The position numbers and the translations under genes were made by a program. Source: an uncultured Actinomycetes bacterium (GTDB lineage Bacteria > Actinomycetota > Thermoleophilia > RBG-16-64-13). From it: a DNA stretch of 64,000 bases. The notes under the pieces are model-generated. The model saw nothing but the letters and a program-made list of their open reading frames with translations, was not told the origin of the DNA and made no database searches. The stretch is taken from positions 200,926 through 264,925 of the forward strand of contig CAWASM010000001.1 of assembly GCA_963784835.1 (NCBI GenBank). The letters are read 5' to 3'. This document shows, one piece after another, positions 1 to 64,000 of the stretch; the stretch's first letter is position 1; each line of letters opens with the position of its first letter.

Positions 1-507
1 CACCCGTTTGCCCAGGATCTCGTTGATGGTCTTGCCGCGTTGCCGGGCGATGTCCTCGGGCCGGCGCAGGGCGCGAAGCCCCTGCTCCGCCGCCCGCACC
101 ATGTTGATGGGGTTGGTCGTACCCAGGCTCTTGGTGAGCATGTCTCGGACCCCACCCAGTTCTAGTAACGCCCGTACGCCGCCGCCGGCGATGACGCCCG
201 TACCGGCGGAGGCCGGCCGCATCACGACTCGGCCCGCGCCGAAATGGCCCAAGACCTCATGAGTGATGGTGGTGCCGTGTTTGGGCACCACGAAGAGGTT
301 CTTGCGTGCGTCCTCGATGGCCTTCTGGATGGCCAGCGGAACCTCTTTGGCCTTGCCGTAGCCTACTCCTACTGTGCTATCGCCGTCGCCTACCGCCACG
401 AGAGCGGTGAACGAGAAGCGCCGGCCGCCTTTGACCACTTTCGCGACGCGGTTGATATGGATCACGCTCTCCTGAAGGTTGAGCGAATCTGCCTTGATCT
501 GCGCCAA
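1..507 (-). CDS. rpsE: 30S ribosomal protein S5 (3' end runs off the window)
   Basis: Hand translation from TTG at 507 with GAGGAGG upstream: [42 protein letters not shown]...; follows rplR as in the spc operon. Absent from the ORF track because it is open at the window edge. Confidence 0.9.
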
Positions 508-525
508 AGTGCTACCTCCTCTCCC

Positions 526-882
526 TCAGAAATCCAGGCCGCCCTGGCGGGCACCGTCCGCCAGAGCCTTGACTCGACCGTGGTACAGATACGGTCCCCT
601 GTCGAAAACCACTTTCTCGATTCCCGCAGCCTTGGCCGCTTGAGCCAGAAGCTCACCTACCTTGGTTGCCTGGTCTTTCTTGGGCAGGCCCTTCTCGGTC
701 ACCTGGATGCTGCTGGCGCTGGCCAGAGTATGCCCTTTGCCGTCGTCGATGACCTGTGCCCAGATGGCCCGGTTGGACCGAAAGACCGAAAGACGGGGAC
801 GTTCGGCCGTGCCGCGCACCTTGCTGCGCACGCGCACGGCGCGCCGCGCCCGCGTCGCATTGGCTGTATGTTGAGTACTCAT
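526..882 (-). CDS. rplR: 50S ribosomal protein L18
   Basis: 118-aa ORF ending ...[25 protein letters not shown]; spc operon position. Confidence 0.95.
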
Positions 883-897
883 TCTATCCTCTTCCCA

Positions 898-1431
898 CTA
901 CGCCCGCTTGCCGACTTTGCGCCGCACCACTTCGCCTTCATAGCGGATGCCCTTGCCCTTGTAGGGCTCAGGTTTGCGGATGGAGCGGATCTCGGCGGCG
1001 ACTTGACCGACTCGTTGCTTGTCGATGCCCCTGACCACGATCTGAGTGGGCACAGGCACGTCGAACTCGATGTTCTCCGGCGGCTCCACGACCACCGGGT
1101 GAGAGTAGCCGACAAGGATCTCCAGGTCGGCTCCCTTCTTGGAAGCCCTGTAGCCCACGCCCTGGATCTCGAGCTTCTTCTGGAAGCCAGTGGTCACCCC
1201 GGTGACCATGTTGGAAAGCAGAGTGCGGGTGAGGCCATGCAGCGACCGGTTGGGCGCCGAGTCGTTCGGCCGAGTGACCGTCATGACGCCGTTGTCCAGG
1301 GCCACGCTCATGCTCGGGTGAACGTCGAGCGACAACTGGCCTTTGGGGCCTTTGACGGCGACGTTGTTCCCGGCGATCGTGACGTCCACGCCGCTCGGGA
1401 TAGTTATGGGTGCTCTTCCTATTCTTGACAT
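898..1431 (-). CDS. rplF: 50S ribosomal protein L6
   Basis: ORF 898..1470. Likely start is the internal ATG at 1431 ([17 protein letters not shown]...), just after the rpsH stop. Confidence 0.9.
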
Positions 1432-1435
1432 ATCA

Positions 1436-1834
1436 TTACCACACGAAACAGATGACTTCGCCGCCAACACCCAGCCGCTGAGCCTCCCGAGCCGTCATCA
1501 GACCACGCGAGGTGGAGATGACGGCCGTGCCCAGGCCCCCGAGGACCTTGGGGAGGTTGTCTTTCTTGGCATAGATGCGGCGACCCGGCTTGCTGACCCT
1601 CTTCACCTGCGCGATAACGCGGCGACGGCCGTCAGTGTACTTGAGCTCGATCACCAGCTTGTCGAAGCTGCCTTCTTTGACCACCGAGTAGCCGGCGATA
1701 TAGCCCTCATCATTGAGAACGCGGGCCAACTCCACCTTCTGCGACGAGGCCGGCATCTCGACCTGGGCATGGAGCGCCTTGTTGGCGTTGCGCACCCGGG
1801 TCAGCATGTCGGCGATGGGATCGGTGTGCGACAT
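1436..1834 (-). CDS. rpsH: 30S ribosomal protein S8
   Basis: 132-aa [21 protein letters not shown]...; operon position. Confidence 0.95.
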
Positions 1835-1842
1835 GACCCCTC

Positions 1843-2028
1843 CTACCAGCTCGACTTGGTGACGCCAGGGATGACTCCCTGGTGGGCCAGCTCACGAAGA
1901 CAGATGCGGCACAGACCGAAGCGGCGGAGGTACCCGCGCGGCCGTCCGCACCGAAGGCAGCGGTTGTGGGCGCGGACGGCGAATTTCTGCGGGCGCCGCG
2001 CCTTCGCGATCATAGATTTCTTTGCCAT
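1843..2028 (-). CDS. rpsZ: 30S ribosomal protein S14, short zinc-binding type Z
   Basis: 61 aa with [10 protein letters not shown]...CRIC (CxxC..CxxC). Confidence 0.95.
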
Positions 2029-2047
2029 GCGCTGATGCTCCTATCCT

Positions 2048-2598
2048 TCAGCTCTCGCGGAAAGGCATGCCCATCAGCTTGAGCAACGCCCGTCCTTCGT
2101 CGTCCGTCTTGGCCGTGGTGGTGATGGCGATGTCGAGACCCCGCGTGCGATCGATCTTGTCGTAGTCGATCTCGGGGAAGATGATCTGCTCCTTCACGCC
2201 CAGATTGTAGTTGCCCCGGCCATCGAAGCTGCCGGGGGCTACACCGCGAAAGTCGCGGATGCGGGGCAGAGCGATGCTCATCAGCCGGTCCAGCATCTCG
2301 TACATGCGGTCGCCGCGCAGCGTGACCCGCAGGCCGACAGGCATGCCGGCGCGCAACTTGAAGTTGGCCACCGACTTGCGTCGCCCGCCGTACCTGGGCC
2401 TTCTGACCGGTGATCTGGCCCATCTGCACCGCGGCTTCTTCCATGCGCCTTCGCATCATGCGTGCCTTCGCCGATGCCCATGTTGAGGGTCACCTTGGTG
2501 ACCTTCGGCACCTCCATGACGTTCGCGTAGCCAAACTGCTCACGCATGGCCGGCACGATGTCAGTGCGGTACCTCTCTTTAAGTCTTGGAACTGCCAT
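2048..2598 (-). CDS. rplE: 50S ribosomal protein L5 (two apparent 1-nt frame breaks)
   Basis: N-terminus in ORF 2281..2598 up to NMGIGEG. The middle part ([19 protein letters not shown]) is in the frame of ORF 2010..2459. C-terminus ([24 protein letters not shown]...) is in ORF 2048..2371. Confidence 0.9.
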
Positions 2599-2600
2599 CG

Positions 2601-2946
2601 CTAACCCTTATCAACCTGGACATTGCATTTCTTGCAGTAGCGGACCTTCTCGTCGCCCTGCATCCGCACGCCCACCCGCACCGCCTGGCTGCAGCTGGGG
2701 CAGACCAGCTTCACGTTGCTGATGTGCATGCTGGCTTCGCGCTCGATGACCCCGCCCTGGGGCATCTTCTTCGACGGCCGCACGTGCCGCTTGATGAAGT
2801 TCACGCGCTCCACCACGATCCGCTCTTCGCTCGCGAGCACACGCAGGACCTTCCCGCGCTTGCCGTTCTCTTTGCCCTGCGATCACCTCCACGGTGTCGC
2901 CCTTCTTGACACGGAACTTCTTGCCGCGTTTGCCGGTTTCTGCCAT
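2601..2946 (-). CDS. rplX: 50S ribosomal protein L24 (one frame break at a G run); C-terminal CxxC..CxxC
   Basis: [24 protein letters not shown] in ORF 2611..2946, then [30 protein letters not shown]...VCPSCS...[12 protein letters not shown] in ORF 2601..2840. Confidence 0.9.
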
Positions 2947-3314
2947 CAGAGCACCTCCGGGGCCAGCGAGATGATCTTCGCGAAGTTCTTCTCTCGCAAC
3001 TCTCGACCCACCGGGCCGAATATGCGGGTGCCTCGTGGGTTCATCTGCCGGTCGATCAGCACGGCGGCGTTCTCGTCGAAGCCGATGTAGGTGCCATCAC
3101 GGCGTCCATACGACTTCTTCACCCGTACCACCACAGCTTGGACCACGTCGCCCTTCTTGACAGCGCCGCCCGGAGTCGCCTCCTTGACCGCACCGACAAT
3201 GATGTCGCCCACTCCAGCGTAGCGACGCTGCGACCCACCCTTGATGCGGATGCATAGCAGCTCCCGCGCGCCGGTGTTGTCGGCGACCCTCAGTCTTGTC
3301 TCCACTTGAATCAT
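2946..3314 (-). CDS. rplN: 50S ribosomal protein L14
   Basis: 122-aa [30 protein letters not shown]... Confidence 0.95.
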
Positions 3315-3342
3315 CGTGCTTCACCCATCCCCAGCCGCCGCG

Positions 3343-3605
3343 CTACTCGGCGCGCTCTAGCACCTTGATAAGGCGCCAGGTCTTGTCCCGGGACAGCGGA
3401 CGGCACTCGCGCACAAGCACCGTGTCGCCCACTCGGGCCTCGTTCTCCTCGTCATGAGCCTTCAAACGGTCAGTCGTACGGATGACCTTCTCGTACTGGG
3501 CGTGCGGCTTGACCGCGCTGACCTGGACCACGACGGTCTTGTCCATCGCGTCCGAGACGACCACGCCCTGCCGTTCCCGTTGTTTTGTGGTCTTGTCTCT
3601 GCCAT
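3343..3605 (-). CDS. rpsQ: 30S ribosomal protein S17 (frame break near the 5' end)
   Basis: Body VVVSDAMDKTVVVQVSAVKPH... is in ORF 3343..3564. The only start is the ATG at 3605, which overlaps the rpmC TGA, and it lies in another frame. An AAAA run sits between the two. Confidence 0.85.
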
Positions 3606-3794
3606 CAAAGCTCCCTCGCCCGTTCTCTCACGGATTGCATCGTCATGATCCTGGCGATGTCCTGGCGCACCTGGTGGAGCCGGCTGGTGTTCTCCAACTG
3701 GCCGGCCGCATGCTGGAAGCGAAGGTTGAAGAGCTCCTCGCGCGACTGCTTGAGGCGTTGCGCCAACTCTTCGTCAGCGAGTTCGACAATATCC

Positions 3795-3814
<20 letters not shown>
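3605..3814 (-). CDS. rpmC: 50S ribosomal protein L29
   Basis: 69-aa ORF; operon position between rplP and rpsQ. Confidence 0.9.
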
Positions 3815-4221
<407 letters not shown>

Positions 4222-4282
4222 GTCTTATCCTCGTTTCCGAGGCCTCTCAGTCCACGGCCGGGCGTCTCAAGTGGTGCCGGCG

Positions 4283-4957
4283 TCACCCTACGCGGGTCTC
4301 TGCCTGCCCACGGGACCCCAAGTCGAAGCCCTCGGGCATGATCTCACCCTTGTTTATCCACACTTTGACGCCGATCTTGCCAAACGTCGTGTTGGCTTCG
4401 CAGAAGCCGTAGTCGATGTCGGCCCGCAGAGTGTGCAGGGGCACCCGGCCCTCGCTGTAACCCTCGGTGCGCGCCATCTCGGCCCCGCCCAGACGTCCGC
4501 CGGACCTCACCTTGATACCCTGGGCGCCGGAGCGCATGGCCGAGGTGATGGCCCGTTTCATCGCCCGCCGGAAACTCACGCGGTTGGCGAGTTGCTCGGC
4601 GATAGACTGCGCGACCAGGTTGGCGTCGAGTTCTGGCCTCTTGATCTCGAGGATGTTCACGTGGACCGCCTTGCCGGTCATGTCGTGCAGATCACGCCGT
4701 AGCGCGTCCACCTCCGAACCCGACTTGCCGATCACGATGCCCGGCCGGGCCGTGTGGATGTCGATGACCAGCTTGTTCGTGTCCTTGCGGATGATGATCG
4801 CCGAAAGTCCCGCATGCCCCATCTTCCGCTGGATATGCCTACGGATGGCCATGTCCTCTTGCAAGGAGGCGGCGAAGTGCTTCTCGGTGTACCAGTGAGC
4901 CTTCCAGTCATGGATGATACCGAGCCGCATGCCTCCGGGATGAACTTTCTGACCCAT
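4283..4957 (-). CDS. rpsC: 30S ribosomal protein S3
   Basis: 224-aa intact [26 protein letters not shown]... Confidence 0.95.
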
Positions 4958-4960
4958 CTG

Positions 4961-5309
4961 CTACGACTCCTTCTTCTCGTCTACGGACACGGTGATGTGA
5001 CTCGTCCGCTTGCTTGATGCGGCTGGCCCGCCCCATCGCCCGCGGCTTGAACCGCTTGAAAGTGGGACCACCGTCCACGTATGCCCGGACCACATAGAGG
5101 TCGTCGGCGTCGAGGTCGTTGTTGTTCTCGGCATTGGCCACTGCGGAATCGAGGACCTTGCCCACCAGCTTGGCCGCGGCCCGCGGACTCAGCATAAGGA
5201 TGGCCTTGGCCTCGGATACCTTCTTGCCGCGGATCAACTGAGCCACGTCACCGGCTTTTCGCGGGGAGACCCGCACATATTTGGCTGTAGCGTTGACCAC
5301 GTCCGTCAC
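4961..5309 (-). CDS. rplV: 50S ribosomal protein L22 (frame break near 5010)
   Basis: ORF 4908..5309 is correct up to ...GRASRIK. The shifted frame gives [15 protein letters not shown] and a TAG at 4961-4963, just before the rpsC ATG. Confidence 0.9.
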
Positions 5310-5590
5310 TTCCTCTTCATACGGCGCTCTTTGTTGCCGCCGTGACCGCGGAACGTGCGCGTTAGAGCGAACTCGCCCAGCCGATGGCCTACCATGCTCT
5401 CCGTCACATAGATGGGCACATGCTTGCGCCCGTCGTGCACCGCGATGGTATGACCGATCATCTCAGGGTAGATGGTGGAAGCCCTGGACCAGGTCTTCAG
5501 CATGCGCTTCTCGCCGGTCTCGTTCATGGTCTCGACCCGCTGCATCAGCCTCTCTTCGACGAAGGGAGCTTTTTTGCTTGAACGTGTCAC
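5306..5590 (-). CDS. rpsS: 30S ribosomal protein S19
   Basis: 94-aa intact ORF ...[29 protein letters not shown]... Confidence 0.95.
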
Positions 5591-5599
5591 GTTGCTCTA

Positions 5600-6433
5600 T
5601 TACCTCCCTTTTCCCGCGTCGCCTGACGATGTACTTGGACGAAGGCTTCTTGGCATGACGAGTCTTGTGACCCAAGGTGGGGACGCCCCAAGGTGTCACC
5701 GGGTTGCGACCCGGAGGCGTGGAACCCTCGCCGCCACCGTGCGGGTGATCGACCGGGTTCATGGTGGTGCCGCGCACTCCAGGGCGCACGCCCATCCAGC
5801 GCTTGCGCCCGGCCTTGCCGGTCACCAGGTTCTCGTGCTCAGCGTTGCCGATCTCGCCGATGGTCGCCCTGCACTCCAGGCGGATCATGCGCATCTCGCC
5901 CGAGGGCAGACGGAGGATGGCGTAGTCGCCCTCCTTGGCCATCACCTGGGCCGAGCATCCGGCCGAACGGGCGATCTGCCCGCCGCGGCCCTTGTACATC
6001 TCGATGTTGTGCACCACGGTACCAACCGGGATGTTCTTAGCGGAAGGGCGCAGCCCACCCTGATATCGGCGCCCGGGCCGGCTTCGACCATGGCGCCCAC
6101 GCCCAGCTTGTTGGGAGCCAGGATGTAGCGCTTCTCGCCGTCGGCATACACGACCAGCGCGATGCGGCTATTGCGGTTGGGGTCGTACTCGATGGAGTCG
6201 ATCCTTCCCGGCACGCCGTCCTTGTCGCGCTTGAAGTCGATGATCCGGTAGAGACGCTTGTGGCCCCCACCCTGGTGCCGGGTCGTGATGCGGCCGTAGT
6301 TATTACGACCGCCCTTGCGCTTCGCCGGTTTGGTGAGCGACTTCTCCGGCTCGCTCTTAGTGATCTCTTCGAAGGCAGGGGTAGTCGCGAACCTGCGTCC
6401 GGGAGATGTCGGCTTGTAGCTCTTGATTGCCAT
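5600..6433 (-). CDS. rplB: 50S ribosomal protein L2 (two frame breaks: about 6020 and at an AAAA run near 5610)
   Basis: N-terminus in ORF 5942..6433, C-terminus ([20 protein letters not shown]...HPHGGGEG...KYIVRRRGK) in ORF 5463..6017. That ORF overruns into rpsS; removing one A restores the stop TAA at 5600-5602. Confidence 0.9.
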
Positions 6434-6451
6434 GTCTCTCTTACCGCTCTT

Positions 6452-6736
6452 CTATGTCGCGCCGAAGAACTCGATCCGGTTGCCCGGAGCAAGCTCGACC
6501 ACAGCCTTCTTCCACCGCTTGGTCATGCCCTCGTGGGCGCCCCTGCGCTTGGGTTTCGGCTTCACGTTTATGGTCTGCACACCGATGACCTTGACATTGA
6601 ATATCTCTTCAATGGCGGACTTGATGTGCGGCTTGGTAGCCCGATAGTTCACTTCGAACGAATACCGGTTCTGGTCGATAGCCCGGTAGCTCTTCTCAGA
6701 GATGATAGGGCGGATGATGATCTCACGCGCGTCCAT
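6452..6736 (-). CDS. rplW: 50S ribosomal protein L23
   Basis: 94-aa intact ORF; S10 operon position. Confidence 0.9.
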   Translation of the reverse strand: MDAREIIIRPIISEKSYRAIDQNRYSFEVNYRATKPHIKSAIEEIFNVKVIGVQTINVKPKPKRRGAHEGMTKRWKKAVVELAPGNRIEFFGAT

Positions 6737-7375
6737 CAGACCTCACCGCCTTGGCTAACGCCACTTTCGAGGAAGGAGACAGCCGCTTCGGTGAACAGCA
6801 GGCTCTTGGCCCACACGTAGTCCTGCACTTCAGCCTCACCCACGGTCATCGCTCGAGTGCCGTCCAGGTTGCGGAAGCTCTTGAGGGCCGAGATCTCCTC
6901 GGCGCCCACTAGGACCAGGAGCGGCTTCTCGATCTCGGCCTTGCTCAGGAGCGTGGCCGCCAGCTTGGCCGACGGCTCGGCGAACTCAGCGCCACTCAGC
7001 ACGCGGACCGTGCCGCCCGACACCAGATCGCCCAAGGCCATGCGGAACGCCTGCGACTCTTACCTTCTTGTTGACCTTCATGGCATAGCTGCGGGGGATG
7101 GGCGGGAAGGCCACGCCTCCTCCGGTGAACTGGGACACCTTACCGGAGCCCACGCGAGCCCGGCCGGTGCCCTTCTGCTTCCACTGCTTGGCGGTGGTGC
7201 CGGCCACTTCGCCTCCGGTCTTGGCCGAGGCAGTGCCCTGGCGATGTCCGGCCAGCTCGGCCGTCACCACATGGTGGAGCAGCCCGATGTTGATCCGGTC
7301 CTGCACCAGCGCGTCGGCCAACTCGTACTGGCCGACCACGGCGCCTTTGTCGTCGATCTTTTCGATGGATGGCAT
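6736..7375 (-). CDS. rplD: 50S ribosomal protein L4 (frame break near 7045)
   Basis: N-terminus in ORF 6986..7375 (...KQKGTGRARVGS...), C-terminus in ORF 6736..7041. Confidence 0.9.
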
Positions 7376-7379
7376 ACGC

Positions 7380-7990
7380 TTAACCTTTGATCACGACCAG
7401 GGAACCTTTGCTCCCCGGGATCGCGCCTTTGACCATTACCAGGTTCTTGTCGGGGTCGGTCTGACCACGGTGAGACCCGTCTGCGTGACCCTTACGTTGC
7501 CCATCTGCCCCGGGAGCTTGGTGCCCGGGTACACCCGGGACGGATCCGCCGACGAGCCGATGGAACCGGGAGCGCGGTGGAAGTGGGCGCCATGGTAGCC
7601 GGGACCACCCGCGAAACCATGGCGCTTGATCACGCCCTGGAAGCCCTTGCCCTTGCTGACGCCGGTCACCTTGACCTCGTCGCCGGGGGAAAAGACCTCT
7701 ACCGTCACGGCTTCGCCGACCGTCAGCTCATCCTCGCCCCGCACCTCGACCAGGTGGCGTTTGGGCGCCACGCCGGACTTCTTGAGATGTCCGAGCAGAG
7801 GCTTGTTCAGCCGTTTCGCCTTGACATCGCCGAACGCGATCTGCGTGGCGGCGTAGCCGTCGGTCTCCACCGTCTTCTTCTGGGTGACCAGGCAAGGCCC
7901 GGCCTCGATGACAGTGCAACGGACGACCGTGCCGTCTTCGTTGAAGTACTGGGTCATGCCCAGCTTTGTGCCTAGCAGCGTCTTCATCAC
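7380..7990 (-). CDS. rplC: 50S ribosomal protein L3 (frame break near 7470)
   Basis: ORF 7436..7990 is correct up to [14 protein letters not shown]. The shifted frame ends ...[19 protein letters not shown] with stop at 7380-7382. Confidence 0.9.
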
Positions 7991-8294
7991 AGTTTGATCT
8001 CTATGTCGACGCCCGCGGGGAGGTCCATGCGCATCAGCGAGTCCACCGTCTTGGGGGTGGGCTGATGGATGTCGATCAGACGCTTGTGCGTCCTGATCTC
8101 AAAATGCTCCCTCGAGTCCTTGTCCTTGAAAGGGCTACGGATCACGCAGTAGACGTTCTTCTCCGTCGGCAACGGGACCGGCCCCGAAATGGTGGCGCCG
8201 GTGCGCTCAGCCGTTTCGACGATGCCCGCGCGCTCTTGTCTACAAGCTCGTGGTCGTAGGCTTTGAGCCTAATACGTATCTTCTGTTGCGCCAC
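7987..8294 (-). CDS. rpsJ: 30S ribosomal protein S10 (length 308 nt, apparently one base missing near 8230)
   Basis: GTG at 8294 gives [22 protein letters not shown]. After a shift it reads [42 protein letters not shown] (ORF 7987..8172). Confidence 0.9.
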
Positions 8295-8304
8295 CGAGCA
8301 ACTC

Positions 8305-9511
8305 CTACTTTGCGATCTTGGTCACGGCACCGGCGCCGACTGTACGGCCACCCTCGCGGATGGCGAAACGGAGGCCTTCGTCCATGGCGATGGGGGTGAT
8401 CAGTTTGGCTTTGATGGTGGTGTGGTCACCCGGCATGACCATCTCCACGCCCTCATCCAGCGTGACGTCACCAGTGACGTCCGTGGTCCGGAAGTAGAAC
8501 TGCGGACGGTAGCCGTTGAAGAACGGGGTATGACGCCCACCTTCTTCACGGGACAGAACGTAGATCTGCGCCTCGAACTCGGTATGGGGGGTGATGCTAC
8601 CCGGCTTGGCCAGGACCATGCCGCGCTCCACTTCCTCGCGCTTGGTGCCGCGAAGCAGCACGCCGATGTTGTCGCCCGCGCGCCCCTCATCGAGCAGCTT
8701 GCGGAACATCTCGACGCCGGTGGCGACAGTCTTGGTGGGCTGCGGATGCAGGCCGACCATCTCGACGTTGTCGCCCACCTTGACGATACCGCGCTCCACC
8801 CGGCCGGTGACCACGGTGCCGCGGCCCTGGATGCTGAACACGTCTTCGATCGGCATCAGGAAGGGCTTGTCGATGGCGCGCTCGGGATCGGGGATGTAGT
8901 TGTCGAGAGCATCGGCCAACTCGAAGATGGACCCACACGAGCTCGCATTCCCTATCGCCGCAACCGTGCTCGAGAGCCTTCAGGGCCGAGCCGATGATGA
9001 CAGGGATGTCGTCGCCGGGGAACTCGTACTCGGTGAGCAGTTCGCGGACTTCCATCTCGACCAGCTCGAGCAGCTCGGGGTCGTCCACCATGTCGGCCTT
9101 GTTGAGATACACGATGATGTAGGGCACGCCCACCTGACGGGCGAGCAGGATGTGCTCACGAGTCTGGGGCATAGGGCCGTCGGCAGCCGACACGACCAGC
9201 ACCGCGCCGTCCATCTGAGCGGCACCGGTGATCATGTTCTTGATGTAGTCGGCATGGCCCGGGCAGTCGACGTGGGCATAGTGCCGCTTTTCGGTCTCGT
9301 ACTCGACGTGAGCGGTGGCGATGGTGATACCGCGCTCGCGCTCTTCCGGAGCATTATCGATGGAATCGAAGCTACGGAACTCGATGTCGGGGTTCAAGTT
9401 CGACAGGCACTTCGTGATAGCCGCGGTCAGCGTGGTCTTGCCATGGTCGACGTGACCGATGGTGCCTACGTTGACGTGAGTCTTGGTCCGCGCAAATTTC
9501 TTCTTCGCCAC
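8305..9511 (-). CDS. tuf: elongation factor Tu (frame break near 8925-8945)
   Basis: ORF 8687..9511 has [10 protein letters not shown] and [11 protein letters not shown] 8305..8919 continues with [35 protein letters not shown]... Confidence 0.95.
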
Positions 9512-9588
9512 TTTAGTCCTCCCTTTCTACCTGATTCGCTCAGGCGGCCGCCGCAGCCAGGCAGCCGTATTGCCTTTGTTCGTCGCGT

Positions 9589-11661
9589 CTAGTCGTTTGC
9601 GTTCCTGCCGCCCTGCTGGGCGATTATTTCCTGCGCTATCGCGCTTGGTACCTCTGCGTAGTGGCTGAACTGCATGGTGTACACAGCCCTTCCCTGGGTC
9701 ATCGAGCGCACATCGGTGGCATAGCCGAACATCTGCGCAAGAGGCACCGCTGCCCGGATGACCTGCGCCCCCGCCCTGAGCTCCATGCCCATGATATGAC
9801 CGCGACGGGAATTGAGGTCACCCATCACGTCGCCCATATATTCTTCGGGCACCACCACTTCCACGTCTTCCATCGGCTCGAGCAGCACCGGGTGCGCCTT
9901 CTTGGCCGCCTCTTTGAAGGCCATCGAACCGGCTATCTTGAAGGCCATCTCCGAAGAGTCGACCTCGTGGATACGTGCCGTCGATCAACTCGACCTTGAC
10001 GTCCTCCATGGGGAAGCCCGCCAGCACGCCGGTCTCCATGGCTTCGACCATACCGGCCTGCACCGCGGGGACGTATTCCTTGGGCACGGCGCCCCCCACG
10101 ATCTTGTTATCGAACGTAAAGCCGGTGCCATACTCGTTGGGCTCCATCTTGATGACCACGTGGCCGTACTGACCGCGGCCACCGGTCTGCCGCACGAACC
10201 GAGCCTCAGCCTTGGGCACGGCCTTAGTGATGCCCTCACGATAGGCGACCTGCGGCCGCCCGACGTTGGCATCGACTTTGAACTCCCGCAGCAGGCGGTC
10301 GACGATGATCTCCAGGTGCAGCTCGCCCATGCCGGCGATGATAGTCTGGCCCGTCTCCTCGTCGGTGCGCACCCGGAAGGTCGGGTCTTCCTCCGCCAGC
10401 TTCATGAGGCTGTCGGAGAGGCGGTCTTGATCAGCCTTGGTCTTGGGCTCGATGGCCACCCAAATGACCGGCTCGGGGAACTCGATGGACTCCAGCAGGA
10501 TGGGCTTCTCCGCGTCGCAGAGAGTGTCGCCGGTAGTGGTGCCCTTCAGTCCTACCGCCGCCGCGATATCGCCTGCGACGACCTGCGGTGATGTCCTCAC
10601 GATGGTTGGCGTGCATCTGTAGGATGCGGCCGATCCGCTCCTTCTTCTGCTTGCTCGAGTTGTAGACGTACGAACCCGCCTTGAGCGTGCCCGAGTACAC
10701 CCGGAAGTACGTGAGCTTGCCCACGAAGGGGTCGGACATGATCTTAAAGGCGATGGCCGAGAAGGGCTCGTCGTCGTCGGCCCGCCGCGGAGGGGCTCGC
10801 CGTTGTGCGGGTTGGCGCCCTCTACCGGCGGGACGTCCACCGGTGAGGGAAGGTAATCGACCACGGCGTCGAGAAGCATCTGGACGCCCTTGTTCTTGAA
10901 CGACAGAACCGCAGAGGACCGGGATCAGCGCGATGTCAAGCGTGGCCTTCCGGATGGCGGCCTTCAGACGTTCCTCCGTGATCTTGCCGCCCTCGAGATA
11001 GTCCATCATCAGTTCATCGTCGCGCTCGGCCAGCGTCTCGATCATCTGAGTGTGCTCCGCCTGCGGCGCGGTCGACCATGTCCTCGGGGATGGGGCTCTC
11101 ATCCCATTCCACACCCATCTCGTCCTCGTAGATGTAGCGCCACCATGCGCACCAGGTCGACGATGCCGCGGAAGCTGTCTTCCCGCCCAACCGGCAGCTG
11201 AATAACCAGCGGATGCGCATGCAATCGGTCGATCATCATCTGCACGCCCTGCTTGAAGTCGGCGCCTACCCGGTCCATCTTGTTGATGAAAGCGATGCGC
11301 GGACCTGGTACTTATCGGCCTGCCGCCAGACCGTCTCCGACTGGGGCTCGACCCCCGATACCGAGCAGAACAGGGCGATGGCCCCATCGAGAACTCGAAG
11401 CGAGCGCTCCACTTCCATCGTGAAGTCCACGTGCCCGGGTGTGTCTATGATATTGATACGATGATCGCGCCACTCGCAGGTGGTAGCCGCCGACGTGATG
11501 GTGATACCCCGCTCTTGCTCCTGAGCCATCCAGTCCATCACAGCGGCGCCGTCGTGCACCTCACCGATCTTGTACGTACGCCCCGTGTAGTACAGCATGC
11601 GTTCGGTGGTGGTCGTCTTGCCGGCATCGATATGAGCCATGATGCCTATGTTCCGGACCAT
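9589..11661 (-). CDS. fusA: elongation factor G (at least three frame breaks; true start may lie upstream, e.g. TTG 11723)
   Basis: Four overlapping ORF pieces (11266..11661, 10431..11387, 9818..10879, 9589..9948) carry [20 protein letters not shown] and the domain IV/V motifs. The upstream frame reads ...GIPLA just before [10 protein letters not shown]. Confidence 0.9.
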
Positions 11662-11761
11662 CGCCAGCGGATGCCGCGAGCGCCGCCTTTGCGTCGGATC
11701 TTATTTGCCGTTGCTTGTGCCAAGTCTGACTTTCCTAAACTCGCGCTATGCTGCGCGTCAG

Positions 11762-12233
11762 TTACCAGCGGTAGTGGGCAAAAGCCTTGTTGGCTTCGGC
11801 CATCCGCAGGAGGTCTTCTTTCTTCTTCATGGTGACGCCGCTACGGTTGAAACCGTCGAGCAATTCGCCGGCCAGCCGTTCGGCCATGCTGTGTTCGCGC
11901 CGCGCGCGGCTGTGGGTGACTATCCAGCGGACGGCAAGCGTGTACGAGCGCCGGGTGGGAACCTCCACCGGCACCTGGTAGTTGGCGCCTCCGACCCGGC
12001 GGGACCGCACTTCCAGAGCCGGCCGTACATTCTCCACTGCTTCCTTCAGTACGCCGGCAGGATCGTTGCCGGTGCGCTCGCGAAGCAGAGTTCATCGCGT
12101 CGTAGATGATGTGCTCGGCGGTGGACTTCTTGCCGTCGAGCATCATACGATTGACCATCTGGGTGACCAGACGGCTTCGATAGATGGGGTCGGGTTGAAT
12201 GTCCCGCTTAGCTGCTCTTGCTCTTCTTGCCAT
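11762..12233 (-). CDS. rpsG: 30S ribosomal protein S7 (frame break near 12040-12090)
   Basis: N-terminus in ORF 11841..12233 ([46 protein letters not shown]). C-terminus in ORF 11762..12037 (...[11 protein letters not shown]...AHYRW). Confidence 0.9.
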
Positions 12234-12254
12234 GGTGCTTCGCCTTCCTGTAGC

Positions 12255-12626
12255 CTACTTGCCCATTTTCGCGCCGTACTTGGAGCGGCCATGTTTGCGA
12301 TTGGCCACCCCAGCGGAGTCAAGAGCGGCTCGAATGATCTTGTAGCGGACCCCAGGAAGGTCTCTGACCCTGCCGCCCCGGATGAGCACTACCGAGTGCT
12401 CCTGCAGGTTGTGTCCGATGCCGGGGATGTAAGCGGTGACTTCCATGCCGTTGACCAGCCGCACGCGCGCGACTTTCCTGAGGGCCGAGTTGGGCTTCTT
12501 GGGCGTGGTCGTATACACACGCGTGCACACGCCCCGCTTCTGCGGCGCGCCTTTGAGGGCAGGGGTCTTGCTCCTCTTGGACTGAGCCTGCCGCCCTTTG
12601 CGGATCAACTGGTTGATCGTCGGCAC
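12255..12626 (-). CDS. rpsL: 30S ribosomal protein S12
   Basis: 123-aa intact [16 protein letters not shown]... Confidence 0.95.
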
Positions 12627-12761
12627 ACATGCTCCTAGTCTCTAAATCCGCTGTTTGTCATGAATCGTCGCCCAAGCAGGCGCAATCCAACTCGCCTGGC
12701 CCTGCGGCGACCGCGAAGTATAGCAAAGCCCCGTGGGGCCTACAAGAAGCTTTCCCACGCG

Positions 12762-13096
12762 CTAAGACTCCTTCGCCGCGGGGATGTCCTCTTCGAGATC
12801 CTCTTCGAGATCCCCCTCGAGAGGCATCGCCACCACCTAGCAGGTCGTCCTGGGCGTCGTCCAGCCCGGTGTCACCCGTGCCCAGAAGCTCCTCGCCCTC
12901 TTCCTCGTCAGCCTGCTCGTCGCCCAGCAGAGCCCAGCCCTTCTCGGCCAGCCGCACCCGGATCTCCTCCAGGCTCTTCTGACCCAAGCCGGGGACTGCC
13001 ATGAACTCCTTGATGGTGTGACCCACCAGATCGCTGACTCGCTCGATGCCCGCTCTGCTCAGCACCGAGTGGACGTAGGTGGGAAGATCGAGGTCA

Positions 13097-13107
<11 letters not shown>
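12762..13107 (-). CDS. RNA polymerase alpha-subunit C-terminal-domain-like (HhH) protein with an acidic tail. One frame break near 12830. May instead be the C-terminus of beta-prime.
   Basis: [58 protein letters not shown] matches the alpha-CTD pattern LDLSVRSYNCLKRAGI..V.DL......L..V.NLG.KSLEE.K.KL.E.G. The tail [11 protein letters not shown]...DDAQDDLL continues in a shifted frame as [20 protein letters not shown], with stop at 12762-12764. Confidence 0.7.
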
Positions 13108-17128
<4,021 letters not shown>

Positions 17129-17137
17129 GGGACGCTC

Positions 17138-20900
<3,763 letters not shown>

Positions 20901-21085
20901 AGGGGATCACTCCTCACAAGCCGGGTTTTTGCACAGGTTCAGCGCGCAACCATGCATGATAACACGAGCATGGCATGCGCGGCCAGCCCAGCCCCGACCG
21001 TATCCCGAGGGATCAGCGAGGCTGGGCGGCAAGCTCGCCGGCGGGGGCGCCGCGCTCCACACGGCACCCCTCCGACGCGATGTGA

Positions 21086-21460
21086 CTACTTGACTTCTAC
21101 GTCGGCCCCGGCCTCTTCGAGCTTCGTCTTGATGGCTTCGGCCTCGGCCTTGGGGATGCCCTGCTTGACCGGGTTGGGGGCGCCGTCGACCAGGTCCTTG
21201 GCTTCCTTCAGGCCCAGGCCGGTGATGGCGCGCACTTCTTTGATGACGTTGATCTTCTTCTCGCCGGCAGCCTTGAGGATGACGTCGAACTCGGTCTGCT
21301 CTTCTTCTTCCACGGCGGCGGCGGCGGCAGCCGGGGCGGCGGCGGCGGCCATCGGTACGGCGGCGCTCACGCCGAATTCCTCTTCGAGGGCCTTGACCAG
21401 AGCGGCCAGGTCGAGGACCGACATCTTCTTGATCTCTTCGATTATCTTGTCAGCGGGCAT
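21086..21460 (-). CDS. rplL: 50S ribosomal protein L7/L12
   Basis: 124-aa ORF with an Ala-rich hinge and [11 protein letters not shown]. Confidence 0.95.
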
Positions 21461-21572
21461 ATCTGTTCGACTCCTTCTGTTGCTTCGCGTCTCTTCGCGT
21501 TGACCGTTCCTACTACGTGAACCCTGGTGACGCCGCCGGCCGTGGCCGAAGCGCCCCAGTATCGCCGCCTAC

Positions 21573-22097
21573 CTAGGCGGCGTTGGCCTTGCTCTGCTGC
21601 ACCTGGGCCAATACGACCACCAGCCCGCGGATAGGGCCGTTCAACACTGTCACCAGTCCCCTCAGAGGCGCGGCGATGGTGCCCATCAACTGGGCGATGA
21701 GCACATCGCGGCTGGGCAGCGTGGCCAGCTTCTCCACATCGGCTGTGGCCAGCAACGAACTGTTCAGCTTGCCCCCACGGATGGTGGCCTTCTTCTTCTC
21801 CTTGATGAAGTCCTGGATCACCTTGGCCACCCGCAGGGGGTCGCCGTGGCAGTAGGCGATGGCGGTGGGCCCGGCGAGAAGCTCAGTGAGCCCCTCCACG
21901 CCGGCATCGGCCGCCGCGATCTTGGCCAGGGTGTTCTTGACCACCTTGAGGGTGGCGTCGGCCTTCGCCAGACGGGCCCGCAACTCTGTGGACTCAGCGA
22001 AGGTCAGCCCGCGATAGTCCACGAAGTAGTAGACATCGGTGGCCTTGAGATCAGCGGTGATCTCCTTGACTGCTGCGATCTTGTCCGGTCTTGGCAT
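21573..22097 (-). CDS. rplJ: 50S ribosomal protein L10
   Basis: ORF 21573..22130. Likely start is the ATG at 22097 (MPRPDKIAAVKEI...), preceded by AGAGGAGG. Confidence 0.9.
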   Translation of the reverse strand: MPRPDKIAAVKEITADLKATDVYYFVDYRGLTFAESTELRARLAKADATLKVVKNTLAKIAAADAGVEGLTELLAGPTAIAYCHGDPLRVAKVIQDFIKEKKKATIRGGKLNSSLLATADVEKLATLPSRDVLIAQLMGTIAAPLRGLVTVLNGPIRGLVVVLAQVQQSKANAA

Positions 22098-22285
22098 ACT
22101 TAAGTCACCTCCTCTAACAAAAATGTCCACCTCCAGAAGCAGAGGCGGACGATGACTTCACAGGCTCTCTCGAGCCGCTAAGCCGGTCTCACTCTACCTC
22201 GGCTGGCGGGTCGGCCTTGAACCCGTTCCACTTCTGCCGCAGTGGCGGCACCAGCTGTCTTTGGCGGATAGCGCCGGGGAGTATA
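22098..22285 (-). promoter_or_regulatory. putative rplJ (L10) leader with a possible promoter (TATACT -10 near 22280)
   Basis: About 190 nt of untranslated, GC-rich, stem-forming sequence directly upstream of rplJ, where L10-leader autoregulatory RNAs are found in many bacteria. Not folded or matched to a covariance model. Confidence 0.35.
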
Positions 22286-22603
22286 GCATGGGGGGCGTTG
22301 GCTGCGGCAAGGAGCGACAGCGACGACGACCGGCGTGGCCGCAGGCTCGCGAGAGCGCCTTCTCCGGACCCCGTAGCGCTGAAGCCGGGACCCGCACATG
22401 GACTTCATGACGCCTCAGCTGAGAGCATCTCCACAAAGAAGAGATAAGGTCAGGCAGTGGAACTCGCCCAGCAGGTGGAGGCCCTCCGTTGCTCTCGACA
22501 CTGGTAGCATCAGTATTGACGACGGGTGTGTGTCCATTTCGTGCCCGGAACATCAGCGAGCGCCCGAACGGAGTTGTGACAGAATCGCCTTGAAAGACTC
22601 TGT

Positions 22604-23799
22604 ATGATCGGAGGCAGTGGACTTCTCGCCGGCGCAGGTTTGGTGTTTCTTGGCGTCGCTGTAGCCACTCTGGGTATCTGGTTCATCTTCCTCGTCCCAT
22701 CGGTCTTCTACCTCAAGACCATCGACCGCGTTCTCAGACGAGACGGCTCGGCCGATTCGATGGAGAATCCGCCTCGAGTTTGGCTGGAACTTGTGCCTTG
22801 TTGTTTGGTCTCTTCTGGCGACTCCGCACAGGCCGCAGGCTGGACGCTTGGCTTTCGCGCAACGGCGAGGCCGATGAGCCGACCGCCAGGTTCGTCGGCC
22901 AACGGCGGCTGTGGTGGTCATCTGTTTCTCGGGTGACAGCTTGTCTCGTTCTCGCAGCGTTCGCCTGGCTCGTGTTGGCACGCGCCTCGACCTTGGCGGG
23001 TTCGGATTCTGAGTCGCTTGTGGCCGGTGTTTCTTGTGCGTTCCTGTTTCTACTCGGACTGGACCTGTGGCTCTGGGCTACCTATTGGAGCTGCATCTCA
23101 AAGGCGTACCAAGGAGCGCCGATTGAGGACTACCTGCTGGTATCGGTTTCGGGCCAGGGTTGCTCCTGTCTGGCTGCCATCTCGGCGTCACCCGAAACCG
23201 TGATGGAAGCATGCAGAGACTGGGCCCGCGACCTCCGATGGTACGAGGCACCCGGACCCGAAGGGTTCGTCTTCGGGCTATACGGACGGTTCCATCCCAA
23301 CTATTGGCTGGGACTCAACCCGAGAATGGCAGTGCAAGCCAACCCGAAGGATGGTCAAGCGGAGGCGTCCTTTGTGTTGACTTCGGCTTGGGAATACTTT
23401 GTCGCCGACCGGAAGAGGATGTGCGAGACATTCGCGCGCGGAGTCTGCTCGGATCTGGCCCTGCGCGGCTGCGTTGTTTCTCCTCCCGAGCTCGCGGTGC
23501 CATACCAAGACAGGGGCCATCTGAGGAGAGTCGTCCCCTGGCGGTCTCGTATCCAGTTGACACTGGCTATGTTCGGACTTGTGGTGCTGGCAGCCTACGT
23601 CCTGTCATCTGTCACCATGGGAGGGGACGGCTACTTGCCAGCACTCGCAGGCGCGTTCTTTGTCCTTAGCCTCATGTTCGCCGGCGACTTGACACTCCTC
23701 AGATCTGTGGGTGCACACAACGTTGCCGGACTGCTAGTCGTACCCCCAACTATTGCGGCTGCACTGGCTCTAACCGTAGTGGCCTTCTACTACTCCTAG
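22604..23799 (+). CDS. hypothetical multi-pass membrane protein (possibly two pieces joined by a frame break near 22790)
   Basis: ORF 22604..22936 starts with a hydrophobic helix (MIGGSGLLAGAGLVFLGVAVATLGIWFIFLV). ORF 22780..23799 has further hydrophobic segments at both ends. Third-position GC is visibly lower than in neighbouring genes. I recognise no family. Confidence 0.45.
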
Positions 23800-23816
23800 C
23801 CTTCTACTACTCCTAG
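23783..23816 (+). repeat. perfect 17-bp tandem direct repeat (CCTTCTACTACTCCTAG x2)
   Basis: Read directly. The first copy contains the stop codon of ORF 22780..23799. Confidence 0.9.
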
Positions 23817-23876
23817 GTATCACAGAGGCCCATCTGGCGTCAGCGGCGCGGCCGCGCCCCTCCTGGTAGGGTCCAG

Positions 23877-23953
23877 CCTATCCCGATGTGCGCTTTCGCA
23901 GCGAGACGCGCACGGGTTGTACGCGCCGCGAAGAAAGCGTGCATCGGGATAGG
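23877..23953. repeat. long inverted repeat / hairpin (21-bp stem including 2 G-U pairs, about 35-nt loop)
   Basis: CCTATCCCGATGTGCGCTTTC ... GAAAGCGTGCATCGGGATAGG, between the convergent membrane-protein and antitoxin genes. Confidence 0.8.
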
Positions 23954-23999
23954 CCGTGCTCGCCGGTGAGTGGGGGCGCTGCCCCGCGCCCCCGTCGCC

Positions 24000-24317
24000 C
24001 TACGCGATGGCCCGCAGTCCCTTCGTCTCCACAATGGTGAGCAACCGCAAGGCAGGCCCGCCCGGCTTCTTGACCCCCCGCTCCCAATCGGAGACGAGGT
24101 TCTTCGACACGTTCAGATATCGGGCGAACACCGACTGCGAGAGATGCTCGCGTGTCCGGATGGCCGTAATCTCCTCGGGCGAGAGCACACGCACCGGGGT
24201 CAAGCAGGCCTCGTCGAACTCACGCATGGTCTGCTTGTCGATAGCGCCGATTTCGTGCAAGGCCTCCATGGTCTCGTGAATTGCGGCGAAGGCCTCGCCG
24301 CGGTATCTGTCACTCAC
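24000..24317 (-). CDS. HTH (XRE-like) antitoxin, COG2944/NadS-type
   Basis: GTG at 24317 overlaps the toxin stop (GTGA). Sequence SDRYRGEAFAAIHETMEALHEIGAIDKQTMREFDEACLTP...SQSVFARYLNVSKNLVSDWERGVKKPGGPALRLL. Confidence 0.8.
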   Translation of the reverse strand: MSDRYRGEAFAAIHETMEALHEIGAIDKQTMREFDEACLTPVRVLSPEEITAIRTREHLSQSVFARYLNVSKNLVSDWERGVKKPGGPALRLLTIVETKGLRAIA

Positions 24318-24684
24318 GTATAAACACCTCCTCCAACTCGCGCCGAACGGCCAGGGCGTCCAATTGATTGTCGCTGAGTGTGAGGACATGCGCGGCCATC
24401 CGCTTGAACCGCGCAAGTTCGTCGACGCCGATGCTGCGACGATCGCTCTTGGCAAATCCGTAGACGAACACCGCCCTCACTCTGGCCCGAACGAGAACAA
24501 TCACCCTGTATCCCCCTGACCGTCCCTGTCCGTCTCTCGCCAGCCGTTGCTTGATCACCCCGCCGCCCAGTCCCGCGTCCACCAAGCCGCGCTCAGCTCT
24601 GTCGACGGCCTCGCGCAGGATGTCATCGGAAATCCCGTTAGCGCGCGCGAAACGAACGAACCAAGCGGTCTTGAAGATTCGCAC
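24310..24684 (-). CDS. RelE-superfamily toxin (DUF1044/PF06296-like)
   Basis: MRIFKTAWFVRFARANGISDDILREAVDRAERGLVDAGLGGGVIKQRLARDGQGRSGGYRVIVLV...FVYGFAKSDRRSI matches the family pattern as I remember it. Translationally coupled to the antitoxin. Confidence 0.75.
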   Translation of the reverse strand: MRIFKTAWFVRFARANGISDDILREAVDRAERGLVDAGLGGGVIKQRLARDGQGRSGGYRVIVLVRARVRAVFVYGFAKSDRRSIGVDELARFKRMAAHVLTLSDNQLDALAVRRELEEVFIRE

Positions 24685-24814
24685 CCAGCGACTCCCATCC
24701 TATCACACCTAGTGTTATGGTGGGCACGTCTGTGCACACAGAGGGAGGATGGGGCTTCTTGAACGCTTCTGCCCTCCGGCTTCAGTTGGAGCTTGACAGC
24801 CGACGCCGTGCGGG

Positions 24815-24857
24815 ACAGAAACAACAAGGCGGCCCCGAGCAGAATCTCGGAGCCGCC
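24815..24857 (-). terminator. rho-independent terminator after rplA
   Basis: Minus strand: GGCGGCTCCGAG-ATTCTG-CTCGGGGCCGCC (11 of 12 bp paired), followed by TTGTTGTTTCTG. Confidence 0.7.
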
Positions 24858-24882
24858 AAATGAGCCGCGAAAGGCTGCGGAA

Positions 24883-25596
24883 CTAGGCCTCTTCGTCCAG
24901 CATGGCCCTGGTCTTCGAGGTGTCCAGCGGGACACCGGGGCCCATGGTGCTGGTCATGGTGATAGAGCGCAGGTACTTGCCCTTGGCCGCGGCAGGCTTG
25001 GCCCGAACGATCTCGCCCAGCACTTCGCCGTAGTTGGCCACCAGGTGCTCGGCGGGGAAGGACTTCTTGCCCACGATCAGGTGGATGACGCCGAACTTGT
25101 CGGTGCGGTACTCCACCTTGCCGGCCTTCATGTCCACGACGGCTTTGCCGATCTCAAAGGTCACCGTGCCGGCCTTGGGGTTAGGCATGAGGCCCCGGGG
25201 GCCCAGCACCCGGCCGAGCTTGCCGACCACGCCCATCATGTCGGGAGTGGCGATGCAGGCGTCGAAGTCCAGCATGCCGCCCTCGATCAAGGCGGCGAGG
25301 TCTTCGGCACCCACGATGTCGGCGCCGGCGGCTTCGGCCTCAGTGGCCTTCTCGCCCTTGGCAAAGACCGCCACCCGCACCGTCTTGCCGGTGCCGTGAG
25401 GCAGCATGCATGTGCCGCGCACCTGCTGATCGGCGTGCCTTGGGTTGACGCCCAGTTTGATGTGGACCTCCACGGTCTCGTCGAAGTTGGCCGTGGTCAG
25501 GCCCTTGAGGAGAGTGGCGGCCTCGAGCGGTTGGTAGATACGACCCACCTCGACGGCCTTCTTGGCTTCTTTGAAGCGCTTGGAATCCTTGCTCAT
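24883..25596 (-). CDS. rplA: 50S ribosomal protein L1
   Basis: 237-aa intact ORF. Confidence 0.95.
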
Positions 25597-25716
25597 CGTG
25601 ATACCTCCTGGTGGTCAGACGGGCCCCTCGGCCCTCCCACCTGTTGCCCCGATTTGTGCGGGGTTGTTCGTTACTGCCCGCTCACGCGGGCGTGTCGGCC
25701 GCTTCGCGGCAACCGT

Positions 25717-26142
25717 CTATTCCGCTATGGTGACGCCCATGCTGCGCGCCGTGCCTGCCAGGATGCTCATGGCCGCATCGATGTCGTGAGCGTTGAGGTC
25801 GGGCATCTTCACTTCGGCGATCTGCCGCAATTGCTCCTTGGTGATCTTGCCCACCTTCTCCTTGCGCGGGCTGCCACTGCCTTTGGCGATGCCGGCCGCG
25901 TTGCGGATGAGCACAGCGGCGGGTGCCGTCTTGAGGATGAACGTGAAGGAGCGGTCTTCGAAGACCGTCAGCTCCACGGGCACCACTTGCTCGATGCGGT
26001 CCTGGGTGGCCGCGTTGTAGGCCTTGCAGAACTCCATGATGTTCACGCCGTGCTGGCCCAGAGCGGGGCCGACCGGCGGCGCAGGGGTCGCTTTGCCCCC
26101 GACGATCTGCAACTTGACTATAGCCCGTATCTTCTTAGCCAC
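25717..26142 (-). CDS. rplK: 50S ribosomal protein L11
   Basis: 141-aa intact [43 protein letters not shown]... Confidence 0.95.
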
Positions 26143-26200
26143 CTTGAATCTCCGTCTCTATCTGATATCCGTCTGCGCCCAGGGAGTCGGTGCAACCGAC

Positions 26201-26764
26201 CTAGATCTTCTTGACCTGTTCGAAGCCCAACTCGGTGGGTGTGTCGCGTCCGAAGATGGACACCATCACCTTGAGCTTGCTCTGCTCTATGTTGACCTCG
26301 GCCACCTCGCCGGTGAAATCGGTGAGCGGCCCGCTGACCACCCGCACCTGGTCGCCCACCACGAACTCGGCCTTAGCCTTGGGCTTCTCCACGGTGGAAG
26401 TGTGCAGGATGCGATCGACCTCTGCGGGCATGAGCGGGGTGGGCTTGTTTTCCGACCCGACGAAACCCGTGACTCCAGGAGTGTTCTTCACCAGCGACCA
26501 AGAGTCGTCGGTGAGGATCATCTTGACCAGGAGGTAGCCCGGGAAGATGCGCTTCTCGATCTGGATCTTCTCGCCGCCCTTTGTCTCTACCACCTGCTCG
26601 GTAGGCACCACGATCTCTTCGAAGTACTGCACTTGGTTCAGCGACTGGATGCGATGCTCCAGATTGGTGCGGGCCTTGTTCTCGTGGCCAGAGTAGGTGT
26701 TGATGACGTACCACTTTGAATCCATGGATGTGATCACCTCGGGGGTGGTGGTGTGCTCAGCCAT
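26201..26764 (-). CDS. nusG: transcription termination/antitermination factor NusG
   Basis: 187-aa intact ORF with WYVINTYSGHENK and a KOW region; sits between secE and rplK. Confidence 0.95.
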   Translation of the reverse strand: MAEHTTTPEVITSMDSKWYVINTYSGHENKARTNLEHRIQSLNQVQYFEEIVVPTEQVVETKGGEKIQIEKRIFPGYLLVKMILTDDSWSLVKNTPGVTGFVGSENKPTPLMPAEVDRILHTSTVEKPKAKAEFVVGDQVRVVSGPLTDFTGEVAEVNIEQSKLKVMVSIFGRDTPTELGFEQVKKI

Positions 26765-26767
26765 GGA

Positions 26768-27141
26768 TCATCCCAGGTTGACGGCGTGGACGATGGTAGT
26801 CCAGATGAAGTCGAACAATCCGATGAACGCTCCGGCGATGGCGACCGCGATGATCACCACTCCGGTGGACTTGAGGATCTCTTTGCGCGGCGGCCAAGTG
26901 ACTTTGCCCATCTCGATGCGCACTTCGCGAAGGAACGTGCGCACCCGGCCGCGAGGCTTGGTGCTGACTGCGCCCCGAGGACCTGCAGAGGCCGTGGAAC
27001 GCGCTGTGGAGGAGCGAGCGGAGCCGCGGCCGACCATGCCCGCCAGCCGCCCGGCCGGCTTGGCCTGGGCTTTCGGACGTTCACGGACTTCGGAGCCTTG
27101 CCCGCCTTGTCCACTGACTTATCGCTCTCTATCTTTGCCAT
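26768..27141 (-). CDS. secE: preprotein translocase subunit SecE (frame break near 27065)
   Basis: N-terminus MAKIESDKSVDKAGKAPKSVNVRKP in ORF 26854..27141. C-terminus in ORF 26768..27037 (...FLREVRIEMGKVTWPPRKEILKSTGVVIIAVAIAGAFIGLFDF). Confidence 0.85.
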
Positions 27142-27168
27142 CGCCTCGACTCTGCCGTTGGAGAAGAC

Positions 27169-27244
27169 TGGCAGGGCAGGAGGGATTCGAACCCCCGGCC
27201 GCCGGTTTTGGAGACCGATGCTCTACCAGCTGAGCTACTGCCCT
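27169..27244 (-). tRNA. tRNA-Trp (CCA), 3' CCA encoded
   Basis: Hand-folded cloverleaf AGGGCAGTAGCTCAGCTGGTAGAGCATCGGTCTCCAAAACCGG...GGTTCGAATCCCTCCTGCCCTGCCA. Confidence 0.9.
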
Positions 27245-27271
27245 ACGCTATACCTTCGATCCGCTACGGGA

Positions 27272-27421
27272 CTACTTGGTCTCTTTGTGGACCGTGACCG
27301 TATCACACCACTTGCAGTACTTACGCAGTTCGATCCGCTCGGGATCGTTGCGCTTATTCTTCATAGTGTTGTAGTTACGGCGCTTGCAGTCTTGGCAAGC
27401 CATCGTCACCCGAACCCGCAT
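27272..27421 (-). CDS. rpmG: 50S ribosomal protein L33 (Cys-containing form)
   Basis: 49 aa, below the ORF-track cutoff: [49 protein letters not shown]. Confidence 0.9.
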
Positions 27422-27546
27422 TACTTCACCGCTTCCTAGTCATTGAAACGCCCGAGAATGCTACCACAAAGTCAAAGCGCGATACCCAAGGCTGCGAAGC
27501 CTCTGCCGCCGGAGGCAGCGCACAATGAGAAGTCTTTCTCAAGCTA

Positions 27547-27620
27547 TAGCGGCGAGAGGACTCGAACCTCTGACACGCGGATTATGATTCCGCTGCTCTG
27601 ACCAGCTGAGCTACGCCGCC
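27547..27620 (-). tRNA. tRNA-Met (CAT); CCA not encoded
   Basis: GGCGGCGTAGCTCAGCTGGTCAGAGCAGCGGAATCATAATCCGCG...GGTTCGAGTCCTCTCGCCGCTA. Cannot distinguish elongator Met from Ile2 by eye. Confidence 0.85.
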
Positions 27621-27626
27621 CCGTCA

Positions 27627-27701
<75 letters not shown>

Positions 27702-27752
27702 CCGCTGAGTCAGCCGGCCGCTGACCACCCTCCAGCCGCCGACGGGTCTATA

Positions 27753-27837
<85 letters not shown>

Positions 27838-27894
27838 ACGCGCAACACCCCGCGCTGAAGCGAACACGCATGATACCCAAAGGCCATGGCCGTT

Positions 27895-29214
27895 TCAAGA
27901 ATGGACGCTGCCCTCGCTGAGCACCCGAGGCACAGTGATGCTGGCCTCCTTCAGGAAGAGCACCTGAGCCTGCTTGCCCTGCTTGGCCAACGCGGCATCC
28001 ACAGCTTCCTGCACGCTCGCGAACGGGGTCATGAACATGGCGCCCACATCTGCGTCCTTGAGGGTGCTGACCATCCAGATCTCCGCTCGTTCCAGGATAG
28101 AAGCGATGCGGGCGGCCTGCTGCACCCCCAGCTTGTATTCCTCAAGACCGGCGCGCTCCAAAGCCTGGGCCGGTGAAGCCGAGGCCGCGAGCATGTCGAA
28201 CAGGGTCTGGTTCTCTCCCAGGCCGAAGGGGCACTCCGAGACCACGATGAGCACGCCCCCGTCCTTCACGGCCAGGGCTCCGCTCTGGATGGCCTTGTTG
28301 GTCTGATATAGGTTGCAGTCCATGGGATGCGGCGCCACCGCCACCACCACCTCGTAGGGGCGCTCGATCTCCAGGACGAACTGCCTGTCGGCCACGGCTA
28401 TGGCCCGTCTGAAGGTGTCGTCCAGGCCGCCCGCCGCCGCGAACCCCACGCGATGGTCCTTATCGAGCACCAACTGGATGGAGTAGATCTGCTTGCCGGC
28501 GATGCCGACCGCCATGGCTTCCTCGAGATCCTCGTGCACCGGGTTGCCAGCGAGGACCAGCGTCTCGGACCCGGCATCCATCGAAAGCTTGTGATTGGCC
28601 CATACGGTCTCGTAGCCGGCCAGCCCGGGGAACAACGACTTGCGCCCGCCCGTGTAGCCGGCGAAGTAGTGAGGCTCCACCGAGTTGATCAAGACCACGC
28701 TGCGGGCCTCGGCCAGAAGCCGGTTCACGTGGATCTCGGTGCCGCGGCTGGTGCGGCCCAGGTGGACCAACTGCCCTTTGTCCTTGGCGTCGTGGCAATG
28801 GATGCGACCGGCGTGGACGCGAGCCAAGTCGGCCCCGAAGAGGTGCTCTGTCTCGGCCGGGAGAGCCGCCCGATGCGTCCCGGTGGCGATGGCGAAGGAG
28901 AGCTGCCGGTCGGCGCCGTCACCCGCGCCACTCTGGTCGTCGCCGCGCAGCCATTCCTCCAACTGGGGCCGAAGGACGCGCAGCACCTCGGCCGATGGGG
29001 TGGGCCGGGTGGGGTCGTTTATCACTACGAGCAAGGGCGAAGGTGCCCCGGCCAGGAACTTGGCGAACTCCGCCCCGGGTTCGGTGATGGCCGCCCGCAG
29101 CACCGCTTCGGGGTCGGCGGCCCTCTCCACGTTGGCGCCCAGCACACCGGCCACCCGTCGGGAGTCGAGCTCGACCGGGGCGGTCCCGGTGCCCCAGGGC
29201 ACGTCTATGCGCAT
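27895..29214 (-). CDS. LarA-family (DUF2088) nickel-pincer-dependent racemase/epimerase-like protein
   Basis: 439-aa intact ORF. Family assignment by recognition of the overall LarA-like pattern (...INDPTRPTP..., ...HYFAGYTGGRKS...). Confidence 0.65.
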   Translation of the reverse strand: MRIDVPWGTGTAPVELDSRRVAGVLGANVERAADPEAVLRAAITEPGAEFAKFLAGAPSPLLVVINDPTRPTPSAEVLRVLRPQLEEWLRGDDQSGAGDGADRQLSFAIATGTHRAALPAETEHLFGADLARVHAGRIHCHDAKDKGQLVHLGRTSRGTEIHVNRLLAEARSVVLINSVEPHYFAGYTGGRKSLFPGLAGYETVWANHKLSMDAGSETLVLAGNPVHEDLEEAMAVGIAGKQIYSIQLVLDKDHRVGFAAAGGLDDTFRRAIAVADRQFVLEIERPYEVVVAVAPHPMDCNLYQTNKAIQSGALAVKDGGVLIVVSECPFGLGENQTLFDMLAASASPAQALERAGLEEYKLGVQQAARIASILERAEIWMVSTLKDADVGAMFMTPFASVQEAVDAALAKQGKQAQVLFLKEASITVPRVLSEGSVHS

Positions 29215-29459
29215 ACTTGCTCCTTGCCGCCGCGCGACTCAGCCGTCGCCCAGCCCGCGATCTGTTCGATCTCAGCCCATCCAGCCTAGCGCAGGCCTTG
29301 GCCCGGCGGCAAGACACGGGGCGGCCTCGGTGGGCACGGTGGCTCCGGGCACTGCGGCCCCGGCGGCGCCCGACGCCGCAGTGCCGGACGGCCGGCCCGG
29401 CCGGTTTCGCGATAGAATCGCTGCAATCAGCCGTCCGATCGCACGGGGGAGTCACAGCC

Positions 29460-30176
29460 ATGGAGCACTTCAGCTACAGCGTCGCACCCGAGATCTTCGA
29501 GCGTTTCCCAGGCTACGTGCGCGGCGTCGTGATCGCCCATGAAGTCAAGAACGGGCCCTCCCCCGCCGAGTTGGTGCAGATGTTGCGCGAGGCGGAAGCG
29601 TCGGTGCGGGCGCGGGTGAGCATCGAACAGATCGCCGAAGAGCCGCGCATCAAGTCATGGCGCGAGGCCTACCGGGCTTTCGGGGCCAAACCGGCCGAGT
29701 TTCGCTCGTCGGTGGAAGCCATGGCGCGCCGGGCGTTGCGCGGTGACGAACTGCCGGCCATCAACGCCCTGGTCGACATCGGCAACGTCATGTCGCTGCG
29801 CCATCTCATCCCGGCCGGCGGCCATGCTATCGACCTGTTGAAGGGCGACATCGAGCTCCGCTTCGCCGCCGGCGACGAAGAGTTCGTGGCCTTCGGCACC
29901 GAGACCATGGAGCATCCCCTACCGGGCGAGGTGATCTTCGTAGAGGGCGACACCGTCCTCACCCGCCGCTGGACCTGGCGCCAGGGCACTCACACCCTGA
30001 CCCTCCCCGAGACAACGGCCATCGAGTTCAACGTGGATGGTCTGCCTCCGGTCACCCGCACCGACATCGAGGCCGCGTGCGCCGAGGTGGCCGAGCTGAT
30101 AGGGCGCTTCTGCGGAGGCTCCAGCCGTGTCGACTACCTGACCGCCGATAGTCCCCGCATCTCGCTGGCGCCGTAG
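29460..30176 (+). CDS. B3/B4 tRNA-binding-domain protein (COG3382-like)
   Basis: ATG at 29460 within ORF 29217..30176: MEHFSYSVAPEIFERFPGYVRGVVIAHEVKNGP...SWREAYRAFGAKP...LPAINALVDIGN. Confidence 0.6.
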   Translation: MEHFSYSVAPEIFERFPGYVRGVVIAHEVKNGPSPAELVQMLREAEASVRARVSIEQIAEEPRIKSWREAYRAFGAKPAEFRSSVEAMARRALRGDELPAINALVDIGNVMSLRHLIPAGGHAIDLLKGDIELRFAAGDEEFVAFGTETMEHPLPGEVIFVEGDTVLTRRWTWRQGTHTLTLPETTAIEFNVDGLPPVTRTDIEAACAEVAELIGRFCGGSSRVDYLTADSPRISLAP

Positions 30177-30237
30177 CCTGCGATCCGGCTTGCACGCGGC
30201 GGCGGCGCCCGACGCGGTGCCATCGCTCATCGCCTCG

Positions 30238-30504
30238 CTAGGGTCGATAGACGTCGGCCCGATGGTCGATACGGACCACGAGGACGAGTCTTGCTTCCTC
30301 CTCCAGCGCGTAGACCACCCTGTACGCCCCTCGCCGCGCCGACCGGTAGCCAGCCAGTTGCCGGGTGAGAGGCTTGCCGACCCGCGCAGGCTCGTCTAGC
30401 AAAGGTCCGGTCATGAACTCCACGATCGCGGCTGCGACAGCCTCGGGGAGTCGAGCGAGCGACCGGGCCGCACTCGCAGCCACCCGGAGCTCGTACGGCT
30501 TCAT
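30238..30504 (-). CDS. RelE/ParE-family toxin
   Basis: 88 aa ending ...YRSARRGAYRVVYALEEEARLVLVVRIDHRADVYRP; overlaps the upstream antitoxin by 4 nt. Confidence 0.8.
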   Translation of the reverse strand: MKPYELRVAASAARSLARLPEAVAAAIVEFMTGPLLDEPARVGKPLTRQLAGYRSARRGAYRVVYALEEEARLVLVVRIDHRADVYRP

Positions 30505-30779
30505 CTCCCCGGGAAGCGAGCGCGAAGCTCGGCGGCCGTCAGGTAGGCGCCGCCGTCAAGCTCCCGGCGTGCCGCTTGAATCTCCTCGAGGGCTCCGGGA
30601 GTTGCCAACAGGTCGAGGGTCTCCTCGAGAGCTTCGAGGTCGTCTGGACTCATTATGACCGCGGCGGCGCGGCCGTTCCGCGTGAGAACGACGCGATCGT
30701 GCTCGCTCACCACCCCATCGACTATCTCCGAGAGATGAGCCTTGACTCGAGCCAATGGTAGGGTCCTGTCCATGACCAT
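30501..30779 (-). CDS. Phd/YefM-family antitoxin
   Basis: MVMDRTLPLARVKAHLSEIVDGVVSEHDRVVLTRNGRAAAVIMSPDDLEALEETLDLL. Start chosen at an internal Met of ORF 30501..30869. Confidence 0.8.
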   Translation of the reverse strand: MVMDRTLPLARVKAHLSEIVDGVVSEHDRVVLTRNGRAAAVIMSPDDLEALEETLDLLATPGALEEIQAARRELDGGAYLTAAELRARFPGR

Positions 30780-30940
30780 GATTATAGTCACATTCTTTGG
30801 ATTCGGAAGGTCTTCAAGATCTGCAGCCGTCTGGACATCCGCGAGAAGAGTAGCTTCTCCCTTGACCAAAGGTTCTAGGACTCTGGACTGAGTCTGACGC
30901 CAACCCGCGCGACCGAATAACCGGAGATCGCCAGGAGCTC

Positions 30941-30982
30941 GCAGAAGGAAAGACCCCCGGGGCCTTTCAGCGCCCGGGGGTC
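30941..30982 (-). terminator. rho-independent terminator after the thiolase gene
   Basis: 10-bp GC stem (GACCCCCGGG/CCCGGGGGTC), 11-nt loop, then TTTCCTTCT on the minus strand. Confidence 0.6.
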
Positions 30983-31037
30983 GTCGGGTCGATCTGAGAG
31001 GCGGCCGCTAGGCGGCCCGCCTCGGTGGTTCGGCCGG

Positions 31038-32233
31038 CTAGACCGCCTCCACCACGGTGGCGATGCCCTGGCCGCCGGCGATGCAGAGCGTGGCCAAGCC
31101 GTAACGCGTGCCCCGCTTCTTCATCTCGTGCAGCAGGGTCGTGAAGATCCTCGCGCCGGAGCAGCCCAGCGGGTGTCCGAGAGCGATCGCGCCGCCGTTG
31201 ACGTTGATGTCGGCCATGCGGTCGCCATGCCCAGTTCCTTGATCACCGCGAGCGCCTGAGCGGCGAAGGCCTCGTTGAGCTCGATGAGTCCCATGTCGTC
31301 CAAGGTGAGACCGGCGTTGGCCAGCGCCTTGCGGAGGCAGGGGCCGGTCCGATGCCCATGATCTCCGGAGACACGCCCGGCGACGGCCATGCCTCTGATG
31401 ACCACCATGGGCTTGAGGCCTCGCCTGCTCGCCTCCTTCGCCGACATGACCACCGTGCACGCGGCCCCGTCGTTGCGGCCCGGAGGCGTTGCCCGCCGTC
31501 ACCGTGCCGCCGTCTTTGAACACCGGGGACAGCGCCGCCAACCCTTCAAGGGTGCTCCTGCGCGGATGCTCGTCGGTGTCGAAGACCACCGATGGCCTTC
31601 TTCTGCTGATCTCCACCGGCACGATCTCCTCTTTGAAGCGTCCCGACTCGATGGCGGCGAAGGCCCGTTCTGGCTCTCTAGCGAGAAAACATCCTGCTCT
31701 TCGCGGCTGATGCCGTACTGGACCGCCAGGTTCTCGGCGGTCATGCCCATGGTGAGGTTGGCCGTAGACCTCGATGGGCTGCGAGCGCGGTTGGCTCTCG
31801 GTGTTGGAATCGACCAACACCGCGTTGCCGGCCCCGTAGCCGTAGCGAGCGCCTCTCAGATAGTAGGGGGCTTTGCTCATGTTCTCGACGCCGCCCGCCA
31901 GCGACGATGTCGGCCTGGCCGGCCATGATGGCCATGGCGGCGTTGTGGATGGCCTGCAGACCCGAGCCGCATTGCCGCATGACCGTGTAGGCCGGTATCT
32001 CGACGGGCATGCCCGCCTTCAGCATCGCTACGCGAGCCAGGTTGGCGGCATCGGCGCTCTGCTTGGTCTGGCCGAGGATGACCTCGTCCACCGCTTCCGC
32101 TTCCACCTGCGCCTGCTCTGAGCGCCTCGAGGATGACGATCTTGCCCAGATCCTCGGGCTCCACGTCTTTGAGCCCTCCGCCGAGCCTGCCTACCGCCGT
32201 TCTGACGGCACTGACGATGACGACTTCTTCCAT
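31038..32233 (-). CDS. acetyl-CoA C-acetyltransferase (thiolase), at least four frame breaks
   Basis: Pieces in ORFs 31877..32233, 31741..32106, 31038..31880, 31499..31750 and 31121..31453 assemble to [16 protein letters not shown]...[10 protein letters not shown]...NEAFAAQ...[20 protein letters not shown]...[13 protein letters not shown]. Confidence 0.85.
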
Positions 32234-32285
32234 TCAGGCCTTTCCCAGTCTTTCGTTCGCTGCCAGGGATGCGACTGCTCTGAGT

Positions 32286-33106
32286 CTAGAACGGCTCCAG
32301 CATGATCTCGCCCAGGTCGACGTCGGTCTGCGTGTAGACCTCGAGTCACCATGGAAGCATAGCCGTCCAACTCGATGCCCACCCGGTAGTCGGTGTTCTT
32401 CTCCAGCCCTTCGAACTCGAAGTCGCCGTAGCTGTCGGAGAGGGTCTCGACCGTTCGACCCCCGCCCTCCAGCGTGATCTTCACCCCCTCGGCGCACTCG
32501 CCCGGGACGTCCCGCCGCACCACTTCCCCCACGACGAAGCTTCTTGGGCAGGCCGACGTACTTGACAGTGGGCGAATACCGTATTCGGGATGATAGGCCT
32601 CGGTCTTGAGAGCGGCCGCGGCCTTGGCGATCTCACTGTCGGCATCGTCCAGGTCGCCGAAGACCAGTGCCCCGGTCGGGCAGGCCTCCACGCAGCGGGG
32701 CTCCTTGCCTCGCCTTCGTCCAGCCGATGGGCGCACAGGGTGCACTTCTGCGGGATATCAGCTCGGCGTTCCAGAAGATCACCCGGTATGGGCAGGCGTT
32801 GACAATGGCCTTCTGTCCCTTGGCCTTTGTGGGATCGATGATCACGATGCCGTCGTCGCGACGGTAAACGGCCCCGTCGGCCGCCGCGTCGATGCAGGGG
32901 GCCTTCTCGCAGTGCATGCAGGGGAGCGGGATGTAGTCGAGCTTGGGCTTGGGATAGCTGCCCCGCTCGACCTCCTTGATCTGCATCCAGAACTGGCCGT
33001 CCAGCGGCTGCGGAGCCGAATAGGGGCCGTAGTCGTTGCCGAAGTACTCATCGCGGCAGGCCAGGAAGCAGTTGTGGCAGCCGCTGCACTTGGTCACGTC
33101 GATCAA
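32286..33106 (-). CDS. BthL-like 4Fe-4S beta subunit of a pyrogallol-transhydroxylase-family enzyme (copy 2; at least two frame breaks)
   Basis: (M)IDVTKCSGCHNCFLACRDEY...PCMHCEKAPC...ACPYRVIFWN...CVEACPTGALVFGD, plus a C-terminal Ig-like domain (GDFEFEGLEKNTDYRVGIELDGY...VYTQTDVDLGEIMLEPF). Confidence 0.8.
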
Positions 33107-33129
33107 GCATGCTCAGGCGCGCCATCTGT

Positions 33130-35668
33130 CTAGCCCTCCCATCTTTCGATCTCGATGAGGCAGGAATTGGGCGTCATGCCCGGCGCGTTCTTGGACATCA
33201 TGCGCGAAGGTGTCAGCATGGCGACGCACCCACCCCTGTCGATGGAGTCCGGCCTCGCCCGGCTTCAACGGATCGTACTTGGCCGAGGAGGCGTAGCTGT
33301 GGATGACGCCGGGCCGGACGCGCCCGGTGACCACGGCGATGCAGAGCACCGAGGCCCGGTCGTTGTAGAGCCGCACGATGTCGTGGTTGTTGATGCCCCG
33401 CTCGGCGGCGTCCTCGGGGTTGATGCGCGCCGGCCACCACGCATGGCCGTCCTTCTTGATGCGGTGCATCGGGGATGTCGTTGAGCCAGTCGGTGTGCTT
33501 GTCGTAGTGGCAGTGGAAGCTGAAGCGCGGATGGGGCGAGAGCAGCTGCAGCGGGTACTTCTGTACAGCCCGGGAGTGAGGTAGCCCTCCCAGCTGGGGA
33601 TGTAGCGCGGCACCACCGGCCGCTCTTCGTCATCGGGGAAGTACTGCTTCAGGCTCTCGGACGACGAACTCGATTTTGCCGCTGAAGGTGCCCAGTTCCC
33701 GCGCCTTGTCGGTAAGCCGCTTGGGGTTGCCTGAGGTCGGGGGTGTCGCACGCACGGCCCTCGTAGAACCAGCGCAGGCCCGGGGTGGGCTTGTAGTCGT
33801 CGTTGATGTTGATGATGTGGTAGCCCTTGCGGTTGAACTCCTCCCAGCTGATCGTCCTTGGGCAGGTCGGAGACGTCGAAGAAGGCCTTGACCCAGTCCA
33901 CCTCGGTCTTGCCGTCGGTGAACTCGTCGCTGCAGGCCCATCTTCTCGAAGATGCAGCGCGAAGATCTCGTAGTCGGACTTCGATTCCCACAGGGGCTCG
34001 ATGCACTTCTGCTCGCGCACCACGACCCGGTAGTTGCAGCCCGCTGCTGGCGTGCCACGGTGTAGCCGTTGACGGCGGCCCATTCGCCCATGTCGTCGCG
34101 CTCGAAGTTGGTGCAGGCCGGCAGGATGACATCGGCCATGCGGGTCTCGCTGTTGTACCAGACGTCCTGGTTGACCACGAACTCCAGCTTGGGGCTCTGG
34201 TACATGCGCACCCATTTGGTGGTGTCGCTCATGGTGCCCATGAAGGACCCGCCGTAGCGGTACCACAGCTTGATCTCGGAGTAACCCTCCATCGGATAGG
34301 TCGAAATGGGTGAACTGCTGCTCCAGGGACTCTGGCCGCAGAAGCCTTCGCCGTACCAGCTCACCGGCGGGTCGAGGATGGCGTCGGGCACGGTGAGGCG
34401 CCACAGCCGTTGCTTGGTTGGGTTGACGGGGATGTAGTCGCCGGCCAAGGTGGAGGTGAGACATCGGCCACTCGGCTCGCCGTAGCCCGGCACCCAGATG
34501 AGTGGTGTCGGACGGCGCGCCCATGGTGGTGCCCCAGATGCTGCGGCCCGGAGCGCCCAGACCCTGCATGGCCTGCAACAGCACCATCATGCGGGCCCAC
34601 TCGGTGCCGTAGGCCTGGCGACAGGCGCCGCCTTCGCCGCCGCGCGACCCGCCGGAGAGGATGGTGCGCTTGGCGGCCCATTCCCGCGCCAGCGTGCGGA
34701 TGACCCGGGCCTCGACGCCCGACTCCTCGGCCGCCCACTCCGGGGTCTTGGGCTGGCCGTCGGTCTCGCCCAGGATGTACTCCTTGAACTCGTCGAAGCC
34801 GATGGTGCGGTCGCGCGACGTAGTCCTTGTCGTAGGTGTCTTCGGTGATCCACACGTAGGCGATGGCCATGGCCACGGCCGCGTCGGTGCCCTGCCGCGG
34901 GGCGATCCACTTGCCCCCCATCACCGCGTTGGTGTAGTTGTGGAAGGGGTCGATGAAGACCATCTTGACGCCCTTCTCCTTGAGCCACTGCCGCCAGAGG
35001 GCCGAATCCTGGCCGGAGTAGGTGCCGCGGGTGGTGTCCGGGTCGTTGGACCAGTAGACGATCATCTCCGCGTTCTGCAGGGCGTCCTCCAACATGTCGT
35101 ACGGCTCGGGCATGCCCAGCCGCCAGTAGAAGCCATAGCTGTGGGTCGCGCCCCAGTGCCAGCCTTCCCAGCTATCGGGATTGTCCAGCACCGGGGTGCC
35201 TTCGACCATGTTCATGAAGCGGGCGAAGGGCCCCATCTTGTAGCCCACGATGCCCCAGTTGTGATGCGAGGAGGTCAGACCGCTGATGGCCGACCCGCCG
35301 TAGGTCTCCTTGACCCGCTTGATCTCGCCGGCGACCAGAGTCGAGTGCCTCGTCCCAGGAGATGCGCTCATAGGGCGACTTGCCCCGGTTCTGCGGGTTG
35401 CGCTCGCCGTTGGGATCGAAGTCCGACCCGCTTCATGGGGTACTTGATGCGCTCATCGGAATAGATGCGACGGCGTTCCGCGTGCACGTAAGGTGAGAGA
35501 GTGACTTTCTTGGGCGGCGAGTACTTCTTGCCGCCGGCCTCGATGACCCAGGGCTTGTAGTCATCCGGCGTCGACGACCAGCGGGCGGATCCGGGTGATC
35601 TTGCCGTCCTTCACATAGACGGAGACGGGCCCGCTATTGGTGCAGTTAGTGAACACCTTTTCAGCCAT
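33130..35668 (-). CDS. AthL-like molybdopterin (bis-MGD) large subunit, pyrogallol hydroxytransferase family (copy 2; many frame breaks)
   Basis: Hand-assembled: MAEKVFTNCTNSGPVSVYVKDGKITRIRPL...YPMKR.DFDPNGERNPQNRGKSPYERISWDEAL...NPDSWEGWHWGATH...ILPACTNFERDDMGEW...LLSPHPRFSFHCHYD...LIEIERWEG. No N-terminal Cys cluster and no Tat motif, as in Pelobacter AthL (recalled from memory). Confidence 0.8.
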
Positions 35669-35713
35669 CGATCATCGGCTCCCGGACTAGAGAAGGGGCG
35701 GACGTTTGCGGGC

Positions 35714-35755
35714 TAATCGAAATCTCGATATTGTTAGCTAATACTGCTAATATCG
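35714..35755. promoter_or_regulatory. AT-rich operator-like repeats in the divergent promoter between the copy-2 Mo enzyme and the IclR gene
   Basis: AATCGAAATCTCGATATTGTTAGCTAATACTGCTAATATCG. GATATTGT-N4-TAATA also occurs at 49087-49104. Half-sites GATATT/AATATC are inverted repeats. Confidence 0.4.
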
Positions 35756-35827
35756 TAGAGTAGCTAGGGGTGATTTGCAAGCAGTGCAGGTGCGTTACAG
35801 ACCCGCGAACAGCGGCCCGGGGGAGCT

Positions 35828-36639
35828 ATGGCCACGAAGACAGCACCGCGAGACACCGATGCCTTTCAAGTGAGAGCGCTGACGCGGGGCCTCGCGATCC
35901 TGTGCCTGTTCGACGTCGACCATCGGGAGTGGACCATCGACGAGATGGCCGAGCAGACCGGCCTGGTCCGCATGACCGTCTATCGCATGGCGCGCACGCT
36001 CGGAGTCCATGGCGTTTCTGGTGCGCGATACTTCGCACCAATCGTTACCGGTTGGGGCCGGCGACCATCGCCATGCGCTATGTGTCAGACGACCAATCGG
36101 GTTTCGTCAACGCTGCCCGGCCTTTCCTGGAAGCCCTGGTGCGAGAGACCGGCGAGTCGGTCACCCTGGCCGTGGAGGTCGACGGCTATCCCGGTATGCG
36201 TGGACATCCTCAACACCACCCGCCCCTTCAAGCGCAGGACCGCCCCTGGCCGGATCTTGGGCGACGTCGGGCACCGTCCACGGCAAGATCTTCGCCGCGT
36301 TCAAGTCGCCTGAGGGGCGCCAGGCCATCCTGGCCGAACCCCTATTGCCGAGGACATCGGACACCCCACACCGATCAGGGAATCCGGTGGTGGCCGGAAC
36401 TGGACGAGCGTGGCCCGCGAGGGCGTGGCCTACGACATCGAGGGCACTACGTAGGGCACCTGCGCGGTGGGGCCCCCGTGCGCGACCAGTTCGGCGCCGT
36501 CGTAGCGGCGATCTCGGTGGTCATGCCCACCGGGCGTTTCGGGCCGGACGAAAGAGCCCTGTGCACCCAAGCGGTCAAGAAGGCCGCCACGTCGTTCTCA
36601 GCCTACCTGGGCTGGACTCCTGGAAGGTCCGCCACCTAG
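35828..36639 (+). CDS. IclR-family transcriptional regulator (several frame breaks)
   Basis: MATKTAPRDTDAFQVRALTRGLAILCLFDVDHREWTIDEMAEQTGLVRMTVYRMARTL..., then pieces in ORFs 36009..36683 and 35770..36639 (...GTCAVGAPVRDQFGAVVAAISVVMPTGRFGPDE...). Confidence 0.8.
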
Positions 36640-36747
36640 TCCTCTTCGAAACCACCATTGACTGGGACTATGTACAAAGGTAGAGTCGTTAGGCCAAGCG
36701 CTTTGTGAGGTCGCAGATGACCCCCTCCCCGAAAGGACCGGATTGCG

Positions 36748-39382
36748 ATGGCAGAAGAGAACCGCAAGAAGGTCGACGTCAGCGTCGACAAGGTCACGAT
36801 CAAGAACCTGGCCATGGGCGGGCTGCTGGGGGGCGGCGGAGAGTGCTTCGTCGATGTCAAGGACGGTAAGGCCGTCACGGATCAGACCGTACAAGTACGA
36901 CTGGAAGTAGGACTTCGAACAGCTCAACCCCTGGACTATCGAGCGCAACGGCGAGACGCTGAGGCCCGCTGACGAAAGCCCTTCCCGCGCCGTTCTCCCT
37001 CGCCTACAAGAAGAGGACCTTTTCGCCCAACCGGATGAAGTTCCCCATGGTCCGCGTCGACTGGGACCCCGACGGCGAGCGCAACCCCCAGAACCGCGGC
37101 AAGAGCAAGTACAGGCGCATCTCCTGGGACGAGGCGACCGACATCATCGCCGCCGAGATCAGGCGCATCCACAAGGAATACGGCCCGCTCGCCATCCTCG
37201 CCCAGGGCGACGGCCACGGCGAGTACAAGACCATCCACACCCCCCACGGCCACCAGGCCCGGCTGCTCGACATGATGGGTGGCTTCACCCAGCAGGTCCG
37301 CAACCCGGACAGTTGGGAAGGCTGGTACTGGGGAGCCAAGCACGTGTGGGGCCAGGGCTTCCAGGGCATGATGTCGCCGGCGGCCAACCTCATCAAGGAC
37401 ATCTCCGAGAACAGCGACATGGTGCTCAAGTGGGGCTGCGACGAAGAGACCACCCCCTGGGGCTTCACCGGGCAGTACGCCAGCCGCATCTGCCAGTTCT
37501 GGACGCGAGCGGGCATCAAGCAGGTGTACATCTGCCCCGACCTCAACTACGCCGCCGCCGTCCACGCCGACAAGTGGATCCCCGTGCTTCCCAACACCGA
37601 CGCCGCCCTGCAGCTGGCCATCATCTATGTGTGGCTGACCGAGGGCACCTGGGACAAGGACTACGTCGCGACCCACGCCGTGGGCATGGACAAGGTGGCC
37701 GACTACGTGCTGGGCAAGGACGAGGACGGCATACCGAAGACCCCCGAGTGGGCCTCGAAGAAGTGCGGCGTGCCCGAGTGGACCATCAAGGCGCTGGCCC
37801 GGGAGTTCGCCAAGAACACCACCTCGATCATCCACTACTTCGGCGGCTCGGCCTTCCGCGGCCCCTACTCGCACGAACCCGGCCGGCTGGAATGCGTCCT
37901 CCTGGGCATGCAGGGCCTTGGCGGGCCGGGCGTGCATCAGTGCCAGATGACCTACTTCGGCATGCCCCGGGCCGAGGGCCTGGGGAGCGTCCGCTTCTTC
38001 AACCCCGACGCTGACCGAGCGCCTGAGCAAGCCCTGCTGGACCACGGTCCACGCCTGGGGCCCGCAACTCATCCCCAAGACCCTCATCCAGGACGCCATC
38101 CTGAAGCCGCCGCTCGCCTTCAACGGCAGCGGCGGCCAGGAGTGCCAGACCGAGGAGCAGTTCGTCCAATACACCTATCCCATCGCGAAGGAGAAGGGCG
38201 GCGTGCCCATCCACATGATGTGGACCGACACCCCCTGCCGCATCACCTGCTGGAACCACGGCAACTGGACCATCGAGGCCATGCAGGACCCGAACATCGA
38301 GTGCGTCGTGGCTCAGCACCCCTGGCTGGAGAACGACTGCCTCTACGCCGACATCGATCCTGCCGGCCAACACCACCCTCGAAGTCGAGGACATCGTCAC
38401 CACCACCCGGCAGGGACCGCACTTCCCGAGCGTCTCCATCCAGGAGCAGGCCATCCTGCCCCTCGGCGAGTCGAAGAGCGACTACGAGATCGTGGCCGCG
38501 ATCGCCGAGAAGCTGGGCTATGGCGACGCAGTTCACCGGCGGCATGACCACCAAGGACCTGCAGAAGCTCGTCTTCGACGCCATGAAGATGGACAAGCTC
38601 ACCACCTGGGAGGACTTCTACGAGAAGAAGACCTACGTGTACTCCACCGCGCCACGACTGGGAGCAGGACCCGCCCGGCTTCCGCAAGTTCTACGAGGAT
38701 CCCAAGGCCAACCCGCTCCCGACCCCCAGCGGCCTGCTGGAGTTCTACTCCGCAGCGGCTGGCCGAGCACTTCCCCGACGACAAGGAGCGGCCGCCGTTC
38801 CCGAAGTGGGTGCCGAAGGGCATCACTCACGACGAGGACCTCTCCAGCGAGCGCGCCGACATGTTCCCGCTGCTGCTCATGTCCAACCACCCCCGCTGGC
38901 GCACGCACGCCCAGGGCGACGACATCAGCTGGACCCGCGAGACCCCCACCGGCAAGGTGCTGGGCTTCGACGGCTACAGGTACGAGCCCATCTGGATCAA
39001 CCCGGCCGACGCCGAAGCCCGCGGCATCAAGGACGGCGACGTAGTCAAGATCTTCAACGAGCGCGGCATCGTGCTCGTGGGCGCCCGGGTGTGGGAGCGC
39101 ATCAGGCCCGGCGTGGTGTACGTGGACCACGGTGCGCGGCACGACCCGCTGGTGCCCGGCAAGGTGGACCGCGGCGGGGCCATCAACACCATCGCTCCCA
39201 ACGGGCTCACCTCCAAGAACTGCTGCGGCCAGGCCACCAGCGGCTACCTGGTCGACGTGCAGAAGGTCAAGAACGAGGAATGGGAGAAATGGCGCAGGGA
39301 CCATCCCGAGGCCTTTGCCAGGAAGTACGACCAGGGTGCCGGGTTGCGCTTCGACGCCTGGATAGAGGGAGGCGACAAATGA
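36748..39382 (+). CDS. AthL-like molybdopterin large subunit, pyrogallol hydroxytransferase family (copy 1; several frame breaks)
   Basis: About 878 codons. MAEENRKKVDVSVDKVTIKN...FVDVKDGKAV.., MKFPMVRVDWDPDGERNPQNRGKSKYRRISWDEATDII..., NPDSWEGWYWGAKH, ...PTPSGLLEFYS...LLMSNHPRWRTHAQGDD...NPADAEARGIKDGDVVKIFNERG. Confidence 0.85.
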
Positions 39383-40207
39383 AGGTGTTCGTCATCGACG
39401 TCGGGCTGTGCGTGGGCTGCTACGCCTGCCAGTTCGTCTGCAAAGACGAGCACGTCGGCAACGACTGGTCGCCCATCGCCAAGCCCCAGCCCGACACCGG
39501 CCAGTTCTGGATGAGGCTGGACGAGCACATCCGCGGCACCGTGCCCAAGGTCGAGATGCACTACGTGCCCAACCCGTGCATGCACTGCGACGAGCCGCCC
39601 TGCATCCCGCCCTGCCCCATCGAAGGCGCCATCTACAAGCGCGAAGACGGCCTGGTGATCATCGACTCGGTGAAGTGCACCGGCTGCGGGCGCTGCGTGG
39701 ACGTGTGCCCCTACGAGGCCATCTACTTCAACGACGACCTCAACCTGGCGCAGAAATGCACCGGCTGCGCCCACCTGCTGGACGGGGGCGAGTGGAAGAT
39801 CCCCCGCTGCGCCGACGCCTGCCCCACCGAAGCCATCAAGTTCGGTGAGGAGAGCGAGTTCGCGGCCGAGATCGCCAGAGCCGAGGTGCTGAGACCCGAG
39901 CTGGGCCACAAGCCGCGCGTCTACTACCTGAACATCCCCAAGAAGTTCATCGGCGGGACGGTCTACGACCCCATCGACAAAGAGGTGGTCGTCGGAGCCA
40001 CGTGCACCCTCGCCGGTGCGGACGGCAAGAAGCTGACGGCGACCACCGACGGCTTCGGCGACTTCTGGTTCCGCGGCCTGGCCGACGGCGCCACGCTACA
40101 AGCTGACCATCGCGGCCAAGGGCTTCAAGGACAAGACGTTCGACGCCATCAGCACCGAGAAGGACGTCAACCTGGGAGACATACCCTGGCTAGCCCTGGC
40201 GAAGTAG
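39379..40207 (+). CDS. BthL-like 4Fe-4S beta subunit (copy 1; one extra base near 40090)
   Basis: ATGA overlap with the alpha stop. MKVFVIDVGLCVGCYACQFVCKDEH...PCMHCDEPPC...KCTGCGRCVDVCPYEAIYFN...KCTGCAHLLD...RPELGHKPRVYYLN. Ig-like tail TDGFGDFWFRGLADGATYKLTIAAKGFKDKTF... Confidence 0.85.
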
Positions 40208-40237
40208 CACCGACCAAGCGGGTCCGCCAGCTGCGCG

Positions 40238-41290
40238 TCAGCTCGCCTTCGCAGGAGCGGCGTCAACGAGGCCCCTAAGACCAAGGGCGAGCTCCTCCAG
40301 TTGCTCGACCTCGCTCTCGACCTGTCGAGTGCCAAGTACCGACTGCTTGCCGGCCTCGTCGATGTCCTGCATGGCCCGGCTGATCTGCTCCATGCCGGCC
40401 AGTTGCTGACGGCTCGTCGCTGAGATCTGCATTGTCGCATCTGCCGCTTTGTTCGCGACGATGACCCTTGCGCTGATGTTGGTCAGGGCGTTGTTGGCCT
40501 CGTTCCTGCCCATCTCGACGGCCTCCCGGCCCTGTTCCGCCGCCCGGACCACCATGCTGCTCGCCTTCTGGATCTCGCTGAGAACGCCCCGCACCTGCGT
40601 CACCGCGTGCTTGGATTGCTCTGCCAGGCTCTTGACTTCTTGGGCAACCACGGTGAAGCCCTTGCCGGCATCCCCGGCTTTGGCCGCCTCGATAGACGCG
40701 TTCACGGAGAGCAGGTTCGATTGCTCGGCGAGATCGTTGACAGTTGCGATGACATCTCCGACCGATAGGACTTCCTCGTTCAGCCGGTCGATCGCCTCGA
40801 CGACCAAGTCAACGTCGGCCTGTATCCGCTCGAAGTGGGCATAGTTCTTGTTCGCCGAATCCTCACCGAACTTGGAGGTCTCTACCACACTCCGTGACAG
40901 CTCCGACGCCTCAGAGGCCTTCTCCTCTGCGAGGATGGCCGTCTGCTTCACTTCCTCCACGGTTGCGGTCGTCTCGTTGGTCGCCGCCGAGGTCTGCGCG
41001 GCAGCCGCCGCTACCTGCGAGGCCACAGCGAGGAGCCGGGCCGTCGCGCTGCGAATGCTCTCGACGGCAGCCCTGAGCCTAAGCCGTACGACCCTGGTCA
41101 GAAAGGTCGTTGCGGTCGCGCCGATCGCCAGCGCGACAAACGCGACAGCCGTCATGACGAAGATCATGACGGTCGCCCCCTGGCTCAGATCGTTAGTCCC
41201 GGTCATCACGTAGATACCAGTTCCCACCACTACGACCAGCAGCACGAGCGTCGCAGTCAGCGCTACGGTCATCCGCCTCATGATCGACAT
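40238..41290 (-). CDS. methyl-accepting chemotaxis protein with a minimal (about 10-aa) extracytoplasmic loop
   Basis: 350-aa intact ORF. Two N-terminal TM helices, then an MA signalling domain (...[41 protein letters not shown]...). Confidence 0.85.
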
Positions 41291-41626
41291 CCCAGATCCC
41301 CTTATCTAGCTGCCCAGACGTCAGCTCGCTGTTCTGTGGATAGATATCGGCCGATACCGGGAGAGGTTTACTACTAAGTAGGAAACGTGTGGGCGATCAG
41401 CCGTTTCAGCGCTGGCTGGGTGGTTTGCGGCTCGCGAGGTCCCAAATGCTCTATGTTGAGAGAGCGTCCAAGGACAGACTGCGACGAGAAGTAAAGAATA
41501 TGATCTTCCCAGACGTTTTTGCAGAGTGAGTCACGTACGACGGAACGTGGAGGCGATCCGACGGTGCACGCCAGGACCATAGAAGCGCCAGGCAGACGGG
41601 CGGACCGAGGGGCTGATCAGGGAGGC

Positions 41627-42103
41627 ATGTGGCCGGTAGACTTCGACGCGGTCATTCAGGCTCACAGCGCCCCCCTCATACGCAGTCTGACGCTGATCAC
41701 CCTCGACGAGGGACTTGCCGAGGATGCGGCTCAAGAAGCTTTCCTCCAGCTCTATCTCCGCTGGCAGAATCTGGGGGAGGAGGCTCGCGTCCCTTGGCTA
41801 TATCGCGTGGCCATCAACCGGTGCAAGGACTACCGCCGGGCCGTGGGCAGAGCCGCTCGACTCGCTGGGCACCTCGCGGAAAGCCTCGAAAGGCGCGCTG
41901 TGGAATCCTGGACTCCTGACCCCGGGCTCGTCAACATCCTTCGGCCTCTACCAAAGCGCCAGCGCACTGCAGCCGCCCTCTTCTACCTGGGTGGCTTCTC
42001 CACCTCGGAGGTCGCAAGGACGATGGGTATCTCCGACGGCGCAGTCGGCAGCCATCTCCACAAGGCCCGAGAAGCACTGCGGAAGATCTTGGAGGAAGAG
42101 TAG
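41627..42103 (+). CDS. ECF-type sigma-70 family factor
   Basis: ATG at 41627 with GGGAGG upstream (the ORF is open from 41519). ...EDAAQEAFLQLYLRW...WLYRVAINRCKDYRR...LPKRQRTAAALFYLGGFSTSEVARTMGISDGAVGSHLHKAREAL. Confidence 0.85.
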   Translation: MWPVDFDAVIQAHSAPLIRSLTLITLDEGLAEDAAQEAFLQLYLRWQNLGEEARVPWLYRVAINRCKDYRRAVGRAARLAGHLAESLERRAVESWTPDPGLVNILRPLPKRQRTAAALFYLGGFSTSEVARTMGISDGAVGSHLHKAREALRKILEEE

Positions 42104-43331
42104 TGAACACGCTTGGAATAGATGACCGGCTGCGCGAGATCTATGGACGAAGCGCCCCGGTAGTCGATGAGGCTGCCTTTGAAGCGCGGCTGAGAAGGAG
42201 CACGAGCGCCGGCCGGGGGCGACCGTCCGCGCCCAAACACAGGAGCAGCCTGCGCGTCGCAGTCTATGCCTCCATCGCCGTTGTCCTCGTGGCCGCTGTG
42301 GCCGTTGGAAGCTTCGAGGCTGTGAAACACCTGGGGAAAGACCGAGCCATTCTCGTTATCGGCGGCGATACGACGAACACGACGGCCCCCGGTGCCTGGA
42401 CCGATATGAAGCCCGCCGGCGACGCGCCACCTAGTCGCAACGGCCACTCCATGGTCTACGACTCAGGCTCCGGCAAGGTGATCTTGTTTGGAGGACGCAA
42501 CGGCCTTGTCGATCTCAACGACACTTGGGGCTACGACCCCACCGCCAACAAGTGGACCAATCTCTCTCCCGCCGGCGACGTGCCGCCAGGACGCATGGGC
42601 CACTCTATGGTCTACGACCCGACCAGCGGCAATGTCATCCTGTTTGGCGGGCTCGGTGACAACATTTCCAACGACACCTGGGCCTACGATCCCACCGCCA
42701 ACACCTGGACCAACCTGCAGCCCCGTGGCGACGTGCCGCCGGCCCGCTACGGTCACGCCATGGTGTACGAGCCGAGCCAGCGGCAAGGTGATCCTGTTTG
42801 GAGGCACGAGCGGCGGCACCTTGGACGACACCTGGGCCTACGATCCCACCGCAAACACTTGGACCAACCTACAGCCTCGTGGCGACGTGCCGCCTGGGCG
42901 CCATGGTCACACCATGGTGTATGACCCGACCAGCGGCAAGGTGATCCTCTACGGAGGGGGTGACCAGCCTGGTAACGCCTTCACCGATACTTGGGCCTAC
43001 GACCCCGCTGCCAATACGTTGGACCAAGCTCGACCCCACCGGCGAGGTGCCGCCGGGGCGCGACTATCACTCCATGGTCTACGACTCGGGCGCCGACAGA
43101 CTGATTCTGTTCGGAGGGTGGAATGGCAGCATGGTCTTCAACGACACCTGGGCCTACGATCCGGCCTCCAACACTTGGTCCAAGCTCAACCCCGCCGGCG
43201 ACGTGCCGCCGGCACGAGACTATCTGTCCATGGTCTGCGACCCCGCCACTGGCAAGACCATCCTCTTCGGCGGGTTTGATGGTGTCACCCAGTCCGACGA
43301 CACCTGGGCCTACAGCAGCAACCTTCCATGA
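42103..43331 (+). CDS. single-pass membrane protein with six extracytoplasmic Kelch repeats; putative anti-sigma partner (two frame breaks)
   Basis: GTG overlaps the sigma stop. TM segment VAVYASIAVVLVAAVAVG, then a repeated unit GHSMVYD..SGKVILFGG....NDTWAYDPTANTWTNL.P.GDVPP.R spread over ORFs 42103..42924, 42488..43279 and 42960..43331. Confidence 0.75.
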
Positions 43332-43397
43332 GGGAACTGGGCTAGAGCACTCGAAGCCCGTCCAGCATCCCCCCGCCGCCCCCAAGAAGCAAGGGGC

Positions 43398-43638
43398 CCC
43401 CAGGGGCCACGAGCGCTCCCCCTGGTGGGAGGGTCGCCGAGGGGCGCGCGGGGTCTCCTCCTGAAGCGAGGGCCGCCGACGCGTGCGCGGGGTTTCCGAA
43501 CGGTTTGCGGACCTTCGCACCCAAAGTTGAGAAGACCCCGCGCACGCGTCGGCGACTACCGGTTTCAAGGCTGAGGAGACCCCGTGCGCCCCTGGGCCAC
43601 TATTGCGCGTCAAGTGGGAGCCCACGTGGCCCCTGGGG
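43398..43638. repeat. 241-bp nested imperfect palindrome (three conserved arm blocks around a centre near 43516)
   Basis: Paired blocks: 43398-43411/43625-43638 (14/14), 43440-43460/43574-43594 (20/21), 43475-43493/43535-43553 (19/19). Confidence 0.85.
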
Positions 43639-43645
43639 CAAGCGG

Positions 43646-44461
43646 TTACCCCCAGGAAGCCCCCAGATGCCCCACCCCCGCGGCAAACGCGTCGATAACC
43701 GTCATGCCGCCGTCGGCGATCACCGTCGCCCCGGTCATGAAACGCGAGTCGTCACCGGCCAGGAAGACGAACACGCCGGCGATATCGGCAGGGGTGCCGA
43801 TGCGATTCAGCGGCACGTTTGTAGCCACCAGGTCGAAGACTCCGTCCATGTCGGTGTTGAGGTGCTTTGTCAAGGGTATGAAGTTGCCCTCGAGCATGGT
43901 CGTGCGTATGGGACCCGGGCAGATCACGTTGCAGCGCACGTTGTACTTGCCGTAGTCCACAGCCACCTGCTTGGTGAGGTGGATCACCCCCGCCTTGGTG
44001 GCGCAGTAAGACGGGGCGCCGGGCGGGGCTACGACACCGGCCACAGAGGCGACGTTGATGATGGAGCCTCCCCCACCCTCGATCATCTTGGGGATAGCCG
44101 CTTTCATCATCAGAAACGGTCCCGTGAGATTGACCTCGAGCACCTCCCGCCAGATGGCGGGGTCCAGGTCGACCACAGGGGCGTTACTCTCGATCGCTGC
44201 GTTGTTCACGAGGATGTCCAGCTTGCCGTCGATGGCCATAGCCGCCTCGACCATGCGTTCGGCGTTTCCGTCCTCGCTGACGTCGCCGACGAATATCTTG
44301 ACGCTGCCGGCCGGCAGCGAGGCCGCCACCTTCTCCAGCATCTCCTTGCGGCGGCCGCTGATGAGGACCTTGGCCCCCTCGGCTACGAAGCGCTCGACCA
44401 CCCCCGCACCGATGCCCGTGCCACCTCCGGTGACAAGCGCGACTCTTCCCTCTAGTTGCAT
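43646..44461 (-). CDS. short-chain dehydrogenase/reductase (SDR)
   Basis: 271-aa intact ORF; TGGGTGIG, NNAA, S...YCATK. Confidence 0.9.
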   Translation of the reverse strand: MQLEGRVALVTGGGTGIGAGVVERFVAEGAKVLISGRRKEMLEKVAASLPAGSVKIFVGDVSEDGNAERMVEAAMAIDGKLDILVNNAAIESNAPVVDLDPAIWREVLEVNLTGPFLMMKAAIPKMIEGGGGSIINVASVAGVVAPPGAPSYCATKAGVIHLTKQVAVDYGKYNVRCNVICPGPIRTTMLEGNFIPLTKHLNTDMDGVFDLVATNVPLNRIGTPADIAGVFVFLAGDDSRFMTGATVIADGGMTVIDAFAAGVGHLGASWG

Positions 44462-44473
44462 GGCGACGCCTCC

Positions 44474-45400
44474 TTACGCTTTGGGCGGGTCGCCGTCGTA
44501 CCCGCCGGTGGGACTCAGAAAGATCTTGCCGGGCTCGCCCGGCAGCGGAGTGAACCAGTCGGGACAGTGCTTCGGGAAGAGCAGCCTGGCCTGCCAATGG
44601 AGGGCGAAGTCCTCGGCCTTGACGTCGGCGTAGTGCTTGTTCATGCGCTCGACCAGGTCGGCGCCGTCCTTGGCCTTGTTGTAGGCCTCCTCGTACACGT
44701 CCAGGTAGCGCACCGACCAGTCGACGCAGTCGGTGTAGGTGCGCTTCTTGTCTTCCTGGACCTCCTCGAGGATCTTGAGCTTGGCCTCGTCGTGGTGTCC
44801 GGGGATGACGATGCGGGCACCGAAGTCCTTCAATCTTTGGATGTCCTCGCGCCACTTCACCCGGCGCTCCACGTTGCTCTCGATGGGCCACAGGTTGCAG
44901 TCGTGGAAGGCGACATCGGTGGCACACGCCACCCCGATGGACGGCACCCACACCACGGAGTTGTTGATGCTGTCGCCCTCCCAGCCATCCGAGAACAGCA
45001 ATTCTTCGCCTTCCAGCTCGAGCCGGGGCTCGTGCATGGGCATGGGGATGGTGGTCTTGCTGGGGATGTCGGGACCGAAGCGGTCGATGGCCCACATGTC
45101 CACCTTGTCGCTGGAGGTGAAGACCACGTCCTTGACCACGCTGGGCAGGGCCACGATCTTGGCCTGGGGGAAGGCGTTCGCGAGGACACCCAGCCCGAAG
45201 TGGTGGTCGGGGTGGAAGTGCGAGACGTAGATGTGGGTGAGGTTCTTCCGCATGGGGATGAGCTGAGCGACCATCTTGTGGGTGTCGCTCAGAAGCTGGG
45301 AAGCATCGATGAGGATGGCATCCCTCTCGCCGTAGAACAGCGTGGAGTTGCTGTTAAAGCCCAGGTAGCTGTGCAGAAACACCCTGTACTTCAGAGACAC
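44474..45400 (-). CDS. metallo-beta-lactamase-fold hydrolase
   Basis: 308-aa intact ORF with SHFHPDHHFG (HxHxDH). Confidence 0.85.
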   Translation of the reverse strand: MSLKYRVFLHSYLGFNSNSTLFYGERDAILIDASQLLSDTHKMVAQLIPMRKNLTHIYVSHFHPDHHFGLGVLANAFPQAKIVALPSVVKDVVFTSSDKVDMWAIDRFGPDIPSKTTIPMPMHEPRLELEGEELLFSDGWEGDSINNSVVWVPSIGVACATDVAFHDCNLWPIESNVERRVKWREDIQRLKDFGARIVIPGHHDEAKLKILEEVQEDKKRTYTDCVDWSVRYLDVYEEAYNKAKDGADLVERMNKHYADVKAEDFALHWQARLLFPKHCPDWFTPLPGEPGKIFLSPTGGYDGDPPKA

Positions 45401-45419
45401 GACGACTCCCTTCCCAGCC

Positions 45420-46269
45420 CTAGCCGCGGCGCGAGTAGCCTAGAAAGGCCGAGATGGCCGCGGCCGACGCCTTGACGTCCTCTGCGTAGGCCTTCTTCTC
45501 CTTGGGTCCGAAACGTCCGGTGGGGACGATGACGGAGATGGCCGCCACCACAATGCCCAGTTGGTCGCGCACGGGCGCTGCCACCGCGCAGGTGCCGATG
45601 TTGCGCTCCTCCAGGTCGAACGCCACCCCGGCGCTCGCCACCCTGCCCAGCTCTTCGGCCAGGGCCTTGGGCTCGCTGATCGTGTTGGGAGTCAGCTGAG
45701 GATGAGGGCTGTCGAGGATGCCTTCCCTCTCCGCGCCGGACTTGAAAGCCGCGAAGACCTTGCCGTTGGCGCTGGCGGTGTCGCCGATGATCCGTCCCAC
45801 TGCGACCTCCCGGCGGAGAGGGCCGAGGCGTGTCGACCATGTCGACGCTCACCGCGACCCCGTCGACCTCCATGGCCAGGGTGGCCGCCTCGCCTGTCTT
45901 CTCCGTGAGTTCCTGCAGATAAGGGCGGACGATAGCCGCCATCTCGGCATAGCCATCCGACAGATAGGTGGAGGAGAGCAACGCCGGGCCCAGATGATAC
46001 CGGTTGGTCACCGAGTCGCGCACCAGGTACCAAGCCGATTCCATCGTCCGGATCATCCGGTAGGCGGTCATCCGGGGAAGGCCGGCCCGTTCCGCGATCT
46101 CATCCAGCGTCCACTCGCGGTTCTCCGCGTCGAAGAGCGAGAGTATGGATAGCCCCTTGGCAAGGGCGCGCACCATGAAGGCGCTGTCCCCACCGTTGGC
46201 GGACTTCGCACGTTGTTCTGCCTTTTCTGCCGCACCGGCCATGTCGCCCACTTCCCCCAAATCACTCAA
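45420..46269 (-). CDS. IclR-family transcriptional regulator (one frame break near 45810)
   Basis: N-terminus in ORF 45391..46269 (...FMVRALAKGLSILSLFDAENREWTLDEIAERAGLPRMTAYRMIRTM...). C-terminus in ORF 45420..45800 (...GTCAVAAPVRDQLGIVVAAISVIVPTGRFGPKE...). Confidence 0.85.
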
Positions 46270-46270
46270 C

Positions 46271-47059
46271 TCACACGAACGCCATAGTACCGCCGTCGGG
46301 ATACAGGATAGTACCCGTGACGAAATCGGAAGCCGCCGAAGCCAAGAACACCGCCGGCCCGATAAGGTCTTCCACCGTGCCCATGCGCCCCATGGGGATG
46401 TTGTTGAGCACCCTCTCGTAGCGGCCCGGATCCTGCTTGACGGTCTCCGCGGTCATCGGCGTCAGGGTGATGATGGGGCCGAGAGCGTTGACCTGCACGT
46501 TCTTCGAGGCCAGCTCCACGGCCATCTGCTTGGTGATCATGTCCACGGCGCCTTTGGTCGCGGTGTAGCCGAGGTTCCCGCCCAGCGCGCCACGCTGTCC
46601 CCTTATAGACGACATGTTGATGATCTTGCCGCCCCCTTGCTCGACCATGTGCTTCGCGAAGTGCTTGCAGCACAGCATGACTCCACGCACGTTCACGTTG
46701 AAGAGCTTGTCCCAAGCGTCCAGGGGGAACTCAGTCGCCGCCGCCTTGATGTTGAAGCCTTGGGCGTGCAGCACCACGTGGACCCGCTGCATGTCGCGGA
46801 CTGCGTTTCCCACGATCTCCTCGACGTTCTTCTCTTGGTCCTGGCCGGCCACGACCGGATAGGCGAAGGGCTTCTGCCCCGTGGCGGCCTCTATCTCCGC
46901 GGCCGCGTCCGCCGTGGCCTCGATATTGATGTCGGCGATGGCGACCCGCGCCCCATAGGTGATGAATCCTTGGGCCAGGCCGCGGCCTATGCCTCCGGCG
47001 CCGCCGACCACAACGATGTTCTTGCCCTTCAGTGAGAACAGGTCAGTGCGCACTTCCAT
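46271..47059 (-). CDS. short-chain dehydrogenase/reductase (SDR)
   Basis: 262-aa intact ORF; VGGAGGIG, YTATK. Confidence 0.9.
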   Translation of the reverse strand: MEVRTDLFSLKGKNIVVVGGAGGIGRGLAQGFITYGARVAIADINIEATADAAAEIEAATGQKPFAYPVVAGQDQEKNVEEIVGNAVRDMQRVHVVLHAQGFNIKAAATEFPLDAWDKLFNVNVRGVMLCCKHFAKHMVEQGGGKIINMSSIRGQRGALGGNLGYTATKGAVDMITKQMAVELASKNVQVNALGPIITLTPMTAETVKQDPGRYERVLNNIPMGRMGTVEDLIGPAVFLASAASDFVTGTILYPDGGTMAFV

Positions 47060-47104
47060 GTCGTCTCACCATCCTTTCTATCTCTTGACGATTGAACGAC
47101 CGCA

Positions 47105-47944
47105 TCAGACCTTCTTGGCGAGGCCCAGGATCTCGCGCGTTTCTGCGGCGTTGGCAATCTCGCGACCAGCGAGTCTGCCGAGTTCGACCGCACGGGCCAC
47201 AAGCTGCGGGTTGGTGGCCAACACGCCCTTCTCGAAGAAGATGTTGTCTTCAAGACCCACTCTCAAGCCATTGCAGCCCTCGGCGAGGCCGATGAGCATG
47301 CAGGACATGTGGTCTTTGCCGATGCCCGTGATGGACCACGTGGAATCGGCCGGGATCTTGGGAAGCAGGTAGGCAACGGACTCGGCGGTGCCGGGCATGC
47401 CACCGGGAACGCCGAGCACGAACTGACAATGGACCGGGGTCTTGAGAAAGCCCCTCTTGATGTAGTGATTCATGTTGCCGATCATGCCGGCGTCGAATAT
47501 CTCGAGTTCGGGCTTGACGCCCAGCTCCTGCGTGAGCGTGCCCAGCTCTTCCAGGAACTTGGGCTCATTGAGGAACACGTAGCTGTTCGCCCAGTTCATC
47601 GTGCCGGGGTCATAGGAGCACATCTCAGGCTTGACAACATCAAGGTGGCTCATGCGCTGCTCGTAGCTGAACTTGGAACCAGAGGTGGTGACGTTGATCA
47701 CCACATCAAGCCCCGCTTGGGCCACTTTCTCCCGTATCTTGCCGACCACTTCCACGAAGATGTCTTTGTCCATGATGTTGAGGCCCTTGGCGTCTCGCAC
47801 ATGGACATGGAGTATGGAGGCCCCGGCCTTCACGCACTCGAGACCGTCCGCTGCGATCTCGTCGGGCGTGATCGGGACGTGGGGGTTCTGTTCTTTGGTG
47901 GTACCCACTCCGCAGAGGGCGCAGGTGATGATCAGTTTGCTCAT
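47105..47944 (-). CDS. beta-keto acid cleavage enzyme (BKACE/DUF849, 3-keto-5-aminohexanoate cleavage enzyme family)
   Basis: 279-aa intact ORF MSKLIITCALCGVGTTKEQNPHVPITPDEIA...ASILHVHVRD... Confidence 0.85.
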   Translation of the reverse strand: MSKLIITCALCGVGTTKEQNPHVPITPDEIAADGLECVKAGASILHVHVRDAKGLNIMDKDIFVEVVGKIREKVAQAGLDVVINVTTSGSKFSYEQRMSHLDVVKPEMCSYDPGTMNWANSYVFLNEPKFLEELGTLTQELGVKPELEIFDAGMIGNMNHYIKRGFLKTPVHCQFVLGVPGGMPGTAESVAYLLPKIPADSTWSITGIGKDHMSCMLIGLAEGCNGLRVGLEDNIFFEKGVLATNPQLVARAVELGRLAGREIANAAETREILGLAKKV

Positions 47945-47988
47945 GTCAGATCGCTCTCCTTGTCAAAGCCCAGCTTCGATCTCAGGGG

Positions 47989-48948
47989 TCAGATGCGTTT
48001 GTAGATGAGGTCTTTGACATCCTCGAACACTTTGATCATGGCAGCGTCGCGCTCTCTGAGCACCTGCTCGAGCGGACGGTCGCTGTAGTCGAAGAAGCCC
48101 TTGCCGGACTTGACCCCCAGGTCGCCCTTGTCCATGAGCTCCACCAGGCTCTTGGGTTGGTTGTCTATTGGAGCCTCCACGAAGTCCTTGTTCTGCAGAT
48201 TGCCGTAGCTCAGATCGATGCCGGTGAAGTCATAGCGCTGGACAAATCCCAGCACCATCGCACGAGGGATGATGCTGGCCTTCACCGCCAGATCGAGCTG
48301 TTCGGCGGTCATGTAGCCGTTGTCGAGCAGGAAGAAGATCTCCCGGCCGATGATGCGCAAGAAGCGGTTGATGCAGAAGCCGGGCACGAACTTCTCAAGC
48401 ACAGTCGGCACCCGGTCCACCTTCTTAAGCATCTCCACCATGAAGTCCACGGTCGCCTGATCCGTATGGGGACCCTTGACCACTTCCACCAGCGGGACGA
48501 TATGCGGAGGAGCGAACCAATGGGCGATGACGGTCCGGGGCAGTCGCGCAGCCGGCATGGCCTCGAATATGTTGAGGTAGGAGGTGTTGCTGGTTAGGAC
48601 GGTCCGCTCCGGACAGATGGCGTCCAAGGCTTCGTAGAGCTCCTTCTTGGCGTCCATCTTCTCGGTGATGCTCTCTATAACCAGATCGGCTTCCAGGCCT
48701 GCTTCTTCCACCGACTGGGTGGGCGCGATCCTGGCAAGCACTCCGGGCACCACGCTCGCGGCCAGCAGCCCCTGTTCCACGAAGGTGGCCAGGTTGGTCT
48801 TGACCACCGACATCGCCTTCTCGAGCGTCTCGGCTTTGCGCGAGTACACGGCCACGTCATACCCGGCAGCCGCGAACACCTGGGCCAGGCCCGGGCCCAT
48901 CGTGCCTGCCCCGAAGACAGCGACCTTCTTGACGTCTGCTGCTTTCAC
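47989..48948 (-). CDS. 3-hydroxyacyl-CoA dehydrogenase-family NAD-binding dehydrogenase
   Basis: GTG at 48948 with AGGAG 8 nt upstream (the ORF is open to 49038). VKAADVKKVAVFGAGTMGPGLAQVFAAAGYDV... Confidence 0.85.
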   Translation of the reverse strand: MKAADVKKVAVFGAGTMGPGLAQVFAAAGYDVAVYSRKAETLEKAMSVVKTNLATFVEQGLLAASVVPGVLARIAPTQSVEEAGLEADLVIESITEKMDAKKELYEALDAICPERTVLTSNTSYLNIFEAMPAARLPRTVIAHWFAPPHIVPLVEVVKGPHTDQATVDFMVEMLKKVDRVPTVLEKFVPGFCINRFLRIIGREIFFLLDNGYMTAEQLDLAVKASIIPRAMVLGFVQRYDFTGIDLSYGNLQNKDFVEAPIDNQPKSLVELMDKGDLGVKSGKGFFDYSDRPLEQVLRERDAAMIKVFEDVKDLIYKRI

Positions 48949-49073
48949 GAGGATGCTCCTGTCATGGTATGAGCATACCGCCTTGTATATTTGATGATTT
49001 CGGTACTGGCACAATCGTAGTACAGGAACGGTGCTCATTCAATGACCTATCTTGCAAATCGGCCCTTCCTTGT

Positions 49074-49115
49074 CTACGATATGGGAGATATTGTGGAGTA
49101 ATATCGAGATATCGG
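49074..49115. promoter_or_regulatory. AT-rich operator-like repeats in the divergent promoter between the dehydrogenase/BKACE operon and the FeS-NrfD-Mo operon
   Basis: CGATATGGGAGATATTGTGGAGTAATATCGAGATATCGG. GATATT-N7-AATATC inverted repeat plus a direct ATATCG repeat. Shares GATATTGT-N4-TAATA with 35727-35744. Confidence 0.4.
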
Positions 49116-49252
49116 AACCGTCTTTCTGTCCAGGCCGGCTTTGTCACCGCGGGCTGCATAACGCGGTAAGATGCCGGACACCCTTCGAGACAAGGGGAGA
49201 GCATGATTGCTATGTCTGAACCGTCGGGGTACGACGAAGGGAGATTCGAGTC

Positions 49253-50026
49253 ATGAGATGGGGCATGGTCATCAACCTTGCCAAGTGCACCAGGTGCCAC
49301 GCATGCGTGGCCGCATGCAGGATCGAGCATTTCCTGCCTCTCAGAGTCACTTGGCCGCGGTTGATCGCTCTTGAGACTGACGACGGCATCAGCGTCGACG
49401 TCTCCACCTATCCGGTCAGGTGCAACCAGTGCAAAGAGGCGCCGTGCGTGGATGCTTGCCCCACTGAGGCTTCCCACAAGCGCGAAGACGGCATCGTCGC
49501 CATCGACTCCGACAAGTGCTTCGGCTGCCGGTACTGTGTCATCGCCTGCCCGTACCAGAATCGCACCTACCTCTCCAGGAAGAGGGATCCTGGCTACTTC
49601 CCCGGCCATGCGGAGACTGAGTTCGAGAAGAAGGGCGACAAGATCTATCCGCACCAGCGAGGCACCACCGAGAAGTGCAACTTCTGCATGGAGCGCATCG
49701 ACGCCGGCATGGCCAAGGGACTCAAGCCGGGCACCGACCGCGACGCTACTCCCGCCTGTGTGAACATCTGCCAGGCCAGGGCCCTCACCTTTGGTGACCT
49801 TGACGATCCCAACAGCGAAGTGTCCAAGCTCATCCGGGACAAGAGCGGGTTTGTGCTCCACGCCGAATACGGCACCGAGCCCTCCGTCTACTACATCGAC
49901 TACAAGCTGGGCGGCGCCCCCTCTAACAAGGCTCCGGTAGAAGCGCAGACCGGCAGCCACATGCAGCACTTGAGCACCGTCTACGCTCCGAGCAAGCCCA
50001 AACTCGCCAAGAAGAACGCGGACTAG
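49253..50026 (+). CDS. 4Fe-4S ferredoxin-type subunit (DmsB/PsrB-like)
   Basis: 257-aa intact ORF with four Cys clusters (CTRCHACVAAC, CNQCKEAPC, CFGCRYCVIACP, CNFC...C). Confidence 0.9.
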   Translation: MRWGMVINLAKCTRCHACVAACRIEHFLPLRVTWPRLIALETDDGISVDVSTYPVRCNQCKEAPCVDACPTEASHKREDGIVAIDSDKCFGCRYCVIACPYQNRTYLSRKRDPGYFPGHAETEFEKKGDKIYPHQRGTTEKCNFCMERIDAGMAKGLKPGTDRDATPACVNICQARALTFGDLDDPNSEVSKLIRDKSGFVLHAEYGTEPSVYYIDYKLGGAPSNKAPVEAQTGSHMQHLSTVYAPSKPKLAKKNAD

Positions 50027-50042
50027 GTAGGGGAGTGGCCAC

Positions 50043-51003
50043 ATGAACGCAAGGACAGCCCGTCAATGGATGGTCACCCATGAGTGGATGATCAAGCCTA
50101 TGGCGCAGACCGAATGGATCGAGGGCAAGGGACTGCTTGTCTGGCTGGCGGAGGTCTTCTCTGCTCTCGGTACCGGTCTCTATCTCGTGTCGCTTTTCTT
50201 CAGCCAGTCGCATCCGCGCACCGCCTTCTGGGGAGCGCTCCTAGGATGGATCGGGATAGCGATCTTCAAGCTACCCCTGCACTTGGCCTACCTCGGCAAG
50301 CCTTGGCGCTTCTGGAGGAGTTTTCCACCGGTCAGCAACGCCTGGAAGACTTCCTGGTTCGCCCGCGGCATCGTGTTCACCATGATATTCCTAGGCTTCG
50401 GGGCCGTGCAGATACTGCTGCAGGGCCTCATCGGTTTCAACACGGTCACCGGCGGGGGCATCGACGCCGCCAACTGGGTCTTCATGATCCTGGCCGGCAT
50501 GTTCTGTGTGATGACCGCGGTCTACTGCGGATTCGCCATGAGCTTCTGTAAGAGCGTGCCCTTCTGGAACACGGGGCTTCTGCCTTTCGTGTTCTTGATC
50601 ATGGGCGTCGCGGACGGCCTGGCTCTCATCATGGGCGTCGGACTGGCCACAGGCGAAGACGTCGATACCCCCGGCCGAGTCGGTCACCCGCTGGCTGCTG
50701 ATCGTCAACGCCCTGCTCATCATCTTCTACCTGGTGAACGCCAACTACCATTCGACCACGGCCGAGTTGTCGGTGAAAGAGCTCGTGCGCGGCCACGTGG
50801 CCTGGGTTTTCTGGCTGGGCATAGTGCTCATGGGCATCGTGTTGCCGTTTGTGATCTCGATCATCGGTCTCTTCATCGCAGAGGCCACAGGGTTGCTGAT
50901 ATTCGCGATCGTCTGCCACACGATCGGGGCCTTCTCCCTGAAATACGGGGTGCTGAAGGTCGGCATCTACCGGCCGCTCCTTCCCAAAGCCCATGCTTAC
51001 TAA
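50043..51003 (+). CDS. NrfD/PsrC-like polytopic membrane (quinol-interacting) subunit (frame break near 50660)
   Basis: Hydrophobic ORF 50043..51023 is correct up to ...GLATGEDVD. It continues in ORF 50734..51003 (...VRGHVAWVFWLGIVLMGIVLPFVISIIGLF...). Placed between the FeS and Mo subunits. Confidence 0.75.
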
Positions 51004-51033
51004 CAGCACAGCTCGCGTGTTGAGGAGACACTG

Positions 51034-53295
51034 ATGGCAAATAGAGAAGTCGTTTATTCAACCTGCAAGAGCTGCCATGGTGGCTGCGGAGTCAAAGTCA
51101 CCAAGGAAGACGGGGTCATCGTCCATATAGAGGGCAACCCCGACTCGCTCACCGGGGGCACCATGTGCTCCAAGGGTCTCTCGAGCATCCAGCACATCGA
51201 CAACCCCTACCGCCTCAAGTACCCCATGAAGCAGGTGGGCAAGAAGGGCGACGGCAAGTGGGAGCGCATCTCCTGGGACGAAGCGCTCGATACCATCGCC
51301 GACAAGATGAAGGCAGCCATCGCCGAACCCGGGGCCGCAGAGCATCGCCATCTCCCAGGGCACCGGGCGCGGGTACAACCGCTACACCATGCGGCTGGCG
51401 CGCTCCCTCGGCACCGGCAACGCCATCACCCCGGGGTACGTCTGCCACAGCCCCCGCCTGGGCCTCTACGCCCTGGTGACCGGCTACGGGCGGCTCTATT
51501 GCGACTACCACGGCTGGGGCGGCGAGTTCCCCAAGACCCAGATCATGTGGGCCAAGCAGCTGGAGATATCGAGCGCCGACTCCGAGATGTGCTACTGGTT
51601 CATGCGCTCGCTCGACTACGTCAAGAACCTCATCGTCATCGACCCGCGAGCCAGCGCCTACGCGACGCGGGCCAGCCTCTGGATACAGCCCCGCCCGGGC
51701 ACCGACTGCGCCCTGGCCTTGGGCATGATGAACGTCATCATCGAAGAGGAGCTGTGGGACAAGGAGTTCGTCGACAACTGGACCTACGGCTTTGAAGAAC
51801 TGCGTGAGCGGGTCAAGGAATGGACGCCCGAGAAGGTGTCAAATATCTGCTGGATCCCCAAGGAACACGTCATCGAAGCGGCCCGCATGTTGGCCATCGA
51901 CACTCCCGGCTGCATCCAGGTGGGCAGCTCGCTCGAGCGGCAGGCCAACTGCGGCCACACTCTGCGGGCCATCACCTGCCTCATGGGTCTCGCCGGCAAC
52001 ATCGAGCGCCCGGGCAGCATGGTCAGCTGGGTACTCCCCGACACCGGCCTCATCGAGGACTTCAACCTGGAGTTGCCCATCACCGACGAGATGAAGAAGA
52101 ACATCATCGGCGGCGACAGGTTCAAGATGGGCGCCACCCGCACGTGCAACCCCGACACCATGGTCAAGGCCATCAACGCGGGCAAAGCCCCTGTCAAGGT
52201 GTGGTTCAGCGTCGGCGGGCAGCAGATCGTCCACATGGCCAACACCAAAGAGGTCGTCGAAGCTATCGAGAAGGTCGAGTTCATGGTCCATGCCGACCTC
52301 TTCATGGGCCCCATGGCCGAAGCGGCCGACATCGTGCTGCCGGCCGCCCACTGGCTGGAGTTGGACGACCTCTACGACATGCACCCGCGCTTCATGGTCG
52401 AAGCTCACAACAAGGTCGTCGAGCCGCCCGGCGAGGCCAAGTCCGATGCCTGGATCTTCAACGAGATCGGCAAGCGAGTGGTCCCCGACAAGTGGTGGCC
52501 CAACGTGGAGGAGATGCTCGACTACGAGATCAGGAGAGGTGAGAGCAAGGACGGCGGTCCGCTGAAGTGGAAAGAGTTCAGCGAGCGTCTGGTCAGCGGG
52601 TGCTGGGGCCCCGACCAGGTGTACTACAAGTACAAGACCGACTACTGGAGAAGAGGGCGGCGGGTTCCCCACTCCCTCGGGCAAGTTCGAGTTCTAGTCG
52701 CAGCACCTGGAATAGCTGGGATACGACGGCCTGCCGGTCTTCAGCGAGCCGGGCGAGAGCCCGTACTCCACGCCTGAGCTGTACAAGGAATACCCCATCG
52801 TCATGAGCAGCGGCTACCGCCAGCCCTTCTACTTCCTGGGGCAGTACCGCAACATCCCCTGGCTGCGCAGCTTCATGGAGTTCCCCACCTGCCAGCTCCA
52901 TCCCGAGACGGCCAAGCTCTACAGCGTCGAGGACGGCGACATAGATCTGGATCGAGTCGCCCCGCGGCAGGATCCGGCAGAAGCTGCGTACGTTCCCCGG
53001 TATCAAGAAGGGCGTGCTGATGGCCACCGCCAACTGCTTCTACCCGGAAGAGCCGGCGAAGGGCTACCACGGCGTGTTCATCTCCAACCCCAACGTGCTC
53101 ACCAGCAACGACCACCTCGATCCCATGTACGGCTCGCCCGACCTGACCTGCCTGCTGTGCAAGGTCTACAAGGCCAAGGACGAGGAACTCACCGAAGAGG
53201 TCTTCCGCAATGAGGAATACGGCTTCGTGCCGGAGAGCATAGGCGCGACCGAGCCCAAGGGCGCGAAGGTCGACCGCATCAAGATCAAGAGATAG
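51034..53295 (+). CDS. molybdopterin (bis-MGD) oxidoreductase catalytic subunit with an N-terminal 4Fe-4S motif and no Tat signal. Three +1 frame breaks and two in-frame TAG codons.
   Basis: GAGGAG SD then MANREVVYSTCKSCHGGCGVKV...MCSKG. Frames run 1->2 (GGGG run near 51345), 2->0 (near 52650) and 0->1 (near 52950). GYVCHSPR holds a candidate Cys Mo ligand. ...TPSGKFEF*SQHLE*LGYDGLP... Confidence 0.85.
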
Positions 53296-53334
53296 CAGGC
53301 GCCGCCACCGGGCGGCCGCGCACCAGAAGGTCAG

Positions 53335-53369
53335 AAACCCCGGGCCGGCGAAAGCCGGCCCGGGGTTTT
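53335..53369. terminator. bidirectional rho-independent terminator
   Basis: AAA-CCCCGGGCCGGC-GAAA-GCCGGCCCGGGG-TTTT: 12-bp perfect GC stem with a GAAA tetraloop, between convergent genes. Confidence 0.85.
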
Positions 53370-53384
53370 GTATTCGTGGTCTCC

Positions 53385-53831
53385 TCAGACGCCGGGGCGC
53401 TCCACGAACTCGACCAGATTCCCTGTGTTGTCGCGAACGAAGGCACAGCGATCGCCGTCGTGCACCATAATGTCCCAGACCACGTCCGCGCCCTTCGCCT
53501 TGAGCTCGGTCATGAGCGCTGTGATGTCGGGCACGGCGTAGGCGACGTGCTTCACGCCGAGAGTCTGGATGTCGGTCGCCGGATGACGGCGCTCGGCCGG
53601 CAAGGGAGCGGCTCCGTATACGCAGAACAGTTCAATGATGAAGTCGCCGTGGCGAATGAGCGCCACCCTGCCGGCCTTCTCTGCATCGGGGATGTCCACG
53701 ATGCGCACCAACTCGAACCCGAGCATGTCCCGGTACCAGGCGATCGACGCCTCCAGATCGGCCACGCTGATGCCCGCGTGGTCCGGTCTGAGCGCGTCGG
53801 TGGAGGCACTGGGCTGCGACGGCCGGCTCAC
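53385..53831 (-). CDS. VOC/glyoxalase-family protein
   Basis: 148-aa intact ORF ...HAGISVADLEASIAWYRDMLGFELV...HVAYAVPDI... Confidence 0.75.
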   Translation of the reverse strand: MSRPSQPSASTDALRPDHAGISVADLEASIAWYRDMLGFELVRIVDIPDAEKAGRVALIRHGDFIIELFCVYGAAPLPAERRHPATDIQTLGVKHVAYAVPDITALMTELKAKGADVVWDIMVHDGDRCAFVRDNTGNLVEFVERPGV

Positions 53832-54402
53832 GGCACGTACCCCCGCAAATCTCGAAGGAACTCATCGGTGGGCCGCTCCAGGACGAACGAGCTGACGAAG
53901 TCCTCGAACGGCTTCACGAAGGGATAGGCGTCTTGGGTCGCCCAAGCGGGCTTGGTGTAGGCTGGGGGCTGTTCGATCACCGCGCGTCGCCAGTCGCTGA
54001 AGTCCTCAGACCACAACTCGCTAACCCGGTCCCAGCGACCTTCGGTGATATCCATCGGCGGGCTGTCACCGGGGCGCCAGACCCCTGGCAGCGGCGGCCC
54101 ATCTTGGATGACCTGGTAGCTGAAGAAGCGATAGAGACCGGGCTGCTTCATCACTTCGGGCGCGTGCACTTGGAGGAACCACTTCTCGCCCTCTTCGCGC
54201 GAAACCCCTCCGTGAGCCGCCAGTTGTAGACGCCGTAGGCCTGCGCGTCGGCCGGAGCCGGCACGGGCAGGTAGCTCTCGTGCCGCTGCAGCCACGGGCC
54301 GTAGCGCCGGGAGATCTCCGCCGAGTGCTCGCGGTGATACCAGCGCTCCATCGCGGGAAGCGCATCAAGGGGTATGTCGTGCAGAACGACGCTCTTGATC
54401 AT
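53828..54402 (-). CDS. hypothetical protein (one frame break near 54200-54290)
   Basis: N-terminus in ORF 54151..54402 (MIKSVVLHDIPLDALPAMERWYHREHSAEISRRYGPW...), C-terminus in ORF 53828..54295. Overlaps both neighbours by 4 nt, so it is operonic. I recognise no family. Confidence 0.5.
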
Positions 54403-55772
54403 CCCGTTCCCTCCCCTTGCGGTAAGGACATGGTGCTGGTCCGACTGCGGCGCTCCGCCAGCCAGCCGGTCTCACGCAGGAAGCCCGCGGCTATCGCTCC
54501 GGCCAGGAACACTCCGGCCGCAAGAACGTAGGCGTATTTGAGAGAGCCAAAGGCGTCGGCCATGCGCCCGGCCAGGTAGGGACCCACCACCTGCCCTATC
54601 CCCAGGAAGACCGTCACAAAACCCAAGGAGACCGAAGCGAGCCTGGGACCATATTGATCGCCGCATCCGGCCCCCACGATGCCGGGGAAGGCAATAGCTG
54701 TAAGCCCAAAAGCCAGGGCCGAGATGAGGAGGCCTGGGGTGGTCGGCCACCAAGCGAAGAGCGCAGCCGCAACGGCTTGGACAACGCACATGACCGCGAG
54801 CGCCCTGCCCCGGCCGATGCGGTCGGAGATGGCGCCCCAGAGGACGCCGCAGACCAGACTGGCTATTCCGACGACCATGAAGAAGGCCCCCGCCCGGCCG
54901 GCGGAGTGGTGCAGATCGGCGGTCAGCCTCTTCTGAAAGAAGGTGAAGTAGACGATGTAAGCGAAGCCGAAGGCCATGTATACGAAGCCCAGATGCCAGG
55001 CATACCGCGAACGGATGACACTCCCCAGACTGTAGGATGCGCGAGCGGGCTGCGGCCCCATGCCCCTCCAAGCGGCCAGGGTCTGCGCCGTCCTCGATTC
55101 GGTGCCCGTCCCGGCGAAGATCGAGTCCGAAGCCTCGACCGAACGCCAGGCGGCATGCGTCGCTGCTTCGCTGAGGTCCTCCCTGAAGGGTCGGTCCCGT
55201 TGGACGATGAAGACCAGGATGCCCACCACAGCCGTCAGGCCTGCGAAGAAGAACCAGGCGTATCTCCAGCCTCCGGCCCCGCCGAAGGCCATGATAGCCG
55301 GCACCACCGGTCCGGTGATCACGAGGGCGAGCGACGCGCCTGAGCTGACGACCCCCGAGGCCATGCCCCGATGGCGCACATCGAACCAGGCCGACATGAG
55401 CGCCACGGAAGGCACCAAGACCATCCCCCCACCGACGCCGGTCAGCAGGCGAGCGGCGGCAGCGGCGGCCAGGCTGTGCGAGATCCCTGTGAGGAACATG
55501 CCGAGGGCCGCTACGATCGAGCCGATGCCCACCACCTTGCGGGGTCCAAACCAGGAGGCCAGCGCCCCCCCGATGACCGCCATGGCGACGTATCCACCCA
55601 GGTTCCACGACGCCAGCGAACCCGCGGCGGCGCTGCTGAGACCGAGGTCTTTCTGCATGACCGGCAGGATGGCGCTGTAGCCGAAGCGCCCGAAACCCAG
55701 GGCTCCAAACACGGCGAGAAAGCCCATGGACAAGACGGCCCAGCGGTATGACGGTCTACTCGAACGCTTCAC
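54399..55772 (-). CDS. MFS transporter
   Basis: 457-aa intact ORF, about 12 hydrophobic segments. Confidence 0.85.
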   Translation of the reverse strand: MKRSSRPSYRWAVLSMGFLAVFGALGFGRFGYSAILPVMQKDLGLSSAAAGSLASWNLGGYVAMAVIGGALASWFGPRKVVGIGSIVAALGMFLTGISHSLAAAAAARLLTGVGGGMVLVPSVALMSAWFDVRHRGMASGVVSSGASLALVITGPVVPAIMAFGGAGGWRYAWFFFAGLTAVVGILVFIVQRDRPFREDLSEAATHAAWRSVEASDSIFAGTGTESRTAQTLAAWRGMGPQPARASYSLGSVIRSRYAWHLGFVYMAFGFAYIVYFTFFQKRLTADLHHSAGRAGAFFMVVGIASLVCGVLWGAISDRIGRGRALAVMCVVQAVAAALFAWWPTTPGLLISALAFGLTAIAFPGIVGAGCGDQYGPRLASVSLGFVTVFLGIGQVVGPYLAGRMADAFGSLKYAYVLAAGVFLAGAIAAGFLRETGWLAERRSRTSTMSLPQGEGTG

Positions 55773-55838
55773 GGGGCCTCACTCTTGGGAGCGCCCGCGA
55801 CGCGGGCGCTCCCGTCATCATCAAGTCGTGAAAGTCAC

Positions 55839-56459
55839 TCACGCGCCGCCGGTCTTGCACTCGGTGGCGGGCGCCTTCGCGCTCTCCGCCCCCAGGCGGA
55901 AGGCCTGCAGGTTGACGTCCACTGTCTTGGGGGGAACCGCTTTGCGGATGACCTCTTCCCAAGTGTCGACGGCAAAAGGAAGCGCAGGAGAGATGGCGCC
56001 CAGCATGGCCACGTTTGCCGCCTTGACTGTGCCGGCCTTGGCGGCCAGTTCATTGGCGTTGACACACTTTGTGTTGGACCAAGCGGCCTGGATGAGGCCG
56101 TCGATGTCCTTGGGGTAGGTGGCCAACCCAGCGGAGACCGGGCTGGGATTGATGCGCAGGGCGTTGTACACCAGCACACCGCCCGGCTTCAGCCAGTCAA
56201 GGTAGCGTAGACCCTCCAGGGCCTCGAACGCCATGAGAAGATCGGCTGTGCCCTGCACCACCAGCGGCGACCAGACTTTGTCGCCGAAGCGGAAATGGCT
56301 GACCACGCTGCCGCCGCGCTGGGCCATGCCGTGGACTTCGCTCTGCTTGACGTCGTAGCCCTCGCTCATGGCAACGTGGCTGAGCACGTAGCTGGCCAGG
56401 ACCACGCCCTGGCCGCCGACTCCGGCCAGGAGGACGTTCATGGTAGGACGGGCAGTCAT
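55839..56459 (-). CDS. iorB: indolepyruvate:ferredoxin oxidoreductase beta subunit
   Basis: ATG at 56459 shares its A with the ior[31 protein letters not shown]...GMAQRGGSVVSHFRFG... Confidence 0.85.
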   Translation of the reverse strand: MTARPTMNVLLAGVGGQGVVLASYVLSHVAMSEGYDVKQSEVHGMAQRGGSVVSHFRFGDKVWSPLVVQGTADLLMAFEALEGLRYLDWLKPGGVLVYNALRINPSPVSAGLATYPKDIDGLIQAAWSNTKCVNANELAAKAGTVKAANVAMLGAISPALPFAVDTWEEVIRKAVPPKTVDVNLQAFRLGAESAKAPATECKTGGA

Positions 56460-58304
56460 CAGGACCCCTTCCCTTCGGCCGCCTCGGGCCGGGCGATGGC
56501 ATCTTCCTTGCACATCTGCGAGCAGACGCCGCAGCCCGCGCAGTCGGCGGCGCTGATCTCCACCTTGGGGTCGCCGTTGGCATCTGTGTAGAGGTTGAGA
56601 GCCCCACAACCCACCTTGAGACAGCTCTTGCACCCGATGCACGCCTCGGCGTCCACCTGATAGACCGGTTTGCGCACCTTGAACTGAAGGACGCACGGAG
56701 CCTTGGCGATCACCACCGAGACCTCGTCCGCCTCCAACTCCTCCCGCAGGACACGCACCATTTCATCGATGTCGTACGGATCGATGGTGACCACGCGCTT
56801 GATGCCGAGGGCCCGGCACAAGTCGGGGATGTCCACGGTGGCCGAAGGTTCGCCCAGCAGGGTCTTGCCCGTGCCGGGATTCTCCTGACCGCCGGTCATG
56901 GCCGTGGTGGCGTTGTCGACGATGATGGTGAGGGTCTTGCCCCTGTTGTAGACCACGTCCATGAGGGAAGTGATGCCGGAGTGGAAGAAGGTGCTGTCGC
57001 CGATGATGCTGACGGGCTTGTTGCGCATGTCCATCTTGGCGCCCTCAGCGGGCGGGTCCATGACCTTGGCCATCCCGTGAGCCATGCTGACACTCGCTCC
57101 CATGCAGGTGCTGCATTGCACCACGCTGTAGGGAGGCAGCGCCCCCATGGTGTAGCAGCCGATGTCGCCGCTGACGAACACCCGTAGCTTCTTGAGCGCC
57201 ATGACGACGCCCCGGTGCGAGCAGCCCGGGCAGAACGTGGGCGGCCGGCTGGGTAGGTCGGCGGCTGCCGGGATCAGCTCGCCCAGCAAGGTCTTCTCCA
57301 CGCCTGGGACTGCGGCCTTCGCGAACGACTGGGCGAGCAGGCGGGCATTGAGCTCGCCCAGCAGCGAGTTCATCTCCTTGCCGCCATCGACCTTGATGCC
57401 CATGAGACGGATGGCTTCCTCGAGGAAGGGGTCGAGTTCTTCGACCACATAGAGCTTGTCCACTTTGGAGCGGAAGTCGGCGATGAGCTTCTTCGGCAGC
57501 GGGAAGATGAGGCCCAGTTTGAGGAAGCTGGCTTCAGGCAGGGCCCCGCGGGCGTACCCATAGATGGCGCCCGAGGTGATGATTCCCACGCGGGTATCGC
57601 CCATCTCTACCCGGTTGAACGGACAATCCTCGGCGTATTCGGTGAGATCCAGCAGGCGTTGCTCGACGACGCAGTGCCTGACTGTGGCGTTGACCGGCAT
57701 CATGAGGTATTTGGTCCAGTGCCGTTTCAGCTCGGTGACCGGCCTGGGCGCCATCCGCTCCCCCATCTTGACCAGGCTCTTGGAGTGAGAGGTGCGGGTG
57801 GTGGTGCGGAAGAGCACCGGGGTGTCGAAGCGCTCCGATAGTTCGTAGGCGGCGATCATGAAGTCCTTGGCTTCGCCGCTGTCGGCAGGCTCGAGAAGCG
57901 GCACCCGCGCGAACTTGGCGTAGTTGCGGTTGTCCTGCTCGTCTTGGGAGCTGTGCATGCCCGGGATCGTCCGCCGAGACTATCACCATGCCCGCTTCAA
58001 GCCCCACATAGGAGGAGGAGAAGAACGGGTCGGCAGCGACGTTCAGGCCCACATGCTTCATGGCCACCAGGGCGCGCCCGCCGGCCATGGACGCGCCGAT
58101 GCCCACTTCCATGGCCACCTTCTCGTTGGGCGACCATTCGCAGTAGACGTCCTCGTATTTTGCAAGAGACTCGAGGATCTCGGTGCTGGGCGTGCCTGGG
58201 TACGCGGCGGCCAGCTTGACGCCGGCCTCCCAGGCGCCGCGAGCGATCGCCTCGTTACCGGAGAGGATCTCCACTGCTTCGGGGGTTTCTACCTTGCTTG
58301 ACAT
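56459..58304 (-). CDS. iorA: indolepyruvate:ferredoxin oxidoreductase alpha subunit (one frame break near 57960)
   Basis: N-terminus in ORF 57534..58304 up to ...VSADDPG. It continues as [13 protein letters not shown]... in ORF 56459..57958, with the TPP region GDIGCYT and a C-terminal 2x[4Fe-4S] region (CIGCKSC...[11 protein letters not shown]). Confidence 0.85.
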
Positions 58305-58315
58305 ACTTCCTCCGC

Positions 58316-60493
58316 CTAGGACAGGGGGTTACGGTCGCGCCGGTGAGCGGCATACCATTCCATTCTATCGAGAGCCCGAGCCGCCGACAGAGGCGACGAT
58401 AGCACTATAGGGCTGTAGCGTTTGCCGTAGTCGAACACCGAGCCGCGGATGGGCGAGTCGGGGATGTGGATAATGGGCTTGCCCGTAGACTCCATGAGTT
58501 CCGCCGTTAGGACAAGGAGCGACTCCTCCCAGGCGCTTAGGGATAGAAGCTCCCCATCGGCACCGACCGGTCGCTCGCTGGTGCCGCTGGTGGGAACGCC
58601 AAGTATCGAGAGCGCTATCACGGCGTCCACAGCCTCGCATTCCACCACGGCCTTGAGCACCTGCGCGGCCACGTCGCCGCCGGCAGAGGCCACGAGGTCC
58701 AGCGGGTTCTGCTTGCTCCAAAACGGCGGGAGCATCTCATCAAGGCTTGCGTAGAGCTCCGGCGGCAGTTCGGCCAGGGTGAGGCCGTTGCGGGCCACCT
58801 CGTCCGCTGCCATCACGCCGGCCCCTCCGCCTTGAGTGACCACGGCGATGCGTCTTCCCCTGGGCAAAGGCATATAGGCCAGGCAAGTGCCAAGATCGAC
58901 CACGTCCTGGAGCGTCGTGCAGGAAACCACTCCCGCCTGCCGGGCCGCCGCTTCCCACACGGCGGCAGAGCCCGCCATCGCGCCGGTATGAGAGGCCGCC
59001 GCCTTGCTGCCGTACTCGGTGAGCCCAGTGCGTAGCACCACCACAGGTTTGACAGCGGTGGTTCGGCGGGCGACGTCGACGAACTGCCGTCCGTCGTCGA
59101 TGCCTTCGATGTACATCATCACGCAGGTGGTGTTGGGATCGTCGCGCAGATAGTCGAGGATCTCCACCGCGCCTATCTGAGCCTCGTTGCCCACGCTGGC
59201 GAACTTGTCGATGCCGATGCCGCGGCGCTGGCAGGCAAGGGTGGTCATGACCCCCATGTTGCCCGACTGCGAAACGAAGCTGAGCTTGCCCTTGGGGGGA
59301 TGGAGCTCTACGAAGCCGACGGCGTGCAGGCTCACCTCATTGGAGACCATGCCCATGCAGTTGGGCCCCATGAGGGTCACCCCGCCTTCGCTCGCGATGC
59401 GGGCGATGTCGCGCTGGGCCCCTACGCCGGATTCTCCGGTCTCGGCGAAGCCGGCGGCTATGGCGATGGCGGCCCGGATGCCCTTGCGGCCACACTCTTC
59501 CAACATGGGGGCCACTTGGTGGCCGCCCACGGCCAGCAGCGCCAGGTCGGGGGCCTCGGGGAGGTCGGCTATGCTCGGATAGGACTGAAGCCCGAAGAAC
59601 TCGCCGCCCTTGGGATTCACCGGATAGATAGCGCCGGCATAGCCACCGTCGATGATGCTCTTGAGAGCCGACCCGCCCCACTTGCCGATGTCGCCCGACG
59701 CGCCCACCACCGCGATAGAGTGAGGGGCCAGCAGCGCTTTCAGGTTCGGCACGAACGAGCTCCGTTCCAGCGGCTTCGCAGGCTCGACCGAGAGGATGAT
59801 GAGCGCGTCGGCAGCCACCGGTCGGTCGCCCTGCACCAGCACGGGGTTCACGTCGATCTCGACTATCTGGGGATTGTCCAGCGCCATCTGCCCGATGGCC
59901 TGGATCACCATAGCAAGAGCGGCCTTGTCCACAGGAGGATAGCCACGGAAAGAGCCCAGCAGCTTCCTAGCCCTGATCAAGCGGGGCAACTCAGCCGCGT
60001 CCCGATCGTCCACTGGGGCAAGGGCCAGAACTACGTCGCTCAAGGCCTCGGTCAATACGCCCCCCAGTCCAAAAGCCACCACGGGTCCGAACAGCGGGTC
60101 GCGCTTCATACCCACCATGAGTTCCCGGTTGCCCGCGATCATCTGCTCGACAAGTACGGCCTCGAGCGTGCCCCCCGCCCGCTGCTGAAGCAGGCGGTAG
60201 GTCTCGGCCACGGCTTCGGGCCCCTCCACTCCCAGCACCACGAGCCCGGCTTCGGTCTTGTGGTGGATCTCGGCGCCGATGCCCTTCATCACCACCCTGC
60301 CGTCGATCCGCGCCGCCGCGGCGAGGGCTTCTTCCTCCGTCTTGGCGAGGGCGCCTGAGGGCACGGGGATGCCGTACGCAGCGAACAGGGCTTTCGCCTG
60401 CCACTCGTCCAGAGCCGAGGCGCCGGAGGCCAAGGCGGAACTGATCAGCTCGGCGGCGACTGTCGCCGCTGTGGCCCCGGATCTATTGCTCAC
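58316..60493 (-). CDS. ADP-forming (NDP-forming) acyl-CoA synthetase, fused ATP-grasp + CoA-binding/ligase domains
   Basis: 725-aa intact ORF. N-terminal ATP-grasp part ([16 protein letters not shown]...), then CoA-binding ([18 protein letters not shown]...) and succinyl-CoA-ligase-like parts. Confidence 0.8.
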
Positions 60494-60616
60494 GACGCAC
60501 TCCGATCCTCAACATGTATGCGGTCTATATGGTAGCTGTTTAGACCTTTATAGTCAACAACAGGCCTGCCCGGCGGGCCCCTCCGCGCTCAGCCGAGCAT
60601 CAAACCGCGAAAGCCG

Positions 60617-61943
60617 TCAGACCGTGCAGCGGAGCACGTAGAGCCCAGCGTGCTGCGTGTCGACGAAGATGTTGCCCCGCTTGTCCACAAGGACGTCCTC
60701 AGTGATTCCAAGGCGCGGTCCTGGGAAGGCGTCGCCGGCGGCGTTGTTGAACGTCCACTTCTCTGGGTCGGGCGGTATGAAGTACGCGATCTCGCGAGGC
60801 ACGTAGGCGTCGTTGATGTCATAGACCCGAAGCCCCGCGTGGAAGTAGGCGCAGTAGATGCGGTCGTTGCGGTCTTCAAGCGCGGGGTGGTAGTGCGGCT
60901 CGTGGATGTTGTGAGGCCCGAACGGGCCCAGCACCCCAGCCGGGGATCTCGTTGAAGTTCTTGTAGGGGTAGCCCGCCGGGATCTCCGGATAGGGGAACA
61001 CGGCGATCAGGGTGGGGTCGGTGGGATCCGAGATGTCCACCATGCCGATGAAGTTGAGGGGCTGCACCGACGCGTGCACCTGCTCGCTGCTGTAGACGTG
61101 GAACCTCTCGCCCTCGCTGGTCATGATGGCGTAGTCGCGCTTGGAGAGAGGCATCACCGTGTGACAGCGGGCGCCGCTGAGCTTGCCGGCGAAAGGTGGC
61201 ATGTGGCGCAGTTGCCCCGCCAACTTCGGAAGCGATATGTCGGAGATGTCTAGGATGACCATGCCGGCCCCGCCCCAGCTCACGTACGCCAGGTCGCCCT
61301 TCGGATAGGCCGGACCGTGCATCACCGCGGAGTCGAGGAGGTTGAGCTGCGGGTCGTCGTGCCCGCCCAGGCTCTTGGGTTCCAGATACCCCGCCGTGAA
61401 CTGGTCGGGCACCCACCAGCGGCCGACTTCCACCGGGTTCTTCGGGTCGATGATGTCGAGGATGCGATAGATGTATCCCCGGAATCCCTTGCAGCAGGCA
61501 CTCAGATGGACGTACCGGCCCCCGTTGTAGAAGAAGCGGTGGACTCCGCCGCCACCTTCACAGAACCATTTGGACAGCAGCCTGGGCTCGGTCGGGTCTT
61601 TCACGTCCCAGATGTACACGCCCTCTTCGTAGGGGTCGCCCCACTCGGTGGCGTGCAGCATGGGCAGCGTTCCCCCCAGCGCGGTGATCATGAGACCATC
61701 GGCCACCTGGATCTTGGGACAGCCCTGTCCTTTGAGGTCCGGACCGGGGATGAACTTGAGATACTCGGGCTTGTTGGGGTCGGTCACCTCCATGATGGCC
61801 CAGCCCGAATGCTTGAAGTGGGCCCCGTAGAGATAGTACCTGCCGTCAACCTCCTGCATGGCCATCTGGAACCAGGGCTTGTCATTCAAGTCGTGATAGG
61901 CGAGCACGTCGATGTTCTTCGCAAACGCTTCTTTGCCGGCCAT
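60617..61943 (-). CDS. beta-propeller protein, LVIVD-repeat-like; function unknown (one frame break near 60930)
   Basis: ATG at 61943 with GGGGAGG upstream. MAGKEAFAKNIDVLAYHDLNDKPWFQMAMQEVDGRYYLYGAHF... in ORF 60876..62027, C-terminus in ORF 60617..60934. The family call is tentative. Confidence 0.5.
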
Positions 61944-62129
61944 GAGGATCGTGCCTCCCCTGGTTGTTGCTGATGCGCAACTGTGGGCTGTGCGCCCCGG
62001 CGCGGTCCGCGCGCGGAAGGGCCGCATTGGTCTACCTAGTGGCCAATTATACTCAAGCGGCGGGGCGCATTGTCAAGACATGCCGCTTTGGTATAGTGAG
62101 TGCTCCGACAGGCCGACCACGGAGAGGCA

Positions 62130-62879
62130 ATGTGCGCTGACAGCGCGGGGGCCAGGCCCCTGGAGGACATCTCACTCGTCACGGAGACGGCCAGCGACAA
62201 CGCCGTCCGTTTCATTCGAGCCATGATATTCGCCGGAGAGCTAGGCCCTGGCGACCGGCTCCCCCCCGAGAGAGACTTGGGCCTCCGCCTTGGCATCTCG
62301 CGGATGACCCTCCGTCTCGCTCTCAAGGCTCTCGAGAGCACAGGCTACATCGTCACCACACGGGGCTCGCGCGGAGGCTCCCGTGTGACCGACCCCGAGT
62401 CGCTCACCCAGTGTTGGAACCAGTGGATGCGGCAGCATGCCGGGGAGCTGGACGACATCTTCGAGTTCCGCGTCACGGTGGAGACCAGGCTGGCCGCGCT
62501 CGCAGCCGAGCGCCGCACCGACGAGGACATGCTGCTCATGGAAGAGGCGGCAGCCAGTGAGCGCCTCCCCAAAGAATGGGGGGAGATCCTGCGCGCCGAC
62601 ATGGACATCCACCGAGCCATCGCCCGAGCTGCCCGCAGCCCGTGGCTGGAACGAGCCATGATGGGCGCGCGCGGGGAACTCTTCATACCTGTCGACCTGA
62701 ACCGCCTCGACGAAGGAGATCCGCGGGTGCCGAACACCCACCGCGCCATCCTCGACGCTATCCGCGAGCAGGACGGCGCTGCGGCAGCCGAACATATGCG
62801 GGTGCATATCGAGTTCGTCAAGAGCCTAACCTACAGGGTCCTGGAAGCCTCCGGCCTAGCCCCCAACGCCGGCTGCTGA
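62130..62879 (+). CDS. GntR/FadR-family transcriptional regulator (wHTH + FCD domain)
   Basis: ATG at 62130 with GGAGAGG upstream. ...GDRLPPERDLGLRLGISRMTLRLALKALESTGYIVTTRGSRGGSRV... Confidence 0.85.
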   Translation: MCADSAGARPLEDISLVTETASDNAVRFIRAMIFAGELGPGDRLPPERDLGLRLGISRMTLRLALKALESTGYIVTTRGSRGGSRVTDPESLTQCWNQWMRQHAGELDDIFEFRVTVETRLAALAAERRTDEDMLLMEEAAASERLPKEWGEILRADMDIHRAIARAARSPWLERAMMGARGELFIPVDLNRLDEGDPRVPNTHRAILDAIREQDGAAAAEHMRVHIEFVKSLTYRVLEASGLAPNAGC

Positions 62880-62914
62880 CGCCGGCCGCTGCCCGATCTC
62901 AGGCGCGGCGTCGG

Positions 62915-63418
62915 TCAGTCAGTGCGGCCGTGCTCAAGAGCGGCGAAGATGGCCGCCGCCAAGCCCAAGCGACGGTCGAGCAGATTTGCCACGTCCATGA
63001 AGAAATCGACACTAAGCTCGTAGCCGATCACATTGCTCTTGCGACGCAGCACCCCCACGATCGCGCCCCCCACCGTGATGTCCATGGCGTGCGGCGACCC
63101 GGCTCCCGGGGACGCGCCCCCGACAGCACGGCCGGTCTTTCTGGCGAGTACCTTGCCCACCAGTTGGCCATCGGCATCGGTGATAGACCAGGCACCCTCA
63201 ACATAGTCCCCGGCGGCGTCGACTGTCAGCGCTATTCCGCCGACCCTCTCACCGGTCGCGGGGTCGCTCACTTCCATCTCCGCCCCGGTCGACTCGGCAT
63301 CGGTGAGCGTCAAGATCTCGCGCTGCTGCTGCACGTCATCGTAGACGCGGGTCACGCTGGGTTCGGGGAACTCACCCGTCGCATACTCGATGAACAGCAG
63401 GGGTTGGTCGTGCCGCAA
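62915..63418 (-). CDS. hypothetical protein (N-terminus probably upstream in another frame)
   Basis: 167-aa ORF opened by a TTG. The same frame is open further upstream but has no start codon there. A faint resemblance to LURP-one/DUF567 proteins is not verified. Confidence 0.35.
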   Translation of the reverse strand: MRHDQPLLFIEYATGEFPEPSVTRVYDDVQQQREILTLTDAESTGAEMEVSDPATGERVGGIALTVDAAGDYVEGAWSITDADGQLVGKVLARKTGRAVGGASPGAGSPHAMDITVGGAIVGVLRRKSNVIGYELSVDFFMDVANLLDRRLGLAAAIFAALEHGRTD

Positions 63419-63614
63419 ACCATAGAGCCGGTACTTGCCGCCCGAGGCACGCCCATACCGTTTGAGGACGAAAGCGCCGTCGCTGAGTGCCGGATGCGTC
63501 GTTTGGTCACCCCGCTTTGTTCTGGTTGTTCACCCGCGGCCCAGCCGCCACCGAGCCGCATGTATCTGGGCCATCCTACAACATCGGGTGCCGCTGAGGC
63601 GCGGACCGTCGCTG

Positions 63615-64000
63615 CTACGGCAGCAGCGCCTTCACCTGCCCTATCACCGGCTCGATGCAGGCGATGAAGGTGAACCTCTGCACTGCCGGCCCGGTTGGTG
63701 GTGAGCACCGTCGCTATGGGCACCGGCACCGGACCCAAGAGCGGGCTCAGCAGCAGGATGCCGCCATCCTTGGCCAGGAACGGCCCCGAGGCCAGAGCAT
63801 CGGGGAACTTATCCCCAGTGGCAAGGCCGGTGTGGGTGAAAGTAAGGCCGGCGTTGGTCTGAGCCCAGTTGGCCACGTTGGCGTTGGTGAAGTAGCGGTC
63901 GATGCCGGAGAGATTGGCCCGGCCGGTGACCCCCGCCGGCAGCGTGGCATAGGTGCCCACTTTGATGGCCTGGGTGATGCCCAGGTCGGCAAAGGTCGCC
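63615..64000 (-). CDS. cell-wall-binding repeat 2 (CWB2)-like protein, 5'-truncated by the window end (one frame break near 63690)
   Basis: ...GIDRYFTNANVANWA...TGDKFPDALASGPFLAKDGGILLLSP...IATVLTTNRAG, then the shifted frame gives VQRFTFIACIEPVIGQVKALLP and a stop at 63615-63617. Confidence 0.55.

Follow-up and report, generated by a model that had tools for sequence, protein, structure and literature searches.

An uncultured anaerobic actinobacterium carries a 22-kb gene island that very probably serves to degrade plant-derived trihydroxybenzenes to acetyl-CoA. This reading rests on gene context: in a 64-kb stretch of DNA, here called the window, a probable pyrogallol-phloroglucinol transhydroxylase lies with a thiolase and an operon of reductase, dehydrogenase and β-keto acid cleavage genes, and this linkage recurs in other lineages. 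The complete model, a chromosomal catabolic island in which a metallo-β-lactamase-fold (MBL) hydrolase opens the ring, is one that we hold at slightly better than even confidence.

Gene content and sequence errors

The gene map is based on Pfam searches of intact open reading frames and of frameshift-corrected proteins, and after correction the island has 18 readable genes. Every gene named in a previous, sequence-only reading of the stretch was recovered close to where it had been placed, including the thiolase, two IclR regulators and the third FeS-NrfD-Mo enzyme (Pfam Fer4_11, NrfD, Molybdopterin). That reading had missed four genes, those of the MBL-fold hydrolase, the chemoreceptor, the ECF sigma factor and the Kelch-repeat protein. 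The island genes and their flanking set are:

31041-32233, minus: acetyl-CoA acetyltransferase (thiolase), 8 frameshifts; Pfam Thiolase_N, Thiolase_C
32286-33128, minus: BthL-like small subunit A, FeS clusters and C-terminal β-barrel domain, 6 frameshifts; Pfam Fer4_11, CarboxypepD_reg
33133-35668, minus: AthL-like large subunit A, 840 aa, 17 frameshifts; 4v4c_A match, PF21423
35828-36636, plus: IclR-family regulator, 7 frameshifts; Pfam HTH_IclR, IclR_C
36748-39379, plus: AthL-like large subunit B, 875 aa, 7 frameshifts, 1 in-frame stop; PF21423
39379-40198, plus: BthL-like small subunit B, 1 frameshift; Pfam Fer4_11, CarboxypepD_reg
40238-41290, minus: methyl-accepting chemotaxis protein with a short external loop only; weak NCBIfam MCP matches
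41519-42103, plus: ECF sigma factor; Pfam Sigma70_r2/r4
42103 to about 43330, plus: Kelch-repeat protein, frameshifted; Pfam Kelch repeats
43646-44461, minus: SDR_a, short-chain reductase; Pfam adh_short
44474-45400, minus: MBL-fold metallo-hydrolase, HxHxDH motif, candidate ring-opening hydrolase; Pfam Lactamase_B
45423-46242, minus: IclR-family regulator within the operon, 1 frameshift; Pfam
46271-47059, minus: SDR_b, PGR candidate; Pfam
47105-47944, minus: BKACE-family β-keto acid cleavage enzyme, candidate triacetate acetoacetate-lyase; Pfam BKACE, 319 bits
47989-48948 (frame continuing to 49038), minus: 3HCDH-family enzyme, candidate 3-hydroxy-5-oxohexanoate dehydrogenase; Pfam 3HCDH_N, 3HCDH
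49253-50026, plus: FeS subunit, four clusters; Pfam Fer4_11, NCBIfam DsrO/QrcC/ArrB-like
50040-51023, plus: NrfD-type membrane anchor, 1 frameshift; Pfam NrfD
51034-53295 (subunit mapped to 53250), plus: Mo/W bis-MGD subunit (Mo3), 738 aa, 3 frameshifts, 2 in-frame stops; Pfam Molybdop_Fe4S4, Molybdopterin, Molydop_binding
53385-53831, minus: VOC/glyoxalase, flanking; Pfam
54399-55772, minus: MFS transporter, flanking; Pfam
56459-57979, minus: IOR-like TPP enzyme, flanking; Pfam
58316-60508, minus: ADP-forming acyl-CoA synthetase, flanking; Pfam

The island contains about 51 frameshifts and three in-frame stops, and nearly all of these events are single-base insertions. The single-base frameshifts are assembly errors, because rpoB, an essential gene of the same window, is also broken into overlapping frames. 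After correction the proteins share 76–91% identity with intact orthologues, as do the products of the island's unbroken genes, and no large segment is missing from them.

The flanking set is syntenic, adjoining Mo3 in locus L058 and occurring also in L089-L091; its ADP-forming acyl-CoA synthetase was counted in favour of the pathway reading. Chemoreceptor homologues adjoin BthL1 in L002, L010 and L011, and no insertion of ECF sigma factor and Kelch genes separates BthL from SDR_a in L011 and L089-L091.

The three molybdoenzymes

In a PDB search the large subunit of copy A (AthL_A) matched 4v4c_A with an E-value of 1.4e-270 (903 bits, the second-best match scoring 278), and it is 51% identical to Pelobacter acidigallici AthL. 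It keeps seven of nine residues that we take to be catalytic or pocket positions of the latter protein (His144, Asp174, Ser175, Trp176, Tyr404, Phe468 and Tyr560). AthL_A is a probable orthologue of the pyrogallol-phloroglucinol transhydroxylase by these measures. AthL_A/BthL_A are followed downstream, on their own strand, by the thiolase gene, whose corrected product is 76% identical to the L011 orthologue, and a thiolase is the neighbour of BthL/AthL2 in L009, L011, L021, L079 and L087. The first IclR gene lies between AthL_A, from which it diverges, and AthL_B, which is downstream of it; its position is likewise filled in L001, L009, L011, L014, L015 and L021.

The sequence-only reading had described two AthL/BthL-like pairs whose small subunits carry a C-terminal domain. 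Both pairs are indeed present: PF21423, the AhtL-like first domain, occurs in both large subunits, and Fer4_11 with a C-terminal CarboxypepD_reg-like domain in both small ones. However, AthL_B lacks Tyr404 and Tyr560, which are both deleted, and has Gly for Phe468 and Pro for Arg153; the two pairs are therefore not equivalent. AthL_B and P. acidigallici AthL share 37% identity, and AthL_B retains His144, Asp174, Ser175 and Trp176. The best PDB match of its L001 orthologue (91% identical) is 4v4c_A, with 427 bits versus 234 for the next, and that of BthL_B is 4v4c_B (2.9e-51), with an alignment that extends into the C-terminal domain. Judged from these comparisons, AthL_B is a different paralogue from AthL_A, and the predicted active site of AthL_B/BthL_B has the same Mo-Ser/Asp/His core in a remodelled pocket. 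Lower-pathway genes are absent near most AthL_B-type metagenome loci, a point against the pathway reading.

The third molybdoenzyme is anchored to the membrane through NrfD. Its FeS subunit begins with MRWGMVINLAKC, as read directly in the sequence, and carries no TAT signal; the complex would face the cytoplasm and be transcribed divergently from the six-gene operon. The best PDB match of Mo3 is 2e7z_A (5.9e-89, 302 bits), followed by FdhF (186), and an intact 734-aa orthologue in L058 is 82% identical. These matches place Mo3 within the acetylene-hydratase/catechol-dehydroxylase clade. A grouping with acetylene hydratase had been set down beforehand as speaking against the pathway; Mo3 does group there, but the same clade also includes catechol dehydroxylases (PMC7028382).

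The six-gene operon and its counterparts

The genes 3HCDH-BKACE-SDR_b-IclR-MBL-SDR_a form a co-directional array with gaps of 12–45 nt by their coordinates, SDR_a being the last gene, 12 nt after the MBL gene. The two SDRs and the adjacent BKACE and 3HCDH genes are present as previously described, but at identities of 25–34% the SDR, 3HCDH and BKACE proteins are not orthologues of Clostridium scatologenes PGR, TfD and TAL. SDR_b shares 31–34% identity with the PGR orthologue of C. thailandense, and where PGRs have Arg it has, in this lineage, an NAD-type Asp (VAIADIN); it is 44–49% identical to SDRs of L079, L025 and L033, and its type recurs beside AthL/BthL and beside DPGC-like cyclases in other lineages. 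SDR_a, 27–30% identical to PGR, has an NADP-type GRRKE motif and as its best PDB match BacC, a cyclohexenol dehydrogenase.

The genes had been expected to group with phloroglucinol-pathway enzymes. BKACE scores higher against the NCBIfam model of Kce, an enzyme of lysine fermentation (283 bits, cut-off 382), than against that of the 3,5-dioxohexanoate (triacetate) transferase (181 bits, cut-off 430), but is below both cut-offs; it is 52% identical to the BKACE of L079 and 34% to the same-position BKACE of L001. The 3HCDH protein is as near to Hbd (33%) as to TfD (25–30%). It retains the catalytic Ser/His/Asn and resembles TfD in missing the CoA-binding Lys56/Asn221 of Hbd, in a similar indel pattern and in a C-terminal extension (PMC10470551).

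Homologues of the MBL hydrolase, 74–91% identical, are spread over four phyla, and the family collapses to one cluster at 50% identity. A Foldseek search with its AF2 model (pLDDT 94.8) returned generic MBL folds only and no functional hint. The 64-kb window has no gene for a cyclase-family DPGC, the known ring-cleaving enzyme.

L001, L011, L089-L091 and L093 each have the island with its genes intact, and L002 has a frameshifted version, so the arrangement is not due to chance. These related islands come from actinobacterial metagenome contigs, with intact copies in short-read assemblies, and in every one SDR_a adjoins the MBL gene. In L079, BKACE (52% identical), 3HCDH (49%), a cyclase (PF04199, metal motif HxGTHxDAPxH), SDR_b (44–48%) and a thiolase directly adjoin two AthL/BthL pairs; cyclase and SDR_b adjoin AthL/BthL in L025, 3HCDH and BKACE adjoin AthL in L083, and L033 and L087 have SDR_b and/or thiolase. 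SDR_b, 3HCDH, BKACE and thiolase are thus linked to AthL/BthL in at least five lineages, with proteins 44–52% identical, and twice a DPGC-like cyclase accompanies them. The cyclase and the MBL/SDR_a pair are mutually exclusive across the loci compared. The MBL and SDR_a genes stand in the operon where L079 and L025 have the cyclase, and this makes their products candidate enzymes for opening the ring without a DPGC homologue.

The clusters of L001, L002 and L089-L091 also contain genes for alanine dehydrogenase (505 bits, above cut-off) and class-III aminotransferases, which the trihydroxybenzene model leaves unexplained.

The proposed pathway and competing explanations

We infer all of the pathway steps, the searches supplying the family assignments alone; the known chemistry of the phloroglucinol pathway (PMC10470551) serves as background. 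Cytoplasmic AthL_A/BthL_A, without a TAT signal, would turn pyrogallol into its isomer phloroglucinol through a Mo-dependent transfer of hydroxyl. An SDR would reduce phloroglucinol to dihydrophloroglucinol, SDR_b being the candidate by context and SDR_a an alternative because of its NADPH-type motif. Hydrolytic ring opening would yield 3-hydroxy-5-oxohexanoate, with the MBL hydrolase as the most likely catalyst because no cyclase-family DPGC is present. The 3HCDH-family enzyme would oxidise this free acid to triacetate, BKACE would convert triacetate and acetyl-CoA to acetoacetate and acetoacetyl-CoA, and the thiolase, co-transcribed with AthL_A/BthL_A, would form acetyl-CoA. The two IclR regulators may govern two divergent promoter regions. 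The route from trihydroxybenzenes to acetyl-CoA in the sequence-only reading thus gains from the AthL_A match and the linkage in independent lineages, but lacks a DPGC in the window and lower-pathway orthologues.

The same pathway might instead use a cyclase-family DPGC encoded elsewhere in the genome, with MBL and SDR_a as accessory enzymes (for hydrolysis of triacetic acid lactone, for detoxification or for a side branch with another substrate). MBL-fold enzymes typically hydrolyse esters, lactones or amides, and MBL homologues of 74–78% identity stand isolated in unrelated neighbourhoods of Chloroflexota, Thermodesulfobacteriota and others; the L079 locus, as far as covered, includes an SDR_a-like gene (56% identical) but no MBL gene, and the analysis spans 64 kb of the genome. 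We nevertheless consider this unlikely: neither the window nor the stretches of about 20 kb around seven related islands contain a cyclase homologue, all islands of the lineage have the MBL gene within the operon and 12 nt upstream of SDR_a, and the equivalent clusters of L079 and L025 contain the cyclase.

It is similarly doubtful that the operon serves another β-hydroxy or β-keto acid, such as one derived from an amino or hydroxy acid of the kind known from other BKACE pathways, with the AthL-like enzymes acting on unrelated compounds such as hydroxybenzoates or S-/N-oxides and their adjacency reflecting co-regulation or chance. Pairs of 3HCDH and BKACE are generic to β-keto acid cleavage, for example of carnitine, and the top BKACE match to Kce, the equal closeness of 3HCDH to Hbd and TfD, and the alanine dehydrogenase and aminotransferases of the relatives would fit such a role, as would the carboxylated substrates suggested by TRAP transporter and amidohydrolase_2-type genes in the neighbourhood of other AthL loci. 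Against it stand the linkage in at least five lineages, the single transcription unit of thiolase and transhydroxylase orthologue, the pyrogallol pocket kept in AthL_A (seven of the nine residues compared), and a 64-kb window with neither alanine dehydrogenase nor aminotransferase. That the set is a decaying, functionless group of pseudogenes is highly improbable: frameshifts are densest in AthL_A, thiolase, the first IclR gene and AthL_B, and stops occur in AthL_B and Mo3, but the split rpoB, the single-base nature of nearly all events, the close and undeleted match to orthologues and the intact short-read copies argue against decay.

With trihydroxybenzene breakdown as the preferred reading, the window has no DPGC, and the island possesses two further, uncharacterised Mo enzymes. 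Our guess at the function of these, AthL_B/BthL_B and the Mo3 complex, is that they are probably hydroxyl-shuffling, hydroxylating or dehydroxylating feeders, which would bring other phenolics into the pathway.

Gene content, sequence quality and chromosomal setting

Many genes of the window, the G+C content of which is ~63%, are broken up into overlapping reading frames. We rebuilt them by frameshift-tolerant protein-to-DNA alignment, guided by the unbroken orthologues on related metagenome contigs, which gave full-length products for every broken gene in the region. Pfam searches with the corrected proteins and the intact ORFs recovered every gene family named in the sequence-only reading, together with four genes absent from its list, namely those for an MBL-fold hydrolase, a chemoreceptor, an ECF sigma factor and a Kelch-repeat protein.

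Genes of the island rebuilt or newly recognized (window coordinates; A and B are the two AthL/BthL-like copies, Mo3 the third Mo subunit)
31041-32233, minus strand, thiolase; 8 frameshifts
32286-33128, minus strand, BthL_A, small subunit of copy A; 6 frameshifts
33133-35668, minus strand, AthL_A, large subunit of copy A; 17 frameshifts
35828-36636, plus strand, IclR regulator; 7 frameshifts
36748-39379, plus strand, AthL_B, large subunit of copy B; 7 frameshifts and 1 in-frame stop
39379-40198, plus strand, BthL_B, small subunit of copy B; 1 frameshift
40238-41290, chemoreceptor (methyl-accepting chemotaxis protein), adjoining BthL_B
41519-42103, ECF sigma factor (Pfam)
within 41519-43400, after the sigma factor, Kelch-repeat protein (Pfam); frameshifted
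44474-45400, MBL-fold hydrolase (Pfam); intact ORF
45423-46242, minus strand, IclR regulator of the six-gene operon; 1 frameshift
50040-51023, plus strand, NrfD; 1 frameshift
51034-53250, plus strand, Mo3 subunit; 3 frameshifts and 2 in-frame stops

Several observations bear on the nature of these lesions: 1) Nearly all mapped frameshifts are single-base (+1) insertions situated outside homopolymer runs. 2) rpoB (window 17138-20906) is split into two overlapping frames, with rpoC (13097-17137) intact. 3) The corrected island proteins are 76-91% identical to their intact orthologues, the same range as the unbroken genes (MBL 90%, 3HCDH 86%, SDR_a 86%). 4) Short-read assemblies hold the whole island with intact genes. 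For these reasons we regard the frameshifts as sequence errors, and reject a reading as pseudogenes in decay, since the essential rpoB is frameshifted likewise. The three stops left after correction, a Tyr-to-stop change in AthL_B (~36900) and a Trp-to-stop and a Ser-to-stop change seven codons apart in Mo3 (~52700-52730), are probably substitution errors. Many short ORF fragments were also seen in window 1-13000, and the window overall resembles a long-read assembly left unpolished.

The island is chromosomal, with rpoB and rpoC lying ~10 kb upstream, and the closest relatives of its MBL and AthL proteins come from MAGs of uncultured Actinobacteria/Thermoleophilia (e.g. Actinobacteria bacterium RBG_16_64_13, NLV71482.1). 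A mobile-element origin is unsupported, as the G+C content matches that of the rest of the window and no integrase was present among the ORFs scanned. The 3' flank encodes a VOC-family protein, an MFS transporter, an IOR-like TPP enzyme and an ADP-forming acyl-CoA synthetase, a set that is syntenic in the related contigs L058 and L089-L091; a gain of ATP from acetyl-CoA through the synthetase would fit. Just upstream of the island (27895-30176) are a LarA-like (lactate racemase family) gene and a gene for a B3/4-domain protein, the latter syntenic in L009, L011 and L021.

The chemoreceptor has almost no extracellular domain, and its position is filled by homologues in L002, L010, L011 and L093; it may sense cytoplasmic signals in connection with the pathway. 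The sigma factor/Kelch pair is inserted between the chemoreceptor and SDR_a and was not seen in related islands, its place in L089-L091 being occupied by an aldehyde:ferredoxin oxidoreductase. More generally, relatives hold alanine dehydrogenase and aminotransferases, or aldehyde:ferredoxin oxidoreductase, within the island, where the window instead has the chemoreceptor and the sigma/Kelch pair. A bona fide alanine dehydrogenase (505 bits) accompanied by one or two class-III aminotransferases lies inside the operon in L001 (7364-9887 and 11800-13164) and L089 (8833-9948), and these genes of the related islands are unaccounted for by the phloroglucinol model.

The two AthL/BthL pairs and the third molybdoenzyme

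Both pairs were compared with Pelobacter acidigallici AthL/BthL, the pyrogallol-phloroglucinol transhydroxylase (PDB 4V4C, EC 1.97.1.2), which acts on pyrogallol with 1,2,3,5-tetrahydroxybenzene as co-substrate and has a small subunit containing three [4Fe-4S] clusters and an Ig-like beta-barrel at its C-terminus. They resemble it in three respects: 1) The heterodimer is encoded in the order large to small subunit. 2) The large subunit is of the bis-MGD type, with an AhtL-like first domain (PF21423, followed in both copies by the Molybdopterin and Molydop_binding domains in Pfam), without an FeS cluster and, as read from the sequence of both copies, without a twin-arginine (TAT) signal. 3) The small subunit combines FeS clusters with a C-terminal beta-barrel domain (Fer4_11 and CarboxypepD_reg, respectively, in both BthL copies). 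In PDB searches, AthL_A matched 4v4c_A at 1.4e-270 (903 bits, 51% identity), with the next structure at 278 bits. For copy B, 4v4c_A was the best match of the L001 orthologue, which is 91% identical to the window's AthL_B (427 bits versus 234 for the next), and BthL_B matched 4v4c_B at 2.9e-51 over residues 4-247; AthL_B shares 37% identity with P. acidigallici AthL.

In AthL, as reported by Messerschmidt et al. 2004, Ser175 is the Mo ligand, with Asp174 and His144 as its neighbours, and Tyr404, Tyr560 and Phe468 line the substrate/co-substrate pocket; the numbering was matched to the 4v4c_A sequence. Both copies, and their L001 orthologues too, retain His144, Asp174 and Ser175. AthL_A further keeps Trp176, Tyr404, Phe468 and Tyr560, and departs from the Pelobacter enzyme in having Lys for Arg153 and Glu for Trp354. 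AthL_B likewise keeps Trp176, and departs from it more widely: Tyr404 and Tyr560 are deleted, Phe468 is replaced by Gly and Arg153 by Pro. Given the loss of Tyr404, Tyr560 and Phe468 and the low overall identity, the substrate or reaction of copy B probably differs from that of the transhydroxylase. Judged by these residues and scores, copy A is a genuine transhydroxylase orthologue, with that activity predicted for it, and copy B is a distinct paralogue.

Proteins of the copy-B type are very abundant (4603 matches at E<=1e-20 among 8000 candidates scored), and the two types stand side by side in ~20 of 80 metagenome loci. Relatives of the AthL_B type, at 72-77% identity, carry annotations that place them in Chloroflexi RBG MAGs. 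In the Rifle aquifer Chloroflexi RBG-2 and RBG-1351, paired operons were annotated as 'pyrogallol hydroxytransferase' and read as evidence of pyrogallol fermentation to acetate (PMC3971608). These subsurface anaerobes resemble the present organism in having two AthL/BthL-like operons per genome. Unlike that study, which did not separate the paralogue types or identify the lower pathway, here the types are told apart by active-site residues, and both have a lower-pathway operon and a third Mo enzyme linked to them. At other AthL_B-type loci (L051, L054, L061, L071; L022, L031, L053, L062 and others) the flanking genes include amidohydrolase_2-like genes, a label from our reading of the sequences and not from Pfam, and TRAP transporters, which hints that some members of the AthL_B clade may act on hydroxybenzoates.

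The third Mo subunit, ~738 aa in length after correction, carries an N-terminal 4Fe-4S domain (Pfam) and is closest among solved structures to acetylene hydratase (2e7z_A of PDB 2E7Z at 5.9e-89, 302 bits, versus 186 for FdhF, 169 for PhsA/Psr and far less for 4v4c). Mo3 retains the Cys that ligates tungsten/molybdenum and corresponds to Cys141. Where acetylene hydratase has its catalytic Asp13, adjoining Cys12 of the FeS cluster, Mo3 has His (CKSCHGGC versus CQSCDINC), and because of this replacement we reject its identification as acetylene hydratase proper. The same clade also holds the catechol dehydroxylases of gut actinobacteria (PMC7028382, which applied a criterion of >30% identity and E<1e-34 to Dadh or Cldh). 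Mo3 is like those of E. lenta in having FeS and membrane-anchor partners, and like those of Gordonibacter in lacking a TAT signal and having an MFS transporter nearby (PMC7028382). Unlike the E. lenta enzymes (~130 kDa) it is far smaller, and its combination of a membrane anchor, of the NrfD type and encoded between the FeS and Mo3 subunits, with the lack of a TAT signal on both of these is undescribed in either the Eggerthella or the Gordonibacter group (PMC7028382). The Mo3 operon and the divergent six-gene operon are 305 nt apart, and the former is linked to AthL/BthL genes in L002, L011, L014, L015, L058 and L089-L091. We read its product as an acetylene-hydratase-like complex.

The proposed lower pathway and a candidate for the ring-opening step

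The characterised phloroglucinol pathway proceeds through the NADPH-dependent reductase PGR (an SDR), the ring cyclohydrolase DPGC (cyclase family, Mn-dependent), the dehydrogenase TfD (3HCDH family, with the free acid as substrate) and the lyase TAL (BKACE), and in C. scatologenes the corresponding genes are clustered with a thiolase (PMC10470551). In the window, 3HCDH, BKACE, SDR_b, IclR, MBL and SDR_a form a single co-directional array with gaps of 12-45 nt, and the thiolase lies directly downstream of AthL_A/BthL_A in the same direction, as it does in five relatives. As in the C. scatologenes cluster, the genes are grouped with a regulator and transporters, and four of the five steps are served by the same families (SDR, 3HCDH family, BKACE and thiolase). 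Unlike that cluster, the window has no DPGC of the cyclase family, and has the MBL-fold hydrolase and a second SDR instead.

For comparison we used a PGR orthologue and a truncated DPGC from an 8-kb locus of C. thailandense (TfD and TAL being outside it), a DPGC from Desulfatiglans, and TfD sequences derived by OCR from the supplement of PMC10470551. SDR_b (46271-47059) is 31-34% and SDR_a 27-30% identical to the PGR orthologue, in neither case a stronger match than to generic SDRs. The top PDB matches of the window SDRs included no structure labelled phloroglucinol reductase; 5g4k may be one, and was left out of the comparison. SDR_b has an NAD-type Asp (in VAIADIN), unlike PGR with its Arg in the 2'-phosphate pocket; this NADP-type Arg is present in PGR of clostridia and in the SDR_b counterparts that lie beside cyclases in L079, L025 and L033. 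With SDR_a having GRRKE, either SDR could be the phloroglucinol reducer. The 3HCDH protein is 25-30% identical to the OCR-derived TfD sequences, no higher than to Hbd (33%), and is nevertheless TfD-like in the loss of the CoA contacts Lys56/Asn221, a 3-residue insertion and a C-terminal extension, with the catalytic Ser/His/Asn kept. The BKACE protein is a clear member of its family (319 bits, Pfam), and scores higher on the NCBIfam Kce model (283, cut-off 382) than on the TAL-equivalent model for 3,5-dioxohexanoate:acetyl-CoA transferase (NF053538: 181, cut-off 430); the exact protein is not on record in public assemblies.

No lower-pathway protein has an equivalog-level NCBIfam match, and tblastn with full-length DPGC (PF04199) at E<=1e-3 found none in the 64-kb window or in L001 and L002, and likewise none in L011; in L079 and L025, by contrast, cyclases were recovered with this query. 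At identities of 25-34% to the references and scores below the cut-offs, orthology of the lower-pathway genes to phloroglucinol enzymes is unsupported by the criteria that the sequence-only reading set, and we take the pathway to match that of Clostridium by analogy and not by orthology.

Two side observations concern these families. The window BKACE (47105-47944) is only 34% identical to the BKACE at the same operon position in L001 (4754-5608), and likewise in L002, L011 and L089, with flanking genes at 75-90%; it is closer to that of L079 (52%), as if one BKACE paralogue had replaced another in situ. In a Desulfatiglans MAG (L003, 157-3239), a DPGC orthologue 83% identical to that of C. thailandense adjoins a 664-aa old-yellow-enzyme-type reductase and a URO-D-like protein.

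Intact copies of the entire island are present in L001, L011, L089-L091 and L093, and L002 has a frameshifted one. The more distant L079 has two AthL/BthL pairs, and their neighbours are genes for a thiolase, an SDR of the SDR_b type, a MerR regulator, 3HCDH, BKACE and a PF04199 cyclase that carries the DPGC metal motif (SDR_b 44-48%, 3HCDH 49% and BKACE 52% identical to the window proteins). Parts of the set accompany the transhydroxylase-like genes elsewhere: cyclase and SDR_b beside AthL/BthL in L025, 3HCDH and BKACE beside AthL in L083, and SDR_b and/or thiolase in L033 and L087. An unbiased clustering of all flanking ORFs at 84 AthL loci returned as recurrent partners SDRs (13), Mo3 (11), TRAP permeases (9), 3HCDH (8), NrfD (7), and thiolase, IclR, alanine dehydrogenase and BKACE (6 each). 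Since the same gene set recurs with AthL/BthL in other lineages, we uphold the trihydroxybenzene-pathway reading despite the low identity to the characterised enzymes.

The MBL-fold protein has an HxHxDH motif with conserved Asp162 and His202. Its AF2 model (pLDDT 94.8) matched only generic MBL folds when searched against the PDB with Foldseek, the best being an uncharacterised Burkholderia protein. Homologues 74-91% identical are spread across Actinomycetota, Chloroflexota, Acidobacteriota and Thermodesulfobacteriota; at 50% clustering, one full-length sequence represents the family, with the next relatives at 45% and then 30-40%. Such tight identity across phyla points either to very strong constraint or to horizontal spread in the recent past. 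In actinobacterial islands the gene is always 10-13 nt upstream of SDR_a, and in other phyla it occurs in unrelated neighbourhoods (including L005-L008, L092 and L094); a link between the L094 context (EthD, MFS, SDRs) and the window was rejected, the similarity being only at the generic SDR level. Among the loci compared, no cyclase accompanies the MBL/SDR_a pair and no MBL gene accompanies a cyclase. Because of this mutual exclusion, seen in a few cases, we propose the MBL-fold protein as a candidate ring-opening hydrolase. In the literature searched we found no report of an MBL-type dihydrophloroglucinol hydrolase, resorcinol reductase or cyclohexanedione hydrolase; SAR116 genomes are reported to show a similar gap, with PgthAB and PGR present without DPGC (10.64898/2026.07.17.739263).

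Implications for anaerobic polyphenol catabolism

The 22-kb stretch (31038-53295) is very probably a trihydroxybenzene catabolic island, every catalytic step of which we infer. The interpretation offered in the sequence-only reading stands as to gene composition, the copy-A transhydroxylase and the conserved context; it falls short in the lower pathway, where orthology is unsupported and DPGC is absent from the window, and in copy B, which is distinct. The known ring hydrolase is missing from the window, with the putative MBL-fold one in its place. More tentatively, and with considerable doubt, MBL and SDR_a might constitute a non-homologous reduce-then-hydrolyse ring-opening module that replaces PGR/DPGC or handles a second isomer (e.g. 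hydroxyhydroquinone), with AthL_B/BthL_B and the cytoplasm-facing Mo3-FeS-NrfD as new enzymes of phenol hydroxyl transfer or dehydroxylation. If true, the module would account for the frequent occurrence of transhydroxylase and PGR genes where DPGC is missing, and the two molybdoenzymes would widen the substrate range of the pathway.

Anaerobic breakdown of polyphenols governs how carbon is released from peat, sediments and aquifers (the "enzyme latch" question), and surveys score the capacity for it by PGR/DPGC/TfD/TAL and AthL/BthL markers. In a widespread uncultured actinobacterial lineage, a transhydroxylase orthologue is joined to a predicted lower pathway that would escape these markers, since DPGC is absent from it and its SDR, 3HCDH and BKACE are of diverged subfamilies. 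The MBL-fold hydrolase offers a concrete candidate for the missing ring-opening step; the same gap is reported for SAR116 (10.64898/2026.07.17.739263). The very abundant AthL_B-type clade is set apart from true transhydroxylases, which counsels caution against blanket annotation as 'pyrogallol hydroxytransferase', and is tied to an unstudied acetylene-hydratase-like membrane complex.
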